In this document: piece by piece, positions 1 through 64,000 of the stretch
Layout: every line of letters starts with the position of its first letter
Numbering within the stretch: position 1 is the first letter of the stretch
IMG/VR virus record: IMGVR_UViG_3300028048_000038
Location: 288,001-352,000 of that record
DNA: 64,000 nt
Direction: 5' to 3' (one strand)
From: a virus
Taxonomy: Duplodnaviria > Caudoviricetes
Made by a program: the position numbers and the translations under genes
The notes under the pieces: generated by a model
Databases searched by the model: none
What the model was told of the DNA's origin: nothing
The model's input: the letters and a program-made list of their open reading frames with translations, nothing else

Positions 1-681
1 GCGGTTGACAGTGAATCAGTATTACAGTCCATCAGAAATAAAAATAAAGTACGCATTAGATATGATGATGGACAAGCCGATAATGCTGGGAATCCAAAAG
101 GCACACGTGTCATCATGCCAATGGCAATAGGGACAACGAAGAAAGGATATCCAGTTGTCAGAGCATATCAAGAAGGTGGTGGGTCTCGTAGAGGTGTACC
201 AAAGTGGAAATTCTTTCGTCTTGATAGAATTACTTCTTGGACTCCATTGGTGAACAAGAAATTTAATGAACCCCCATTGGGTTATAATTTCAATGGTGAT
301 AGGACAATGGGCACATTTATTGACAATGCAAAGTTCAATGATTTTGTAAGTCCATTGGATAGACAAAGAATGCAATTCAGAAATGATGTTAAGATAGGTC
401 AACAGCAAAATACGTCAAAAGGTCCAGTTGAACAGCCAAGAGTTACGCAACAATGGAAGAAAAACGTCTATACATCTCAGCCTAATAGTAAAAAATATGA
501 TATGATTAGACAGAATATAGACAATACCCCCAAAAAAAATGATGACTTCTGGCGTCTCTTTGACCTCAATGATGCTGAAAAGGCATTAACTGAGCCACAG
601 AAAGGACCGATTGATAATGGTTATGATACAGATGATGTCGATTTTGACGAAAATGATTACGCAAACAATAATAGAAGATAA
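1..681 (+). CDS. WYL-like domain protein, 5'-truncated by window edge
   Basis: Frame of ORF 115..681 is open back to base 1. IRYDD..GTRVIMPMAIG..VRAYQ..WKFFRLDRI matches the WYL signature; acidic low-complexity tail. Confidence 0.6.
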   Translation, partial: AVDSESVLQSIRNKNKVRIRYDDGQADNAGNPKGTRVIMPMAIGTTKKGYPVVRAYQEGGGSRRGVPKWKFFRLDRITSWTPLVNKKFNEPPLGYNFNGDRTMGTFIDNAKFNDFVSPLDRQRMQFRNDVKIGQQQNTSKGPVEQPRVTQQWKKNVYTSQPNSKKYDMIRQNIDNTPKKNDDFWRLFDLNDAEKALTEPQKGPIDNGYDTDDVDFDENDYANNNRR

Positions 682-1373
682 TGGCAAATTTGACTGAAGA
701 ACAAAAGAAAGTTAGATTAAATGAATCCATGTCAAGGGCTGCAAAGCTCATGAAATTGGAGGCAAATGGTACTCTTGATAAAATAGCAGCAGGACATAAG
801 GATGGTATTAATGAATCACTTAATGGTGATACATTAACTAGTGATTTGATGACAACAGCTAGGAATAGAAAGACTCAAGCACCACCTTCATTCGGTGGAC
901 AGATGGGTGAAAACGCTGCAAACGTACCAGCCGCAATCAGAGAAGCATTCATGTCCAATCCAATAGACTATGGTTCATTAGGTGGCGGTATGGATGGAGA
1001 TTTATCATTCCTTACTGAAGGTCTAGATTTAATGCAACAACCACAAACTCAACAAGTGGTGACACCTCCACAGAACATCAGACAGATTGTTAATGAGGGT
1101 GTACAACAACAATATGCACCTCAACCACAGATGCAATACACAACAGCACCTCAGATTGATTATCCAATGATTAGGACAATTGTTGAGGAAATCGTAAGAA
1201 AGTATGCTGTTTCATTGAATAAGAAGATTGTGAATGAAGGTAAAGGTAACGAAATTAATACCATTGCTTTAGGTAAAAATTTCAGATTCCTAGCCTCAGA
1301 TGGTACAATATATGAATGCGTTATGAAGAAAGTAGGTAACGTAAATGATAAAAGAAAGAGTGTTAACGGTTAA
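681..1373 (+). CDS. hypothetical protein with multiple (L/I/V)xE helical motifs, probable virion/head protein
   Basis: 230 aa; LTEE, LNES, INES, IRQIVNEG, IRTIVEEIVRK; start overlaps upstream stop; followed by a terminator. Confidence 0.55.
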   Translation: MANLTEEQKKVRLNESMSRAAKLMKLEANGTLDKIAAGHKDGINESLNGDTLTSDLMTTARNRKTQAPPSFGGQMGENAANVPAAIREAFMSNPIDYGSLGGGMDGDLSFLTEGLDLMQQPQTQQVVTPPQNIRQIVNEGVQQQYAPQPQMQYTTAPQIDYPMIRTIVEEIVRKYAVSLNKKIVNEGKGNEINTIALGKNFRFLASDGTIYECVMKKVGNVNDKRKSVNG

Positions 1374-1386
1374 CACTCTTTTTTTT
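1355..1386 (+). terminator. intrinsic terminator
   Basis: aaagagtgttaa-cgg-ttaacactcttt followed by a T run. Confidence 0.8.
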
Positions 1387-1438
1387 GCTTTATATATTGA
1401 TTTATCCCTCAAATGTTTTTATTTTTTATAAAAAAAAT

Positions 1439-1903
1439 ATGATAGAGTATTTCGATGATGGACGTGTTAAAAGCGTAAAGGGTTATGGAATAACTTGTAA
1501 TATAGATATTGACTTTGATAATCCAGACCTTGAAAAAGTAAAGACAATAATGTTGAATGACTTTTCAAGAAAGTTAATGGCAATCCACAATGAACATATG
1601 TATGCAATGCCAAATGCCTTATTTATGTATGGTATTTTCGAGAGAAGATATTATGACGATATTTTCATGTCAATAACCAAAGAAGTTAAACGTGAAGTTG
1701 TTAATTTGACTGACACTAATTATATTGCCAATTATGTTTTCGAATATTTCAAAAAGTATTATAACGGTCCAGAAGAAATGATGCCAAAATCAGCAAAGGA
1801 AATTAAACGTTGGTTCTCAGCTAGTGAGTTTCCATTCATGTGGGCGACATTGTTCAGAAATATGGATGGAAAGGTTTCTATGGGCTATATGATTACAAGA
1901 TAA
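1439..1903 (+). CDS. hypothetical protein
   Basis: ORF track 1385..1903; ATG at 1439 after an A-rich leader is the more plausible start. Confidence 0.6.
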   Translation: MIEYFDDGRVKSVKGYGITCNIDIDFDNPDLEKVKTIMLNDFSRKLMAIHNEHMYAMPNALFMYGIFERRYYDDIFMSITKEVKREVVNLTDTNYIANYVFEYFKKYYNGPEEMMPKSAKEIKRWFSASEFPFMWATLFRNMDGKVSMGYMITR

Positions 1904-1927
1904 TAAATTATTTTAATATATTAAAAT

Positions 1928-3142
1928 ATGGATAAAAAAATTAAAATGTTGGTGATACCTAGTGATAGGACTGGTGTGGGTAAGTTCCGTTCAGTAGACC
2001 CACACACTTACATTCAAGAACATTATGGTGATGAATTCGATGTGGATATTGTTTACAGTATGCCAAACGGAGACCTTGAGGCTTTCTTAAAGCAATATGA
2101 CCTTATTCATATACACAAGCAACTTGATAAGCAGTGTAAGATTATGGATATGATTAAGTTCTTGGGTATACCAGTAATAATCGATGTTGATGACCACTTT
2201 AAACTTGGAGAAGACCACCCAATGTCACTTACGGCAAAGAAGGAAAAGTGGCATGAACCAATTATCAATCACTTGAAGAAAGCTGATTATGTTACAACTA
2301 CAACTCCAATCTTTGCCAATATACTTAAGAAGTATAATAAAAATGTGGCAGTGTTCCCAAATGCCATCAATCCAAACGAGGAACAATATACTGTTCCAAA
2401 GACACCGCCTACTGACAAACTTAGAGTTGGTATCATTTGTGGTTCTTCACACTTAAAGGACTTACAGTTACTTGATGGTATTGCAAAACAAATCGATAAG
2501 GATAAGGTACAGTTTGTACTATGTGGTTTCGATACAAGAGGTAATAGAACAATCTATAACCAACAAACTGGTGAGAAAACCACGAGACCAATATTACCAG
2601 AGGAGAGTGTATGGTGCGATTATGAGAAGATTTTTACAGACAATTATAATAATGTATCACCAGAACATAAGGAATTCCTTTTGAAGTATGTTGCGAATGT
2701 TGATGACCCATTCACAAATGAGCCATATCGTAGAATGTGGACTAGGGATATTAACAAATATGCTACGCATTATGCCAATGTTGATGTACTTATAGCACCC
2801 CTAAAGGAAAACGAATTTAATAGTGTTAAATCTGAACTAAAGGAAATTGAGTGCGGATTTACTCATACTGCATTTATCGGACAGAACTTTGGCGCATACA
2901 CCATTAACCTAGCCCCAATGATTGAGAAAGGTGGTAAGATTAATGAGGAAGGTACTGCACTATTAGTTGATTCAAGAAAGAATCATAAGGATTGGGCTAA
3001 ATACATCAATAAGCTTGCTAATGATAGGGATATGCTTAAGAAGCTACAAGACAATTTGTATAACTTCGTAAAAGATAGATATTCACTTGAGACAGTTTGC
3101 AAGCAGAGAGTTGAGCTATATAAGCAAATAGCTAAGAAATAA
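1928..3142 (+). CDS. glycosyltransferase (GT-B / GT4-like)
   Basis: IIDVDDH..ADYVTTTT..VFPNAI..DVLIAPL..FNSVKSELK.IE pattern of phage GT-B enzymes. Confidence 0.8.
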   Translation: MDKKIKMLVIPSDRTGVGKFRSVDPHTYIQEHYGDEFDVDIVYSMPNGDLEAFLKQYDLIHIHKQLDKQCKIMDMIKFLGIPVIIDVDDHFKLGEDHPMSLTAKKEKWHEPIINHLKKADYVTTTTPIFANILKKYNKNVAVFPNAINPNEEQYTVPKTPPTDKLRVGIICGSSHLKDLQLLDGIAKQIDKDKVQFVLCGFDTRGNRTIYNQQTGEKTTRPILPEESVWCDYEKIFTDNYNNVSPEHKEFLLKYVANVDDPFTNEPYRRMWTRDINKYATHYANVDVLIAPLKENEFNSVKSELKEIECGFTHTAFIGQNFGAYTINLAPMIEKGGKINEEGTALLVDSRKNHKDWAKYINKLANDRDMLKKLQDNLYNFVKDRYSLETVCKQRVELYKQIAKK

Positions 3143-3145
3143 AGC

Positions 3146-3183
3146 AAAAAGAGTGGGGATTGTTCCTCACTCTTTATTTTTTT
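3146..3183. terminator. bidirectional terminator between convergent genes
   Basis: aaaaagagtgggga-ttgt-tcctcactcttt, flanked by A and T runs. Confidence 0.75.
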
Positions 3184-3556
3184 ACACATTTTCCTTAAGG
3201 TATTTGTTAATTGATTCTGTAATGGCTTTATTAATCTTACCTTCAAATTGTTTAGCCTTTTCCCAAGAAATAGTGTTATCTTCAGCATTACCTCTAGGAC
3301 TCAAAGCCTTACCAAATTCTTCTCTATCCTCTGGAAATGCTCTTCCAACTTCCTCTTGGTCTGCAAATTGTCTATCAAGACCTCTTGATATTGGATTATC
3401 TGTTCCAATGGTTGCTGCTGCACCCAAGCCAAGTGCTGCGCCAAGTCCTGCTGTCTTAAGGGCATCCTTGCCCCAACCTTCTTCAACTGTACGTCTTACA
3501 GTTTCTTCTACGATTTTATGTAAATCTGATTCTGTTAATCTTATAATCTGTGTCAT
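3182..3556 (-). CDS. small protein with N-terminal IIRLTESDLH tag, probable internal virion protein
   Basis: MTQIIRLTESDLHKIVEETVRRTVEE; Ala/Gly hydrophobic segment; C-terminal ITESINKYLKE; ATATTTATA motif 20 nt upstream. Confidence 0.6.
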   Translation of the reverse strand: MTQIIRLTESDLHKIVEETVRRTVEEGWGKDALKTAGLGAALGLGAAATIGTDNPISRGLDRQFADQEEVGRAFPEDREEFGKALSPRGNAEDNTISWEKAKQFEGKINKAITESINKYLKENV

Positions 3557-3586
3557 AATTAAATATGTATTTTAATATAAATATCA

Positions 3587-5062
3587 TTAAGCTTTAAATT
3601 CTGATTGGTCAACTGGTGAACATTGTATTATATGTTCAATCAGTAATTTGATTTTTTTAAATGTATTCTTATTAGTATATATGAAACCGTATTTTTCATT
3701 ATCAATCACAGCTTTTTTGGATATTGCAGAATCTAATAGATAAATTAAGTTAACTTTTCCATCAGATTTTTCTTTTTTCTTTTTATCTCGTTCTATATTA
3801 ATACCTAATGAGTTTTTATTATTCCAACCACCATCAATAAAATGCTGTTTTCCTTGACATTCAATGGCAATATTATAATCTGGTAAATAAAAATCAAAAT
3901 GTTGTAGTCCTAACCAAAGAAAATGCTTACCATTCACATAGTTAATATGATTTTCTTCTAGTGTTAATCTAGTGTTACGCTCTAATGAAGATTCTTTACA
4001 TTTAGGACAACCATGACCATTGCCACTTATATGAACCGAAGGCTTCATCCAAAACTCTCCATGAATCGGACATATCATTCTCATATCTGTTCTATAATTT
4101 ACAAATGTATCTTTATCATAAATATATTTGTACCCATGTTTGTTTCTAGCCTCTTGTATAAAGACTTCGAATGGCTTTTTTTTAGGGTTTATTTTGTTTT
4201 CTTTCATACATTCCTTACATCCAGAACCGCTTAAATGGCGGTAAGCAAGAATTTTAAAATATCCATGTTTTTTACATTTAACAACTACATCACTATGGGC
4301 ATCAATATACACAGTATTTTCATCATAAATCCACTTATCGTTATGGACTATTTTTGCTTTTTTAATAAATGATTCCGTATCATGAACTCTGTTTTGAAGA
4401 ATTGGTTTTTTAGAACTTAAAATTGATAAGGGTGTTGTTATTATTCTACACCCTTCATGAATTAGCGTTAAATTAGTGGTGTTATTAACATATATTGTTT
4501 CAGATGTATCATAAAAATATGGAAATTTCTCGTTAAGTTTTTTTATAAAACTTTCAGTATCATGGACATAGTTTTTAATGTAATTTTCATGCCTTTCTTT
4601 TGCATGTTGGATATTTTTTTCCTTAGACTTCTTGACACAATTTGGGCAATTCCATTTGTTTCTCCTTGGTGTTAGAAATAAAGCTGGTCTCTCCCAAAAG
4701 TCTTTTCCGCACACATTACAAGTAAAACATACTCTACCTTTTTCATCACGATTTAAAGAGTCAACTTTATCATATGAATATCTATTTCCATATAGTTCTT
4801 TCCCTCGCTTTATAATTTCTTCAGTTGGTGTTTTTGCCTCATTATGAGATTTTTTATGGGCACATTTAGGGCAACCAACTTTGCATAAATTTATGAAATT
4901 ATCTGGTCTAACTTCCCATTCATAACCACAAGTATTACACTTTATTAGTATTTTAGTTTTGTTATCTTTATACTCGCCTAAAACACTATATTTACCAATA
5001 CCATATTTAGCATCAATTTTTCCTATAAAATTATCTTTTTTATCTATAATATTTAACTTCAT
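3587..5062 (-). CDS. free-standing homing-endonuclease-like protein (repeated Zn-ribbon modules plus Vsr/PD-(D/E)XK nuclease)
   Basis: Repeated CxxC/CxxHG..F..H..G.GCxxC modules; C-terminal FDFYLPDYNIAIECQGKQH..RDKKK. Confidence 0.8.
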   Translation of the reverse strand: MKLNIIDKKDNFIGKIDAKYGIGKYSVLGEYKDNKTKILIKCNTCGYEWEVRPDNFINLCKVGCPKCAHKKSHNEAKTPTEEIIKRGKELYGNRYSYDKVDSLNRDEKGRVCFTCNVCGKDFWERPALFLTPRRNKWNCPNCVKKSKEKNIQHAKERHENYIKNYVHDTESFIKKLNEKFPYFYDTSETIYVNNTTNLTLIHEGCRIITTPLSILSSKKPILQNRVHDTESFIKKAKIVHNDKWIYDENTVYIDAHSDVVVKCKKHGYFKILAYRHLSGSGCKECMKENKINPKKKPFEVFIQEARNKHGYKYIYDKDTFVNYRTDMRMICPIHGEFWMKPSVHISGNGHGCPKCKESSLERNTRLTLEENHINYVNGKHFLWLGLQHFDFYLPDYNIAIECQGKQHFIDGGWNNKNSLGINIERDKKKKEKSDGKVNLIYLLDSAISKKAVIDNEKYGFIYTNKNTFKKIKLLIEHIIQCSPVDQSEFKA

Positions 5063-5114
5063 TTATATATAAATATTATGAATTTCAAAATAATCTTTAA
5101 ATAATTAATAGAAA

Positions 5115-5654
5115 TTATGTTGTAAATTCTGAAGAATCAACACTATAGCCTTCCCACGTAACCCATAAACTAGTTGTACCCCATAAGCTATGGGCATTAG
5201 CATATCCATTGTTAATTGCATTGAGAACAAAATATTCAGAGTGTTCTGGCGTAACTTGTACCATAATATAGTCTCCTTTTTTGGCATCGACATTAAGTTC
5301 TTTTAATGTCTCTGGATAAACACCAATCGTTATCTTTCCTGGCTTCATATAAGTGCCAAGTTGTTTTGACTTATCATATGATTTTAATTCTGGTTCTTCA
5401 ATCTTATATGTGCATGGAATTTCAATTGGTGTCTTGAATGCCACGTTATCTGTATCTGTTTCCCCATACACAGCATCTGTCTGTGTTTGCGAAGCATCTA
5501 CTTGATAGAGCACAACAGTTTGTCCCATATCTTGTTCGATATAGTCCTTTCCTATTTCTCTCTCCAATGCAAACATTTCCGCATCGTAGAATAGACTGTT
5601 TCTATTAATAGGAACACGTCTTACATTATTTGTATTAAACTTTAAACTAGCCAC
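5115..5654 (-). CDS. putative neck/head-closure protein (T4 gp14-like)
   Basis: IEQDMGQTVVLYQVD..DAVYGE..F..P.EI..KKGDYI resembles head-closure proteins; GTG start. Confidence 0.55.
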   Translation of the reverse strand: MASLKFNTNNVRRVPINRNSLFYDAEMFALEREIGKDYIEQDMGQTVVLYQVDASQTQTDAVYGETDTDNVAFKTPIEIPCTYKIEEPELKSYDKSKQLGTYMKPGKITIGVYPETLKELNVDAKKGDYIMVQVTPEHSEYFVLNAINNGYANAHSLWGTTSLWVTWEGYSVDSSEFTT

Positions 5655-6396
5655 GATAATATCCCTCCCAATTTTCTAAGTTCATTCCAGCATCGAGAAT
5701 TACAATCATTGGTTTGCCATCTCTATTCACGATGCCATAATTCTCTGGTTTAGTTAAATCACCAATTTGTGTGTTCATGATGAACTCCTTAAGTTGTTTC
5801 AACCAAGGGTTTTTCCTTATATATTCTTCTATTTCCTTATGATAATAACCTTCGCCAATAGTATAATTTGTCTCAAGATAGCATACTATATCATATACGT
5901 CATAAGGAACTTCATTATAACTTCCTTTTGGATTTTCAAAGTAATTAATATATTCAGAACCCATTTGATTATAATACCTATAATAGAATGGTATATCTAT
6001 AATCTTTTCAAAATCAATGTCTTGTGCTGGTACAACATTCTCACAAATTACATATGAAAAATTCTCATCATTTCCGAATATTCTAACCAACAATGGAGAT
6101 TGTGTGTCTTCATATAGTTGGCACTCAAGACGATTCTGAGCTTTACCAGCTTCATATCTGCCATTCGCCAACTTTAGTACTAGGTTATCACTCAACATGA
6201 AGACACATCTAGAAGAGCCTTGCGCAACTGGTTCTCCTAACCATTTCCTACAATATTCAAATTGTAACTTTCCATTATATTCCTCATCAGAAAAAGCGTC
6301 ATTTCCAAGCACAGATAGTTCGTCAAATGAGAAACCTTCCCTATATGCTTCAAATAATCTTTTCTTTTGAGATTCGTTTATTTTAACTATTTTCAT
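5647..6396 (-). CDS. protein-kinase-fold enzyme with N-terminal INES tag
   Basis: Gly-loop QGSSRCVF, VLKLA lysine, QNRLE helix-C Glu, GDLTKPENYG catalytic loop, ILDAG (DFG equivalent). Confidence 0.7.
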   Translation of the reverse strand: MKIVKINESQKKRLFEAYREGFSFDELSVLGNDAFSDEEYNGKLQFEYCRKWLGEPVAQGSSRCVFMLSDNLVLKLANGRYEAGKAQNRLECQLYEDTQSPLLVRIFGNDENFSYVICENVVPAQDIDFEKIIDIPFYYRYYNQMGSEYINYFENPKGSYNEVPYDVYDIVCYLETNYTIGEGYYHKEIEEYIRKNPWLKQLKEFIMNTQIGDLTKPENYGIVNRDGKPMIVILDAGMNLENWEGYYRG

Positions 6397-6500
6397 TATA
6401 AAATATAAATATTTCTTATAAATATCTACATTTTTTCATTTAAAATACTTGATTTTTTCAAAAATATTTTTATATTTTATCAAAGATAAAATATAAAAAT

Positions 6501-8456
6501 ATGGCACTTTCTTTAACAAAAATTGAAAAAGCATATGAATTACTTAAGAATTATAAAGGTGATAATTCTTATATAATTAAGCTCAAAAACATTGCAATTG
6601 CTTATCAAACGAGAGCATTAAATGATTTTGAGTCTGAATATATTTTGTCAAATTACGAGAGAGAACCAAAGGAAATAAATAAGATTGTAAAAATTGCTGA
6701 TTGGTACGGTGAAAAGCTACAAGGTGATTTGGGAATTGATTTTGTGCCAAAGGTGTTGAAAATAACTTGGTTTCTAGGGGAGATGGATAACTTGTATCAC
6801 TTCTATATCATTTACAGAAGGTCACAAGAAAAAGCAATTGAAATATTTGCGCCAAAGAAGGCAATATTGACAGATTTCTTGATGGAAGACTATCATGATT
6901 ATCCATTCAATGTTGATAAATATATAACTGACAAAAGAACGCCTATGTCACATCAAATAGATGCAGCAAAATTTATGTTATCTAGGAAAAGGTGTATTAT
7001 ATCGGACGAACAAGGAAGTGGAAAGAGCTTCTCAGCCATTTTAGCAGCCCTAGAAGGCAATTTTAAACATGTGTTGATAATCTCCCCATCGTCAGTTAAG
7101 AAAACATGGGAGAAGGAATTAAAACTGCTTGTAGATGAAAATGACATTACAATTGTTCAAGGTTCGAAGTGGGATGACGCAAAGTTTACAATCATCAATT
7201 TTGACGTTCTTGACAATTTTTATGAAATTCCAGAACAAACGGTTAAAACTAGTGAGCTTAACGTTGATGATAATGGTAATGTTATAAGAGAATATAAAGA
7301 TAAAAAAATCGTCTCTAGGAGCAAGAAAATAATCGAGGAGGCAATGAGTAATAGCCAATTATTTCAGAGCCACTACGACCTTGTAATCATCGATGAGGCG
7401 CATAGATTATCCAATAACACATCAAATAGATTTAAGATAATTGCTGATTTGCTTAAAAGGAGTAACCCAAGGGGTATATTTGAGCTTACTGGAACTATGG
7501 TCACTAACACATCTAGAAACTTATATAATCTTTTAAAACTTATTGGTGTTCCAATTACCAACGATTGGCAATATTATATGGAACGTTATTGTGGAGCAAA
7601 ATTCTACTTTAAAAAGAATGAAAAAAAAGCTTACACAGCAATGTACTTAAAAGAAAAAGAAAAGGGTTCTTGGTATGATTTAACATATGATGAAAAAGCT
7701 GAATTAGACAAAATATTAGAAAAAAAATGTAAGAAATTATGTATCTTTGGTGAAGATACAAATATGGAAGAACTTCAAGAAATCATTAAGCCATATTACC
7801 TCAGACGTTTAAAAACTGATTTTGCTGAGATGAAAGGCAAAACTATTAAATGCATTCATTATGAGATGAGTGAAGAAGAAAAAAGGTCTTATGATGAATT
7901 ATGGGAGAAGTACCTTGAATTACAAGAAGATAAGGAAAAAACAGAAAAGAATAAGAAGCTTATTGAGGTCTCATTAATGCGACAATGGCTTGCTGATAAG
8001 ATGATTCCAAAGACAATAGACCTTGTTAGGAAGTGCATCGATGTGGGAAGAAAGGTAATCATATTCTGCGCTTATGATAATGAAATTAAGAAACTAACTG
8101 AAGAATTTAAAGATATATGTGTATATCATAATGGAAAACTCAATGAAAAAAAGAAAAACGATGCAGTCGAAAGATTCCAAAATGATGATGGAATTAAAGT
8201 ATTTATTGGAAACATATTTTCAGCTGGGGTTGGTCTAACGCTTACTAAAGCATCTGTAGTTGTTTTCAATAATTTCTCATTTGTCCCTAGTGATAACTTA
8301 CAATGTGAAGATAGGATATACCGCATAGGACAAGAAAAACATTGTACCATTTACTATCAGTCATTTAATGGCACATATTTTGACAAGATGCTTGAAATCG
8401 TACACAATAAAGAAGATGTTATAAATAAGATTATTGTAACAGAAAAAGAAAAATAA
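6501..8456 (+). CDS. SNF2/SF2 helicase
   Basis: DEQGSGKS Walker A, IIDEAH, LTGT, YLRRLK, AGVGLTL, QCEDRIYRIGQ. Confidence 0.92.
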   Translation: MALSLTKIEKAYELLKNYKGDNSYIIKLKNIAIAYQTRALNDFESEYILSNYEREPKEINKIVKIADWYGEKLQGDLGIDFVPKVLKITWFLGEMDNLYHFYIIYRRSQEKAIEIFAPKKAILTDFLMEDYHDYPFNVDKYITDKRTPMSHQIDAAKFMLSRKRCIISDEQGSGKSFSAILAALEGNFKHVLIISPSSVKKTWEKELKLLVDENDITIVQGSKWDDAKFTIINFDVLDNFYEIPEQTVKTSELNVDDNGNVIREYKDKKIVSRSKKIIEEAMSNSQLFQSHYDLVIIDEAHRLSNNTSNRFKIIADLLKRSNPRGIFELTGTMVTNTSRNLYNLLKLIGVPITNDWQYYMERYCGAKFYFKKNEKKAYTAMYLKEKEKGSWYDLTYDEKAELDKILEKKCKKLCIFGEDTNMEELQEIIKPYYLRRLKTDFAEMKGKTIKCIHYEMSEEEKRSYDELWEKYLELQEDKEKTEKNKKLIEVSLMRQWLADKMIPKTIDLVRKCIDVGRKVIIFCAYDNEIKKLTEEFKDICVYHNGKLNEKKKNDAVERFQNDDGIKVFIGNIFSAGVGLTLTKASVVVFNNFSFVPSDNLQCEDRIYRIGQEKHCTIYYQSFNGTYFDKMLEIVHNKEDVINKIIVTEKEK

Positions 8457-8496
8457 TGTTTATTTCTTCTATTATTAACTATATTTTTTAAAAAAA

Positions 8497-8643
8497 ATGA
8501 GCATTGATAAGGGAATTTATAATAATGGTGTCAAAGGACTCTTGAGTTTATGGGAGATTGAATCATTGCCAAGAGACTATGAGGTATACAAGTCTATGTT
8601 TCGTGATGCAACTAAGAGAAGAGAAAGTGATAAACAAAATTGA
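8497..8643 (+). CDS. small hypothetical protein (48 aa) whose stop codon is supplied by the IS right end
   Basis: Hand translation MSIDKGIYNN..RRESDKQN*; A-rich leader; below the ORF-track size cutoff. Confidence 0.45.
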   Translation: MSIDKGIYNNGVKGLLSLWEIESLPRDYEVYKSMFRDATKRRESDKQN

Positions 8644-9927
8644 CATACTCTCCTCGCTAAAGCAAGGAGATTCTTGACTCAAACGCAACCGCCTCGAAAC
8701 CAAGTGGTTCGATGGTCTTACCATTGCTCGTCAATTCGTAGATGCCCCTACGAAGTATCATTTCAGCAGCATGAACGTCACGGTCATGGACTTGCCCACA
8801 ATGTGGGCACACCCAACTCCTATCGTTCAAACTGAGATTGTCATTCTTATAACCACAGTCACATAACTTGCTGCTTGGAAACCACTTGTCAATCTTATGC
8901 ACAGTGCAGCCATACTTGGTTGCAACTTGTTCCAAGATGCTGACAAACTGTGCGTGAGCAAGGTCATTCATCTTGCAACCCCATAAGCGAGACATTCCAC
9001 TGAGGCACAAGACCTCAATGAATATACTGTCATAACGCTTGCATAACTCATGAGCAAGCTTCCATTGGAAGTCATTACGTTTGTTGGCAACTGACTCATA
9101 GAGTCTGCACAAGGAAAGCCTTGCTTGCTCCTTGTGATTGCTGCCACTGATACAACGAGAATGCTTCTCAGAGGCTTTCCTAATCCTTCTGAGGTCTTTC
9201 TTAAGGAACTGTGGGTTGTTTACCTTCTCACCATTTGAAAGGGTCAGATACGTCTTAAGACCAAAGTCAATGCCAATGCTTGCACCATCGTGTGTCTTAG
9301 CATAGCTCTTAGGACTTGCGTCTGTTATGACGTAAATGTACCATTCATTAAGGTGGGAACGCTTAACTCTCACTTGTTTAACCTTACCATCGTAAGGACG
9401 AGACAAGGAGAACTTGTAATCCTTCTTGCAAGAGTTAACGTGGAACACGTTACCACACAAGGAGAAGCCTCCTTGTTTATAACAGAAGGAAGCGAAGTCA
9501 GCAGTTCTTTTGAACTTTGGAGGTCTCTTTGCAAGGTGTTTGAAGAACCTTGCATATGCAGCATCAAGGCGTTGCAAGACCTCTTGTGCTGACTGCGAAT
9601 GAAGGTATGTGCGCTTGATGCGCTTTGCAAAATGCCTCTGCATTGCAGCGCAAGAAACGTATTTACCGTAGAGTCGGTAGTATCGTTTTTGTAGCGCAAG
9701 AGCGTGATTCCATACAAAGCAAGCCTCAGACAACATATTGTCCAAGTGACTTGTGTTTTTAGTTCTGTATTTGTATGAAATCATAGTCTTCAATATTTGT
9801 TGTTACAAAGTAACAATAAATATTGCGATGAATTGAAAAGTTATTAAAAATTAGAAAAAAAAAAATAAATAATTTTTCCCAATTCATCCCACGCCTAAAG
9901 GCAGTGGGCTTTCTTGGGAATTTTTTC
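8640..9927 (-). mobile_element. IS200/IS605-family tnpB-only (IS1341-type) insertion sequence
   Basis: Minus strand left end TTAC|gaaaaaattcccaagAAAG-cccactgcctttaggcgtggg; right end GAAT-ctccttgctttagcgaggag-agtatg-TCAA. Visibly higher GC than the flanks; no tnpA. Confidence 0.88.
8657..9793 (-). CDS. tnpB: RNA-guided endonuclease TnpB
   Basis: RuvC-I IGIDFGLK, RuvC-II FIE, Zn ribbon CDCG..CPHCG, RuvC-III DRDVHAA; all three acidic residues present. Confidence 0.93.
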   Translation of the reverse strand: MKTMISYKYRTKNTSHLDNMLSEACFVWNHALALQKRYYRLYGKYVSCAAMQRHFAKRIKRTYLHSQSAQEVLQRLDAAYARFFKHLAKRPPKFKRTADFASFCYKQGGFSLCGNVFHVNSCKKDYKFSLSRPYDGKVKQVRVKRSHLNEWYIYVITDASPKSYAKTHDGASIGIDFGLKTYLTLSNGEKVNNPQFLKKDLRRIRKASEKHSRCISGSNHKEQARLSLCRLYESVANKRNDFQWKLAHELCKRYDSIFIEVLCLSGMSRLWGCKMNDLAHAQFVSILEQVATKYGCTVHKIDKWFPSSKLCDCGYKNDNLSLNDRSWVCPHCGQVHDRDVHAAEMILRRGIYELTSNGKTIEPLGFEAVAFESRISLL

Positions 9928-9939
9928 GTAAAACTAGGC

Positions 9940-10070
9940 TTTATAAGACTAATTGGAGAAGAAACTGATGTATATGAAAATAAAAACGAAATCATAAAAC
10001 TGATTAAAAATGGAAAATGATGAAACTGTTTATTTGTGTTTTATAAGACTAATTGGAGAAGAAACTGATG
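9940..10070 (+). repeat. 31-bp perfect direct repeat (9940-9970 and 10040-10070)
   Basis: tttataagactaattggagaagaaactgatg occurs twice, 100 bp apart. Confidence 0.9.
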
Positions 10071-10411
10071 GATATTACAGATATGAGTTCATATTCACTG
10101 ATAATATCGATGAATTCTGGGGTGAGGGCTTTGAGTATAAACCTTGTTGTTTGGTGAATAATCTCATTCCAAATGATGAGTACATGACAGAGATTCATAT
10201 TGTGAAAATGAAGATAAAACTTGACTTAATACAAGATTCATGCTGCTTTGGCTTTCAAGATTGTACTGATGGCATTATTGCGCTAGCTTGGGAAAACATG
10301 GATGCATATGAGGATTATCCAGAGGATGGAAGGATATTCTTCAGATTCGGTGAAACTCTTGAAGAAGTTGAACGTAAACTTGCAATAAAGAATATTTTAA
10401 TGTTGAATTAA
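10010..10411 (+). CDS. hypothetical acidic protein
   Basis: 133-aa ORF co-directional with its neighbours. Confidence 0.7.
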   Translation: MENDETVYLCFIRLIGEETDGYYRYEFIFTDNIDEFWGEGFEYKPCCLVNNLIPNDEYMTEIHIVKMKIKLDLIQDSCCFGFQDCTDGIIALAWENMDAYEDYPEDGRIFFRFGETLEEVERKLAIKNILMLN

Positions 10412-10413
10412 CT

Positions 10414-10668
10414 ATGGTTGAACCAAAATTTCAAAAGGGAGATTATATAATCAGTAGAAATAGCGGTAATATGGGTATCATAAAAGGTATTACAAAAAAA
10501 GGATACTACCAATTCGAGGCATATTATGGTGCAATGTTTGATGAATTAAAAGACGTTAAGGATAAGAACTATGATTTACAAATTAATTACCAGAAATTCT
10601 ATGAACTATGTACGGAAGATGAAAAGAAAAAACTCAATGAGATAATAAAAGAAAAAGGAGAGAATTAG
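10414..10668 (+). CDS. hypothetical protein (possible SH3/KOW-like fold)
   Basis: KFQKGDYI..GIIKGI start typical of small beta-barrel phage proteins. Confidence 0.55.
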   Translation: MVEPKFQKGDYIISRNSGNMGIIKGITKKGYYQFEAYYGAMFDELKDVKDKNYDLQINYQKFYELCTEDEKKKLNEIIKEKGEN

Positions 10669-10680
10669 TTTCTCTCCTTT
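10652..10680. terminator. bidirectional terminator
   Basis: aaaggagagaa-ttagt-ttctctccttt over the convergent stop codons. Confidence 0.7.
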
Positions 10681-11060
10681 ATTTGCCTTATTTTATCTTT
10701 TTCAGAATTGAAACCTTTGGCAAATCTATCTTGCATCTTTAAATTTCCATTTCTTTTTTCTTTGGCATAATTTGACACATTATAATAATCATTTATGTTT
10801 CCACTTGTTGATTTTCTTGCAGCCAATCTGCCCAATAGACGTTGACCATCTTCAGTGTCTCCTATTTCATTTAATACTTTATTAACAGTTTCTTTTACAA
10901 TATTATGAAGGTCAGATTCTGTTAATCTGATTATTCCCTTTTTCATATTCTTTGACTCCATTTGTATGTTATTTTCATTCTGTTCCTTTGAAGCTTGATA
11001 CATTTTTCCAAACCCCATAGCTTGCGCCAATTCAAACCCATTCTTAAAAGGTAGTGCCAT
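10665..11060 (-). CDS. small protein with internal IIRLTESDLH tag
   Basis: IIRLTESDLHNIVKETVNKVLNEIG, near-identical to the N-terminus of 3182..3556. Confidence 0.65.
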   Translation of the reverse strand: MALPFKNGFELAQAMGFGKMYQASKEQNENNIQMESKNMKKGIIRLTESDLHNIVKETVNKVLNEIGDTEDGQRLLGRLAARKSTSGNINDYYNVSNYAKEKRNGNLKMQDRFAKGFNSEKDKIRQIKERN

Positions 11061-11062
11061 AT

Positions 11063-12466
11063 TTATTCATTGTTTAATTGTTTCATTATTCCTTCGTACA
11101 TGAAGTCTGCAACCTTCATGATTGAATCAAATACACTTGCACAGTTGTTTACATTCATTCCCCAATTTGCAAGGTAATTAAAATGTTCTTGTTGATTTTC
11201 ATAGCCAAATCCACTTAATACAATCCAAGCGCATAATTCAGCCTCTTGTTCGATAATGTCAGTACCTCTTAACATACTGCCGCCACGATAGAATTTCTTA
11301 AGGGTTGGATTTGTTGTACTGACAACCTCCCAGTGCATTATTTGGTGTGCTGTTTCATGAATTACTGTACTAAGTAAACCATGATTCTTCTTATCATCTA
11401 CAATTTTTACTTTTCCACTAATGCTAGCCGAACCACGTGAGCCACCCATTGTATCAACTGGTACAAACTCATAACTCTTAACACCAATTGATTTACCAAA
11501 CTCTATACAAGCATTGATTAATATTCTTTCTTTATTGGTTTCGTCACTGTCAGCATCATACCATTTGAAATTATTCTCTGGAAACTCTTCAGCGCCTTCT
11601 CCTTTAATCAAGTCTGAGATGTCATATGCAATATATTCCTTAAAACCTCCTTGTGGGTCTGGATACTTCGTTTCCCTATCCAATCTACGTTTCTGCGATG
11701 GAGTCAATTCACTGATTGCCTTTACCCCCTCTTTTTCAAGGAATCTTCTTACAACCTCATCATATTGAGCACCAAACAACTTCTTAAATGAAGCTGGCAT
11801 AGCCAATACGATTGGTGTTGCGTCTGGTTTTGGCGTATAGCCCATTTCTCTCCATTCACCCTTTGAGCGTACATCAGTAGCATTTCCTTTCTGTAAGAAG
11901 ATAAGAATTGTATTTAACAATGATAATTGATGTCCTCTATGCTTCGACATCTCAATTCTAAACCTCGTCAATTCTGCAAGTGCTTCCATTGTTTCCCTAC
12001 TACCAACACCTTGAGCAAGTTTCTTCTTAAATTCTTCAGCATTTGCGATAATACCATTACCATCAATACGTACTTGGTCACTTGCTTGTGCTTGCATGAT
12101 AATATCTTTCAACTGTTCAATTGATGCCAATACTTGTTCAATTGTTCTGTTGTTTCCACCCTCTGGTGGTGTTTCTTGACTTCCTATCTCTTCAGCAAAC
12201 TTTTTTATCAAAGGATAGACTTCTTGTTCGCTGCCATCCCAAATAATCCAACCCCAAGCTTGTGGTACACCCTTAACGTTTCTGATATATCTATTATATG
12301 GCAAGTATTCCATGCCATATTTTTTCATCAACTCTTTATTATTAAACGTGTTGTCAGTTGATAAATTTGGGTCTACATAAACCAATTTAAAACCTTTTCC
12401 ATTCTTGGTCTTTAATAACTCGTTTGCTGCTAATTCGTAATATTCTCTTAAAAGATTTTTTCTCAT
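11063..12466 (-). CDS. ArdC-like ssDNA-binding domain plus HExxH metallopeptidase (polyvalent-protein type)
   Basis: LSLLNTILIFLQ..ATDVRSKGEWREMGY (ArdC-N-like) and VIHETAHQIMH..EQEAELCAW..YLANW; N-terminal LLRE. Confidence 0.72.
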   Translation of the reverse strand: MRKNLLREYYELAANELLKTKNGKGFKLVYVDPNLSTDNTFNNKELMKKYGMEYLPYNRYIRNVKGVPQAWGWIIWDGSEQEVYPLIKKFAEEIGSQETPPEGGNNRTIEQVLASIEQLKDIIMQAQASDQVRIDGNGIIANAEEFKKKLAQGVGSRETMEALAELTRFRIEMSKHRGHQLSLLNTILIFLQKGNATDVRSKGEWREMGYTPKPDATPIVLAMPASFKKLFGAQYDEVVRRFLEKEGVKAISELTPSQKRRLDRETKYPDPQGGFKEYIAYDISDLIKGEGAEEFPENNFKWYDADSDETNKERILINACIEFGKSIGVKSYEFVPVDTMGGSRGSASISGKVKIVDDKKNHGLLSTVIHETAHQIMHWEVVSTTNPTLKKFYRGGSMLRGTDIIEQEAELCAWIVLSGFGYENQQEHFNYLANWGMNVNNCASVFDSIMKVADFMYEGIMKQLNNE

Positions 12467-12467
12467 A

Positions 12468-12857
12468 TTATTTAGGTAAAATTCTAATCATTAACTCATT
12501 TCTAATCGGCATATTGAGTATACCACTTGGATATGTATATGAATCATTCTTAATATTTCCATTAAAAGTAATTTCAAAAGTTCCCTTATATGAGCCAGCC
12601 TCCTTTGTGTCACGTGCTTTCCAATCATAGCATATGACGTATTGTTCTGTACAGTCATCATTCTCACGTAACTTAATATAAGCCTTTGCCTTTGCAACCT
12701 TTGTCACATTGGTATCAATGTTGACCATTGTAAATGTTATTTCAGCATTCTGAATACATTCATGAAACTTGTGAAAATCATGTCTGCCATCCTCAATTAA
12801 CTCCATGCGTAAAGTAGGGAGCGTACTATTCTGTTTCAAAAAGAAGAACTGTGCCAT
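12468..12857 (-). CDS. putative baseplate upper protein (BppU-N-like)
   Basis: FFLKQNSTLPTLRMEL..YDWKARDT..GSYKGTFEITF..P; start moved to ATG 12857. Confidence 0.5.
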   Translation of the reverse strand: MAQFFFLKQNSTLPTLRMELIEDGRHDFHKFHECIQNAEITFTMVNIDTNVTKVAKAKAYIKLRENDDCTEQYVICYDWKARDTKEAGSYKGTFEITFNGNIKNDSYTYPSGILNMPIRNELMIRILPK

Positions 12858-12922
12858 TGTATATTTCTTATTTCTTATAAATATTACCATTTAACAAATA
12901 TTTATTGTAAAAAATCAAGATT

Positions 12923-14233
12923 ATGTTAATACAACCAAAACCATATATGGATAAACTCAAACTACGTCACCATGCACATGGCACTGAGAGACGTAGGAAT
13001 ATGTCAAAGGTAATATTGGAGTATGGTACGCCATTTCCAAAACCAATCGAATTCAGTGACATAGACCAAACAATGTATGACTGGGTTGTAAAACACATAG
13101 ACGTTGTATATGATGGTAAGAAACTTCCTATCTATAAGCTATATAGCACGCAAAGACTAAGTGAGTATATACAAGAATGGGATAAACAAGATGAAACTGG
13201 AAATCCAATTATAAATTTCCTAACTGTAACTCGTGAACTTAATCCACAAAAGGGGGAAAGTCAAGGAAATTATTTTAATATCCCAGGTCATAAGGATTTC
13301 GCTATGTTCTATGTTCCAGTATTGCAAGAAAATGGTACTGAGGCTTATGATAAATATACAATGAAACAACCAACCCAGATTAATTTTATATATACCGTTT
13401 CTGTGATATCGAATAAGATGGAAATCATAAATAAGGTTAACGAACTTATGCATTATGAGTTTAATGCCATTGATTGTTATATTTCACCTAATGACCACCC
13501 AATGTCAATGACATTAGATGATGTATCTGACGAATCAGAATATACAATAGATGACCGTAAATATTACTCACAGTCATATAAGATAAAGGTTAGAGGTTAT
13601 ATCATTCGCAAAGAGGATTATAATGTTGAAAGAATACCTTCTAGAATGATTTTATCTTCACATGAATCTGATGCAAGTGGCATTGTAAATAGAAGAGGTA
13701 AGAATAGAAGGGAAGACGAAAAAGTTATATTTATGGAAGGTTTCAGCAATAAGATAGATGTAATGGCTAAAGATGACCATTGTGAAGTTATACCAATCGA
13801 TGAGAAAGATAAACCAAACATCATATATGAGCCTTCAGATGATAATGATAATTGTTGTGAACCAACTCCAAATAGATATTACAATAAAGTTATGAAGATA
13901 ATGATGAATTTCGATGATTGTACATTGGAATTGTCGTTTGTAATTGACAAAGACATGGTGCTTGAAACCGTAGAGACTACCAACGTACATGACTTCAAAC
14001 TTCTCATCAATGGAGAACTTATGAGCTTGGACAATGAAATAAAGTTTTATAAGGATGATGAAATAACAGTTAGAATCAGTAGGGAAGACCTGCAAGCTGA
14101 ATCAGAATTATTCTTAATAGGGTACGACCCTAATGTTGCCATAGATAGAGAGAATATTTCAGAGTCATCACTAGATGAGCCAAGTGATGAAGAAGACATA
14201 ATGATTAATTACCCTAACGAAGATGATATATAA
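12923..14233 (+). CDS. putative tail terminator/sheath stabiliser (T4 gp15-like) with C-terminal extension
   Basis: DIDQTMYDWV..FLTVTRE..QPTQINFIYTVSV..YSQSYKIKVRGYI; late-type motif upstream. Confidence 0.5.
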   Translation: MLIQPKPYMDKLKLRHHAHGTERRRNMSKVILEYGTPFPKPIEFSDIDQTMYDWVVKHIDVVYDGKKLPIYKLYSTQRLSEYIQEWDKQDETGNPIINFLTVTRELNPQKGESQGNYFNIPGHKDFAMFYVPVLQENGTEAYDKYTMKQPTQINFIYTVSVISNKMEIINKVNELMHYEFNAIDCYISPNDHPMSMTLDDVSDESEYTIDDRKYYSQSYKIKVRGYIIRKEDYNVERIPSRMILSSHESDASGIVNRRGKNRREDEKVIFMEGFSNKIDVMAKDDHCEVIPIDEKDKPNIIYEPSDDNDNCCEPTPNRYYNKVMKIMMNFDDCTLELSFVIDKDMVLETVETTNVHDFKLLINGELMSLDNEIKFYKDDEITVRISREDLQAESELFLIGYDPNVAIDRENISESSLDEPSDEEDIMINYPNEDDI

Positions 14234-15692
14234 AAGTTATATAGAAAAAACAGATACAATTATCTCAAATAGCAAACTCAATACTGGACTTAATCCTATT
14301 GCAGAGCTTGTATATGGCAAAGACACCATTGTATCTAGAGCATTAATGTATTTTGACCATTCTAAAGTCAAGAAACTAATGGATGATGGAATTATGCCGA
14401 ATATGGAGAAAATGAAACATGTTCTTCACATAACTAATGCTGGGTCTTTGGACTTTACGCAATTACATGAATGTGAAACAAGTTCAATCAATGAAAACAA
14501 GAAGATTCGTGCCACATCATTTGACTTAATCTTTTTCTTGATACCAAAGGAATGGGATAGCGGTAAAGGATTTGACTATTCAATGAATGCGTTAAACGTT
14601 GGCTATTATTCTCCAACACCAATTGACCCACAGAGATTGATATCTACTGATGGCTGCAATTGGTTTCAAAGGATGAATGGTCTTAAATGGGATGAAGAAG
14701 GTGTTTACAGCAATAGCACTCTTTCAGAAGAATATGACAAATTCTCTGCTGGAGAGTCTTCAATCATTATCGCAAGACAACACTTCGATGTTGGGAATGA
14801 AAATATAAACGTTGACATAACTAGCACATTCAACAAGTTTCTAACTAGCGAGTTAATGAACTACGGCATAGGTATTGCATTCTCACCATTATTGGAAACT
14901 ATGGAATCAGAATATGAGAATTATTTGGGACTTTTAACCAATAAGACGAACACATTCTTTGAACCATTTGTTGAGACTAGATATGATGATGTCGTATCAG
15001 ATGATAGAGCAAATTTCGTTCTTAACAAGAACAATAAACTATATCTATATTGCACAATAGGAGATACGTTACAAGACTTGGATAATAACCCAACTGTTAC
15101 AATTAAAAACAGTGATGAAGAAGCTATTATGGAGCTTGAATCACAAAAGCATACTAGAGGCATATATTATATCGATTTAAAACTCTCTAAGGGTGATTTC
15201 GAGGCTGATACGATGCTTTATGACACTTGGGGTAATATATCTTACCAAGGAACAAAATTGGACGATGTGGAACTTGATTTCACACTTAAAGACACGCCTA
15301 ATTTCTTTAATATAGGAAATTCACTAAATGTCACCAATACAACATTCACACCATCGATAAGCGGAATAAAGGAAAAAGAAAATATTAAACGTGGGGATGT
15401 TAGAAAGCTAATTGTATCAGCAAAGCCTAATTATACAGTTAACACTACACAATTGGTTGATAATATCGATATCAGACTTTACGTAAAAGATGGTACTAGA
15501 GAGATAGACGTAATCGAGTGGGATAAAGTTAATAAGGCATTCTCTGAAAACTTCTACGTCATAGATACAAACATCCTTATACCACAGAGATACTACGTTG
15601 ATGTTAAGATTACTTATGGAATGAATAGCATTATTCACCATGACGTTTTATCATTCAATATCGTAGATGATTTAAATAACAAATACGCATAA
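14223..15692 (+). CDS. putative virion structural protein (beta-rich)
   Basis: 489 aa; DTIIS..NTGLNP..SRALMYFD..WDSGKG..NYGIGI..P.VE.RYDD; coupled to the upstream gene. Confidence 0.5.
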   Translation: MIYKSYIEKTDTIISNSKLNTGLNPIAELVYGKDTIVSRALMYFDHSKVKKLMDDGIMPNMEKMKHVLHITNAGSLDFTQLHECETSSINENKKIRATSFDLIFFLIPKEWDSGKGFDYSMNALNVGYYSPTPIDPQRLISTDGCNWFQRMNGLKWDEEGVYSNSTLSEEYDKFSAGESSIIIARQHFDVGNENINVDITSTFNKFLTSELMNYGIGIAFSPLLETMESEYENYLGLLTNKTNTFFEPFVETRYDDVVSDDRANFVLNKNNKLYLYCTIGDTLQDLDNNPTVTIKNSDEEAIMELESQKHTRGIYYIDLKLSKGDFEADTMLYDTWGNISYQGTKLDDVELDFTLKDTPNFFNIGNSLNVTNTTFTPSISGIKEKENIKRGDVRKLIVSAKPNYTVNTTQLVDNIDIRLYVKDGTREIDVIEWDKVNKAFSENFYVIDTNILIPQRYYVDVKITYGMNSIIHHDVLSFNIVDDLNNKYA

Positions 15693-15693
15693 T

Positions 15694-15722
15694 AAAAGGT
15701 GGGCTTTTTACCCACCTTTTTT
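15694..15722. terminator. bidirectional terminator
   Basis: aaaaggtggg-cttttta-cccacctttttt. Confidence 0.8.
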
Positions 15723-15851
15723 GTATTGTTTGGAAAGCTCAATTACTTCCTTCATATCTTTCTGAAACATTGGTATTCCATCTTCTGGAAGATAACTGTC
15801 ATAGAAGAACAATATCTTCTCAAGTTTCTTTGTTAATGTGTTCTTGGTCAT
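15708..15851 (-). CDS. small hypothetical protein (47 aa)
   Basis: Hand translation MTKNTLTKKLEKILFFYDS..KKGG*; last gene of the early-type operon. Confidence 0.45.
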   Translation of the reverse strand: MTKNTLTKKLEKILFFYDSYLPEDGIPMFQKDMKEVIELSKQYKKGG

Positions 15852-16104
15852 TTTGTGCTAATTTAACGAATTTCTCAAGTACATTATCATTGCACACCGA
15901 ATTGATGCTAACAAAGTAATGTACCTCAATCGATGCTATTGACTGAACGATATTACCCCTCTTTTGATATTCCTCACGTATAAGACGTTTAATGGCGTTT
16001 CTAAGTGATTTTCTGCTAGTGGCACGTGCTGTTATATTCTTGTTTTCCACTAGATTTATCTCACCATCTTTGTCAGAAACGTAATATGATATTTTGTAGT
16101 TCAT
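15820..16104 (-). CDS. hypothetical protein
   Basis: 94-aa ORF; ATGA overlap with the upstream small ORF. Confidence 0.6.
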   Translation of the reverse strand: MNYKISYYVSDKDGEINLVENKNITARATSRKSLRNAIKRLIREEYQKRGNIVQSIASIEVHYFVSINSVCNDNVLEKFVKLAQNDQEHINKET

Positions 16105-16217
16105 TTTGCAAGTTTCATTACCACGTTGCCCAAATTTGCTTTCATACCCTCAGTTGATATACCAATAGAAACTCTACCATCGTTACCAACTACTATACTT
16201 CTAACGTTTTTCTTCAT
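16101..16217 (-). CDS. small hypothetical protein (38 aa)
   Basis: MKKNVRSIVVGNDGRVSIG..KLAK*; stop overlaps the next start (ATGA). Confidence 0.4.
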   Translation of the reverse strand: MKKNVRSIVVGNDGRVSIGISTEGMKANLGNVVMKLAK

Positions 16218-16255
16218 AACCCCTTATAATCGTTTAAAATACATTATTAGATTTG

Positions 16256-16468
16256 TCATGATTCAAATAGAACTAAAATACAACACACGATGAACCAAAT
16301 GACCACCACAACAAGGGCACAGACAAGCCATACCTCAATGCCAAACCAAATAATGTCACTGTAGGTCATTGCTGTCATGCCGACTTTCTTAAGTGCAATG
16401 AGAACACCAACAACTACTGCTGGAATTCCAACACTAGAACTAGCATAAGCTGACTTATTATTATCCAT
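16256..16468 (-). CDS. small membrane protein (2 TM)
   Basis: Two hydrophobic segments; first gene after a host-type promoter. Confidence 0.6.
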   Translation of the reverse strand: MDNNKSAYASSSVGIPAVVVGVLIALKKVGMTAMTYSDIIWFGIEVWLVCALVVVVIWFIVCCILVLFES

Positions 16469-16502
16469 TTCTCTATAATTTGTTTTTTATCGTTTCGTGC
16501 TG

Positions 16503-16534
16503 CAAAGATACGAATAAATTTAGAAATGACCAAA
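16503..16534 (-). promoter_or_regulatory. Bacteroidota primary-sigma (early) promoter
   Basis: TTTG-N20-TATCTTTG on the minus strand. Confidence 0.8.
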
Positions 16535-16571
16535 TTTTGAACTGAAATATAACGTTTATTAACGTTTTGGA

Positions 16572-16581
16572 GATATTTATA
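16572..16581 (+). promoter_or_regulatory. putative phage late promoter GATATTTATA
   Basis: Same motif recurs 16-28 nt before many structural genes (3576, 6417, 12876, 12897, 17530, 22820, 37162, 51021, 51685, 54567) and about 42 nt before the sheath gene (62269). Confidence 0.6.
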
Positions 16582-16628
16582 TAAAAATATGAGATGGTAT
16601 GGATGAAATCATTAAATATTACATAATC

Positions 16629-16669
16629 AAAAGCGCACTAGTTCTTCAATGGGCTAATGCGCTTTTTTT
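16629..16669 (+). terminator. terminator-like hairpin in the phoH leader
   Basis: aaaagcgcactagttc-ttcaat-gggctaatgcgcttttttt. Confidence 0.6.
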
Positions 16670-16683
16670 CTAAACTAATTTTT

Positions 16684-17493
16684 ATGGGAAAAAAGAAAAA
16701 CTTGAAGGAAAGCATCACTGAATTGGAAATGGAATTCATTGAGCAAAAGATGAAAGGAGACTGTGCTCTCAATTATCTTACATCGGAAGGGTTATGTTCT
16801 AAATTAAAAACACTTGGTTATAAAATAGATATTAAGTGTAAAAACGAAAAACAAAAAGAGTTCTTGAAATTACTTAAAAACAAAAATTACCAAATATGCT
16901 TTGGAGTTGGCTCACCAGGTACTGGAAAATCCTATCTCTCACTTGCATATGCACTTAAGGAGTTAAAGGACGGTAATTATTCAAACATCATTATGATGAT
17001 ACCTACGGCTCCAGCAGGAGGATTAGACCTAAACCTAGGCTACCTTAAAGGTGATTTAGAAACCAAGATACAACCATATCTTGAGTGTGATGAACAGACA
17101 ATCACAAAGATTTTAAGGAATAGTGGAAATGCTGACCCGTACATGACAGCACAATCCTTAATAAGTAATAACTACATAAAATACGAATTCATTAATTTTG
17201 CATTGGGTAAAACATTCGATAATGCCTTAATATGTGTCAATGAATGTGAACAATATACCAAGGAAAATCTAAGATTGATACTTACAAGATTGGGTGAAAA
17301 TAGTAAAATGATTTTAACTGGTGATTCTCTACAAACAAACCGTAGAGATATTGTTACAAAAAAATCAGAAAGTGGACTACTATACGCAATAGAACATATA
17401 GGTAAATTAGATGAGGTTGGAATCACAGAGTTTACAAGAGAAGACATAGTAAGAAATCCATTAATTACAAAAATACTAGACAATTGGGATTAA
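16684..17493 (+). CDS. phoH: PhoH-family ATPase
   Basis: GSPGTGKS, LGYLKGDLETKIQPY, GKTFDNA..NECEQ, LTRLGENSKMILTGD..Q, DIVRNPLI. Confidence 0.92.
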   Translation: MGKKKNLKESITELEMEFIEQKMKGDCALNYLTSEGLCSKLKTLGYKIDIKCKNEKQKEFLKLLKNKNYQICFGVGSPGTGKSYLSLAYALKELKDGNYSNIIMMIPTAPAGGLDLNLGYLKGDLETKIQPYLECDEQTITKILRNSGNADPYMTAQSLISNNYIKYEFINFALGKTFDNALICVNECEQYTKENLRLILTRLGENSKMILTGDSLQTNRRDIVTKKSESGLLYAIEHIGKLDEVGITEFTREDIVRNPLITKILDNWD

Positions 17494-17503
17494 TAATAGA
17501 TAT

Positions 17504-17529
17504 AAGGGTAGGTATTTTCCTACCCTTTT
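17504..17529 (+). terminator. intrinsic terminator
   Basis: aagggtagg-tatttt-cctacccttt. Confidence 0.75.
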
Positions 17530-17556
17530 GATATTTATAGAAAATATTGTTTTATA

Positions 17557-18735
17557 ATGGATTGGAACGAATTTTCACAAAGATTAAATGACAAAATGGA
17601 TAAAACATTTAAGCCAACCGTAGAATGGATGACAGCCAAATATACTGAAATGAATGATGAGTTGTTTGGTGGTGAATTGGGCGATTGTAGTTTTGCCATC
17701 TTTACTACTGGTCGTGGTTCTGAAGGTGGTACTCTTGGTTGGTTTAAGATAACTGGACGCAACATCTATATAAATAGATACAGCCGCAAAATGTATAAGA
17801 ATAACGGTTGGGAAAAGATAGACATTGATAGGAAGAACTTTGTTGGTTTATGCCAGCCTAGAATAGAACTGAATGGTAACTATAGCGGAACTGAGCATTC
17901 TTTCTTAGCTACATTGGTGCATGAAATGTGCCACTACTACACCTATATGTACGGCTATGCCCCAAAACAAGGGCATGGAAGAGAGTTCAAGGAGATTGGC
18001 TATATCGTATCACAGCGTTCAAATGGAATGTTTACCATACAAAGACTTGCGAGTGCCGAACAGATGACTGAAATGGAGTTAAACGATACAATGAAGGCTA
18101 AAAGGGCTAAAAGGTTAGCAAACAAAAAATCATCTGTAACCGCCATTATCGTTTTCACAAAAGAAGGAAAAGTCAAACTCACAATTACTTCCAATCAATC
18201 GCTAGTAAACATGATTTCAACTAGTGAGAAAGAAAGAGGTGATAATGTTGTTACAACAAACGATGCTGAAATTATAGAGTATTTATTCTCCAAGGGATAC
18301 AGAAAAAATATGAGAACATGGAGATATTGGAGTCTTGAAGATAAACCTTGGCTTGGTGAGCTGAAGAGTATGTTGCCAGAGGTTAGTGGGGAAACATTAG
18401 GAATAAGAAGACCAGCAGCGCAACAAGTTCCACCTAAACATACAAAAATGATATTCTCAATCAAAACAAGTAACGGAGTATTCGAGACTGAGGTAACAAC
18501 TCCAAACGATTTAAAAAGGAAACTTAGAGAAAGATTTCCAAAACTTAATGATGAAGCAATAGAAAGATTGTTCAATAATAATGCTAACTACAGAATGGTT
18601 GAAAATATAATGAATACAAAAACAATTATTAAGGAAGTTATTGAAGAATTCATGAGTAATGAGATGAATAATGATGCAATTGCAATAGACCCAGATATGA
18701 ACTTGGGGTTACAGTCACCGTTAGAAGGTGAATAA
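17557..18735 (+). CDS. SprT-like zinc metalloprotease with C-terminal extension
   Basis: NDELFGGEL..TLVHEMCH..GHGREFK; C-terminal IIKEVIEEFMSNE. Confidence 0.82.
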   Translation: MDWNEFSQRLNDKMDKTFKPTVEWMTAKYTEMNDELFGGELGDCSFAIFTTGRGSEGGTLGWFKITGRNIYINRYSRKMYKNNGWEKIDIDRKNFVGLCQPRIELNGNYSGTEHSFLATLVHEMCHYYTYMYGYAPKQGHGREFKEIGYIVSQRSNGMFTIQRLASAEQMTEMELNDTMKAKRAKRLANKKSSVTAIIVFTKEGKVKLTITSNQSLVNMISTSEKERGDNVVTTNDAEIIEYLFSKGYRKNMRTWRYWSLEDKPWLGELKSMLPEVSGETLGIRRPAAQQVPPKHTKMIFSIKTSNGVFETEVTTPNDLKRKLRERFPKLNDEAIERLFNNNANYRMVENIMNTKTIIKEVIEEFMSNEMNNDAIAIDPDMNLGLQSPLEGE

Positions 18736-18742
18736 AAACAAT

Positions 18743-18776
18743 AAAGCGAGATTCTTAGTTGAGTCTCGCTTTTTTT
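18743..18776. terminator. bidirectional terminator
   Basis: aaagcgagattc-ttagtt-gagtctcgctttttt. Confidence 0.8.
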
Positions 18777-18779
18777 CTG

Positions 18780-19694
18780 TTATGATATTCTAACATATTC
18801 TGAAAGGATTGAATTAATGTCATATCCTTCAAGTTGCTTGATATAACCAGGCCAGTCACCACATTGTTCCATACCAGCCCAAGGATGTACGTGATTCATA
18901 ATTGCTCCTTTCATAATTGTAAGGAGTTCGACAAGTTTATCACCCTTTGGTACTTGATGTAATCTATCCATTACAATATCAGAATCTTCATCCTTAATCA
19001 AAGCATCCTTATCGTGTACATTGTCACAAACGTTATTATCCTTATTACTAATAAGGTTAATATTGTCGGCTACCATGTTAATCATGCTAGATACTTGATG
19101 GTTTTGGTTCTTTGCAAGTCCACTCTTATACTTTAATTGTATATAAGCTGGGTCTATGTTATTAAACATGATATTTCCTATCAAACCATTTTCTCTAGTC
19201 ATTGATGGTTCTGTACGAATTCCAGCACGGATATCAACCTCACTCTTCTTTGTGGATTCATTATATTTTAGCGTAACATCTTCAGAACCTCTACCAACAA
19301 CAGATACATCTTCATTGTTTGGAAAAGCTCCTCTAGTCATGTCGAAGTTAGATATCTTCTCAATAGGGTTGAATTCGAAATTTTTAAAGGTAGAAGTAGC
19401 ATCTTCCTTTTTATCATAAGTCATGTATTGAGGTTGAGCAATAACTGGTCCAATATAGTATCTTTGGGATTTGTTGTTGTTACTATCCTCACAAACAACC
19501 AAAACTGCTTCGCCTACTTTTGGTAATACATGGAAAACTTTAGGCAATAAAGGGAATGCCCAAGGAATATCCTCTAATTTCCTTGGTTTATCTTCTGTCA
19601 ATTCTGCCCTAACACGCATACCATCACTGCCATTCTTTGAATAGACATTCTCGACCTCTCTAACCTTTCCGACTTTTACAATTATATTAGCCAT
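18780..19694 (-). CDS. baseplate central spike (gp5/gpV-like)
   Basis: OB-fold RVRA..PWAFPLLP..LPKVGEAVLV..YYIGP; C-terminal HVHP apex motif. Confidence 0.75.
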   Translation of the reverse strand: MANIIVKVGKVREVENVYSKNGSDGMRVRAELTEDKPRKLEDIPWAFPLLPKVFHVLPKVGEAVLVVCEDSNNNKSQRYYIGPVIAQPQYMTYDKKEDATSTFKNFEFNPIEKISNFDMTRGAFPNNEDVSVVGRGSEDVTLKYNESTKKSEVDIRAGIRTEPSMTRENGLIGNIMFNNIDPAYIQLKYKSGLAKNQNHQVSSMINMVADNINLISNKDNNVCDNVHDKDALIKDEDSDIVMDRLHQVPKGDKLVELLTIMKGAIMNHVHPWAGMEQCGDWPGYIKQLEGYDINSILSEYVRIS

Positions 19695-19878
19695 CCTTTA
19701 ATATACCTCTTTTTTGTAACTCTTCATTTGCCTTAATGTATAATTCATCAAGCTCTGTTAATTCTTGAATCAATGCAATGATTTTATCTTTTTTTACATT
19801 GTATTCATTTTCGTAACCCATAATCTTAATATTGATTTCTGCGTTACTTAATTTTGTAAAATCTACTTTTTTCTTCAT
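19687..19878 (-). CDS. small coiled-coil hypothetical protein
   Basis: 63-aa ORF within the operon, overlapping the spike start. Confidence 0.6.
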   Translation of the reverse strand: MKKKVDFTKLSNAEINIKIMGYENEYNVKKDKIIALIQELTELDELYIKANEELQKRGILKDG

Positions 19879-19881
19879 AAA

Positions 19882-20232
19882 CTAAAACACTCCACCAAGT
19901 CCTAAACCTGTATTATTAACTGGCGTTGTCTGTAATGTTCCAGGGGTTATCCCAACTTGTATTGACGCATCATTTTTAAGTCCTCTGTATATTTCCTTTG
20001 TTGAAGCAAAGAATGCCCCAACTGTTAGATTTGAGCTACCATCTGGCATCGGTCCAGTAGGTATACCAAGTCTATTTAAATCCTTAACAATATTTGATAC
20101 TGAATAGATAGTTGAAAGTCCAGGTCTACGTATCATTGAACACACCAATAAGATTCTGTTAATCTGTGGAAATGGTGGTCTGACATCATTAAAGAAATTA
20201 GTGATAGTATTACAAATCTGTTCTATACCCAT
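19882..20232 (-). CDS. hypothetical structural protein (possible spike-tip partner)
   Basis: RPGLS..GIPTGPMPDGS; Gly-rich C-terminus; next to the spike gene. Confidence 0.45.
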   Translation of the reverse strand: MGIEQICNTITNFFNDVRPPFPQINRILLVCSMIRRPGLSTIYSVSNIVKDLNRLGIPTGPMPDGSSNLTVGAFFASTKEIYRGLKNDASIQVGITPGTLQTTPVNNTGLGLGGVF

Positions 20233-20237
20233 AATAT

Positions 20238-22406
20238 TTAACAATTTTCTTTAGGCTTTTCAGCATTTATTATTTCATTAATATCAATATCAGCATAATC
20301 AACAGTATCAAGTTTAACTTCTTTTGGCTGATAGCCAAAATTAAACCAAACCATAGGACAATTTTTGATAATACTATTGATTGCAGAAGTGTATTCTTCA
20401 ATTTGTTCTCTGAGTAATATTGACTCTATCATTTCCTTAAGTGGTTGTAAATACTTTAGAACAAGTTTAATAAGTTCTTGTATAACAAGGTCACGAACTT
20501 CTTTGATAATAGATATTATTATTCCTTGCATTGCCTTTAACAAGTCCTCGATTGTAAATACTTTCCAATTACCACCCATGATTTGTCTATTAACCTCTAA
20601 CAGTAATAATACCTTTGGTGATAAAATCGCATTAATAATTGCAAATACAAGGTTCTCAATTAAATCAAATACAAATCCAAATTCTATGCTGTATTTATCC
20701 TCTTCTTCAGCACCATTGGCAACTGCTATAGATGCTTGCGTGATTGCACGGTTAATAACGTCTATTCGTTCCTCTAAAGATGATGCAGAGTCATATTCAT
20801 CTAGAATCTCATAAACTTTATCAAGTCCATCAGAACTTGCATTTGAGCCAAATGCATAATCTTTGGCTCTCTTTTCTTCACTAGACCTTAACAGTTGATT
20901 ATATTTTTCATTGTCGAATGAAAAATAACAATCCTCAACTGAAGAATCATCAGAGTTTATAATATTTTTTATGATTTCCTTAATCTTATCTGTAGCATCT
21001 TGATGTTTCTTACCAAGAGATGCATTTAATCCTAATCTAGTATTTACAAGGGTATCCAATAATGTTGTAGCCATGACTTTGGCATCGAACAATTTCATAC
21101 CCATTACAAAATCATAATTAAATTCATAAACAGTCAATCCCTTATAACACTCTACTAAATGTTTCTTGAGTTCGTTTTTATCAGTAATACTAACATTTCC
21201 ACTTCTTATGTTGATTTTAATATCAGTAGTCCCAGTAGTATATGTTGCATAATTCTCAAATTTCGTATATGAAGCTTCTGGTAACTCTTCTTGGTCAAAT
21301 ACAACAGTATACTTTCCATTTATGTCATAATTTCCTTGACTATCAAACAATAAAGGTACAAAACCCCAAGGTTTTTCGCCTTCATCAACTTTCGGAATAT
21401 GAATAAAAGGTTTTGGCTTTATAGTTAATCTAACGATATTATTAACCAATCCGTTTGAAGGGTAAATATTACTAGATGCAGTATCAAAATATTGTAAATT
21501 ACATAATGCGATTTCTTTAGAAAAATCCCTAGACTCAAATCTCTTTTCCCCAAAACCAAGATTCTTTTTTAAATAATCTGCACGTCTTACATACCAGTTT
21601 ACACTACATATGTTTGATGATGTTGGAACTAATATATTTGAAATTATTTTATTCTCACTATCGTATTTTCTATCAATACACATTGAGACTATAGAATGTT
21701 GATAATTTGGATATGTAAAAGTATTACCCAACATTATTGAAGAAGGACTATCGGAATTAAAGTCAACTTGAACTGCATCTAATATTGATGGGTTTGGTAT
21801 TGTTTTACCACCAATTCCATGTATAGAACCAGATATAGAACTAAAGTTTGATGAACTTGGGAATTTACCCTTATGTATTACAAACCACAAAAATGCATCA
21901 AAGTCCTCTGCCCTTGCAAACTTATACACATCATCAATACCATCAAGACCAAAATACATTTCCTTTCCAAAATCGCTCAATGGATTCTCAGACAATTTAT
22001 TTAGAAAATCAATAGACTCGATACTAATATTAATACCATAACCTTCAATTTGTCCGCTACCACATCCAACATTAAGATTTTCCCTATATTTCTCTGGTAT
22101 TCTAGGGTCAACAGAACAAGAAACCATATTTTTAAGATTGGTAAGTAATATGGTTTTAACCGATACCTCCAATACTGGTAATATATATATCAAGAAATTA
22201 GCAAGATACTCCCTAAGTTCTTCATAAGTAACACCTAGGTGCTTTAACAATTGCAAGATATACCCTATTGGATTTGTTGCAAATGTCAAAGAAATACTAG
22301 GTGATGCAAGCATAATGTTCATTATTGCAATCACCTTATCAACCATTGCTTTCGCAGTATCAATGGTTGCCATTGCTTCTTGCTGTTTATCCTTGATGTT
22401 AGCCAT
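20238..22406 (-). CDS. large hypothetical protein, probably structural
   Basis: 722-aa ORF with helical hydrophobic termini, in a late-type operon with the spike. Confidence 0.6.
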   Translation of the reverse strand: MANIKDKQQEAMATIDTAKAMVDKVIAIMNIMLASPSISLTFATNPIGYILQLLKHLGVTYEELREYLANFLIYILPVLEVSVKTILLTNLKNMVSCSVDPRIPEKYRENLNVGCGSGQIEGYGINISIESIDFLNKLSENPLSDFGKEMYFGLDGIDDVYKFARAEDFDAFLWFVIHKGKFPSSSNFSSISGSIHGIGGKTIPNPSILDAVQVDFNSDSPSSIMLGNTFTYPNYQHSIVSMCIDRKYDSENKIISNILVPTSSNICSVNWYVRRADYLKKNLGFGEKRFESRDFSKEIALCNLQYFDTASSNIYPSNGLVNNIVRLTIKPKPFIHIPKVDEGEKPWGFVPLLFDSQGNYDINGKYTVVFDQEELPEASYTKFENYATYTTGTTDIKINIRSGNVSITDKNELKKHLVECYKGLTVYEFNYDFVMGMKLFDAKVMATTLLDTLVNTRLGLNASLGKKHQDATDKIKEIIKNIINSDDSSVEDCYFSFDNEKYNQLLRSSEEKRAKDYAFGSNASSDGLDKVYEILDEYDSASSLEERIDVINRAITQASIAVANGAEEEDKYSIEFGFVFDLIENLVFAIINAILSPKVLLLLEVNRQIMGGNWKVFTIEDLLKAMQGIIISIIKEVRDLVIQELIKLVLKYLQPLKEMIESILLREQIEEYTSAINSIIKNCPMVWFNFGYQPKEVKLDTVDYADIDINEIINAEKPKENC

Positions 22407-22804
22407 TACTTCTTATTAAGTTCAATTGTCTTAGTTTTTTCCTCTTGCATGTTATTGTCAATCATCTTCTTAATGTCATCAAAGTTGAAGTCCATATTCT
22501 TGATATTTTCTCCATTTTCAATAGCGCCCTTAACATCACCATTATGATGGTATATGTCACTAAGAATCTTTGCAATATCCAATTTCTTTGATATTGCCTT
22601 ATCCTTTATGCCCAAATAATCGTTAATTATTTTTCCGTATTTTGCCTTTCCGTCAATGGATTCATCTTGCAATTGTGTTGCATTTGCCATCTTATTAATT
22701 TCATTCTGTGTTTGAACTATCTGTTCATCAGCTAGATTATAGGCATTCTGAAGCAAATCCCTTATGTTCTGTACATCGTTTATTTCTATCTTAAACTTAG
22801 CCAT
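22406..22804 (-). CDS. helical hypothetical protein (possible terminase-small-subunit-like)
   Basis: 132-aa coiled-coil; ATATTTATA motif 16 nt upstream; function is a guess. Confidence 0.4.
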   Translation of the reverse strand: MAKFKIEINDVQNIRDLLQNAYNLADEQIVQTQNEINKMANATQLQDESIDGKAKYGKIINDYLGIKDKAISKKLDIAKILSDIYHHNGDVKGAIENGENIKNMDFNFDDIKKMIDNNMQEEKTKTIELNKK

Positions 22805-22839
22805 TTCTGTAATTTTAACTATAAATATTCAAAAATTGA

Positions 22840-23619
22840 TTATTCATTGATAAGTTTCCACTTAACTTCGTAATATCTTTTCTTATACACCTTAAGTGCA
22901 TCTCTTATTTCCTTCGTATTCAACATTGTGGTTTCTTTCAAGAACAAAAGTATCGAACTCTTATTGAATTTATTGCTGCCCATCTGTGCAAAAATATCAT
23001 CCCAATTTGTCATAAGATTAATAAGGGTCATACCAACCTTAACCTCATTTTCATTCAATCTAAGCTTATCCTTATCCTCTAGAATACGTTTAATATTATC
23101 AACGGTATTACCAGTCAATTCAGATAGAAAAGTCCTTCTAGGGTCTGTTTCATCATAAGAAAACCTTATATTATCATCAATACCTCCTTGCACTGATTCA
23201 TTAGGGGTATCATATGATTCATTACGCTTCTGATTCTTTGCAAATTGATTAATTTTATATATTAAATAGTTTTTACAAATTGTACCGCAATATGAATATG
23301 CTTTATAATTTGTTGAAGGGTCAAAACATGATAGTTTCGTCATAAGAAAAGACATTGTATCATCAAAAGTTTGTTGGAATTCTTCATCTGGTGGGTACAG
23401 ACTATATCTCCTTATGATTGATTCTATCATTTTAGTAAATGCTGGCTTTAGCGTTGTATTGAAGATTCTGTTCTTCTCCTTTTCATCGTCAGTTGAAATG
23501 TAATCTACAACAGCTTGCTCTTGCTCTTCGTAGAAATATCCTTTCCTTTCCTTGGAAGGTTTTCTACCTCTCTTTTTCTTAACTACTACTGTTTCTGTAA
23601 TTGCACTAGTTTCAGACAT
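22840..23619 (-). CDS. putative phage RNA polymerase sigma factor (late-type)
   Basis: YF..EQEQAVVDY..AFTKMIESIIRRY..KLSCFDP..KAYSYCGTICKNYLI resembles sigma region 2 (FDP..F.Y motif). Confidence 0.65.
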   Translation of the reverse strand: MSETSAITETVVVKKKRGRKPSKERKGYFYEEQEQAVVDYISTDDEKEKNRIFNTTLKPAFTKMIESIIRRYSLYPPDEEFQQTFDDTMSFLMTKLSCFDPSTNYKAYSYCGTICKNYLIYKINQFAKNQKRNESYDTPNESVQGGIDDNIRFSYDETDPRRTFLSELTGNTVDNIKRILEDKDKLRLNENEVKVGMTLINLMTNWDDIFAQMGSNKFNKSSILLFLKETTMLNTKEIRDALKVYKKRYYEVKWKLINE

Positions 23620-23781
23620 TTCTTTAATTATAGATATTTATATTTAGGTAAAATCCCCTAATTAGTTTACATTTTAATACTAAATATCTTATCAAAGGCA
23701 AATCTGTGCAATTTCAACACACTTTCTTTCACATTTTCTCAATTGAGAAAATCTTCGTGTTGCCATTTTTGATGACATTCT

Positions 23782-23817
23782 AAAAAAATGGTGCTAACTA
23801 CCAAAATTAGCACCATT
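23782..23817 (-). terminator. intrinsic terminator
   Basis: aatggtgctaa..ttagcaccatt with a T run on the minus strand. Confidence 0.75.
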
Positions 23818-23833
23818 GATAAAGATTATATTA

Positions 23834-24607
23834 TTATTCTTTGGTATATTCTTTCTTTCTATCTTCCTTGAAGAAATACTCACGTTTCGCAAGGTCAAAC
23901 CACCATTGTGATTCCTCACTATCAACAGTCTCCTTATACATATTAACAAGAGAACCCTTTCTATCAAGAGTATGGTTATATCCTACCTTCGGTATTACAA
24001 ATACCTTCTTACCCTTATTGGTAGCACGTAGAAGCCATTCGTACCAAAAAGTAATCTTAATAGATGGTTTTAAACCTCCAACTTCTTGCCAATCAGCAAG
24101 ATTAAAGATTGAACCAGTTAGATAGAAATCGAAATAATTCTGCAAGCAGTCATTGTCAATATATCCTATCTCATTTGAGAAAGAGCTAGCCCATGCAGCC
24201 TCATTACCGAAACCAATATATTTTCCATTATTGAAATCTGTAATATCCTCAAGGAACATAAACACACTTGTATCTGGCATAAAGTCCATATATTTCTTAG
24301 CATTTGTAAGCCAAATTGGTGTATAAGTATCATCAAACTCAAGGATTGAAAACCACTTAACATCTGGGTTATTTGCAAAAGCCTTAACGCCATTTTCAAC
24401 CAACTCAGCAAATGTACTACCTTCTTCAACTGATGGTACTAATGCTGCTCTATCTGAAAGACCCTTTACCTTTGCTGGCGTAGTGCCCTTTGGTACTGAA
24501 AGACAGATTGACATACCCTCTGGCACTGATTCAATTGCCTTGTTAACAAGCTCTATATTCTCTTTACCGAACTCATGCATCGGTATGATTATTCCTAATT
24601 CTTTCAT
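23834..24607 (-). CDS. GT-A (GT2-like) glycosyltransferase
   Basis: IIIPMH..KAIESV..FSILEFDDTY..WQEVGGL..YEWLLR..VIPKVGYNH. Confidence 0.75.
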   Translation of the reverse strand: MKELGIIIPMHEFGKENIELVNKAIESVPEGMSICLSVPKGTTPAKVKGLSDRAALVPSVEEGSTFAELVENGVKAFANNPDVKWFSILEFDDTYTPIWLTNAKKYMDFMPDTSVFMFLEDITDFNNGKYIGFGNEAAWASSFSNEIGYIDNDCLQNYFDFYLTGSIFNLADWQEVGGLKPSIKITFWYEWLLRATNKGKKVFVIPKVGYNHTLDRKGSLVNMYKETVDSEESQWWFDLAKREYFFKEDRKKEYTKE

Positions 24608-25693
24608 TTATTCTTCCTCCTTTTTGTTCTTAATTTGAATAATTAACTCTTCCATTTCCTTCTTTCTTCTATCAAGAATATCTGTTACATATGCCAATAT
24701 ATCAGCCTTGGTGTTTTCCTCAGTGAATTCATCATATATTTTCTTAGCTTCTTCAGCAAGAACAGTTGGCACTTTATCAGTAATCCAAGAACGCACAACA
24801 CTTGCAATTTGCTTATGCAATGTATCATAATCATTGAACCATACGCAACAATTTGGAAGTTCTTCTCCATTAGCCCAATCTACAGTTGTAGTAGGAACTT
24901 TAACCATTGTAATACTACCACTCTTCATAGCCTCAAGAGCCGAATACATAAAGCTTGCAGATTCATCAACAACAATCGTGATTGCACCCTCCCTAAGTTC
25001 CTTCGCAAACTCTTCCTTTGATAAGTTTCTAAGTTCCTTAAATGATACCCACTTAAAGAATGGATACTTCCAATAAAATGGCTTAACAATTCTCTTAATA
25101 TCACTCTGGTCTTTTGCGATTACATTAATAACCATCTTCTTAGGCGCAATTGTAGAACCGAATATCTTTGAAATGAATGGTCTAACCTTCTTAAGTTTCA
25201 TATAAGGGAATGACTCGTTAAGTTCTGCTGCTTGGTAGTCTGAATTGGTTATACCCTCTAGAATTCCAAAATCACCAAACTGAGCCACATAAGGCATCTG
25301 TTCAACTACATAATCATAGTTCTGCAAGATAATCACTCTCTTACATGGAAGGTTTCTTGTTTGATTCATAACTTGTGAATAAATCTCTGGAATAAACAAC
25401 ACATCACTAGGTGATGTTCCAACCTCTCCCTTATTAACATTGAAATGTGGGAGACTTGTATATTCCTCCCCTAACCATGCGCCAACACCTACAAACTCTT
25501 CCTCAGTATGAAGCATATTAACATCATATCCCTCACCTTTTAGGATAAGTGCTAAATTATAGATGTATTCAAGAGAACCAGAAGGAACGCCTTTACTATC
25601 GATTACAAAAAAGTATATTCTATTCTCTTTCTTATCTATCTTTGAAATCTCTTTTTCGATATTCTCAATAACCTTTAAATCTTTATCACTCAT
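24608..25693 (-). CDS. GT-B-like glycosyltransferase
   Basis: PSGSLEYIY..DVLFIPE..VIILQNY..LSKEEFA..ESASF..ALEAMKSG. Confidence 0.7.
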   Translation of the reverse strand: MSDKDLKVIENIEKEISKIDKKENRIYFFVIDSKGVPSGSLEYIYNLALILKGEGYDVNMLHTEEEFVGVGAWLGEEYTSLPHFNVNKGEVGTSPSDVLFIPEIYSQVMNQTRNLPCKRVIILQNYDYVVEQMPYVAQFGDFGILEGITNSDYQAAELNESFPYMKLKKVRPFISKIFGSTIAPKKMVINVIAKDQSDIKRIVKPFYWKYPFFKWVSFKELRNLSKEEFAKELREGAITIVVDESASFMYSALEAMKSGSITMVKVPTTTVDWANGEELPNCCVWFNDYDTLHKQIASVVRSWITDKVPTVLAEEAKKIYDEFTEENTKADILAYVTDILDRRKKEMEELIIQIKNKKEEE

Positions 25694-26021
25694 TGTTTTC
25701 CTCGTTTATATCTTTTATTAGCTCATATGCCTTTAGTGTATTAAGGGTGATGTTTTGCCCCATTGTCAATACCTTTGGGTCTTCTATTGAATCAAGAATG
25801 TCGATAAACATCCTAATCATATCATAACGAATGGTATTTTGACCAGTATAATCATTAACCTTAACTTCCTTAACTTCCCTAGTATTTGGAATCATTGATT
25901 TTGAATCCTTATCATAGATGAAGTTATCTGTAATTTCTACTTCATTGGTTTTCTCATTCGGGTTTCCGAAGATAAAACTTGTAATGTTGTTTAAGTCAAA
26001 AATGTATGGCGTATTTGTCAT
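25686..26021 (-). CDS. hypothetical protein
   Basis: 111-aa ORF translationally coupled within the operon. Confidence 0.65.
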   Translation of the reverse strand: MTNTPYIFDLNNITSFIFGNPNEKTNEVEITDNFIYDKDSKSMIPNTREVKEVKVNDYTGQNTIRYDMIRMFIDILDSIEDPKVLTMGQNITLNTLKAYELIKDINEENNE

Positions 26022-26617
26022 TCCTTAACCTTATTGAAAAAATTATTATCTGTAATAATGTCAGATAAACTATCATAGTTCAAATCTGCCTCATCTTTAT
26101 GTTGTTCATTGAATTCACGATTAATTAGAACAATTTTCTTTCCTTCTGGTTTCTCCTTCTCAAAGAACTCATTCCTTGCTGTAATAACTGCATCACATTC
26201 CTTCCAAACCTCATCAAGATTAGTAGGGAAAATTACCTTTCTAACTCTAGAGCCAATCTTGCTCAAGAAGAAATAACTAGATTGGATTGTTAATGCCACC
26301 TCATCCAAACTATAAAAGATGATTCTAATATCCTCATCCTCCATATTCTCGATTTCTGCCAACCAATTGTTAATGTCTCTTGGAAGATTCTTATCCATCG
26401 CTGGGCAAGCTCCAAATATCTCAAATGGATAATCGATATATAAGAAATTATTCTTCTCATACTTGCTCTCGAACTTAAGGTACTTCTTAAAGATGTCCAC
26501 CTTATCGTCTAGGTCTTCCCATTCCAATGATGGGTCAAATTCCTTTGCATAATTCTTTAGAATCTGTCTGTTGATATTTCTTACAACATGATTTAGTTCA
26601 ATTCCAATTGTTAACAT
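26018..26617 (-). CDS. HAD-superfamily 5'(3')-nucleotidase-like protein with degenerate motif I
   Basis: IGIELNHVVR in place of IGIDxDGV; ..YFFLSK..WKECDAVIT..FNE. Confidence 0.55.
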   Translation of the reverse strand: MLTIGIELNHVVRNINRQILKNYAKEFDPSLEWEDLDDKVDIFKKYLKFESKYEKNNFLYIDYPFEIFGACPAMDKNLPRDINNWLAEIENMEDEDIRIIFYSLDEVALTIQSSYFFLSKIGSRVRKVIFPTNLDEVWKECDAVITARNEFFEKEKPEGKKIVLINREFNEQHKDEADLNYDSLSDIITDNNFFNKVKE

Positions 26618-26641
26618 AATATTTCTTTAAATAAAAAATAA

Positions 26642-27628
26642 TCATTTTTCTTTATTTTTCAAGGCTTTGTTAAGACAATCTTTACAAATTGGCTTATGTC
26701 CATCTGCCTCTTGTATATCAGCATCATAAACTGACATTTCTTTGCCACATACGGAACAATATCTCTTTCTCTCCGTATTAATCATTTCTGGTGCCACTTC
26801 CTTTCTCTCCTTCTTGGCATATTTTTCAGCCATAGATTTTGAATAATACTTTGATTCAAGGTCAGTTGGTAATCTGAGATATTCATCCCACTCAAGAGTT
26901 AAAAGATACTCATATCCATCTTGTTTAAATTCCTTAAACTTACCACCCTTTATAAATGAATAATTCACTAAATCATCCTCATTATATGCCTTATATGTTG
27001 TAAACGATAAATTATATATTGAAGTTGCTATTTCATTTCTTGAAATTTCATATTCATTTGCATTCAATAATTTCTTTAACTCATTTATAAATGGCATTGA
27101 AGCTGCATCATATGGGTCTGGTTCCGTATTAAAATGTAATGTTGTTTCAACCTTGCCAATCTTTTCATCAATATCAACATCAATCTTCTTTGCAAACTTC
27201 TCTACCTTGAATCTAACAAATGAGTTATAATCTATTTCAAGACGATATCTCTCAATTCCATAATTTCCAACTTGATTCATGGTATCCAATACAGATTGAC
27301 AAATATTTTCATTCTCTTGAGAGAACTTAAATCGTGTCTTATCCTTTGGTTTTTCTTTTTCTTCCTTTACAGCAACACCATTACCAACATATTTATATTT
27401 CTCAGATTCATTTGCTACTCTGTATGTTCTATATCTAAGTTCTTCAACCTCTTGTGTAACTTCACCCTTTAATAAATGTTTTGCAACACGCTTATCAGTA
27501 ACTTGTTGATTTACTTCTGTTCCAGCTTGGTCTGCTTCACCACTACCTAGAATCTCATCCCCAGCAGCCTTAAGACCAAATGGCAATCCATACCAAATAT
27601 TTAGTAATATTTTCTTTAATTTATTCAT
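26642..27628 (-). CDS. hypothetical protein with C-terminal Zn finger
   Basis: CSVCG..ICKDC. Confidence 0.6.
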   Translation of the reverse strand: MNKLKKILLNIWYGLPFGLKAAGDEILGSGEADQAGTEVNQQVTDKRVAKHLLKGEVTQEVEELRYRTYRVANESEKYKYVGNGVAVKEEKEKPKDKTRFKFSQENENICQSVLDTMNQVGNYGIERYRLEIDYNSFVRFKVEKFAKKIDVDIDEKIGKVETTLHFNTEPDPYDAASMPFINELKKLLNANEYEISRNEIATSIYNLSFTTYKAYNEDDLVNYSFIKGGKFKEFKQDGYEYLLTLEWDEYLRLPTDLESKYYSKSMAEKYAKKERKEVAPEMINTERKRYCSVCGKEMSVYDADIQEADGHKPICKDCLNKALKNKEK

Positions 27629-27852
27629 AATTTTTTAACTTCCTCTCTTATCTTAGATTTTAATAAACCTCTAACTTTTTCTCTATATGAAAAGAATTCT
27701 TGCCTTTCTGAAATCATATTCCTTATATCCTCTGGAATATTCTCAAACTGACTATCTCCAGTTGCGAGTGAATATCCATCAGTCATTCTAGAAAAATCTT
27801 GACAAATATTACTTATCGCACCATATAATGTAATTAATTTATCTAATGTCAT
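27625..27852 (-). CDS. hypothetical protein
   Basis: 75-aa ORF with ATGA overlap. Confidence 0.6.
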   Translation of the reverse strand: MTLDKLITLYGAISNICQDFSRMTDGYSLATGDSQFENIPEDIRNMISERQEFFSYREKVRGLLKSKIREEVKKL

Positions 27853-27876
27853 ATAAATTGCAAAAATTATGCCAAA

Positions 27877-28569
27877 TTATTTCTTTAAGATATCAATTGG
27901 AAACTTGTTACCAAATTTCTCATTAATTATCTCCCTATTCTTATACCAACTATCCTTTAAAGCACCAACAGAATTATGTGCTAATCGGATATTTGTTGTG
28001 ACACCAATCTTACATTTTCCGTCAAAATAATTAGCCAAACAGAAATAAATGTCATAGAAATCAAAGCCGTTTAATTCTCTACTGAAATTCTCAGAAATCC
28101 TTCTTCTATGCGCAGCCATGAATAAACCATCAATAACCACTACTTCTTGTAAATCTTTTTCAAGCAATGGTGAGAATGCTGTCAACCAAGACTTGCCATT
28201 TGCCCTATGAAGTACTTGCCCGAACTTCTTTTCATAGTTCCACCAAGCACCCTTTTCGTCAAACTGAGCAGAGCCAGCAACTCCAATGATTCCATATTCT
28301 TCATTTTCATTGAACAATCTTAATACTTCTTTTCCCCATCCTTCTCTTAGGAACTCGATATCATCATGTATGAAAACGATGACATCACTATCAATCTCAT
28401 TGTTAACAACCATATCGGCATATATCTTTGAGATTGATACCCCTTCTGGATTATGTATCATATATACATGTGTGTCACAACCACAAGTATTCTTGATATG
28501 TTCAATAAAATCCTTATTTTCTTCTGTTGTTTTCCTAGAACAAACAACAACTGCAATATTTTTATCCAT
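27877..28569 (-). CDS. GT-A glycosyltransferase-like protein
   Basis: IVFIHDDIEF..GIIGVAG..VVVIDGLFMA..FDFYDIYFCL..LAHNS.G. Confidence 0.78.
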   Translation of the reverse strand: MDKNIAVVVCSRKTTEENKDFIEHIKNTCGCDTHVYMIHNPEGVSISKIYADMVVNNEIDSDVIVFIHDDIEFLREGWGKEVLRLFNENEEYGIIGVAGSAQFDEKGAWWNYEKKFGQVLHRANGKSWLTAFSPLLEKDLQEVVVIDGLFMAAHRRRISENFSRELNGFDFYDIYFCLANYFDGKCKIGVTTNIRLAHNSVGALKDSWYKNREIINEKFGNKFPIDILKK

Positions 28570-28588
28570 AGGTTTTTTTTAAAAAATA

Positions 28589-28622
28589 AAAAAAGTGAAT
28601 AAGAAATCAACTCTTATTCACC
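28589..28622 (-). terminator. intrinsic terminator
   Basis: gtgaataaga..tcttattcac with a T run on the minus strand. Confidence 0.7.
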
Positions 28623-28630
28623 TAATTTTA

Positions 28631-29647
28631 TCATTTATTTACAGCCTTTATTGCGTTTTCAGAATTAACAATCAATTTTGCATTCCTAAAACCATGTAAT
28701 TCTTTAACACCAACATATGACATTGCAGAACGTAAATAGTCAATGAAGTTCTTTGTCCATCCTTCCATTGTGTATTCAACCTTTAAGTGTTTCATAAGCC
28801 CTTCACTTGTCTTGGTCTTAGCACCATTCAATGCAATCTGTCCTTGTCTTGATGCCATACCATAGAAAGTGGCAACCAATTCACCATTCTCATTCTTATC
28901 TTTTGGGGCAGCAGATTCAAGCATTTTAGCAAATACACTTCCTACCATAACGTAGTCTGACCCCAAAGCCAATGATTTTATAATATCAGAATAATTTCTT
29001 ATACCACCATCAGCTATTATATATGGGAGACATCGATAATCATCAGAGATTTCCTTCTTAATTTTTGCAATGTCATTAATTAAGGATGCTATCGGCATGT
29101 GGATTCCCGTATTACTAGTACTCAAACAGCCACAACCCGTACCCACAGAACATCTAACGCCCCAAAAACCATGTCTTGCATATTCTTCATACGTATTAGG
29201 GTTTGCAATATTTCCACCCATCAATAATAAATCATCACCATATATGCTTTTTGCCTTGTCTGCAAGGTCGAATATAACTTGCATATGACCGTTTGCAACG
29301 TCTATCAGAGCCTTTAATTTATGAGTGGTGGGCAATTTATCATCCTCATTGCAGAAAACGTCAGAGAACTCCTTTAAAGAGTATGCAGCCCATCTTCCTT
29401 TTGTGGAATAGAATTTCCTTGTATCCAATGGTGCTGTTCTAGGGAGTATGGCATTTATATGATTTTCTTCGAATAGGTTGAAATTATCTTCGCTAATAAC
29501 TGTATCCATTGGTGCTGTAAACAACGGTAACATGCCATCATTGTCCCAAGGTTCGCATTCTGAACGGTGTTTGATGTTGCTCACAACACTTGGGACAATT
29601 GTAACATCGTTATAGGTATAATATGTTCTATTTTCGATTAACCCCAT
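28631..29647 (-). CDS. IMPDH/GMP-reductase family enzyme, most likely GMP reductase
   Basis: YNDVTIVP, APMDTV, IDVANGH, GGNIA, VGTGCGCLST, IIADGGI, GSDYVMVGS, FYGMAS, SEG, LRSAMSYVG; no CBS domain, no RY flap. Confidence 0.85.
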   Translation of the reverse strand: MGLIENRTYYTYNDVTIVPSVVSNIKHRSECEPWDNDGMLPLFTAPMDTVISEDNFNLFEENHINAILPRTAPLDTRKFYSTKGRWAAYSLKEFSDVFCNEDDKLPTTHKLKALIDVANGHMQVIFDLADKAKSIYGDDLLLMGGNIANPNTYEEYARHGFWGVRCSVGTGCGCLSTSNTGIHMPIASLINDIAKIKKEISDDYRCLPYIIADGGIRNYSDIIKSLALGSDYVMVGSVFAKMLESAAPKDKNENGELVATFYGMASRQGQIALNGAKTKTSEGLMKHLKVEYTMEGWTKNFIDYLRSAMSYVGVKELHGFRNAKLIVNSENAIKAVNK

Positions 29648-30242
29648 TATAAATCCTCCTATTTCTTTTAACGCTATAATTTATTTCAAGCTCCTCATCT
29701 ATATTGTCTAGTTTTCTTATATAACAGAATGGCATGAAATCTCTTTTATTTTCCCAAACTTCACCATCTGTTCCTTCAACATGACCAGATAAATATCCAT
29801 CTTTGAGATTAATATTATCAACTATAACATTCTCAGTTCTTACATCACCCCAAAGAAAAGGGTTTTTATAAGATACAACGTCCCCTATTTTTATGGAATC
29901 ATTGTCCATTATTATATTTTTCGAAACGAAATAATTCCAACGCCTCATTGCTTTTCTGAAGTTCTCCGTAAACATCCCTTCTATTTGCGGAACATCCTTA
30001 TCATACTTATTGTAAACAAGATTACAATTATAAGAGTCAGCTATTTTATCCAATAATCCACAGAATCCACGACTTGCAATCAGTTCATGAATCCATTCTT
30101 CAAATGTCAGTCTGTTTACACAATCACCATCTACCCTTTTAAGTGCATATTTCCTAGGAGAACATACATAATACATTCCCCTTATGTTAGCCATTATTCC
30201 TTGTTCTTTACAAAACCATTTAAAAACTTGTACATCTGTCAT
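29628..30242 (-). CDS. hypothetical protein
   Basis: 204-aa ORF coupled to its neighbours. Confidence 0.6.
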   Translation of the reverse strand: MTDVQVFKWFCKEQGIMANIRGMYYVCSPRKYALKRVDGDCVNRLTFEEWIHELIASRGFCGLLDKIADSYNCNLVYNKYDKDVPQIEGMFTENFRKAMRRWNYFVSKNIIMDNDSIKIGDVVSYKNPFLWGDVRTENVIVDNINLKDGYLSGHVEGTDGEVWENKRDFMPFCYIRKLDNIDEELEINYSVKRNRRIYNGVNRK

Positions 30243-30802
30243 TTCTTATTATTGATTTGTAGGTATGTTAGTTCACTAGCTTGTCTTACGATTGTAGCCA
30301 TAATACTTGAATGCCAACGTGCTTGGTCATCTGATAAATCTCTATCATTAACTGTCATTGCTTCAATCTCTTCAGTTGTTAAAGGTATTCCACACTCAAA
30401 GCACATTGAAATTGAGTGTAAGCCAGTACGAATGGAAGGCAAATCATTATCATATTTGTAAATAAATCCACGTTTCTCGACCTCCCATTGATTATCATTT
30501 GGAATTAATCTAATTGCCTTTGCAATCTGATGCAAAAGGCATACCTTTACTAGAGTAGGTTTATCAACCCTTTTTTCCTCTGGAAGCAACTCATTCAGTT
30601 TCACTGCATATGGTGTAACCACCTTTAAAATAATCTCAAGCAGTGAACCATTATAAGCATTTCCAAACTCATTTGTTTGTGTGAAAGAACCATTCTTTAA
30701 AAGTTCCCCATACTTGTCAACCAAAATACTTGTATCGACACCAACTTGACCTAGCTTCTTAGCATAAAGCTCTAGGTTTTTTTCTCTTTGTTCGTCTGTC
30801 AT
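30239..30802 (-). CDS. HD-domain-like protein with degenerate HD motif
   Basis: AYNGSLLE..LVKVCLLHQIAK..GLHSI..LTTEEIEAM..IVRQA resembles the HD fold, with HQ in place of HD. Confidence 0.55.
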   Translation of the reverse strand: MTDEQREKNLELYAKKLGQVGVDTSILVDKYGELLKNGSFTQTNEFGNAYNGSLLEIILKVVTPYAVKLNELLPEEKRVDKPTLVKVCLLHQIAKAIRLIPNDNQWEVEKRGFIYKYDNDLPSIRTGLHSISMCFECGIPLTTEEIEAMTVNDRDLSDDQARWHSSIMATIVRQASELTYLQINNKK

Positions 30803-30805
30803 AAT

Positions 30806-31093
30806 TTATACTTTATAATGTTTAAAAAAATCTTTTAACAAAATATCATAGTTTGATAAATCGAAATGCGTACCTCTTCCACCTTCATCATTAAACCATT
30901 CCTTACGCATTATACCATCCTCATTCTTGTTTTTTATATAGTCGTATAAACATTTTAAACTATTCTGTGGATTAATATAAAATCTGAAATAATACTCAAG
31001 AATAGTGAACTTTTGCCAAAGCCCTTCTTTCTTAAGTTTTAAGGCAAATTTTCTGAACATTTCTCCTTTATATTCTCTTAATCCATCTTTCAT
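30806..31093 (-). CDS. hypothetical protein
   Basis: Start moved to ATG 31093, just downstream of the promoter. Confidence 0.55.
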   Translation of the reverse strand: MKDGLREYKGEMFRKFALKLKKEGLWQKFTILEYYFRFYINPQNSLKCLYDYIKNKNEDGIMRKEWFNDEGGRGTHFDLSNYDILLKDFFKHYKV

Positions 31094-31108
31094 TTTAACA
31101 CCTTTTTG

Positions 31109-31140
31109 CAAAGATATAAAAAATTTGTTAAAATTCCAAA
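31109..31140 (-). promoter_or_regulatory. Bacteroidota primary-sigma promoter
   Basis: TTTG-N20-TATCTTTG. Confidence 0.8.
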
Positions 31141-31173
31141 AAAAAATGGGAAGACTTTTTAGTCCTCCCATTC
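31138..31173 (-). terminator. intrinsic terminator
   Basis: aatgggagga..tcttcccatt plus a long T run. Confidence 0.7.
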
Positions 31174-31249
31174 TTTATTTAATATCGGTCATGTACCACG
31201 AACCATTCCCACCAATCATCTTCGAATAATCTATCTACAGTTTCTAAAC

Positions 31250-31405
31250 TCATATGTATTCTACGGTTTCAATAAATGCCTTATGTTCTCCATTCTCTCT
31301 GTCTTCCCACCAATCTAAGAGCCATTGTGGAGGTGTTAATGCAAATTCCCATCCACCTCTGTGCATAGGCTCATAGACTTTCTTTACAACATATTCAAGC
31401 TTCAT
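31250..31405 (-). CDS. small hypothetical protein (51 aa)
   Basis: Hand translation MKLEYVVKKVYEPMHRGGWEF..EYI*; followed by an ATGA-coupled 24-aa ORF (31253..31179). Confidence 0.4.
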   Translation of the reverse strand: MKLEYVVKKVYEPMHRGGWEFALTPPQWLLDWWEDRENGEHKAFIETVEYI

Positions 31406-31546
31406 ACCCTACCAAATCTGTTACATTAAGCTTTATTATTTCCCCATTATTATATCTAATCAATAGAAAAGTGCCATCAAATGACGTATCTACAATTAGA
31501 TTGTCATTAATTGGTGAATCGAAATTAAAAATATAATCAAAACTCA

Positions 31547-32737
31547 TTACTCATCAGATTCTTCTTCAGTAAATTGCACATCATCTTCTGTGATGTCAAG
31601 TTTCTTACCACTTGTTTCCTCAATCTTTGCTAGAATGTCTTTCATATAAGTTTTCTTGTATTCCTCTAAAGCCTTTGGATTTAATAGACCATTATGTACG
31701 CAAGACATTTCACCCTCATATGTTACATTCCAAGGTGTTGGCAACTGATTCTTCGTTGTTCTAATCTTTGTAGTGATGCCATATTGATATTTGCTGCCCT
31801 TTGCAGTAGCATCAAGCTTCTTTGTAGCAGCCTTACCAATACCACCCAAGTGAATAATTAATCTAGCGCCATAGAAGAATGTCTTACCACCCTTAAGTTC
31901 AATCGATGGAACGCCACCCATTGAATTCATTGAATCATTCCAAATCTTATTTACACAGAAGAATGTATTTGTAAACTCTTCACTAACCTTCTTTGAAGAT
32001 GGTATTCTATTGTTAATAATATTACTGAATGATTGAGAAATGGCACCAGCATCGAACATGTTATTACCACTCTTACTCTCAAGAGATTTAAATGACTGTA
32101 TAGAACCAATTGAGTCCCAAATAAAACATAATGGCTGATTAATCTCACCTCTTTCTTGTGCATCTAACAAGTCGTTAATTGAATAAGCAATATCTTCAAG
32201 AACTGCTTCCTTACGTTTTGTCTTACACTCCTTACCAGTTGAATAATCACGGTTTCCATACATTTCAGCTAGAATCTTATTATCGAAATACATAAATTCA
32301 CCATCGTAATTAATGATTCTATTTTCAGTATGATAAGTAACTTCACCAGTTTCTATATCGACATCTTCAACCTCAACATCGTCATATATAGGTGTTGCTT
32401 TCATACCGCAATCAATTGCATATTTGAAGTCGAAGTTATTCTCTGTTTCATATATAACTGGAATAATTCCATTGTTAATACAACTAGCAATAAGGCAATT
32501 CTTAATGGTTGACTTACCAGTGTTTGACCATCCAGTTACAATTGTAAGATAACCCTTTGGTATACCTGGAAGTTTAATCGCATCAGCAAATGCCTCTGGA
32601 AGTGGAATGAAATCTGTTGGTTTATCAGCAACAGACTTCACCAAATCCTTATCTGATTTCATTGTCAAACCATATTTTTCCTTAAAACTAGCAATACTTG
32701 GCTTCTTAAATTCTTTTTTCTTAATTGGTTGCTTCAT
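31547..32737 (-). CDS. RecA/UvsX-like recombinase
   Basis: GWSNTGKS Walker A, IYETE, FIWDSIGS Walker B, KGGKTFFY, TTKNQL. Confidence 0.88.
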   Translation of the reverse strand: MKQPIKKKEFKKPSIASFKEKYGLTMKSDKDLVKSVADKPTDFIPLPEAFADAIKLPGIPKGYLTIVTGWSNTGKSTIKNCLIASCINNGIIPVIYETENNFDFKYAIDCGMKATPIYDDVEVEDVDIETGEVTYHTENRIINYDGEFMYFDNKILAEMYGNRDYSTGKECKTKRKEAVLEDIAYSINDLLDAQERGEINQPLCFIWDSIGSIQSFKSLESKSGNNMFDAGAISQSFSNIINNRIPSSKKVSEEFTNTFFCVNKIWNDSMNSMGGVPSIELKGGKTFFYGARLIIHLGGIGKAATKKLDATAKGSKYQYGITTKIRTTKNQLPTPWNVTYEGEMSCVHNGLLNPKALEEYKKTYMKDILAKIEETSGKKLDITEDDVQFTEEESDE

Positions 32738-32740
32738 AAC

Positions 32741-32950
32741 TTAAAATTCTTTAACAATATTTTCAGTTGGGACTGAATAATACTTATTTTCATTTCTATT
32801 AAAAACTATAACGTCATTTAAAAATGTGTTTGAATCTACAACACCTTCTATAATCTCAAATCTATTTGGATTTTCATATTTATCTTTCCAATCATAATAC
32901 CATTTAAATTGAATTGGTGTTCCAATCTTATATTCACGCTTTAGTCTCAT
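32741..32950 (-). CDS. hypothetical protein
   Basis: 69-aa ORF with ATGA overlap. Confidence 0.55.
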   Translation of the reverse strand: MRLKREYKIGTPIQFKWYYDWKDKYENPNRFEIIEGVVDSNTFLNDVIVFNRNENKYYSVPTENIVKEF

Positions 32951-34011
32951 AAAACATTATTATTCAACATTTTATTTCTATCCTTATATTCTTTCAATTC
33001 ATTTTCTATTTCTTCTTCATCCCAAGTAATTATTTTTTTGAATACATTTCGATTTTCACCAACAACATATCGTTTGAAGTCCTTAAATGCTTTTGCAAGT
33101 GTTCTTTTATAATTTCTTTCAGCAAACATAACACCATATATTAGTCTAGTTCTGAATTTAAGAAGTGACCTTGATGGTGTACTTTGTATATCACCCATTA
33201 CAACTTTACAGATATTACCACATTCATTGACGAAATCAATATCCTTCAAATTACTATCAATTATTTTTATACCATTTTTCAAATTGATAATCAAATTATA
33301 TAAAGGCAATTCATTCTCTACATCGTGATATGAAAAACTATCAATTTCTTTGTGACTTCTCAGATACTCATATAATCTATTTGTTTCTGAAGATATTTCA
33401 TTTTTTTCAGATAAGTAATAAAGAGTGTTTATCTTATTTTGAATGGTATCTTCACCTTCTGAGTTCATAACTTTAGTCGCATTCCTATTCCTCCACATTT
33501 TCTTTTTTTCCTCGTCTTCGTAATTTGAATTATCAGATAATAATATACAATAAAACCTATAAATGTGTTGAAGTTCATGCGCCATTTCACTGTAGAATTC
33601 TTCTTTTCCTTTACTTGATTTTAGGTCAATATCTTGTATTCCAATTACAATAATGAAGTTTGATAGTTTATTTAGTTCTTTGTTGATTTTAGCATCTTGT
33701 CCATAAAAGTAGCTATTAACTTTACTTTTAGTTAAAACTGTTAATGATAAACTATCTATAAAACAATTTTGTTTCATTTTATAACCAGAGATATAATAGC
33801 TTGTATAGAATTTTTCACTATTAAATGGAACTTGTGCTGTATTCGATATTACATCATATAACTCATCTATAATTTGGACATAATCATCAATGATACCTTT
33901 TGTTTCATCAATCCTATTGAACTTAAAGAAATCTTCACCTTCAATAATTATTCCGCTTCCAAAATCATTAAAGTGGGCATAATCATCTATTGTATACTTA
34001 ACTGCTTCCAT
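32947..34011 (-). CDS. HExxH zincin-like hypothetical protein
   Basis: EMAHELQHIY..LYYLSEKNEISSE. Confidence 0.55.
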   Translation of the reverse strand: MEAVKYTIDDYAHFNDFGSGIIIEGEDFFKFNRIDETKGIIDDYVQIIDELYDVISNTAQVPFNSEKFYTSYYISGYKMKQNCFIDSLSLTVLTKSKVNSYFYGQDAKINKELNKLSNFIIVIGIQDIDLKSSKGKEEFYSEMAHELQHIYRFYCILLSDNSNYEDEEKKKMWRNRNATKVMNSEGEDTIQNKINTLYYLSEKNEISSETNRLYEYLRSHKEIDSFSYHDVENELPLYNLIINLKNGIKIIDSNLKDIDFVNECGNICKVVMGDIQSTPSRSLLKFRTRLIYGVMFAERNYKRTLAKAFKDFKRYVVGENRNVFKKIITWDEEEIENELKEYKDRNKMLNNNVL

Positions 34012-34621
34012 TTTCCTTTAACAATTTATCTCTAACCTTATCCTTCCAACATTTTCTGCAAATGGCTCTGTATTTCTCATTACCACCAATCTCCACTTGA
34101 CTACCCTCAGTAATAATCTCACCATTTTCATCGAATCTAGCATTGATTGAGGTCTTCCTATCACCACATTCACAAGTTGACTTTATTTCTTCTATATCAT
34201 CAGCTAGCTCAAAGAGTCGTTTGGAACCTGGAAACAGTCTTGATTGAAAATCTGTTCTAAGTCCGAAACACATCACATTGATACCTAAGAAATCAACAAC
34301 ATCTGAAAGCTGTTCCACTTGTTCTTCAGTAAGGAATTGACATTCATCTATTAAGACCCATTTAAGTGTTTCCAATTGTGCGTCTAAGACGTTCTTATAT
34401 GCCTTGATAGCCTTGTATAAGTTAATCTCATTGTCAATCATGATACACTTACGTTCAAGGCCAGCACGTGAACGAATAACTCCTTCACCGTCCCTTGTAT
34501 CTAATGATGGTTTAAGAACCATTATCTGCACACCTTTTTCCTCAAAGTTGTAAGCTGTTGTAAGGAGTCTAAGGGATTTTGCACTCCCCATAGACCCCCA
34601 AAAATAAAAAAGTTTGTTCAT
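33998..34621 (-). CDS. tdk: thymidine kinase
   Basis: GSMGSAKS, LIDECQFL, FGLRTDF..LFPGS..LAD, CECG, IGGNEKYRAICRKCW. Confidence 0.95.
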   Translation of the reverse strand: MNKLFYFWGSMGSAKSLRLLTTAYNFEEKGVQIMVLKPSLDTRDGEGVIRSRAGLERKCIMIDNEINLYKAIKAYKNVLDAQLETLKWVLIDECQFLTEEQVEQLSDVVDFLGINVMCFGLRTDFQSRLFPGSKRLFELADDIEEIKSTCECGDRKTSINARFDENGEIITEGSQVEIGGNEKYRAICRKCWKDKVRDKLLKENGSS

Positions 34622-34641
34622 ATTAATCGTAACATTGCCTA

Positions 34642-35637
34642 CTAGAATGGTAAATCATCATCGTCATCTTTGACATCATTACCATCGATTATATTTACAC
34701 CGCTAGATTCTGCTATATCAGAGAAATCCTTTGTTGGCTCTGTTAGAGCTTCATCGATTCTCTGTTTCTCAGCCTCTTCTTTAATTTTATCAAGTTCTTC
34801 CTTATCAATATACTTATTCTGTTCCTTGCTAAACATTGGAACACCACCCATTGCGATGATTGCCATGTACTCATAAGGCTTAACGGTGTATACCTCATCC
34901 CATTGTTTGCTATCGTGAATCCACTTCTCGCCAAGTTCGAAGTCATCTGAAAGCGGAGAAGGTAGACCTGCGTCAATAATCTGAATTGCTGTCTTATTAT
35001 CTGAGGTTCTTGAGAGGGTTACAACCAAATCAAGTCCATTGTTAAGGTCGAAAATGCTGTAGGTGTTTCCCTTCTTTGCTGCTGCTTCAGAACGAATCTT
35101 TGCCAAGTTCATAATCTTGTCATAAACTCCATCCTTCTTCTTTGAACTGTTGAAGAGCCAAAACTTAACCCCATCTTCCTCATGGTCACGCTCAATACAG
35201 CGCACAATCCACATTTCCTTAACACGATTAAGGAATTCAACATCACCGTACTTCTTCTTTGTAGGCTCATCAAGTGACTTGGACTTAAGTTCACGTGCCT
35301 TTGCAGATGTCTCACAGAATGGGCATTTATCACCCATTACAGAGCCATCTTTTTTGTTGTGTGTAGGGCACACGAAAGTCTTCCACCCACTAGGTGAAAC
35401 CTCCTTATTTACCTTAACGGTATGCATAAAAACTTTCTTGAATGGACTACCACCTTCTGGGGAGAATGGCAACAGTCTGATTGTAAGTGTCTTTGTGTCT
35501 TCGTTTGACCCAAGCCTAGCTTGTAAATAATTCTTAGTGTCAAACTGAGTCTTCTTAACAGGTTGTTTCTGTTCTTGTTCATACTGATTCTTTACTGCGT
35601 CATCATCAATGTTAACGCTAAAATTTTTGTTACTCAT
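34642..35637 (-). CDS. single-stranded DNA-binding protein (T4 gp32-like)
   Basis: IRLLP..PF..H..CP..CPFCE..VKFWLF..IFDL..G.DL; acidic tail DDDDDLPF. Confidence 0.85.
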   Translation of the reverse strand: MSNKNFSVNIDDDAVKNQYEQEQKQPVKKTQFDTKNYLQARLGSNEDTKTLTIRLLPFSPEGGSPFKKVFMHTVKVNKEVSPSGWKTFVCPTHNKKDGSVMGDKCPFCETSAKARELKSKSLDEPTKKKYGDVEFLNRVKEMWIVRCIERDHEEDGVKFWLFNSSKKKDGVYDKIMNLAKIRSEAAAKKGNTYSIFDLNNGLDLVVTLSRTSDNKTAIQIIDAGLPSPLSDDFELGEKWIHDSKQWDEVYTVKPYEYMAIIAMGGVPMFSKEQNKYIDKEELDKIKEEAEKQRIDEALTEPTKDFSDIAESSGVNIIDGNDVKDDDDDLPF

Positions 35638-35702
35638 AAATTGAATTGTTATTAAAAAAAATTATTTAAAATGCATGCCTAATACATGCTTAAAGTATAT
35701 TG

Positions 35703-35734
35703 CAAATATATAAAAAAAAATTGAAAAAACCAAA
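35703..35734 (-). promoter_or_regulatory. Bacteroidota primary-sigma promoter for the SSB-tdk-recA operon
   Basis: TTTG-N20-TATATTTG. Confidence 0.8.
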
Positions 35735-35772
35735 TTTTTCCACAGGTATCTTTCATAATATCTGTGGAAAAA
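35734..35772 (-). terminator. intrinsic terminator
   Basis: atttttccacaggtat..atatctgtggaaaaat inverted repeat. Confidence 0.7.
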
Positions 35773-35777
35773 TGTAT

Positions 35778-36023
35778 TTAAATTGCGTTAGAAGAATCAA
35801 CTAGGTTTTTAATGGCATTAAGGTGCTCATTTATCTGTATAACAATGCTGTTTGGTTCTTGTCCCAATCTATTGCACATTATCATATGGTCTCTAACAAC
35901 TTGAATTGCATCATCAATACTATATCCAATCTCATTGAATAAGTTTGATAAATCATCATTACCATATCCAATTTCTTTGATTAGCTTTTTATATGCTTCC
36001 TCTTTTAAATTAATCGTTTTCAT
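35778..36023 (-). CDS. small protein with N-terminal LKEE/LIKE tag
   Basis: MKTINLKEEAYKKLIKEIG. Confidence 0.55.
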   Translation of the reverse strand: MKTINLKEEAYKKLIKEIGYGNDDLSNLFNEIGYSIDDAIQVVRDHMIMCNRLGQEPNSIVIQINEHLNAIKNLVDSSNAI

Positions 36024-36889
36024 TAGAAATTGAACAATTTATCAAGTGTCTGGACATCATCATCGTCAATCTTGAAGAATGTCTTTGCGATGTCATCAGA
36101 TGGGTTATCTACATCATCGTTTGTGATTGTATATTCCTTGGTTGTAGGCTCTGCATTGTCTGAGTATGCCTCATACCCACCTTGCTTTGCCTTTTCATCC
36201 CAATACTCGTTTGGTTTAATGTTAAATGGATATGAATCTAGTGAACGCAAATTAAGCTTCTCAGTTTGAGTTGGATTTCTCTTCTCAAACTCAGCCTTTA
36301 AAGCTTCAATCTCACTATTGTTACTGTCAACCTTAGACAAAAGGTTATTGATAGTATCAATCAACGATGTAATTCTTGTATCGACCTTTGACAAATCTCT
36401 TCCGATATGGTTCTGCTTAACATTAAGTTTATCTTGTGCCTTTGTCAAACCATCGATGTCAATTGTCTCACCATCGTCCTCACTCATATCGCCACTAGCA
36501 TCAGCCAAAGGGTCTTCTCCACCCATGTTTGTACCTCCAATTGGGTCTGCCATTGGGTCAACTCCTGCATTTGGGTCTGCACCACCCATAGGGTCTGCGT
36601 CACCCATTGCATTTGGGTCTCCTACCATAGCGTTAGGGCCTTGAGGCATTCCTCCACCCATTGCATTTGGGTCTTGAGGCATACCGCCCCCCATTTGGTC
36701 AGCACCACCGCCCATCATTGGGTCTTGACCACCCATTGCATTTGGGTCTTGATTTGGGTCAGCACCAGCTTCCTCCAAGTCTTCCTCTGGGAACTGTGTT
36801 GGTATATATGCTTCGCTGAGACGCATAAAATGCTTATGTGCCTCATACAAATTATTTTCCTTAAGATACTTAACATTAGTCTTTGCCAT
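36023..36889 (-). CDS. acidic low-complexity plus coiled-coil protein, possible prohead scaffold/core protein
   Basis: YLKENNLYE..RLSE, DPNAMGG repeats, coiled coil, PTQTEKLNLRSLDSYPF. Confidence 0.55.
   Translation of the reverse strand: MAKTNVKYLKENNLYEAHKHFMRLSEAYIPTQFPEEDLEEAGADPNQDPNAMGGQDPMMGGGADQMGGGMPQDPNAMGGGMPQGPNAMVGDPNAMGDADPMGGADPNAGVDPMADPIGGTNMGGEDPLADASGDMSEDDGETIDIDGLTKAQDKLNVKQNHIGRDLSKVDTRITSLIDTINNLLSKVDSNNSEIEALKAEFEKRNPTQTEKLNLRSLDSYPFNIKPNEYWDEKAKQGGYEAYSDNAEPTTKEYTITNDDVDNPSDDIAKTFFKIDDDDVQTLDKLFNF
36530..36765 (-). repeat. degenerate coding tandem repeat (DPNAMGG/ADPMGG)
   Basis: cccattgcatttgggtc recurs three times, plus variants. Confidence 0.8.
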
Positions 36890-36896
36890 TGTTATA

Positions 36897-37142
36897 TCAA
36901 TCGTTCAAAAGTTCCTTATTATCCTCAGTCAAAATGGTCTTAGAACTCTCAGTTCTCTCGATAAGACCCTTGTCCTTCTTTACTCTCTTCACATGTGCTG
37001 ATGGTTCTGTACCATTAAGTACACTCTGTGCCATTGCTATCTTTTCGCTTGTAGTCATAACTTGCTTATTCTCTTCAATCTTATTTTCCACCCTCTTCTG
37101 AGGCTTCATACTGTTTATGTGTTTTATAATAAACTTTCCCAT
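36897..37142 (-). CDS. small hypothetical late protein
   Basis: GLIERTESSKTILTEDNKELLND; ATATTTATA motif 20 nt upstream. Confidence 0.6.
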   Translation of the reverse strand: MGKFIIKHINSMKPQKRVENKIEENKQVMTTSEKIAMAQSVLNGTEPSAHVKRVKKDKGLIERTESSKTILTEDNKELLND

Positions 37143-37174
37143 ACTCTATGAATTTATTTACTATAAATATCTCT

Positions 37175-37582
37175 TTAGTTGAAAAACAACGACTTATCCT
37201 CTATTTTGGATAGATTTGATATTGAAAGTTCCCCATTTGTTATGATTATAAGTTTGTCCTTATATTTGTCCCAATCGACAACAAATTCATTATTTGGTAA
37301 TTCAGAACCTTCATTGTCTTTCTCAATTAATTTATTGAGGGCATTGATGGAAAATAAACAACCATTCTTAACGTGCATAACAGTTGCATTCTCAAGATTC
37401 TTGATAAACCTATCCTTATCAAAAGTCTTGAATGTAACCAAATATTCACGCTTATTGGTATCAATTGAATAAATAAATAATTTATCAAGTCTTATACCAA
37501 AACCATTCTTGAGAGTTTCTATAAATGATAAAATTCTGTTTTTCTTTACAAATGTTCCAATTATTATTCCACGTTCTGCCAT
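37175..37582 (-). CDS. hypothetical protein
   Basis: 135-aa ORF; LFSINALNKLI..VDWDKY. Confidence 0.65.
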   Translation of the reverse strand: MAERGIIIGTFVKKNRILSFIETLKNGFGIRLDKLFIYSIDTNKREYLVTFKTFDKDRFIKNLENATVMHVKNGCLFSINALNKLIEKDNEGSELPNNEFVVDWDKYKDKLIIITNGELSISNLSKIEDKSLFFN

Positions 37583-37594
37583 TATTAACTATTC

Positions 37595-38182
37595 CTAACT
37601 AGATATAAAGTATGGAAGTGCATACTTCTTATTTCCAAGCTGTTTTGATAACTTGAAGATAAACTTCTTGTTATCCTCAATGATTTTGATTCCCTTAGAT
37701 TTAATCCTATCAAGAACCTTTACCATTGGTATACCACAATATTCCAACACAGTTAAAGATAATCCTAAGATTCTTCCCTCATGCGGAATATATAATATAT
37801 TCTTATTTAAATAAATATTTTTAATTTCTTTAGAATTTAATATAATATTATATAATTTCTTTATATTATTATATTTTAATTTAAATATATTAATATAATA
37901 ATATTTTATATTATTTAATATATTATTATATATTATATTATAGAAAATTTTCAAATCTTCTTCAAAGTCAGAACGACTCTCAGTTTTACTAAAAGTCCAA
38001 TATATGTTTTCATCAAGCTGTTTCTCCAAAATAGATGTGTACCTTGGGTCTTCCTTTGCTTTCTTCCAACCTACAATAAGTATAGGCTTCGTGGAGTCTG
38101 CCAATGAAATGTCATTAACTTGCTCCACAAAGCCATCAATGTTTGTAAGTTTCCTTTCCGTAACAATATAGCCTAAAATCAT
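37595..38182 (-). CDS. hypothetical protein containing an extreme AT-only segment
   Basis: Start moved to ATG 38182 after the promoter; KPILIVGW..WTFS. Confidence 0.6.
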   Translation of the reverse strand: MILGYIVTERKLTNIDGFVEQVNDISLADSTKPILIVGWKKAKEDPRYTSILEKQLDENIYWTFSKTESRSDFEEDLKIFYNIIYNNILNNIKYYYINIFKLKYNNIKKLYNIILNSKEIKNIYLNKNILYIPHEGRILGLSLTVLEYCGIPMVKVLDRIKSKGIKIIEDNKKFIFKLSKQLGNKKYALPYFISS

Positions 38183-38203
38183 AACACTTTTTACCAATTT
38201 ATG

Positions 38204-38235
38204 CAAAGATATATAAAAAATGTTAAAATTCCAAA
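38204..38235 (-). promoter_or_regulatory. Bacteroidota primary-sigma promoter
   Basis: TTTG-N20-TATCTTTG. Confidence 0.8.
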
Positions 38236-38237
38236 CT

Positions 38238-41200
38238 TTAAGCTTTTTGTTTATTATGGAATCTATAAATAGCATAAGGCAAGCTTGAATCGTATGGACT
38301 CATGTGTTTTTGTTTAAAGTCTGAAATCCAACCTTGTGATGAGAACATACAAGCATGATATTTTCCACCCTCTGTAAGTGCATCCTTACCAATAATAGCA
38401 ACATCGCCAGATTGTAATGGTATCTTTGCGTCTCCATAAGGTTTAACTATACCGCTATCAATCATTACGAATCCATTTTCTTTAAGAATTCCTCTATATC
38501 TTAAATTAGTTGCATATTTTCCATCGCCACAATTCATTCTCGGACCTCCACCTGCTTTTATTGCATATTCAACATAAGCTGCACAATTTCCGCATTGTCC
38601 TTTTATGTATTTTGGTTTCGCTCTTCTAATAAGTGTATCACATGCTACGCCAACATTCCATCCATCAATAAAGCCAGCATCTCCCTTACTTATTTCGCTG
38701 CCCATCGCAATGATATCATTGCCAACACTTGCACAATCACTTATATCTATTTCAGAAAGATTTTCTGGGTCTTTCAATTCTGGGACTAAACGTCTTAAGT
38801 TCTTTTCTCCATATGAGTCATAATATTTCTTCAATGACTTTTTACAATCTTCACTTAAATCGCTCACAGTTGCATTAATTTTTGAAGCATTACCACTACT
38901 GTCTCTTGAGCCAGTATCATAGAAGAAAACATATTGGTTATTGGTTGGAACATCCTTTGGTAAAAGCTTAACATCAATTCTGATAAGATTAGTTAGCATA
39001 TTATCATAAACCCAATAAAGTTTATTTACATATCTAAAGTACTCATGAGTATTTAATATACAATCAAATAACTTTGCCAATTTTGCATTATTTTGAGAAT
39101 TAGCAGCACTAACCATCATAACCTTATTGCTATCGTTCTTATTTGGATAATAACTGTTCTTCAATTCGAACCTCATTGACTCTGTATTCTGTACTGTCTT
39201 GTTAATTGCGCTAAAGAATAACTCATAGATATCCTCATTCATCTTCGATAATTCCTTATCACTATCATTTTGTTGTGAACCGCCAGTAAATACATTATAA
39301 ATATCCATTGCAAACTTCTCTCTTTGAGCTTGATGAGCTTCTGCTGTTCCAGGTCTTTCATAACCCCATAGCCAAATTCCAACAGCCTCTCCAACAGTAG
39401 TAGCAGCAGTTAACTTATTATATACATTCTTAAAATCATTATGATTATTATTCTTAACAGATTCTATTGCAAATCTTATTTGGGCTTCAAAACTTTTATT
39501 TTTAATAAGTTCATAAACATCAGATTTTTTACTTAAACCAGTTTCATTGCCACCTGACCAATGTCCATATTCTGAAGTTCTGTTATTATACATGTCAGCG
39601 AATAAGTGAAATGCTGGCATCCATTGACATAGACCAGCTGCAAAACTAGACTTATTAACTGCAAACTCATTAAATCCACTTTCTTGCATTATATTACCAC
39701 AGATACCAGCAGCAGCTATAGCAGAAAGATTATAACGGTCTTCAGTTAATATAGTCATTGCAGATTGTGCCCTTGGACTAGCTGATGCACCATTTGTATT
39801 TGTGCTGAATATTGGGAACACTGCATATGGGCAATCATTGTCGTTATTTGCCATTGCATTATTGAATGTAACTGCATCATTTGGTATATATTCTGTATCA
39901 TCACCTTCTGGACTAATGAATACATCCTTAACCAATCTATTGCCAACATTAGGCATACGACTACCTATGAATTTGGTGGTCATATTTCCAGGTGTTATAT
40001 TATGACTAACCTTATAAATCTGATAAGAACCTCTAAACATTGGCACATTAAGAAGTACGAAATACATCATTGGTTGTACCCATGCGCATCCCATCATTTC
40101 AACTGTACAAGTGAATGATTGACCAGCATAGATATCGAACATATCTTGACCTTGTGTTGCATTCTTGTTTTTATCACTTTTCTCATTCAAGATTGAGAAC
40201 TTAGCCATGATACTCTGTTCAGTCTGAATTGCTCCCCTTGTATTCACAGACACTTTCTTGAAGAAGCTTTGATACTGTTTTCCATATGTTACACCAAATG
40301 CAGGTATTGTATAGAAATCACCTTTTGCACCTCTTGTCCTAATTGACATAGGGGTCTTTGACTCATTATTAAGCATGAAACTGTCATCCTCATATTCAGC
40401 ACCTTGTATATCCAAGTGTTTCGATGGCTCATATGTGTAGCATACAACGAAGTCTTGCCCATTCCTTATATTCTTAGGGTCAAACGCATTTGAATATGGT
40501 AATGGTTTGAACATATTCTCCATTGATTCTCTCTTTGACAAGTCAATGAAGTTCTGTATGCATTTAAACATACATCTGTTATCAGTATAAACGTAGCTTA
40601 AGAATGAAAGTACGTTTGACTTGATATCACTATAGCTTGTTAAGGTATCTATTCTCTCAAACAGTTTTTGTGGGTTCAATAATAACTTATCGCCAATTTT
40701 GTTGTAATAAGAATCGATGAAATAGAACTGATAGTCAGCCCCACTCTTGTCAAAGAAGTTCTGATAGTTCCAATCCTTTTCAGTTGAAGAAGGAATCCAT
40801 TTGTCATATATCTGCTTTAGATATCTGTATAATTCCATCCTCATCTCGTCTGAGGTGTTATTGGCATCCTTAGACCTTCTTACCATGTTACCGTTCTCAT
40901 CAGCCTTATAATCAACTCCCAACAACTGATTCAATTCATCAATGAAACCATCCAAATAGTCTTGATAAACAGTGTCATTTTCAACCTTATATAATTTTGC
41001 TTCGAGACAATATCTATTATCATCAACAAAATGGTTAACATTACCATTTACAAGCAGTATGGGTAACATCATCTTATTTGTTAAATTTTTAATGTCTTCA
41101 CTATTTTGATTAAGTAATACCCTACCTTTTTCAACATCAGCTACTGCAACATTTCTCTTTGAATTTTCACCACTTAATTTATTTTTTATGTCATTGAATT

Positions 41201-44200
41201 CCTTTGAAACCCAATCTTGATAATATTGCATTAAAATCATCCTAGAGTATATACTAATCTGATTTAAATAGGTACTTGCAAAGTCTCTTAATTCTTTTTG
41301 CATTTTAAGGTCATCCCCAATTGTCAACGGAGCGTTTATACCACTAGATTTACCAACAGAATCTTGAAGTATTGCTCCAAGTTGGAGAACAAGGAATCTA
41401 GGAAGATAAATAAACGTTTTATCCCCCTTTGTTTTTCTTTTTAATAAATAAGATAGAGTATTATAATTGGCACAATCAATACCCATCAAGAACTCATAAG
41501 GTGAAAAATCATTGTTTAGAACCGATGACTTATGGTTTATCTTACCATCATTACCATAATTGAAAACCTCACTTAAGAAGCAACTATTGATATATTTTCC
41601 ATTGATTTCAGTCTTGAAATAGTCCTCAAGGTCTTGTTTTGAACTAGTGTATTTTTTCTTGTTTCCATCTTTGTCTTTCAATATATTCCTATCTTTTCCG
41701 AAGACATAGAATGCATCTGTATTGAAAATCTTTGTACTTATTTTTTCACTTATGTTAAAGTCTTTGTCCTTTTTGCAGAATGACGAAACGCCTTCATCCT
41801 TGAATAAATTCTTATAATACCCCTCCAATGCATTATCTAGACTGCAAGAGTTTGAAATATTCTCTGAAATACCACTATAAGAGTTAAATGTTTCGGATAT
41901 TGCCACATCCATCATATTCTTGACCTTTGTATAATCATCAACAATTATCAAGTTATAATGTCCATTATAATCATCAGTAAGTGACTTGAAATCAAGGGAA
42001 TCTATTTGTTTTGTCTTCATGGCTAGAATGACATCACTATTTGAGAAATTCTCATTAGGACCATTAAACAAGTTATAGTTTTCCCTCATTGTATCAAATG
42101 ATATGTTCTGCACTTGATACATATAAGATTCACCGTTATAACCAGCTTGATTTGTAAACTTATATCTTCTCAACCATTTATCATCTGAAAATAGAGCCTT
42201 TGCTTCTTTACTTCCACTATCGAATGACCAAGGATATTTACCTTCTTTAGATTTCATTACACTTGTTATATAGTTGGAGTCAAATACACCATTATCAAGT
42301 TTAATCCATTCTCTAATGTCACTATTAGAAGTGGTATCAACACTCTTATAGAAGTTATGTGCTTCTACTCTACCCAAATTTTTAGCATATTTATGCCAAT
42401 CTTTGTTAAACTCATTTGCAAAGAAGTTAATGGATAGAATATCAAACATTCTAACAGCCACAGCACCTGCGAATTTATCCATAGTTTCTATGACATCATC
42501 GCCATATACATTTGACTTTAGGAAAAAGTCATAAGATGTCAACGGATACCTCACGACACCATGTTCAATACCCTTCTCAGCATCCATTCTATCTTTCTTC
42601 TTTTGCTCTATTTTTTCAGCCATTTGATGTCTCAACTGCATGAATTTCTCAGCAGCATTGAAGAACGTCTCAACAAGGTCAACCTCCTTAAATTGGTCTT
42701 TATCAAATTCGCCAATCCATACGTCTTGTTGCTTCTGCGTACCATCATCCTCTGTTATTGACTTTGTAACCCTAGGGAATGGCGGTATTAAAGTATCTTG
42801 AGAATCATCTTTTACGTCAGATAGGTTTCCTTCCTTACCAGTAGTCAATCCAAGACCATTAGCCGTTCTAGTTGCATCAGCCTTGATTTCATCTGTAACG
42901 GTGTAAATCATATGCATCAATGTCTCAACATGAGCCATTATAATCTTGGTGAAATTTTCAATGGTTGGTTTAAAACCCAATTGTCTTACAAGCTCTATGT
43001 TTCTATTGTGTATATCCTTGTTTCTCTTCTTCTCATTATAAGATTTGTTGGCATCGGCAGTTAGCTTGTTTATCCTAATCTGAATGCTTGTATAATCTAC
43101 ATCTATATGGAAACAATTTGTCTTCTGTACACTTCCATCATTGTATACAGTCTTCAATGTCTTTTGATGTCTTGCTGAACTTCCAAGGTTTTGTTCTCCA
43201 TCAATTCCAATACGGTTCATTACCATTTCATCGGCAATGTCCTTTGAAATTGGTGTGCTTTCATCATAACCATTGAATATGAACCTATTCTTGTCATTTA
43301 TGGTTACAGCATTAAATAAAGGCACATTAAGGTACTTGGAGAAATCTTGCGATAATTTCTCCAATGGATTTATATTAGCAAAAGTACTATTATATTCCTC
43401 AATCAACGCATATAAATCATTGTTTATTTTCTGCATTTCATTTGAGAACTGTTTTGCATCGTCAGATAGATTTTCAGATGTGTTATTACCATCTATCAAT
43501 ACAATAATTCTATCATATTCACCACTATTCAAAACCCTTATGAAGCAGTTGTCCTTACCATACTTCTTAACCACTTCCTTCCATAGTTGCTCATACCATG
43601 CCGTATAAGTGTTTTTAATGGCTTCTAGCTGTCTTCTTTCTTCGTCATGGGTGTCATCCTCACGAGTCATCGTTGTGCCGTTAGAACCGTCCCCTCCGTT
43701 TGTTATGATATCACTAATGCTACTCCATATCTCAAGCAATCTTGGCATCTCTTTTTCTTGTCCATATGCATCAGTAACCACAAAGTGATGATTCTGTTTC
43801 TGTTCCTCCCAATACTGTTCTCCTAGATAATCAGTATATGGCGCAAGCAAAAGCATTTCAGTGGTTATATCAGATAGGAATGAATACTTATAACCAATAA
43901 ACCTTACAGTCACATCGAAATTACCGTTTTCAGCATTGAAATCTGTCTCGAACTTATCACATGTAACCTCATAAGACACTGGTTTTCCGTAAAATCCTTT
44001 AACCGTTATATTGAACTTTGGATAAGGGAATTTGAAGAAACATTGGAAGAAACACTGTGCGACATCACTTGCATCAACAACCCCATTTGCAGTCAATTTA
44101 TCTAGACCACTAAACTCTCTTGGTGTAAATAAAGACATACCCCTAACGTCAGTGAACTGAACTGTAATGACTGGCAATACTGCGTTCTCGAAGTCGATGT

Positions 44201-44591
44201 TAACTGACTTTATACCAATCATTTCAGTAGTACCGTAATGTTTTATATCAGTAACATACATATCAGCATAGTTGGTTGTCAAATATGGTATGTTAAGGTT
44301 ATCTTTGATACTGTCATTTTTGGTTGAAGAAACTAGTGTACCACTCATGAAATTCACCTTTGTATTCTCCTTTGTGTTCTCCCAAGAAAGTGTTAGAAGC
44401 TGATTACCATCAGCCAATGATTGCCCTCTATTGCAAAGAACAGTTGAAATAGAAAGACCAATACAATAGTCTTCAGGGTCTATGACCTTATCATAAACCC
44501 TTCCATCTGTTGTCAAATATTCGCTATAATTGCTGATATTTTCTAAATCACTATTTGGTTCTACATATTGTACACTTGAATGTGCAGCCAT
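38238..44591 (-). CDS. giant baseplate hub protein with phage-tail-lysozyme and C-terminal Cys/His amidase domains
   Basis: GIKSVNID..TVQFTDVRG; CTVEMMG..QPMMYF..GSYQIYKVSHNI (gp27/late-control-D-like); AAAGICGNIMQESGFN..GLCQW..YERPG (lysozyme); CAAYV..GDVAI..HACMF..WISDF (NlpC/P60-CHAP clan). Confidence 0.78.
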   Translation of the reverse strand: MAAHSSVQYVEPNSDLENISNYSEYLTTDGRVYDKVIDPEDYCIGLSISTVLCNRGQSLADGNQLLTLSWENTKENTKVNFMSGTLVSSTKNDSIKDNLNIPYLTTNYADMYVTDIKHYGTTEMIGIKSVNIDFENAVLPVITVQFTDVRGMSLFTPREFSGLDKLTANGVVDASDVAQCFFQCFFKFPYPKFNITVKGFYGKPVSYEVTCDKFETDFNAENGNFDVTVRFIGYKYSFLSDITTEMLLLAPYTDYLGEQYWEEQKQNHHFVVTDAYGQEKEMPRLLEIWSSISDIITNGGDGSNGTTMTREDDTHDEERRQLEAIKNTYTAWYEQLWKEVVKKYGKDNCFIRVLNSGEYDRIIVLIDGNNTSENLSDDAKQFSNEMQKINNDLYALIEEYNSTFANINPLEKLSQDFSKYLNVPLFNAVTINDKNRFIFNGYDESTPISKDIADEMVMNRIGIDGEQNLGSSARHQKTLKTVYNDGSVQKTNCFHIDVDYTSIQIRINKLTADANKSYNEKKRNKDIHNRNIELVRQLGFKPTIENFTKIIMAHVETLMHMIYTVTDEIKADATRTANGLGLTTGKEGNLSDVKDDSQDTLIPPFPRVTKSITEDDGTQKQQDVWIGEFDKDQFKEVDLVETFFNAAEKFMQLRHQMAEKIEQKKKDRMDAEKGIEHGVVRYPLTSYDFFLKSNVYGDDVIETMDKFAGAVAVRMFDILSINFFANEFNKDWHKYAKNLGRVEAHNFYKSVDTTSNSDIREWIKLDNGVFDSNYITSVMKSKEGKYPWSFDSGSKEAKALFSDDKWLRRYKFTNQAGYNGESYMYQVQNISFDTMRENYNLFNGPNENFSNSDVILAMKTKQIDSLDFKSLTDDYNGHYNLIIVDDYTKVKNMMDVAISETFNSYSGISENISNSCSLDNALEGYYKNLFKDEGVSSFCKKDKDFNISEKISTKIFNTDAFYVFGKDRNILKDKDGNKKKYTSSKQDLEDYFKTEINGKYINSCFLSEVFNYGNDGKINHKSSVLNNDFSPYEFLMGIDCANYNTLSYLLKRKTKGDKTFIYLPRFLVLQLGAILQDSVGKSSGINAPLTIGDDLKMQKELRDFASTYLNQISIYSRMILMQYYQDWVSKEFNDIKNKLSGENSKRNVAVADVEKGRVLLNQNSEDIKNLTNKMMLPILLVNGNVNHFVDDNRYCLEAKLYKVENDTVYQDYLDGFIDELNQLLGVDYKADENGNMVRRSKDANNTSDEMRMELYRYLKQIYDKWIPSSTEKDWNYQNFFDKSGADYQFYFIDSYYNKIGDKLLLNPQKLFERIDTLTSYSDIKSNVLSFLSYVYTDNRCMFKCIQNFIDLSKRESMENMFKPLPYSNAFDPKNIRNGQDFVVCYTYEPSKHLDIQGAEYEDDSFMLNNESKTPMSIRTRGAKGDFYTIPAFGVTYGKQYQSFFKKVSVNTRGAIQTEQSIMAKFSILNEKSDKNKNATQGQDMFDIYAGQSFTCTVEMMGCAWVQPMMYFVLLNVPMFRGSYQIYKVSHNITPGNMTTKFIGSRMPNVGNRLVKDVFISPEGDDTEYIPNDAVTFNNAMANNDNDCPYAVFPIFSTNTNGASASPRAQSAMTILTEDRYNLSAIAAAGICGNIMQESGFNEFAVNKSSFAAGLCQWMPAFHLFADMYNNRTSEYGHWSGGNETGLSKKSDVYELIKNKSFEAQIRFAIESVKNNNHNDFKNVYNKLTAATTVGEAVGIWLWGYERPGTAEAHQAQREKFAMDIYNVFTGGSQQNDSDKELSKMNEDIYELFFSAINKTVQNTESMRFELKNSYYPNKNDSNKVMMVSAANSQNNAKLAKLFDCILNTHEYFRYVNKLYWVYDNMLTNLIRIDVKLLPKDVPTNNQYVFFYDTGSRDSSGNASKINATVSDLSEDCKKSLKKYYDSYGEKNLRRLVPELKDPENLSEIDISDCASVGNDIIAMGSEISKGDAGFIDGWNVGVACDTLIRRAKPKYIKGQCGNCAAYVEYAIKAGGGPRMNCGDGKYATNLRYRGILKENGFVMIDSGIVKPYGDAKIPLQSGDVAIIGKDALTEGGKYHACMFSSQGWISDFKQKHMSPYDSSLPYAIYRFHNKQKA

Positions 44592-44601
44592 CTATTCTTG
44601 T

Positions 44602-44919
44602 TTAATTTAAACCGTATAATTTTATATAATTGTTTATGCTATCTTCATAACCTTGTATTGCAATATCCAATGGATAAGGAATACGTATTTTTGAATTGTT
44701 TTCTATTCTATATTCCAAAGAGCCTAAACTTGGATTGGCTTGTAATATAAGCCAACCGAAATTAGGGTCATTGTAGTACTGATAAGATAATAAATCCAAT
44801 CTAGTCTTACCAACCTCATAGTATGTATAACAGTCAGTACCTCTTACTGGAATCCCAATAAAAGGTACATTCTTATAACTACCATTTGAAACAAATGATT
44901 TATATCTGCTGTAATTCAT
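44602..44919 (-). CDS. baseplate wedge LysM-like protein (gp53/gpX-like)
   Basis: TRLDLLSYQYYNDPNFGWLILQANP..IRIP. Confidence 0.8.
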   Translation of the reverse strand: MNYSRYKSFVSNGSYKNVPFIGIPVRGTDCYTYYEVGKTRLDLLSYQYYNDPNFGWLILQANPSLGSLEYRIENNSKIRIPYPLDIAIQGYEDSINNYIKLYGLN

Positions 44920-44924
44920 AAAAA

Positions 44925-47900
44925 TTATTTAGTATTACCATTTTTAGTTATCTTTTGTCCATTGTCTCCATACACCTCAGATACATCTACTGTGCCTTTC
45001 TTAGTTAAATTAGGATATACATATCCCTTAAATTTAACTGGTCTTCCACTACCATTAGGGTCATATTCAACCATTTCAGCACGATTATCATATACTCCAG
45101 CATTCGCATAATAATTAAATGAAACTGCATTTTGAAGACGTGCAATAGGTCCAGCAAGGTCACTACCACCAAGGAATGTGAATGTTATTGACACCTTTGC
45201 GAACATCGGCATTACACCAATACCCTCTGGGTTCAAATCCCATTGTGTATTATCATACTGAATATTCAAACTGTTAATGATAATCTTTGTATTATAGAAA
45301 TCACCAACTCTCAACACACAAACTGGAGGTCTACCAAATGCCAAGTTATAGGCTGTAATCTGATTTGGATTACCATTCTCAATGGTTGAGCCTTGTCTTG
45401 TACATTGCTGCAAGAATGTCAGCCTAGAGTTGAAACCCTCTGGCGATATCGAATGGAATGCTGGGTCAAAGTATCTAATCTTTTCACTAATCAAGTGATG
45501 CAAGAATGGAGCTTCTTTATCAAGTAACTCAAAGAATTCACCCTCATTATCATATCTTTGTACAACACTAGTTTCAGCAGTATCTGATGGTTGTGGCTCT
45601 TTATAAATGAACTTCCCACTCTTAGGGTCAAACCTATAATTCATCATATCATTCTTTGGGTCTGAAAGTACACTATATGGACTTACTTTAAGACCACTAA
45701 CAGAAAGATTGTTTAACTTATTGGAAGTTATACCATTTGGAATCTCCACCTTATCAATATTCTGCTTTGCGAGAGTTTCAACCGCCTTTGATACTGATAA
45801 CTCATTATATTCAATGATTACAGAAGCACTTCTCCATAACTTAGTGTTAAGTTCACTGTTTCCTCCAACATTTGTTACTGGTTTTTCTCTTTGATTCTTA
45901 ATAATAGGTTCTTCTGATTGAACACCCTTAAATTGGTCAAATGATTCAAGCCATTTTTTAAGTGTGTTTGCTCTATTCTTAGCTAGGTCATTATTTGATG
46001 ATTTATAACCTTGATATGATGCATGACCAAAATATTTAAGGTTAGTTATTTCATATCTATTTTTATCAGTTAAAATCTTTTTAAGTTCCTTTGATTTATC
46101 AGTGTTTGGCACTACTTTATTTGAAGTTTCCAATGCTGCGAACAAGTCGCTGAAACTATATAATGATTCTTTCTCTAATTGGAATTCTGTAACGGCTGTT
46201 GCAGAAGCATATCCAGTTGAATTAAGTTTAAAAGACTGTGTATCCAAGTAGCTGTCGCTATTTGAAAAGTCTTGATTTTCATATGCTTTATCAACTCTGT
46301 AGTAGTAACGCTTACGATACCAAAGATGGTCTTCACCAGTTAAGTTATTACCATATGCACTACCAAGACCCATTGCTTGAGAACCTATAATCTTAGCTAA
46401 TTTATAATTCTTGGTCGTAGAACTGCTAATCTCTCTTTCTTCATCATTTAAAACAGTAGTAGGATATGTGTATGTAACTGTAATTGTATTACCATTTTCG
46501 TCAGTTAAATATTGCGCTTTTCTTTCTTTAGATGTTTTATCAGCATATGACATAACTATTGTGCTATGCTTCGAAGCATCAGGAACATTCCAAGCTATTT
46601 GTTCATCTACTATTGAAATACCCTTAGAACCATTCATTTCATATCCTGTATTTGTTGATGCTGATAAAAAATTAATTGTTGTTGGAATATCAATTGCATT
46701 TTTAGTACCTTTACCTTCATCATCAATATCAACATATTTTTGTGTACCGACACCAGCCATCAAATACCACACTGGATTAACAGTACCACCATCATCCTTA
46801 CCACTATAGTTGTTAGGATAGAATAATAATACTTGTATCTTCTTAGGAGTTCTAGTTGGTGTTTCATCTGGAGCAAGAATCTCTAGTTTAGGTGTTGGGT
46901 CTTTCTTTTCTTCAACCTTTGGCTCTTCCTTTGCCTTATAGAAAGTCTGAGGAGTTGCTGTAAGGATATCACAACCAGCGAAGAAACGAAGTAATGTATT
47001 CTCTTGATTATACTTGTTGTCAACACCGCCACTATTTCCTTCGGCTAGTTCCCTACCATTATTCTTCATTCCATTGCGCTTGTGACCAGTCCAATAATCA
47101 ATTACTGAAGGATGGTCAATTATAAGAGTGAATGATAGATTACCTCTTCTCTCTGTATTTGTGTATGTATATAACCCCTCACCTCTACCGATGAATTGGT
47201 TATTATTCCAATTAACAGATACATCCTCATTAAATGTTAAATCATATGGTGGAAACCACATAATTCGACCTCCAAGTGGTCCTCTCTGCTCTGCTGAAAG
47301 ACCTTGTTGTTCATATTCCTTAACCTTTGCCTTATCATCTCTCCAAGCAAGGTTTTCGATTGAGAACATGCATCTCTTTATAGAAATTGAATCCTCACTA
47401 TCTTGTTTACTATCAAAATAATCCTTAATCTTTGCTGTTGGTGCAATATTAACGAACCCATTCTTATAATTAAGAACTCCATATTTATCCAAACGTCTGC
47501 TTCCACCATCGAAATCTTCATCACCAATTGTTCTGAAGCCAACGCTTGAACCAAGACTTGTCTCATTCTTCTCAAGATTTTCAGCACTATCAACATAACT
47601 GAAAGGTCTTATTAACCTTTGAATTTGATTATATTGATGATGATAAGTCCACACTCTACAATATGGGTTATCATACCCATTCTCTGTTGTAGGTGTAATC
47701 TTTAACAAGTTCCTACCATGAGACATTCCATATGTCTTTGATATAGCCGTTTGTGTTGAATTTGTACTACTCTTAGAATCGTCCGAATTGGTATGAAATC
47801 TAGCTACAAGCGTCTTGTATTTTCCGTGATTGAAGTTATCATTTGTCTTCTTAATCAAATCACAAGTAGATAATTCTGGACCGTAGCTGTATATTGAATT

Positions 47901-48368
47901 TGTATATGTTCCAGGATTACCACTATCCAAATCGCCTCTATATCCAATCTTCTTATTGTTTGTGACACCATCGTTTGACTCTGAATAGTGTATTGATGTG
48001 CCACCACCGTCACTTGATATTGATGTGGATTCGAATTTCATGTTAGGAAACCATCTATCCAATAACATAAGAGGGTCATGATATGGGTCTGCAAATCTAA
48101 CACTTGGTACTTCTTTATAGAATGTAAACTTAGGACAACCTTCGTTTATTGTACTAGGCACACTTACACCTTGTTGGAAATTCCTTCTCACATGGTCAAA
48201 TATGAATGGATAGTCTTTTCCCAACAAACTAATAGGCTCACGTCCAAGTGCTTGCACAATAAACATGATGTCATCATAAGAAGCAGTCATTCCAATCGTT
48301 CTAGATATGAAATCACTGTTTGTCAATAAATCTGTAGCTGCATTCTTTATAGAATCACCTATACTCAT
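44925..48368 (-). CDS. baseplate/tail-tube-initiator protein with inserted OmpA-C-like domain
   Basis: WFPPYDLTFNEDVSVNW..IGRGE.LYTYTNTER.GNLSF; GHAS..NNDLAKNRA..WRSASV (OmpA-like); PPVCVLRVGDFY..WDL..PMFAKVSITF. Confidence 0.7.
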   Translation of the reverse strand: MSIGDSIKNAATDLLTNSDFISRTIGMTASYDDIMFIVQALGREPISLLGKDYPFIFDHVRRNFQQGVSVPSTINEGCPKFTFYKEVPSVRFADPYHDPLMLLDRWFPNMKFESTSISSDGGGTSIHYSESNDGVTNNKKIGYRGDLDSGNPGTYTNSIYSYGPELSTCDLIKKTNDNFNHGKYKTLVARFHTNSDDSKSSTNSTQTAISKTYGMSHGRNLLKITPTTENGYDNPYCRVWTYHHQYNQIQRLIRPFSYVDSAENLEKNETSLGSSVGFRTIGDEDFDGGSRRLDKYGVLNYKNGFVNIAPTAKIKDYFDSKQDSEDSISIKRCMFSIENLAWRDDKAKVKEYEQQGLSAEQRGPLGGRIMWFPPYDLTFNEDVSVNWNNNQFIGRGEGLYTYTNTERRGNLSFTLIIDHPSVIDYWTGHKRNGMKNNGRELAEGNSGGVDNKYNQENTLLRFFAGCDILTATPQTFYKAKEEPKVEEKKDPTPKLEILAPDETPTRTPKKIQVLLFYPNNYSGKDDGGTVNPVWYLMAGVGTQKYVDIDDEGKGTKNAIDIPTTINFLSASTNTGYEMNGSKGISIVDEQIAWNVPDASKHSTIVMSYADKTSKERKAQYLTDENGNTITVTYTYPTTVLNDEEREISSSTTKNYKLAKIIGSQAMGLGSAYGNNLTGEDHLWYRKRYYYRVDKAYENQDFSNSDSYLDTQSFKLNSTGYASATAVTEFQLEKESLYSFSDLFAALETSNKVVPNTDKSKELKKILTDKNRYEITNLKYFGHASYQGYKSSNNDLAKNRANTLKKWLESFDQFKGVQSEEPIIKNQREKPVTNVGGNSELNTKLWRSASVIIEYNELSVSKAVETLAKQNIDKVEIPNGITSNKLNNLSVSGLKVSPYSVLSDPKNDMMNYRFDPKSGKFIYKEPQPSDTAETSVVQRYDNEGEFFELLDKEAPFLHHLISEKIRYFDPAFHSISPEGFNSRLTFLQQCTRQGSTIENGNPNQITAYNLAFGRPPVCVLRVGDFYNTKIIINSLNIQYDNTQWDLNPEGIGVMPMFAKVSITFTFLGGSDLAGPIARLQNAVSFNYYANAGVYDNRAEMVEYDPNGSGRPVKFKGYVYPNLTKKGTVDVSEVYGDNGQKITKNGNTK

Positions 48369-48407
48369 ATTATAAAAAATAATCTATATATTGTTTTATT
48401 TAAACGC

Positions 48408-50993
48408 TTAATGTTTTATCTTACCATACATACTTGTTTGTGACGGATAGCCATTAACTGTTGCCAAGTCATTGTTTAACATACCTCCATTGATGTCCCT
48501 ATTGATAGACTCTCTAATCATATTTTTAATCTGAGTCATAAATGCATAGTCATTAAGTAAGTCACGACCATTGAGAGACTTAGAGTAATTTCCCGCTTCA
48601 AGACGTAATGTTCCATTTATATTGATATTGAAGTCCTTAACTGTTACTGTGTTGCCATTTACATTTGATGTCTCAGTTCTATTTGGTTTGTAAATATATT
48701 CAGCCTCACCAAGAGAGTTCTTTGGCTTAACTGGTGTTTCACCAAATACAGCATTGAACTGTTGTGGAGTGATTACAGCCTCGCCACTATTTGCCAATAT
48801 TGGCACTTTATCACCACTGTATGAGTTTCCTCCAATAACACCACCTTCAGCATGTTTTTCGCTACTGCTAAACATATCACCAATGAGTTTTGTTGGAGAC
48901 CAATCTTTACCAAATAATTCGCCTATGCCTCTAACCATCCAAGATATTGGATTATTATCAACAAGCCATTTAACGCCATTTAGAACTGTTTTCCCAAAGC
49001 TCTTCAAGCCATCCAATATTGGGTCCCAATATTTACCAATGAATTCACCAGCAAATTTTCCAACTGCTCCACCAATCATGCCGCCAAGAGGTCCAAAGAA
49101 AAATGTGCCTAAAACAGTACCAACTCCTTGTCCAACAGCGCCACCAACTTCTGAATTCCTATCAATTCTAGCTTGCTCCAATGCCTTTGTTTTATCAGCT
49201 TGAGACATGTTAGAATTGTTAATTTCATTTATTCTATCATTGTATTTACCTTGAGCACTAAATCCTTGATATGCTGATAATCCAAGTCCTAACGCAGCAC
49301 CTCCAACATTAGCTAATTTTTGTCCACTAGATAGCCACTTAAAGCCACTAAAAGGTGCTTTTAACATTGATGCAAATCTTCCACTTCCCCCCATTCGAGA
49401 GTCTTGATAGCCAATTCGCAATGCATCAAATGAGTCTTTTCCAGCATTCCAAAGCCATTTACCGCCACGTCCAATACCATTTGCCGCACCACTAGCTGCT
49501 TTTCCACCAAGTCCTTTAGTTCCTCCAAATAAAGTGTTACCTATACTAAGGATTTTACTACCTATTATTGCTCCAAGTGTAACTGGCCAGTTTTCAATTA
49601 ACCATTTTGAAACCTTTACAATGCCACTAGCAATTGTTTTAAGGGTATCCCTATTATTCTTAATCCAATTATATATTTCCTTGGCAGATTTACCGAATTC
49701 TTGTGCAAGTGGTAACAACTTAGCTTTCGCTGCTTCTCCAAACTTCTTCAAGTCTCCTTGGAATGTTGGGAACATTCCTTCAATGAATTTACCAAACATT
49801 GCCATGATGGAATTCTTGATACCAGTTAATATCTCATTGATTGATGAAAGACTTCTAGCATTTTCTTCCATGATGTCACGGTCAGACATGCCTTGGTATT
49901 TCATCATTTCCTCAAGAACAGCTTTATCAATAGTTCCACCACTACTTAAGTCAACTTCCTTACCTCCAGTTGTTGTAAACATAACTTTACCATTTGCAAC
50001 ATTTGACTTATTAATTAAGAAGTCTTGTTGTTCTTTGGTAAGTCCATTCATTATGCTTGAACTTATATTTCTTTCCTTATATGCGTTTGATGCTTGTTTC
50101 TTTGCGCTACCAACCAATTCATCTGGATTCAAATTCATTGCCTTTGCAGCATTCCTCAACATATCCATCATCATTGGGTCAACTGTTGCGATTCCCTTTT
50201 GAGCATCGAACTTGGCAGCACCTTGAGCCATTCCTATAAGTCTCTTTTGGAATGCTTCTGGGTCAGCATTTGCTTCGTATGCCATATCAAGTGGATTTCC
50301 ACCAAGCATTGCGAATTGTCCACCAAGCATATTCAATTTCGCTGATGCTTGTATTGCATCGTCAATTTCCATGAATGCATTGGCTGCTGATTCAACAGAG
50401 TTAAGGCTTAATCCAACCTTCTCAGCTTGCATTGCCATACGAGTAAGTCCTTCAATACCAGTACGGAATGAAAGTTTGTTTGCCATGCTCAAGTTATTAG
50501 CAATCTTTTCACTAACCTTCTGAGCATTAAGACCACTCTTTGCAGCAGTAGCATAAGCCTTAGACACAGCACCTTGAACGGTATCGAGTTGTCCACCCAT
50601 ACCATTCATCATCTGTTCAGTGAACTTGGTTACTGTACTAGAACCAACAAGCTTGTTTAACTGTAGGAAACCTTCAGCTTGAGACTCATTGAGCATCAAC
50701 TGTCTGCTTGTGGCTATGGATATGTTTCTCTGTAACTCCTTTACTTGTTCGGCAGCGACACCATACTTCATCGCAAGCTTTTCGGTACGGTCTGTTAATA
50801 CCTCCGTATAAGCTTGCGCTTCCTTGGCGTTCATACCCATTTCACGTGCAAATGCAATACCTTCTTGATGGAACTGCATAGCACTATTAGTACCACTCTT
50901 TATGAGGGTATTAAGGTATGAAAAGGCACTTGCAAGTGTACCACGTATAATACCAGCTGTGGCTATTAAAGTCTGTGCTAATAATTTATTCAT
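48408..50993 (-). CDS. tape measure protein
   Basis: Ala/Gly-rich helical 861 aa with GG.IGG repeats and HAEGGVI..ANSGEAVI; lies between chaperones and baseplate genes. Confidence 0.8.
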   Translation of the reverse strand: MNKLLAQTLIATAGIIRGTLASAFSYLNTLIKSGTNSAMQFHQEGIAFAREMGMNAKEAQAYTEVLTDRTEKLAMKYGVAAEQVKELQRNISIATSRQLMLNESQAEGFLQLNKLVGSSTVTKFTEQMMNGMGGQLDTVQGAVSKAYATAAKSGLNAQKVSEKIANNLSMANKLSFRTGIEGLTRMAMQAEKVGLSLNSVESAANAFMEIDDAIQASAKLNMLGGQFAMLGGNPLDMAYEANADPEAFQKRLIGMAQGAAKFDAQKGIATVDPMMMDMLRNAAKAMNLNPDELVGSAKKQASNAYKERNISSSIMNGLTKEQQDFLINKSNVANGKVMFTTTGGKEVDLSSGGTIDKAVLEEMMKYQGMSDRDIMEENARSLSSINEILTGIKNSIMAMFGKFIEGMFPTFQGDLKKFGEAAKAKLLPLAQEFGKSAKEIYNWIKNNRDTLKTIASGIVKVSKWLIENWPVTLGAIIGSKILSIGNTLFGGTKGLGGKAASGAANGIGRGGKWLWNAGKDSFDALRIGYQDSRMGGSGRFASMLKAPFSGFKWLSSGQKLANVGGAALGLGLSAYQGFSAQGKYNDRINEINNSNMSQADKTKALEQARIDRNSEVGGAVGQGVGTVLGTFFFGPLGGMIGGAVGKFAGEFIGKYWDPILDGLKSFGKTVLNGVKWLVDNNPISWMVRGIGELFGKDWSPTKLIGDMFSSSEKHAEGGVIGGNSYSGDKVPILANSGEAVITPQQFNAVFGETPVKPKNSLGEAEYIYKPNRTETSNVNGNTVTVKDFNININGTLRLEAGNYSKSLNGRDLLNDYAFMTQIKNMIRESINRDINGGMLNNDLATVNGYPSQTSMYGKIKH

Positions 50994-51058
50994 TTAAGAT
51001 ATATACCTATTTAAATTATCTATAAATATGATATTTATCATTTTTTAACATTTATTTC

Positions 51059-51089
51059 TTTGTCAATTCAAAATAATTTCGTATCTTTG
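51059..51089 (+). promoter_or_regulatory. Bacteroidota primary-sigma promoter
   Basis: TTTG-N19-TATCTTTG. Confidence 0.8.
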
Positions 51090-51114
51090 CATCACAATTA
51101 AAAAAATAAATGAC

Positions 51115-51264
51115 ATGAGATTTTACGAAGATTGGGGAGGTTTTATTTGGGAGTACAATTCATTTGGTGAGTTTATCAAGTGCTTCATTGCAAGAACACT
51201 CAGTGCAATTGTTACATTTGGGCTTATGCTTGTAGTACTTTATTTAATAGGTAAATACTGTTGA
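51115..51264 (+). CDS. small membrane protein (49 aa)
   Basis: Hand translation MRFYEDWGGFIWEYNSFGEFIKCFIARTLSAIVTFGLMLVVLYLIGKYC*. Confidence 0.55.
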   Translation: MRFYEDWGGFIWEYNSFGEFIKCFIARTLSAIVTFGLMLVVLYLIGKYC

Positions 51265-51269
51265 TTATC

Positions 51270-51686
51270 ATGGAGATTACTAGAGATACGATTTATATAT
51301 CTTTTCATCTTTATAATTTTGAATACTTTGGCAATAAGTTGCCAGCACCGAATTTCAAGGTTAGACATTCATACAGAACATTGGGATTTTTCTCTTGCGA
51401 GTATGACGAGGATGGATATATGTTCAATCAAACCATTGAGATAAGTGATAGTTATGATTACACTGAGTCTCAGTTAAGGGACATTCTTGTACACGAAATG
51501 ATTCATTATTATCTCGCTTATATGGGAATCGACCCACAATGTAGTCATGGAACTGAATTCAAGAGGATGACTAATGATTTTAATAGAAAATATGGCATGA
51601 ATATTACATCAACGATTGACCTCACACCATATGAAATTAAAAAGGGAAATTCAAAGTTAATGTTCACACTTTCAACGCTTTTCTGA
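51270..51686 (+). CDS. SprT-like zinc metalloprotease
   Basis: NFEYFGNKLP..ILVHEMIH..SHGTEFK. Confidence 0.85.
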   Translation: MEITRDTIYISFHLYNFEYFGNKLPAPNFKVRHSYRTLGFFSCEYDEDGYMFNQTIEISDSYDYTESQLRDILVHEMIHYYLAYMGIDPQCSHGTEFKRMTNDFNRKYGMNITSTIDLTPYEIKKGNSKLMFTLSTLF

Positions 51687-51714
51687 TATTTATATTGGAA
51701 AAGCGTTTTTGTTT

Positions 51715-52353
51715 ATGAATAATATCTATAAAAGAATAATAAGAGAAGAAATAAACAGATTAATACTTTCTGAAGCAATAGATGTTTCTCCATTATCAAA
51801 ATACATTCAACCATTGCAGAAATGTGTTTCTGACTTAAGAAACATGGGGTATTCGAATAATAAGGAAGTTGATGCATTCTTAAAGGACATATGTGAATAT
51901 ATCCTTCAAGTTATCTTCGGAATTGACAGATGTGTTAAGGCAAATAGTTTGAATGAGGATTTCAGACTATCTGACTATGGTGTGCAGTATCCAGCGGAAT
52001 TGGGTGGCAATCTATGGAATGACTTTGAGAATGGTCTTTATAAGGGTGCTAATTGGGCTAGAAGAAATCTATACAAGAGGGGATATGTTGGCAATGGTGT
52101 AAACGGTAAATCAAATGGTAACACAAACGGCAATACCAATACTAATAACCCCAATAATGTGCCAAGTGTTAAGTTAGCAGATTCACTTAGAAACTTATCA
52201 CAGATATCGCTTAGATATCAAGACCTAACAAATAAACACCCAAATGAAATGTCCCAATATAGCAACATAATATATGATGCATTAGGAAATTATATAAGCA
52301 ACTTAAATAGAGAATATAATCAGATAAAAGCAAACGCCCAAGGAAACCCTTGA
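51715..52353 (+). CDS. hypothetical protein with N-terminal IIREE/LSE tag
   Basis: MNNIYKRIIREEINRLILSEA; GATATTTATA 21 nt upstream. Confidence 0.6.
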   Translation: MNNIYKRIIREEINRLILSEAIDVSPLSKYIQPLQKCVSDLRNMGYSNNKEVDAFLKDICEYILQVIFGIDRCVKANSLNEDFRLSDYGVQYPAELGGNLWNDFENGLYKGANWARRNLYKRGYVGNGVNGKSNGNTNGNTNTNNPNNVPSVKLADSLRNLSQISLRYQDLTNKHPNEMSQYSNIIYDALGNYISNLNREYNQIKANAQGNP

Positions 52354-52369
52354 GCGTTTTTCTTTTTTT
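52332..52369. terminator. bidirectional terminator
   Basis: aaacgcccaagg-aaac-ccttgagcgttttt. Confidence 0.7.
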
Positions 52370-52620
52370 TATAGCCCCATTTCTTCTGCAATATCATCGC
52401 CATCGAGTCCTTGACTCATGCTTGTATATTTGGAAATGTCATGTGAGGATGACCCACCTTCATTTCCACTCATTGCCTCATTTCTAGCCTCCATGTATTC
52501 ATTGTACTTATGTATGTAATATTTTCTATCCATCACTGGCATCTTCATCAATGCCTCATATGGTATTTTTACATACATGTGACAAGCGAATAACTCATCT
52601 TTAAGATTCCTCTCTGCCAT
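52369..52620 (-). CDS. tail/baseplate assembly chaperone C-terminal partner (T4 gp51-like)
   Basis: LKDELF..IPYEALMKMPVMDRKYYI; frame overlaps the 3' end of the upstream chaperone. Confidence 0.65.
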   Translation of the reverse strand: MAERNLKDELFACHMYVKIPYEALMKMPVMDRKYYIHKYNEYMEARNEAMSGNEGGSSSHDISKYTSMSQGLDGDDIAEEMGL

Positions 52621-53926
52621 CGGAGATATTGAGGAAAACAGAATCGTCCCAGTTAAGAAAGGTCTTAAATGAGCCACCTCCAAGACTCTCTGGTCTCTGA
52701 ACCTCGATATTAAAGTCAATTCCTGGTCTATTGTCATTTATATATTTTCTCAACATCAATGAATCCCTAGCTGGCATCATATTAATATACTTTCTGATGA
52801 ATTCCCTATCAGTGTTTCCATTAACAGCCACAATCTGCAACTGCATTGCGTTTGTCATAATCTTTGTAAACCTTGATTCATTAACCTTCTTAAGCTTTTC
52901 AGCCCATTTCTCAATGACAGATGTTGCAGCCTTAATTACCTTCTTATCATTTTCACCAATATATTCATCACCAACCAATGCAGCTAGAAGGGTTTCCTTT
53001 TCCTCGTTAAGCATAAATGCCTTTGTTCCTATGCTTTCAAGCTCAGTGACCTTCTTAAGCTGTTTTTCTTGTTTTCTAGTGAGATATCGGAACTTAATGG
53101 TATCCTTCTTAATTGGGGTTACATATTCGAACCAACCATTCTCATCACCAACAAGGGTAAACTCCTTTGGTTTCAATGTTGTAAGGTCAACGGTAGTTTC
53201 AATCTGTTCTCCAGTTTCTGGGTCAGCCACAACAATTGGAAAATCTGGACCGTAGCTAGTTGCTCTAAGATAAAGGACAATTGCGTCAATATCACCGCTA
53301 ACAAGGTCATCAACATTGATTTCCTTGTTCATAATCTTATTCTTAAGCAAATAATCAATTACAAGTCCATCCTTATATAAGTTTGGTGACATGATGATGT
53401 TTTCATCATATGCTGTCAAATAAGAAACTGGCACCCTATCCATCTTGTTTCTGTAACATTGTCCATTGCTAGGCAATTGAATAACATCATATTGTATCGA
53501 TGGGTCAATATCATTGAATGTTGTTTCTGTAGCAATTGTTGTCTCACTTGGAACTAAATTATCTGCACTCCAAGCAACCTCTTGTTGCGTCTCTTCCTTG
53601 ATTTGACTTTCAATAATATCTTGTTTGTTCTTCTCGTTTTCTTCCAAGATATCGAAAATTGACATATCCGTATCAAATAAATTGTCTTGGTTAATAACCT
53701 TCTTATTTGAAGCCAAAGATGTCTTGCGTGGAGCATTTGATACTGCACTTGGGTCAATTGTTTTAATATGGTCGATAACCTCTTGTTGTGCCCTCTCAAT
53801 CTGTTTCACTGAGTTCTTATTACCTCTCTCTTCAGCTTCCTTCTTGGTCTTCTCAAGCATTTCATTGTTTGCAAGAAGAGTCTTAATTTCATTCTCTTGC
53901 TCTTGTGTTAATTTCTTCTTTGCCAT
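52601..53926 (-). CDS. baseplate hub assembly / tail chaperone (T4 gp26-like)
   Basis: IQLPSNGQCY..YLTAYDENII..LVSGDIDAIVLYLRATSYG..VDL..IKFRYLT..MPARDSLMLRKYI..PGIDF. Confidence 0.8.
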   Translation of the reverse strand: MAKKKLTQEQENEIKTLLANNEMLEKTKKEAEERGNKNSVKQIERAQQEVIDHIKTIDPSAVSNAPRKTSLASNKKVINQDNLFDTDMSIFDILEENEKNKQDIIESQIKEETQQEVAWSADNLVPSETTIATETTFNDIDPSIQYDVIQLPSNGQCYRNKMDRVPVSYLTAYDENIIMSPNLYKDGLVIDYLLKNKIMNKEINVDDLVSGDIDAIVLYLRATSYGPDFPIVVADPETGEQIETTVDLTTLKPKEFTLVGDENGWFEYVTPIKKDTIKFRYLTRKQEKQLKKVTELESIGTKAFMLNEEKETLLAALVGDEYIGENDKKVIKAATSVIEKWAEKLKKVNESRFTKIMTNAMQLQIVAVNGNTDREFIRKYINMMPARDSLMLRKYINDNRPGIDFNIEVQRPESLGGGSFKTFLNWDDSVFLNISDGREES

Positions 53927-53930
53927 TCTA

Positions 53931-54548
53931 TTATATTTTATCTACCAATGTTATTCTCTCAATAAACAACACAAATGTATTACCATCAATAATATCCATG
54001 ATTCTACAGTCTTCCAAGATAGCGTATGTATCTTGGTTCGCATTGTTCTTAAACTGTACTTTAAGATTCCTCTTTGGTTCTTTTGCCAATACCCAATCTT
54101 CACCTAATTGGTCTTTATACTTGTTAATGCTAGCATGTTCTCTAGTCCATAAGGATAATTCAGTCTCGAACTCTTCCTCAGAGGTATCTAAATTGAATTC
54201 AACAATCTCTAGGAATTGTTTCTGTTGCGCAAACTTGGTTATGAAGCCATCAACGGTATCACTATTACCATCAATGTCCAATAATTCACCAATACAGCTC
54301 GAAAAAGCCACTTTATCTTCGCTCTGAGAGGTTTTCTGCCCAAATTTATATGTGTGTCCATCTGTACCTTGAATAAGGCTTCCTGTGCCCTCTTTTGCAG
54401 CTAGGACAGAATTATAAACAATGTCCTTACTTTTATTGAAATCCTTAGACATGGCATCTGAATATTCGTTCTCATTGTAATAATCATTGCTCACGTCAAA
54501 GTTTCCATCATTATAATCATAGTAAGGTAAATATAACGTAACTTCCAT
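53931..54548 (-). CDS. hypothetical protein
   Basis: 205-aa acidic ORF in the tail cluster. Confidence 0.65.
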   Translation of the reverse strand: MEVTLYLPYYDYNDGNFDVSNDYYNENEYSDAMSKDFNKSKDIVYNSVLAAKEGTGSLIQGTDGHTYKFGQKTSQSEDKVAFSSCIGELLDIDGNSDTVDGFITKFAQQKQFLEIVEFNLDTSEEEFETELSLWTREHASINKYKDQLGEDWVLAKEPKRNLKVQFKNNANQDTYAILEDCRIMDIIDGNTFVLFIERITLVDKI

Positions 54549-54589
54549 AAATTCAATTTTTTTGAAAATAAATATACAAAAATATATTT

Positions 54590-55135
54590 TTACTTAATTT
54601 TATTGATATGCCTTTTATTTTTCTTTTCAGTGATTGTAATTTTTTTATCCTCGATATATAACCTTTTCTTAAGTTCTTCCATTACCATCTTTGGATTCTC
54701 ACGAATATCTTTCTCCCAAATCCTAATAAGAGGGATTCCATGAAGCAATGCCCATTTATCCTTATGTTCGTCAACTCTCTTATTATGTTTTTGCATTGGA
54801 TTAAGTTTATCCTCCTTAACAACCCTTGGGTCTGAATGATAATATCCACCATCAATCTCAAGGAGAATCATATTTCCAGTGGTCATATTATCATTAAGAA
54901 TAATTGCAAAGTCATAGAATCTTCCAATATCCTTTGCTTCAAATTGATAGATATACTTTACACCAAGTTTATCAAGAAAATCTCTTGCAAAGTCTTCCTC
55001 AAGTTTTGACGTTCCATATTTCTGGTGATGAGGATGACGTACAGCCCCTCTAGCCGTTTTTGCCTTTGGGGTTGTACGCTTCTTTGATTTATTCTTGTTT
55101 ATGGAAGTTTTACTCTTTTTAATGACTTGTTTCAT
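54590..55135 (-). CDS. Vsr/DUF559-like PD-(D/E)XK nuclease (possible head-completion nuclease analogue)
   Basis: SKLEEDF..FYDF..LEIDGGYYH..DEHKD..LIRIWE. Confidence 0.75.
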   Translation of the reverse strand: MKQVIKKSKTSINKNKSKKRTTPKAKTARGAVRHPHHQKYGTSKLEEDFARDFLDKLGVKYIYQFEAKDIGRFYDFAIILNDNMTTGNMILLEIDGGYYHSDPRVVKEDKLNPMQKHNKRVDEHKDKWALLHGIPLIRIWEKDIRENPKMVMEELKKRLYIEDKKITITEKKNKRHINKIK

Positions 55136-55901
55136 AAGTTACATCAGAATATGATACTGTCAATAATATTTTATTAAAATCGTCTCTAGTATAATCCACG
55201 CTATCTCTTTCAACACTTAGCAAATGACAATGGTGATAACGCTCTGTGTAAAGAGTAACACCAGTTGGGTCAAGATAATCAATCGAAATGCTGAATTCAA
55301 ATGTCATGTCACGTTTAAACTCTTTTGCCAAAAGCTCTGCAATAATTGGATGTTTATTCTCTTTTATGAAATTAAATACACTAATTAAAAGCTCTCCACC
55401 ACCACACAAGAAGTTAACACTCCTTACATAATACTCTGGTATCTCCAATGGTGTTCCAAATCTTACCAAGAATCTGTTACTACTGATAACATTTTCATAA
55501 GGTAGTTTGTTGCTACTAGATTTCTTATATACATCTTCATAGTTAAGATTATTACAATCATTTGAAATGTCCTTTTTAATATTCTCATCCAACTTCTTTG
55601 AGTTTGCGCCCTTCTTAATGCCATCAAAGAAGCTCTTGGAATTCTTAATAGACTTTGGCTTCTTTATCTCATCATAGAAAGAATAATCAGCCTTATTAGT
55701 CATGCCATCAATACACTCCCTTAATCTCTTGATATTCTCTTCAACATCATTAATTGCACTCTTAATAGCATCAATTGTAACCTCGCTAGAGCCTCTTTCC
55801 ATCGCCTCTACAAGCGTATTATTAAGCATCTCAAACTCTGCCATTCTTGTCTTTAATGAAGACTTTAAATCGTCTAGGGAATAACTTCTACTTGTTGCCA
55901 T
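55119..55901 (-). CDS. coiled-coil plus tail-tube-like domain protein
   Basis: C-terminal NRFLVRF..LDPTGV..VDYTRDD..LTVSY aligns by eye with the tube protein NRWLLRF..LDPTGV..LDYSSDD..LTLQM. Confidence 0.65.
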   Translation of the reverse strand: MATSRSYSLDDLKSSLKTRMAEFEMLNNTLVEAMERGSSEVTIDAIKSAINDVEENIKRLRECIDGMTNKADYSFYDEIKKPKSIKNSKSFFDGIKKGANSKKLDENIKKDISNDCNNLNYEDVYKKSSSNKLPYENVISSNRFLVRFGTPLEIPEYYVRSVNFLCGGGELLISVFNFIKENKHPIIAELLAKEFKRDMTFEFSISIDYLDPTGVTLYTERYHHCHLLSVERDSVDYTRDDFNKILLTVSYSDVTYETSH

Positions 55902-55949
55902 ATTTTTATTAATTTAAATTATTTATTCATTTTTTAAAAAATAAAAAAA

Positions 55950-55981
55950 TAAGTGCAAGAAACAAATAGTTTCTCACACTT
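55950..55981 (-). terminator. intrinsic terminator
   Basis: aagtgtgagaaac..gtttcttgcactt. Confidence 0.6.
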
Positions 55982-56008
55982 ATTATTGATTGCTTTAAAA
56001 CCTCTTTT

Positions 56009-57097
56009 TTATAAAATACTTTCTGTCAATAAAGTCTTTACACTATCAATATCTCTATTATAATCAGATTCCCAAATTTCAATTAATATTATTCCATTAT
56101 CTTTACAATATTTCCTCAATATCTCATCCTTTTCTACTTTTTCAAGTTGGAACTTGGACAATTCTTCTTTTGAGTATTTCTTTGGATTTCCGTGCCAATA
56201 GTCACCTTGAAACTCCACTATTGTATTCTTACTTGGAATATATACATCACAATAATGATGAATGTCTTTTATGTAATGTTGAGTATCAAACTCTATATTA
56301 AGTGGTTTAATACAAGTTTCAATAAATTCCTTTTCAACTTTTGATGATAAAGAAAATTCTCCACTAGTTAAAGCTTTATACATTTTTAATCTATTTGCAA
56401 TAATAGACTTTTCACTTCTCCCATTTTCTCTACATTTTTCAGCGTGTTTTTTAGACTTTGGTACATTTTTTAAAGCTTTACTAATTTTTTCATTTCTTTC
56501 CTTATCAGAGTACTTTTCCATTAATTCTTGAATTTTTTCCTCAGAAAATGTCTCGCTCCATTTTTTACCTTTATTCCACTGAACTCTCTCGCCACTTGCA
56601 TATTGTTTTCTTCTTGTTTTGGCAGAATTGAGTTTTGCTTTTTCATTGTGACCCCAGTTATTGTGTACTCTATTATGATGCCCAATTATGTATTCTTGGA
56701 AATGAGCACCACCATTATAACACATTTCAGTGTATCCACCACACCCACACTTACAAGTTGGTCTAATACCGTTATACTTGGAATCTGTTAACAGTTTTTC
56801 TTTGGTTATGTTACTTCCGTGAGTCTTATATGCAAACACATGCATACACAATCCATTGTAGGTTTCAAAACGCTCATCACAATACGGACATTTATAATCG
56901 CCATTATGTTCAACCTTATTGGTATATTCCCCAGTATATTTGAAGGTGTATCCATTCACTTGTTTTACTTTACCATTGCAACACTTAGATATAGTGGCAT
57001 TTATGCTTCCAACTGCTTTAGCTGCTTCTGTTGCTGATTCGTAGATGGCAATTTGTTTTCCATCTTTAAACTGAATAATCTGTTTCTTTAATCCCAT
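56009..57097 (-). CDS. free-standing homing-endonuclease-like protein (NUMOD1/NUMOD3-like plus Vsr-like nuclease)
   Basis: YESATEAA..ISKCC..GYTFKY; CKCGCG; WNKGK; CDVYIP..VEFQGDYWH..KDE..IWESD. Confidence 0.8.
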   Translation of the reverse strand: MGLKKQIIQFKDGKQIAIYESATEAAKAVGSINATISKCCNGKVKQVNGYTFKYTGEYTNKVEHNGDYKCPYCDERFETYNGLCMHVFAYKTHGSNITKEKLLTDSKYNGIRPTCKCGCGGYTEMCYNGGAHFQEYIIGHHNRVHNNWGHNEKAKLNSAKTRRKQYASGERVQWNKGKKWSETFSEEKIQELMEKYSDKERNEKISKALKNVPKSKKHAEKCRENGRSEKSIIANRLKMYKALTSGEFSLSSKVEKEFIETCIKPLNIEFDTQHYIKDIHHYCDVYIPSKNTIVEFQGDYWHGNPKKYSKEELSKFQLEKVEKDEILRKYCKDNGIILIEIWESDYNRDIDSVKTLLTESIL

Positions 57098-57129
57098 AAA
57101 AAAAAGATATTTACCTATATTATTTTGCG

Positions 57130-57161
57130 CAAATATATAGATAAATATCTTAATTTCCAAG
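57130..57161 (-). promoter_or_regulatory. Bacteroidota-type promoter for the endonuclease, with nested late-type motif
   Basis: CTTG-N20-TATATTTG; GATATTTATC within the spacer. Confidence 0.65.
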
Positions 57162-57236
57162 AAATTGCAACAATTTCTTTAACTTTCCTATTCAACTATG
57201 CTATGTAAATTTTGTAACTTGCTGATTATCAAATAA

Positions 57237-57725
57237 TTAGTAACAAAGTATTGCATAGTCCATCTGCAATGTTAATGTAATCTCTGCCAAGTCATCTGAA
57301 GAATAGTCAAGGTTTCCGAAATCTGCGTCAGTAACCATTACGTTCTTCAAAATCCACTTAGATACAACAACACCAGTTGGGTCAAGCATTTCAAGCTCAA
57401 CATCACGCTTATAACCTGCAGCGTAGCCTTGACGACCAGTTACAGACTCAGAGTGAAGACGAATCCACTCCATAACTGCTTGTGAAGCAGAAGGTCCAAT
57501 TGGGTCTCTCAACGTCACTTGAATTGTAGCCCACTTGTATCTGCCAACAACGTATGTCTCTGTATTTAAGAACTCAATTGCCTTTCCTTCTTGCTGAATA
57601 TGTGGACGTGCTGCACTCTTGCACCACCACTCTTGAATACCCAAGTCGCTTGGAAATCTTAACAACCATCTATTTTTTCTCAATGGTTCATAGTTAAGAG
57701 GCATTTTCAAAAGTAAATCACTCAT
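57237..57725 (-). CDS. tail tube protein (T4 gp19-like)
   Basis: EPLRKNRW..SAARP..GRYKW..TLRDPI..VMEW..YKRD..LDPTG..W.L..DFGNLDY. Confidence 0.88.
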   Translation of the reverse strand: MSDLLLKMPLNYEPLRKNRWLLRFPSDLGIQEWWCKSAARPHIQQEGKAIEFLNTETYVVGRYKWATIQVTLRDPIGPSASQAVMEWIRLHSESVTGRQGYAAGYKRDVELEMLDPTGVVVSKWILKNVMVTDADFGNLDYSSDDLAEITLTLQMDYAILCY

Positions 57726-57814
57726 TTTTACAAATATTTTAATCTAGATTATTTTATTATTCTTACTCTATTTTTATTAATAAATATAAAATACCTAGTT
57801 TTTTTCACATATTT

Positions 57815-57846
57815 TTTGGAATTCTTAATTATTTTCTATATATTTG
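57815..57846 (+). promoter_or_regulatory. Bacteroidota primary-sigma promoter
   Basis: TTTG-N20-TATATTTG. Confidence 0.8.
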
Positions 57847-57867
57847 CCATTACAATACGTAATATCT

Positions 57868-58248
57868 ATGATGGTAAAACTACTTTTATTGATGATTCTA
57901 GCCCACATTGCGGATGATTTCTACCTCCAAGGTAACTTGGCAAAGATGAAACAGAAGGTATGGTGGGAAAAATTATTTGAATATAAGTCATTGTATAAAT
58001 ATGACTATAAAATGGCATTATTAATACATTCAATGTCTTGGTCTATAATGATATTGGTTCCAGCAATGATATTGTTGCCCACAATATCTTCATATATACT
58101 ATTTAGTATATTTATCTTCAATGCTATAATACATTATATAGTCGATAATGAAAAGTGTAATAAACTAAGAATAAACCTTATGGCTGACCAAACAATACAC
58201 CTTCTACAAGTGATTGTAACATGGGTGTTGTTATGCCAAATGTGGTAA
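57868..58248 (+). CDS. DUF3307-like membrane protein
   Basis: LAHIADDFYLQ..K..LLIHS..IHYIVD..DQTIH. Confidence 0.8.
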   Translation: MMVKLLLLMILAHIADDFYLQGNLAKMKQKVWWEKLFEYKSLYKYDYKMALLIHSMSWSIMILVPAMILLPTISSYILFSIFIFNAIIHYIVDNEKCNKLRINLMADQTIHLLQVIVTWVLLCQMW

Positions 58249-58314
58249 ATATATGTTAAATTGAGTTACAAAGGAATTGCTCATTAACAAAAACATTGAC
58301 TCTGAATACGGATT

Positions 58315-58848
58315 ATGAACGAAAAGGAATTAATATCAAAAGGTAAACATCTTGCTTTCCTTCTAAGGCACGATAAGGAAGCGTTTGAGAATGGTCTCAT
58401 TGACCATAACGGCTGGAGAAGTGTTTCAGAACTCATCAAGAATCAAGGTTATACAAAAGAACTTCTTGATGGAATTGTTGAGACAAATAATAAACAACGT
58501 TATGAATATAATGGGGACAAAACCAAGATAAGGGCAAGGCAAGGTCATTCAATTAATGTTGATGTTGGATTAACTGAAACAATACCGCCAAATACATTGT
58601 ATCACGGAACTTCAACAAAGGCATTAGAATCGATTTACAAGCAAGGAATTCTCAAAGGTGAGAGATTGTACGTCCACTTGTCAAAAGACGAAGAGACAGC
58701 CTTAAAAGTGGGTTCTAGGCACGGTACACCATATGTGCTTGAAATTAATTCTGAACAAATGTATAAGGATGGGATAAAATTCTATCTTTCAAGCAATGGA
58801 GTTTGGCTTACAGATTATGTGGATACTAAATACATAAAAAAAGCGTAG
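58315..58848 (+). CDS. kptA: RNA 2'-phosphotransferase (Tpt1/KptA)
   Basis: LLRH, KQRY, IRARQGHS, LYHGT, YVHLS, VGSRHG, NGVWLT. Confidence 0.93.
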   Translation: MNEKELISKGKHLAFLLRHDKEAFENGLIDHNGWRSVSELIKNQGYTKELLDGIVETNNKQRYEYNGDKTKIRARQGHSINVDVGLTETIPPNTLYHGTSTKALESIYKQGILKGERLYVHLSKDEETALKVGSRHGTPYVLEINSEQMYKDGIKFYLSSNGVWLTDYVDTKYIKKA

Positions 58849-58871
58849 GGAATTAAATCTCTACGCTTTTT
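58836..58871. terminator. bidirectional terminator
   Basis: aaaagcgtaggga-attaaa-tctctacgcttttt. Confidence 0.8.
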
Positions 58872-58885
58872 ATTTATAGTGTTAT

Positions 58886-61800
58886 TTAAATGTCATCAAA
58901 TGAAACTCCTTCTGGAGTGATGATGAAGTCGATTGTAATGTACTCTAATGCATTGTAAGGTTTTATGTAAATCTTACATGGAAGCTCTCTTCTCTCCCTT
59001 GACTCGATTGTATCGTTAACTTCAATTCTGTAATCAGAGATACCTCTATTGCTTCTGATGCTATCCAAGATTGGGGTTACAGTAGAAATGAATGACTGCT
59101 TAACAGTTGAATCATTTGGTTCAAAGATAAGACCAATACAAGAGATTGCAATCAACTTTCTCAATCTAAGAAGCAATCTACGAACTGCGATTCTGTTGAG
59201 CTGAGACTCGTTAATCTGTAAGTTCTTCTGGCCCCAAATCTTAGGACCGTCTTGAGCAAATGTCTTAATTGGGTTGATTCTACCCTCATAAAGAACGTCC
59301 TCATCTCCAAGCTTGGTAATGAAGTGTGCTCTCACACAATCAACGTTACCTCTTGAAATACCTGCAGGTGCGAACCAAGGATATGCTGTATTATCAGTCT
59401 GTGCAAAGTTTCTAACTGCATCCTTTGTTGCTGGAAGATAGATGTACTGATTGTTATCTTGGTCAAGATACTTAACCCAAGGATAATATGTACAACTATA
59501 GTTAGAATCAATCTCAGAATCCTCAAGATTACCAACTGCCTCATCTGGAGTGAACATTTCATCAACGTAGTCGCCAGCACCACTTGGTTTATCAGGAGTT
59601 GTAACCACATATATTGAATCAGCTCTCTCTTCCTCAATCATTTCGATTGCCTCCTCTACAAGAAGCCTATTGTTTACATAGTCTATACCTGGAGTAGCGA
59701 ATACGTTAATATCTGTTGCCTCTGGGTTAGAGAACTGTCTGATACCACTAAGGTAAGCATACCAGTCAGAGGTAATACCATTCTGATTCAATTGTAGAAG
59801 GTCTGGATTCTTAATTCTATTGAATGCATAACCCTCACCACTACCTTGGTTGATGAAGCCTCTGTACTGAGACATCTTGTAGCCATCAGTGTTGGTTCTC
59901 TGGTCTCTGTAATCATCCCATCCATCGAATCCTCCATAGAAGAATACTGTGAACTTACGAAGATTTACATACTCATAGATTGAACCGAACATATCGTCTT
60001 CAGTACCAATGATTGGTGGTTCAGACAATGTAGAAGTTCTAGAGTTTGTAGAAACGCAATCGAACTTATATCCACTTTCACCATCAACGGTGTATGCTGA
60101 GATGCCTCCATTATCAGCATCAAGTCTTGAATCAAGGTGGAAACCTCTAGTCATGAATTGTGGATTGTCAATATACGCCTTATTACCCTTGAAGGTAAAG
60201 TTGTCAATGTCTACACCAACCCAAGAAGAAAGACCGAAGTATTGTTTTCTATTCTTAATATCTGGGTCGAAGAATCTATTGTACTTTAATGTTGGGAATG
60301 CAACACTGTTTCTATCACCGTCAATTGGGAGACCGTTATACTGAGGTATAGGATAACCCAAGAAACCAGCAGGCACTGACATCTTAGCTGCTGTGGTCTC
60401 ATTTACTTCAACTGTGATGTACTTAGACTTAGATTCATATACGCCATCGAATGAGCCAATCTTATACGCAATATAGTTACTATCGCCTGGAATCATTGAG
60501 CATCTTCCAAATCTCTCAAGTGGCATAATCTGTTCATCAGCATCATCCACTCTGCGAACAATGACATCGAACAAGCCATCATCTGGTCTGATGTTCTCAA
60601 TTGATACCTTAACCTCATAGTTGGCATTGTTACCATCTGTAATTGTATGGAATCTGAACAACTTGTTAACTTCAACATGGTCAAAGTCACCCTTCAAGTT
60701 AGATACAATCCAAGGTGTAGAAGCATATCTGTATGCTGACTTGTAGTCATTCATGTCAAGCTCAACATATGCAACATCACTAGCATCCTCATTCATTCTG
60801 TAATAAAGACCGTCATAGGTGTTGAGAACCAACTTAGATGCTTTCCAATTAGTTGTATTATCGTTGTTCTTTGTTCCACCACTGAGAAGATTACCATAGA
60901 CATTGGTCAATTCAGCGCCACTAGCAATGATTTCCTCAAATCCCTCAGAATAATAACCATATTGATAAACCCTCTTACCATCAGCATTTGTATATTGCCT
61001 TACAGTGTAAATCTGTCCTGCAATAGCATCTTCACTCTTTATTTGGGTTTTTCCATTAACAACTTCAGTCAATGGCTTATTGGTCTTGTAGTTATAAGGA
61101 ACAACCTTAATGCCTAATTCATTTGATTCTTTATCAGCTAAAAATCTCATACCAACATGCTTTCTTCTAAGCGTTGTCTCAGCCATTCTCAAAAGTCCAC
61201 CAACTGGCTCATGATGACAATAATCAGCAGTATAATATACGTTAAACTGCTTCAAACTATCGTCAATCACATTAACTCTATCCTCAATGATTGCTTGGTC
61301 AAGAGCAACATCATAAAGAGACTCAACGAATATTGGAGCATCACCATCATAAGGTTTTGAGCCAAGAACGTTAAGAATGTACTCCTTATCATATGGATTA
61401 AGCGTTACTGGATACTCGAAATAACCCTTTGCAATTGCCTCTTCTCTTTCCTCAGTAGTTCCACTATATCCTTTGTTGATAATATCCCTTACCTCTGGAT
61501 TCTCTTCCGTATCACTGTATACACCTTTTACGCCAACAAGCTTGAATCTGCCGTGATTGTTCTGAGAAATATAGAAATTGGTTGAAGCGGTATCACCACT
61601 CATTCCATAACCACTACATTCATTACCATTGCTGTCCATTGGGACATAAGGCTTAATCTGAAGAGCATTCATATTATAACCGTTCTTGTCACAAATATTG
61701 GTTGCGTCACCGCTATTTGGTTTCTCACCAACAAAGTACTTAAGAACATCATATTTTGATTCCTCACAAACACAATCAGTGGTAGAACCAGTCTCATATG

Positions 61801-62227
61801 GGTTATAAGTACCTCTTGAACGGATTACAGCAACAGCAGTAGTGCCACTTGTTTGTGTGTTACCACTTTCATCTTTATATTCTTTTGAAGCTGTAACAAT
61901 CCAAGCTGGACCTGCATTATAGCCACTAAGACCGAGAACACGAACAACCTTAAGCTGCTCTGACTCGCTCAAGTAAGACTTAGCGATATAAGGCAACTCG
62001 TATTTAGGATATTGACTTCCTTTGAATTTCTCCGTACTTGTTCCACCAAACACCTCTTGGAACTCACGCCAATTAGAAATATCCATTGGCTGAAAAGCTG
62101 GACCCTTCAAGGTCTCACCAACAACACCAAGTGTTGTGATTCCAAGGCTACGAACAGCGTAGTTGATGTCTATCTCACGAGTATAGATACCCGGTGAAAC
62201 ATGTATTCCTCTTGCATTATCTGCCAT
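58886..62227 (-). CDS. contractile tail sheath protein (T4 gp18-like, enlarged)
   Basis: SPGIYTREID..GETLKGP..F..VFG; GGFDG; ATPG; YYPWV; PWFAPAG..RG; INPI..WGQK..RIAVRRLL..FEPND..EYITIDF. Confidence 0.93.
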   Translation of the reverse strand: MADNARGIHVSPGIYTREIDINYAVRSLGITTLGVVGETLKGPAFQPMDISNWREFQEVFGGTSTEKFKGSQYPKYELPYIAKSYLSESEQLKVVRVLGLSGYNAGPAWIVTASKEYKDESGNTQTSGTTAVAVIRSRGTYNPYETGSTTDCVCEESKYDVLKYFVGEKPNSGDATNICDKNGYNMNALQIKPYVPMDSNGNECSGYGMSGDTASTNFYISQNNHGRFKLVGVKGVYSDTEENPEVRDIINKGYSGTTEEREEAIAKGYFEYPVTLNPYDKEYILNVLGSKPYDGDAPIFVESLYDVALDQAIIEDRVNVIDDSLKQFNVYYTADYCHHEPVGGLLRMAETTLRRKHVGMRFLADKESNELGIKVVPYNYKTNKPLTEVVNGKTQIKSEDAIAGQIYTVRQYTNADGKRVYQYGYYSEGFEEIIASGAELTNVYGNLLSGGTKNNDNTTNWKASKLVLNTYDGLYYRMNEDASDVAYVELDMNDYKSAYRYASTPWIVSNLKGDFDHVEVNKLFRFHTITDGNNANYEVKVSIENIRPDDGLFDVIVRRVDDADEQIMPLERFGRCSMIPGDSNYIAYKIGSFDGVYESKSKYITVEVNETTAAKMSVPAGFLGYPIPQYNGLPIDGDRNSVAFPTLKYNRFFDPDIKNRKQYFGLSSWVGVDIDNFTFKGNKAYIDNPQFMTRGFHLDSRLDADNGGISAYTVDGESGYKFDCVSTNSRTSTLSEPPIIGTEDDMFGSIYEYVNLRKFTVFFYGGFDGWDDYRDQRTNTDGYKMSQYRGFINQGSGEGYAFNRIKNPDLLQLNQNGITSDWYAYLSGIRQFSNPEATDINVFATPGIDYVNNRLLVEEAIEMIEEERADSIYVVTTPDKPSGAGDYVDEMFTPDEAVGNLEDSEIDSNYSCTYYPWVKYLDQDNNQYIYLPATKDAVRNFAQTDNTAYPWFAPAGISRGNVDCVRAHFITKLGDEDVLYEGRINPIKTFAQDGPKIWGQKNLQINESQLNRIAVRRLLLRLRKLIAISCIGLIFEPNDSTVKQSFISTVTPILDSIRSNRGISDYRIEVNDTIESRERRELPCKIYIKPYNALEYITIDFIITPEGVSFDDI

Positions 62228-62307
62228 AATTCTTGAAATATTTTAATTTTATTAGTTATTTTCTTTTATATAAATATTTACTCACTTTCATTAATTCATA
62301 AGGACAT

Positions 62308-62337
62308 AAAAAAAGCAGTCAAAAAACTTGACTGCTT
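62308..62337 (-). terminator. intrinsic terminator
   Basis: aagcagtcaa..ttgactgctt plus a T run on the minus strand. Confidence 0.75.
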
Positions 62338-62369
62338 GATATTTAATTGTTTTATTTTTTGCCGCACCG

Positions 62370-62681
62370 TTATTGTTTATCTTTATAATCAGATTTCCTA
62401 AATCTTGAGTAACCTCTTGTTAATGTAGTTCCACTAGATTCACCATTTAACCAAGTAATGAGACTCCACTCAAAGTTTACCATTTTTTCCGTTTCCCATA
62501 TATTCCACATCCTAATAGTATATTCTTTCCCATCTATCGTCAGATAGATTCTATCCAAATCCCAATCATCTATTGTTATTGTTTCAGTCTTGATATTACT
62601 TCTTTTTAAAACATTCTCTGTGAATGGAATTAATAAAATGTTGTCCTTAAATTCTGAATTGTTAATAAAATTGTACTTCAT
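62370..62681 (-). CDS. hypothetical protein
   Basis: 103-aa ORF. Confidence 0.55.
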   Translation of the reverse strand: MKYNFINNSEFKDNILLIPFTENVLKRSNIKTETITIDDWDLDRIYLTIDGKEYTIRMWNIWETEKMVNFEWSLITWLNGESSGTTLTRGYSRFRKSDYKDKQ

Positions 62682-62756
62682 AAAGTATAAAAATTAAAAA
62701 TAGTTATTAGTAAAAAATCATATAAAACTTATATATAAATATTAAAAATTTTACTT

Positions 62757-64000
62757 TTATTTTAAAGACTTTCTCCATACATATTTGAATAATCCACAAT
62801 CCCAAATCCTATCATACCCAAGTTCCTTTGCCATTTCGAGTTCTGTCATCGTCATTGGAAAACCATATTTTTTACTTAATATTGACTTGCACATTGACAT
62901 TTTATGTACTCTTTTATATCTATCTATTTTTTCGTTATAATATCTATAATCTGGTTTTGTTATGTTTTCCAATTCAAACCCAAGTTTTGTATAAAGATTA
63001 TTATCACTCCAAGGTGTCCATCTTCTATCAGCAAATGATACAACTGCACTTGGTTCATAACCTCTAATAAAATAAGTAAACATTTTGCTTGCAACGCCTT
63101 GATATATATAATTGTAATCCGTAGCAAAACGCACAAGTTCCCAATCTTTATTTTTTACATTTCCATTCTTAAATGCCATTACAGCAACGAGTTTGTCTTC
63201 ATAAAAGCCTCCAAGATAAACACTACTTTTATAGAACCCTTGTATATGATATTTCTCTAAAAATTCTTTTGCATCGTTGCTTAATATTTCACGAACTTGA
63301 ATTTTACGCCCAGCTATACGTGGTAAATCATAATCTTTTTTAAGTATATGTTTTAATTTAGTTAAAACTACTTCCTTTTTATTGACATATTCATCTTCAA
63401 AAATATGAATTAACCCATAACCTTTTTCATTACATTGCTCTGTCTTTTCTGAATGATATTTATGATTTTTCTTACCAAAAAATTCTGTATGCCACTTTAA
63501 TCCGTCAAACTCAATTCCAATCCTAGCATGTGGAATAAGAATATCAATTTCTCTACCTATTAGAATTTGCCTATTAGCATCATGTTCGACACCAAGACTT
63601 GAAATATATTCACTTATTTCCCTTTCATATGAGGAAATAAATCTACTTTTAGAAACTACAAGATTTCCAAGTTTCATGTCTCTTTTTGCTTGTTCAAGCA
63701 TGTCCTTTGACATAATTGTAACATTTGGATATGCTTTTTTGAACTCAACCATGCCAATATTGTGTACATTTCTAAGATGACTATATGTTATCTTTGGCAT
63801 TTTCTTACCGCATATTGGACATATGACATAGTTATTAGGGTTTTCAAGATGTTTTTGTTTTTCTATTTCTTTTGCTTGTTTTTTGAAGTATACATAATCT
63901 TCTGGGTGATTTTTTAGATGACTTTCCACACTCATTTTATGAACTGACGTTAAATGGTGAGTAAATGCCCCACTTAAATTATTTTCATCGTTTGTTCCCC
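62757..64000 (-). CDS. Zn-finger plus Vsr-like nuclease plus GNAT/Mom-like domain protein, 5'-truncated by window edge
   Basis: Frame open to the window end; CPICG..HL..H; EIDI..IEFDGLKWH..K..IHIFEDE; AKEFLEKYHIQG..ELVRFA..GVASKM..SFADRRW..LY..LGF..IWDCG. Confidence 0.75.
   Translation of the reverse strand, partial: GTNDENNLSGAFTHHLTSVHKMSVESHLKNHPEDYVYFKKQAKEIEKQKHLENPNNYVICPICGKKMPKITYSHLRNVHNIGMVEFKKAYPNVTIMSKDMLEQAKRDMKLGNLVVSKSRFISSYEREISEYISSLGVEHDANRQILIGREIDILIPHARIGIEFDGLKWHTEFFGKKNHKYHSEKTEQCNEKGYGLIHIFEDEYVNKKEVVLTKLKHILKKDYDLPRIAGRKIQVREILSNDAKEFLEKYHIQGFYKSSVYLGGFYEDKLVAVMAFKNGNVKNKDWELVRFATDYNYIYQGVASKMFTYFIRGYEPSAVVSFADRRWTPWSDNNLYTKLGFELENITKPDYRYYNEKIDRYKRVHKMSMCKSILSKKYGFPMTMTELEMAKELGYDRIWDCGLFKYVWRKSLK

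Follow-up and report, generated by a model that had tools for sequence, protein, structure and literature searches.

A portable helical tag on late proteins of an uncultured rumen jumbo phage is a candidate T4-style capsid-targeting propeptide

The question raised by this stretch of DNA, a 64,000-nt window from the 409,537-bp genome of an uncultured rumen phage, is whether otherwise unrelated proteins share a portable peptide, which of them carry it and what it might do. The first-pass annotation had listed about ten window proteins as bearers of a helical tag ending in (I/L)xE, which would load them into the phage head and then be clipped. Each listed protein was scored against the tag profile, and its score was compared with those of 500 shuffles of the same protein. 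The near-identical block reported for 3182-3556(-) and 10665-11060(-) was borne out, as it spans 24 residues, scores 48.9 and 55.0 bits, respectively (0/500 shuffles each), and joins two bodies without relationship to one another. 5647-6396(-) had been credited with a looser version of this block; it lacks the class-A tag and carries a separate, genuine leader in residues 1-16, which we refer to as class B. A fourth protein, 35778-36023, is marginal, with 4.3-4.5 bits for both profiles and 0-1 of 500 shuffles scoring as well. Judged by these profile and shuffle scores, the true number of leader-bearing window proteins is two of class A and one of class B, plus the one marginal case, rather than about ten. 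The features concerned are as follows.

3182..3556, minus strand: small late protein (124 aa) that has a class-A tag at its N-terminus, a hydrophobic stretch rich in Gly and Ala, and a helix resembling the tag at its C-terminus
3479..3550, minus strand: class-A tag of the 3182..3556 protein (residues 3-26), ending V-E-E (translation, alignment)
3577..3584, minus strand: late-type ATATTTAT motif that precedes the 3182..3556 start codon by 28 nt
5647..6396, minus strand: 249-aa protein with a class-B leader (class-B profile, 35.5 bits) and a predicted protein-kinase-like body (AlphaFold2)
6349..6396, minus strand: class-B leader of 16 residues, with I-N-E at 6-8, L-F-E at 14-16 and Ala next
6405..6425, minus strand: two ATATTTAT motifs (6405-6412 and 6418-6425) upstream of 5647..6396
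10665..11060, minus strand: 131-aa protein with a 41-residue N-terminal extension, a class-A tag (residues 42-65) and then an unrelated body
10866..10937, minus strand: internal class-A tag of the 10665..11060 protein, after M-K-K and ending L-N-E (translation, alignment)
12877..12884, minus strand: ATATTTAT heading the unit 12806..10665 (minus strand), 71 nt upstream of the first start of the unit
35778..36023, minus strand: 81-aa protein whose N-terminus is marginally leader-like, a possible degenerate member that joins an N-terminal similarity cluster

Scanning the whole genome and its relatives with the profile confirmed that the family is real and larger than had been listed, as the genome holds 13 tag copies on 12 proteins. 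The annotation had also placed ATATTTATA ahead of most of its listed genes, which holds for the true tag genes (3577-3584; 6405-6412 and 6418-6425; 12877-12884). The same late-type motif, ATATTTAT, is found ahead of the capsid, protease, portal and tail sheath genes, and the proposed enrichment of tag genes behind it was clear: 13/15 tag genes lie in ATATTTAT-led units, compared with 121/542 other genes (Fisher p = 3.8e-7), where a led unit has the motif ≤70 nt from its first start, such that 12877-12884, at 71 nt, falls just outside. The tag genes are predicted to be late-regulated, from putative promoters of late type.

The class-A tag is composed of 24 residues (26-28 when its Met stub of 2-4 residues is included) and begins with a short strand (I-I-R-L), after which comes an amphipathic helix with a T-E-S-D cap at its start and [IV]-L-x-E at its end. 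Among 394 unique tags, E7 is conserved in 97%, L10 in 93% and E24 in 94%, while [ILVM]-x-E occupies positions 22-24 in 369 (94%) and is displaced by one residue in 10 more. Past Glu24, conservation in the same set drops abruptly, with no residue exceeding 23%. The L-T-E at position 7 is as conserved as the Glu24 end. A point against reading [ILVM]-x-E as a cut site is that the motif is short and that an amphipathic helix alone can yield one.

In this phage and related ones, at least five bodies with no mutual relationship carry the class-B leader, which is near-invariant in 116/120 homologues of the 5647-6396 protein. Within a 35-sequence family, I6 and E16 are invariant, E8, L14 and A17 reach ≥90%, and M1, K2, S9, Q10 and Y18 are likewise invariant or ≥90%; the mean column identity of the whole alignment is 46%. 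The overlap between the two classes consists of the opening (hydrophobic-x-hydrophobic-T/N-E-S) and two [IL]-x-E motifs and little else. Class B, though shorter, is built on the same plan as class A.

Both the capsid and the protease genes expected of a T4-type head are encoded by this phage, and a 492-aa protein occupies the scaffold position.

Genome 352613-354631: T4-type major capsid protein (PF07068, 213 bits)
Genome 356354-357055: S77 (T4-type) prohead protease (PF03420, 82 bits)

Across six genomes, the capsid protein has a conserved [LI]-x-E followed by A, with the junction at residue 60/61 and a variable middle residue, and is thus predicted to be a bona fide substrate of the protease. 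The S77 protease (PF03420) is present in 7/7 complete tag-bearing genomes, and a tag gene lies ≤3 kb from the protease gene in 6/7 of them (chance 2.5e-4, or 6e-3 counting 5 lineages), the remaining genome (G003) having a protease without a nearby tag gene. In the genome studied here, three tag genes are situated between protease and portal.

From their sequences, we read both leader classes as putative capsid-targeting propeptides of a clade of uncultured jumbo myophages that have T4-type heads and are associated with Prevotella/Segatella. The tag is probably an address meaning "load into the capsid, then clip", because unrelated small proteins share a helix that ends in the cutting motif of the head protease, and we lean modestly toward the specific view that the tags are enlarged versions of the T4-style propeptide. 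Late in infection, tagged proteins would be made alongside the head proteins, and the tag would dock its cargo onto the prohead core or the inner shell as the shell closes. The S77 (gp21-type) protease would then cut after Glu24, and perhaps a second time after the L-T-E at position 7, freeing the body inside the head, from which it may exit alongside the DNA when the next cell is infected. We infer four steps for the tagged proteins, namely docking, packaging, cleavage and ejection. The central proposal of the first-pass annotation, a portable address clipped by a gp21-type protease, fits the protease and capsid genes, the end motif with its boundary, the late motif, the synteny and the unrelated bodies, even though most of the specifics listed with it did not hold.

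The strongest competitor, which we nonetheless consider unlikely, is that the helix serves as a docking or oligomerization module for a partner outside the capsid interior, which might be a bundle that these small late proteins form among themselves, a different component of the virion or a protein of the host, with a terminal Glu that is simply structural. The entire helix is conserved, including the polar-face positions H11, K15, E16 and S17, and the tag could therefore serve another specific interaction, while hydrophobic positions 10, 13/14, 17/18 and 21/22 fit an amphipathic helix of this kind. A docking module would also accommodate the many copies that are internal or at the extreme C-terminus, the proteins that hold two or three of them, and the lone copies in bacterial chromosomes; when bacterial genomes were searched by a degenerate DNA pattern, the cultured Segatella bryantii DSM 11371 and Prevotella sp. 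MA2016 were each found to have one chromosomal tagged gene without an S77 protease. However, such a module leaves unexplained why conservation is lost so sharply exactly past Glu24, why [ILVM]-x-E is retained despite a one-residue shift of the end, why the likeness between classes A and B is confined to the opening and the two [IL]-x-E motifs, and why tag genes cluster by the protease and portal genes.

The tag extends well beyond this phage. Its profile matches 5,780 protein clusters in a library of 1.84 billion representatives, and other viral contigs yielded 153 tag matches in 79 loci, with a Met nearly always 2-3 residues ahead. The tagged bodies are small, disorder-prone and rich in Q, G, A, P, D and N; 144 unique ones resolve into 69 BLAST clusters without mutual similarity, and the tag is portable over at least 69 unrelated bodies. 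Since these bodies are short and of low complexity, their homology could decay past BLAST detection, and several tag genes occur in tandem, as might be expected if there were no portable module at all, just one fast-evolving paralogous family with a recognizable N-terminus and no addressing role. We regard this as improbable, because the tag is also fused to clearly distinct domains (preceded by DUF3008 or, far upstream, by a Dps-like domain, and followed by other folds) and is found in N-terminal, internal and C-terminal positions. Moreover, a Met is kept 2-4 residues upstream in 27% of internal copies (n=158), as gene fusions predict, and longer variants of the 3182-3556 family part ways exactly at a tag-like motif. 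Nine homologues of the 3182-3556 protein were found (P0001-P0009), and the AlphaFold2 model of this family (pLDDT 43) has helices at residues 9-27 and 98-123 with low confidence elsewhere, which supports only a prediction of terminal helices around a disordered middle and nothing more. Tag-less homologues of tagged bodies were limited to two cases, the fetched loci being short.

Internal and C-terminal copies are not needed by a simple N-terminal propeptide model. A general cut site upstream of internal tags was considered and dropped, given that an E-S-K/R motif is present in only 23% of the 158 internal copies and the Met in only 27%. A short-leader pattern, with class A and B genes excluded, matched 12/493 N-termini, compared with 0.8% per internal window (p = 8e-4); as the pattern was chosen after seeing the data, we take it merely as a hint of further leader classes.

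The tag appears in no paper or family library that we found. Pfam scanning of the 12 tagged proteins returned no family spanning the tag, the sole overlap in PHROGs was phrog_26015 (function unknown) on one copy, the ESM Atlas gave no named look-alike, and a literature string search for the motif retrieved only unrelated papers. A tblastn search of a tagged protein against 50,697 GenBank phage records gave nothing at E≤1, and megablast of 24 kb of the window against GenBank phages gave no match. Because the tag is missing from these 50,697 records, there is no cultured phage model at hand.

The annotation had further supposed that diverse enzymes are among the cargo, including an ArdC-like protein (11063-12466) and a SprT-like protein (17557-18735) that would be loaded and injected. 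Its full version, with some ten tagged window proteins, is in our view very improbable. It has in its favor that the SprT-like identity is backed by Pfam, that the family scan gave the ArdC-like protein a weak anti-restriction match, and that both genes are within ATATTTAT-led units, the ArdC-like gene sharing its three-gene unit with a true tag gene, 10665-11060, which is the last of the three. However, neither leader profile scored either protein above its own shuffles. The two are among six listed proteins in which no tag was detected (681-1373, 11063-12466, 17557-18735, 36023-36889, 36897-37142 and 51715-52353), with best scores ≤ -0.3 bits or no match, 10 to 500 of 500 shuffles equaling those scores, and no appearance in the genome-wide tag search at E≤10. 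Tagged bodies are typically small, of low complexity and without a Pfam domain, and none of the best 120 longer tagged proteins in the database has one.

The kinase-like protein named in the same claim does bear a leader, albeit of class B rather than class A. In its AlphaFold2 model, the body has a pLDDT of 89.5 while residues 1-20 are under 60 (leader 41-58), and the modeled leader does not pack against the confidently predicted kinase-like domain. Every best match in a structure search was kinase-like, with Z up to 7.8, although the top match, PRPK, is modest (Z 7.8, rmsd 4.3 over 153 residues), and a Pfam scan of the protein gave no match. K75, E91, D213, N219, D235 and G237 are invariant in 35 homologues, and the modeled body has the catalytic Lys, Glu, Asp...Asn loop and Asp-x-Gly of a predicted bilobal kinase fold.

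A conserved nucleic-acid element (translation-start element, sRNA target or recombination site) with an incidental peptide is the least credible reading and was rejected by codon analysis, as the 13 genomic copies have 55% nucleotide identity, identical tag residues share a codon in 44% of pairs versus 39% expected from codon usage, and internal and C-terminal copies exist; selection acts at the peptide level, and the DNA is not conserved.

Returning to the capsid address, its broadest form would make the tag a "zip code" of a Prevotella-associated jumbo phage clade, loading thousands of small proteins into heads, including tag-body-tag-body polyproteins and at least one kinase-like enzyme. 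We offer this tentatively, with slightly less than even confidence. If true, a simple profile search would read out the virion cargo, and likely the injected proteins, of uncultured phages, whereas the head cargo and injected proteins of giant phages are known for a handful of cultured models. Should the tag prove to signal loading, sequence alone would suffice to predict what a large group of rumen and gut phages package (5,780 clusters, nearly all unannotated). T4 internal proteins include anti-restriction factors, and the tagged set would thus be a natural hunting ground for new anti-defense proteins. A well-defined 24-residue tag and the protease that matches it would also be useful for loading foreign proteins, and culturable hosts are suggested by the chromosomal copies in S. 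bryantii and Prevotella sp. MA2016.

Among known systems, the cargo-loading peptides of encapsulins are short and portable and address unrelated cargo into an HK97-fold shell. The likeness is one of principle, an analogy, as the encapsulin peptides usually sit at the C-terminus, stay on the cargo and have no sequence relationship to the tag. Giant phages load many head proteins and clip them after Glu, with phiKZ gp175 and SPN3US gp245 as the proteases; SPN3US gp53/gp54 are paralogues with identical N-termini and otherwise diverged sequences, and phiKZ-like propeptides can have several cut sites within one propeptide (PMC5694885, PMC9026906). The proposed reading resembles these phages in having head-loaded proteins clipped after Glu at multiple candidate sites. 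However, phiKZ-like proteases favor S/A/G-x-E and their propeptides are often >100 residues and not one shared sequence, whereas here there are T4-type head genes and one short shared tag.

The closest comparison is with T4, in which core genes 67 and 68 sit between portal and protease; tag genes are likewise scattered, some of them at this very position, and the phage similarly has genes for an S77 protease of the gp21 family and a capsid protein of the gp23 family. In T4, the capsid-targeting sequence (CTS) is carried by the internal proteins IPI, IPII, IPIII and Alt and is cleaved off by the prohead protease gp21 (Mullaney and Black 1996, reviewed in PMC9026906, PMC3012670, PMC5694885), which cuts after L/I-x-E, while an Asp at the last position of the CTS blocks cutting and leaves targeting intact (PMC9026906). 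The tag differs from the CTS in several respects. It is near-invariant across thousands of protein clusters, has two candidate cut sites (after 7 and after 24), is often internal, repeated or C-terminal, and belongs to one of at least two leader classes in this one phage. Sequence similarity to the CTS is undetectable, a 10-residue peptide being too short for a homology test, and class A, at 24 residues, is outside the CTS range of 10-20, whereas class B, at 16, is inside. Like the CTS, the tag recurs as a short, conserved N-terminus on proteins of a single phage that otherwise have no relationship; the copy at genome 358495-358740, which ends in Asp, recalls the last-position Asp of T4; and the tag ends in hydrophobic-x-Glu, in keeping with the gp21 rule, just as class B ends in L-F-E followed by Ala.

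The block common to the proteins encoded at 3182-3556 and 10665-11060 was present on translation, as the first-pass annotation had described. A pattern search followed by an iterated profile search of all six-frame ORFs in the genome converged on 12 proteins carrying 13 copies of this 24-residue tag (class A), and a second, independent genome search returned the identical 13 copies. Only two of the 12 tagged proteins are encoded in the window. The annotation had listed ten tagged proteins, each of which we translated and scored against the tag profile together with 500 shuffles of the same protein. That list was mostly wrong: 3182-3556 and 10665-11060 matched clearly (49 and 55 bits, respectively, with all shuffles ≤10), 35778-36023 was marginal (4.3 bits, reached by 0 to 1 of 500 shuffles), and the remaining seven, including 5647-6396, were unremarkable against this profile. 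Its proposals of enzymatic cargo mostly failed likewise, as both the SprT-like and ArdC-like proteins are untagged by profile and shuffles. The SprT-like identity of 17557-18735 itself was confirmed (PF10263), while the ArdC-like protein (11063-12466) has only a weak anti-restriction match; its gene lies in the same operon as the tagged 10665-11060. The SprT-like metalloprotease gene (plus strand) lies behind a late-type motif and adjoins a PhoH-like ATPase gene (16684-17493, plus strand).

Two tagged proteins have further features of their own. The 3182-3556 protein (minus strand) ends in a second, tag-like helix. This helix is exactly where its longer natural variants P0001 and P0003 (181 and 200 aa) part from it and from one another, resembling a junction between modules. 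The model of this family is poor, with helices at both ends and a disordered middle between them. A 711-aa protein (genome 20535-22670, minus strand; locus L003) combines a Dps-like N-terminal region with two diverged internal tags and has relatives of 339-676 aa elsewhere.

Among 394 unique copies and in alignment A1, the most conserved residues were E7 (97%), E24 (94%), L10 (93%), V18 (86%), S17 (81%), and L5 (81%), whereas beyond position 24 every residue of the 394 copies falls to ≤23%. The tag runs from a short I-I-R-L strand through a T-E-S-D helix cap into an amphipathic helix of 18 residues that ends in [IV]-L-x-E; 369 of the 394 copies have [ILVM]-x-E at positions 22-24, and 10 others keep this motif with their end displaced by one residue. 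Selection acts at the level of the peptide: the 13 genomic copies share 55% DNA identity, and identical tag residues use the same codon in 44% of pairs vs. 39% expected from codon usage. Other viral contigs yielded 153 matches in 79 loci, nearly all located 2-3 residues after a Met. The attached bodies (144 unique sequences in 69 BLAST clusters; median length 105 aa) are rich in Q, G, A, P, D, and N but contain little I, L, F, or C.

The tag is real, widespread, and undescribed. Among 1.84 billion representative proteins, the tag profile matched 5,780 clusters at E≤0.001, of which 197 reached E≤1e-10; many matched proteins have the tag two or three times, in some cases internally or at the very C-terminus. 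Pfam domains are absent from all of the 120 best longer tagged proteins, and the tag itself matched no Pfam or PHROG family, named ESM Atlas cluster, or paper found in the literature. When one genome from each prokaryote species was searched with a degenerate DNA pattern, the tag appeared in numerous MAG contigs of rumen Prevotella and Bacteroidales (probably binned phage DNA) and as a single chromosomal gene in each of two cultured strains (loci L114 and L118):

L114:6932-7195, plus strand, tagged gene of Segatella bryantii DSM 11371
L118:5795-6823, minus strand, tagged gene of Prevotella sp. MA2016

These genes, possibly captured from phages, point to the phages' host group. Both strains lack an S77 protease, and a tagged gene can thus persist without a head to enter. 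The Prevotella sp. MA2016 gene neighbors a transposase-like gene and a small adjacent gene pair.

The looser tag match reported in 5647-6396 (minus strand) is a genuine leader of a different class. Comparison of all N-termini without bias gave 25 pairs with unrelated bodies but similar N-termini at a score ≥40, vs. 3 for internal segments, and in the largest cluster the tag proteins grouped with a second set containing 5647-6396. Because a profile of this second set (class B, 16 residues) matched at least five unrelated bodies among 14 matches in this phage and its relatives, we consider this leader real and distinct from the tag. Apart from two [IL]-x-E motifs and a comparable opening (hydrophobic-x-hydrophobic-T/N-E-S), the two classes have little in common. 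The class B leader is found in 116 of 120 database homologues of 5647-6396; in a 35-sequence family (mean column identity 46%), I6 and E16 never vary and E8, L14, and A17 are ≥90% conserved, with several other leader columns as conserved as the [IL]-x-E positions. The family of 5647-6396 as a whole exceeds 120 clusters, and the leader is among its most conserved parts. As for the proposed kinase identity, Pfam returned no match to 5647-6396. Its model has a confident body (pLDDT 89.5) upon which residues 1-20 are not packed, its structural matches are all protein-kinase-like with modest scores (best Z 7.8), and its homologues retain the catalytic Lys, Glu, Asp...Asn, and Asp-x-Gly residues. 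The protein is a plausible enzyme with a leader.

The record is a single 409,537-bp viral genome with inverted terminal repeats and a completeness rating of 100%, with the window spanning bases 288001-352000. The phage is a jumbo myophage. Within the window are genes for a tail sheath of 1113 aa and for tape-measure-like giants, and just past its end lie those for a T4-type major capsid protein, head maturation protease, portal, and large terminase. A slightly GC-richer stretch contains a TnpB-type gene (window 8657-9643, minus strand) with OrfB_IS605 and Cas12f1-like TNB domains. The protease is of the PF03420 (S77) family and the capsid protein of PF07068. In six genomes, the latter has [LI]-x-E (I-Y-E, L-S-E, or L-K-E) followed by Ala at residue 60/61, 19 residues ahead of a conserved R-R-V motif and presumably, by comparison with T4 gp23, where a T4-type maturation site is expected; judged from this sequence, the capsid protein is a candidate bona fide protease substrate. 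S77 proteases are also present in all six other complete tag-bearing genomes; among fragments their presence varies, as expected. In the tag-bearing relatives G004, G005, and G008, the domain lies within open frames of 380-609 aa vs. the 233-aa protein here. In six of the seven complete genomes (all but G003), the protease gene has one or more tag genes within 3 kb (chance probability 2.5e-4, or 6e-3 with three near-identical genomes counted once). Three tag genes (genome 358084-359135) sit between protease and portal, as do the small prohead-core genes 67 and 68 of T4, and this interval is interrupted by one insertion:

genome 357096-358109 (locus L127:5096-6109), plus strand, HNH homing endonuclease gene separating the prohead protease from the first tag gene

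The motif ATATTTAT peaks in position 20-30 nt upstream of start codons and precedes the genes for the capsid, a 492-aa protein in the scaffold position, protease, portal, terminase, and tail sheath. Examples in the window are:

3577-3584, ATATTTAT(A)
17531-17538, ATATTTAT(A)
51686-51693, ATATTTAT(A)

Given this spacing ahead of many starts and its marking of structural genes, ATATTTAT(A) is probably the late promoter; read on the opposite strand, it would include the T4 late promoter TATAAATA. The suggested association with this motif held for the class A and B genes: 13 of the 15 are in ATATTTAT-led units vs. 121 of 542 others (p = 3.8e-7), with the 10665-11060 unit counted as negative solely because 71 nt separate it from its upstream motif. 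The late-type motif also stands ahead of several other endonuclease-like genes.

T4 gp21 cleaves after L/I-x-E, the first 10 residues of IPIII are enough for targeting, the T4 internal proteins vary widely and have only the targeting sequence in common, and propeptides may have several cut sites, with Alt trimmed at both ends (PMC9026906, PMC3012670, PMC5694885). As caveats to a capsid-targeting role, the tag is conserved on its polar face too, and copies are often internal, repeated, or C-terminal. The main rival, a helix that docks onto a different partner, seems rather improbable. On balance, the tag would most likely serve as an enlarged T4-style capsid-targeting propeptide, differing from the T4 targeting sequence in its greater length.
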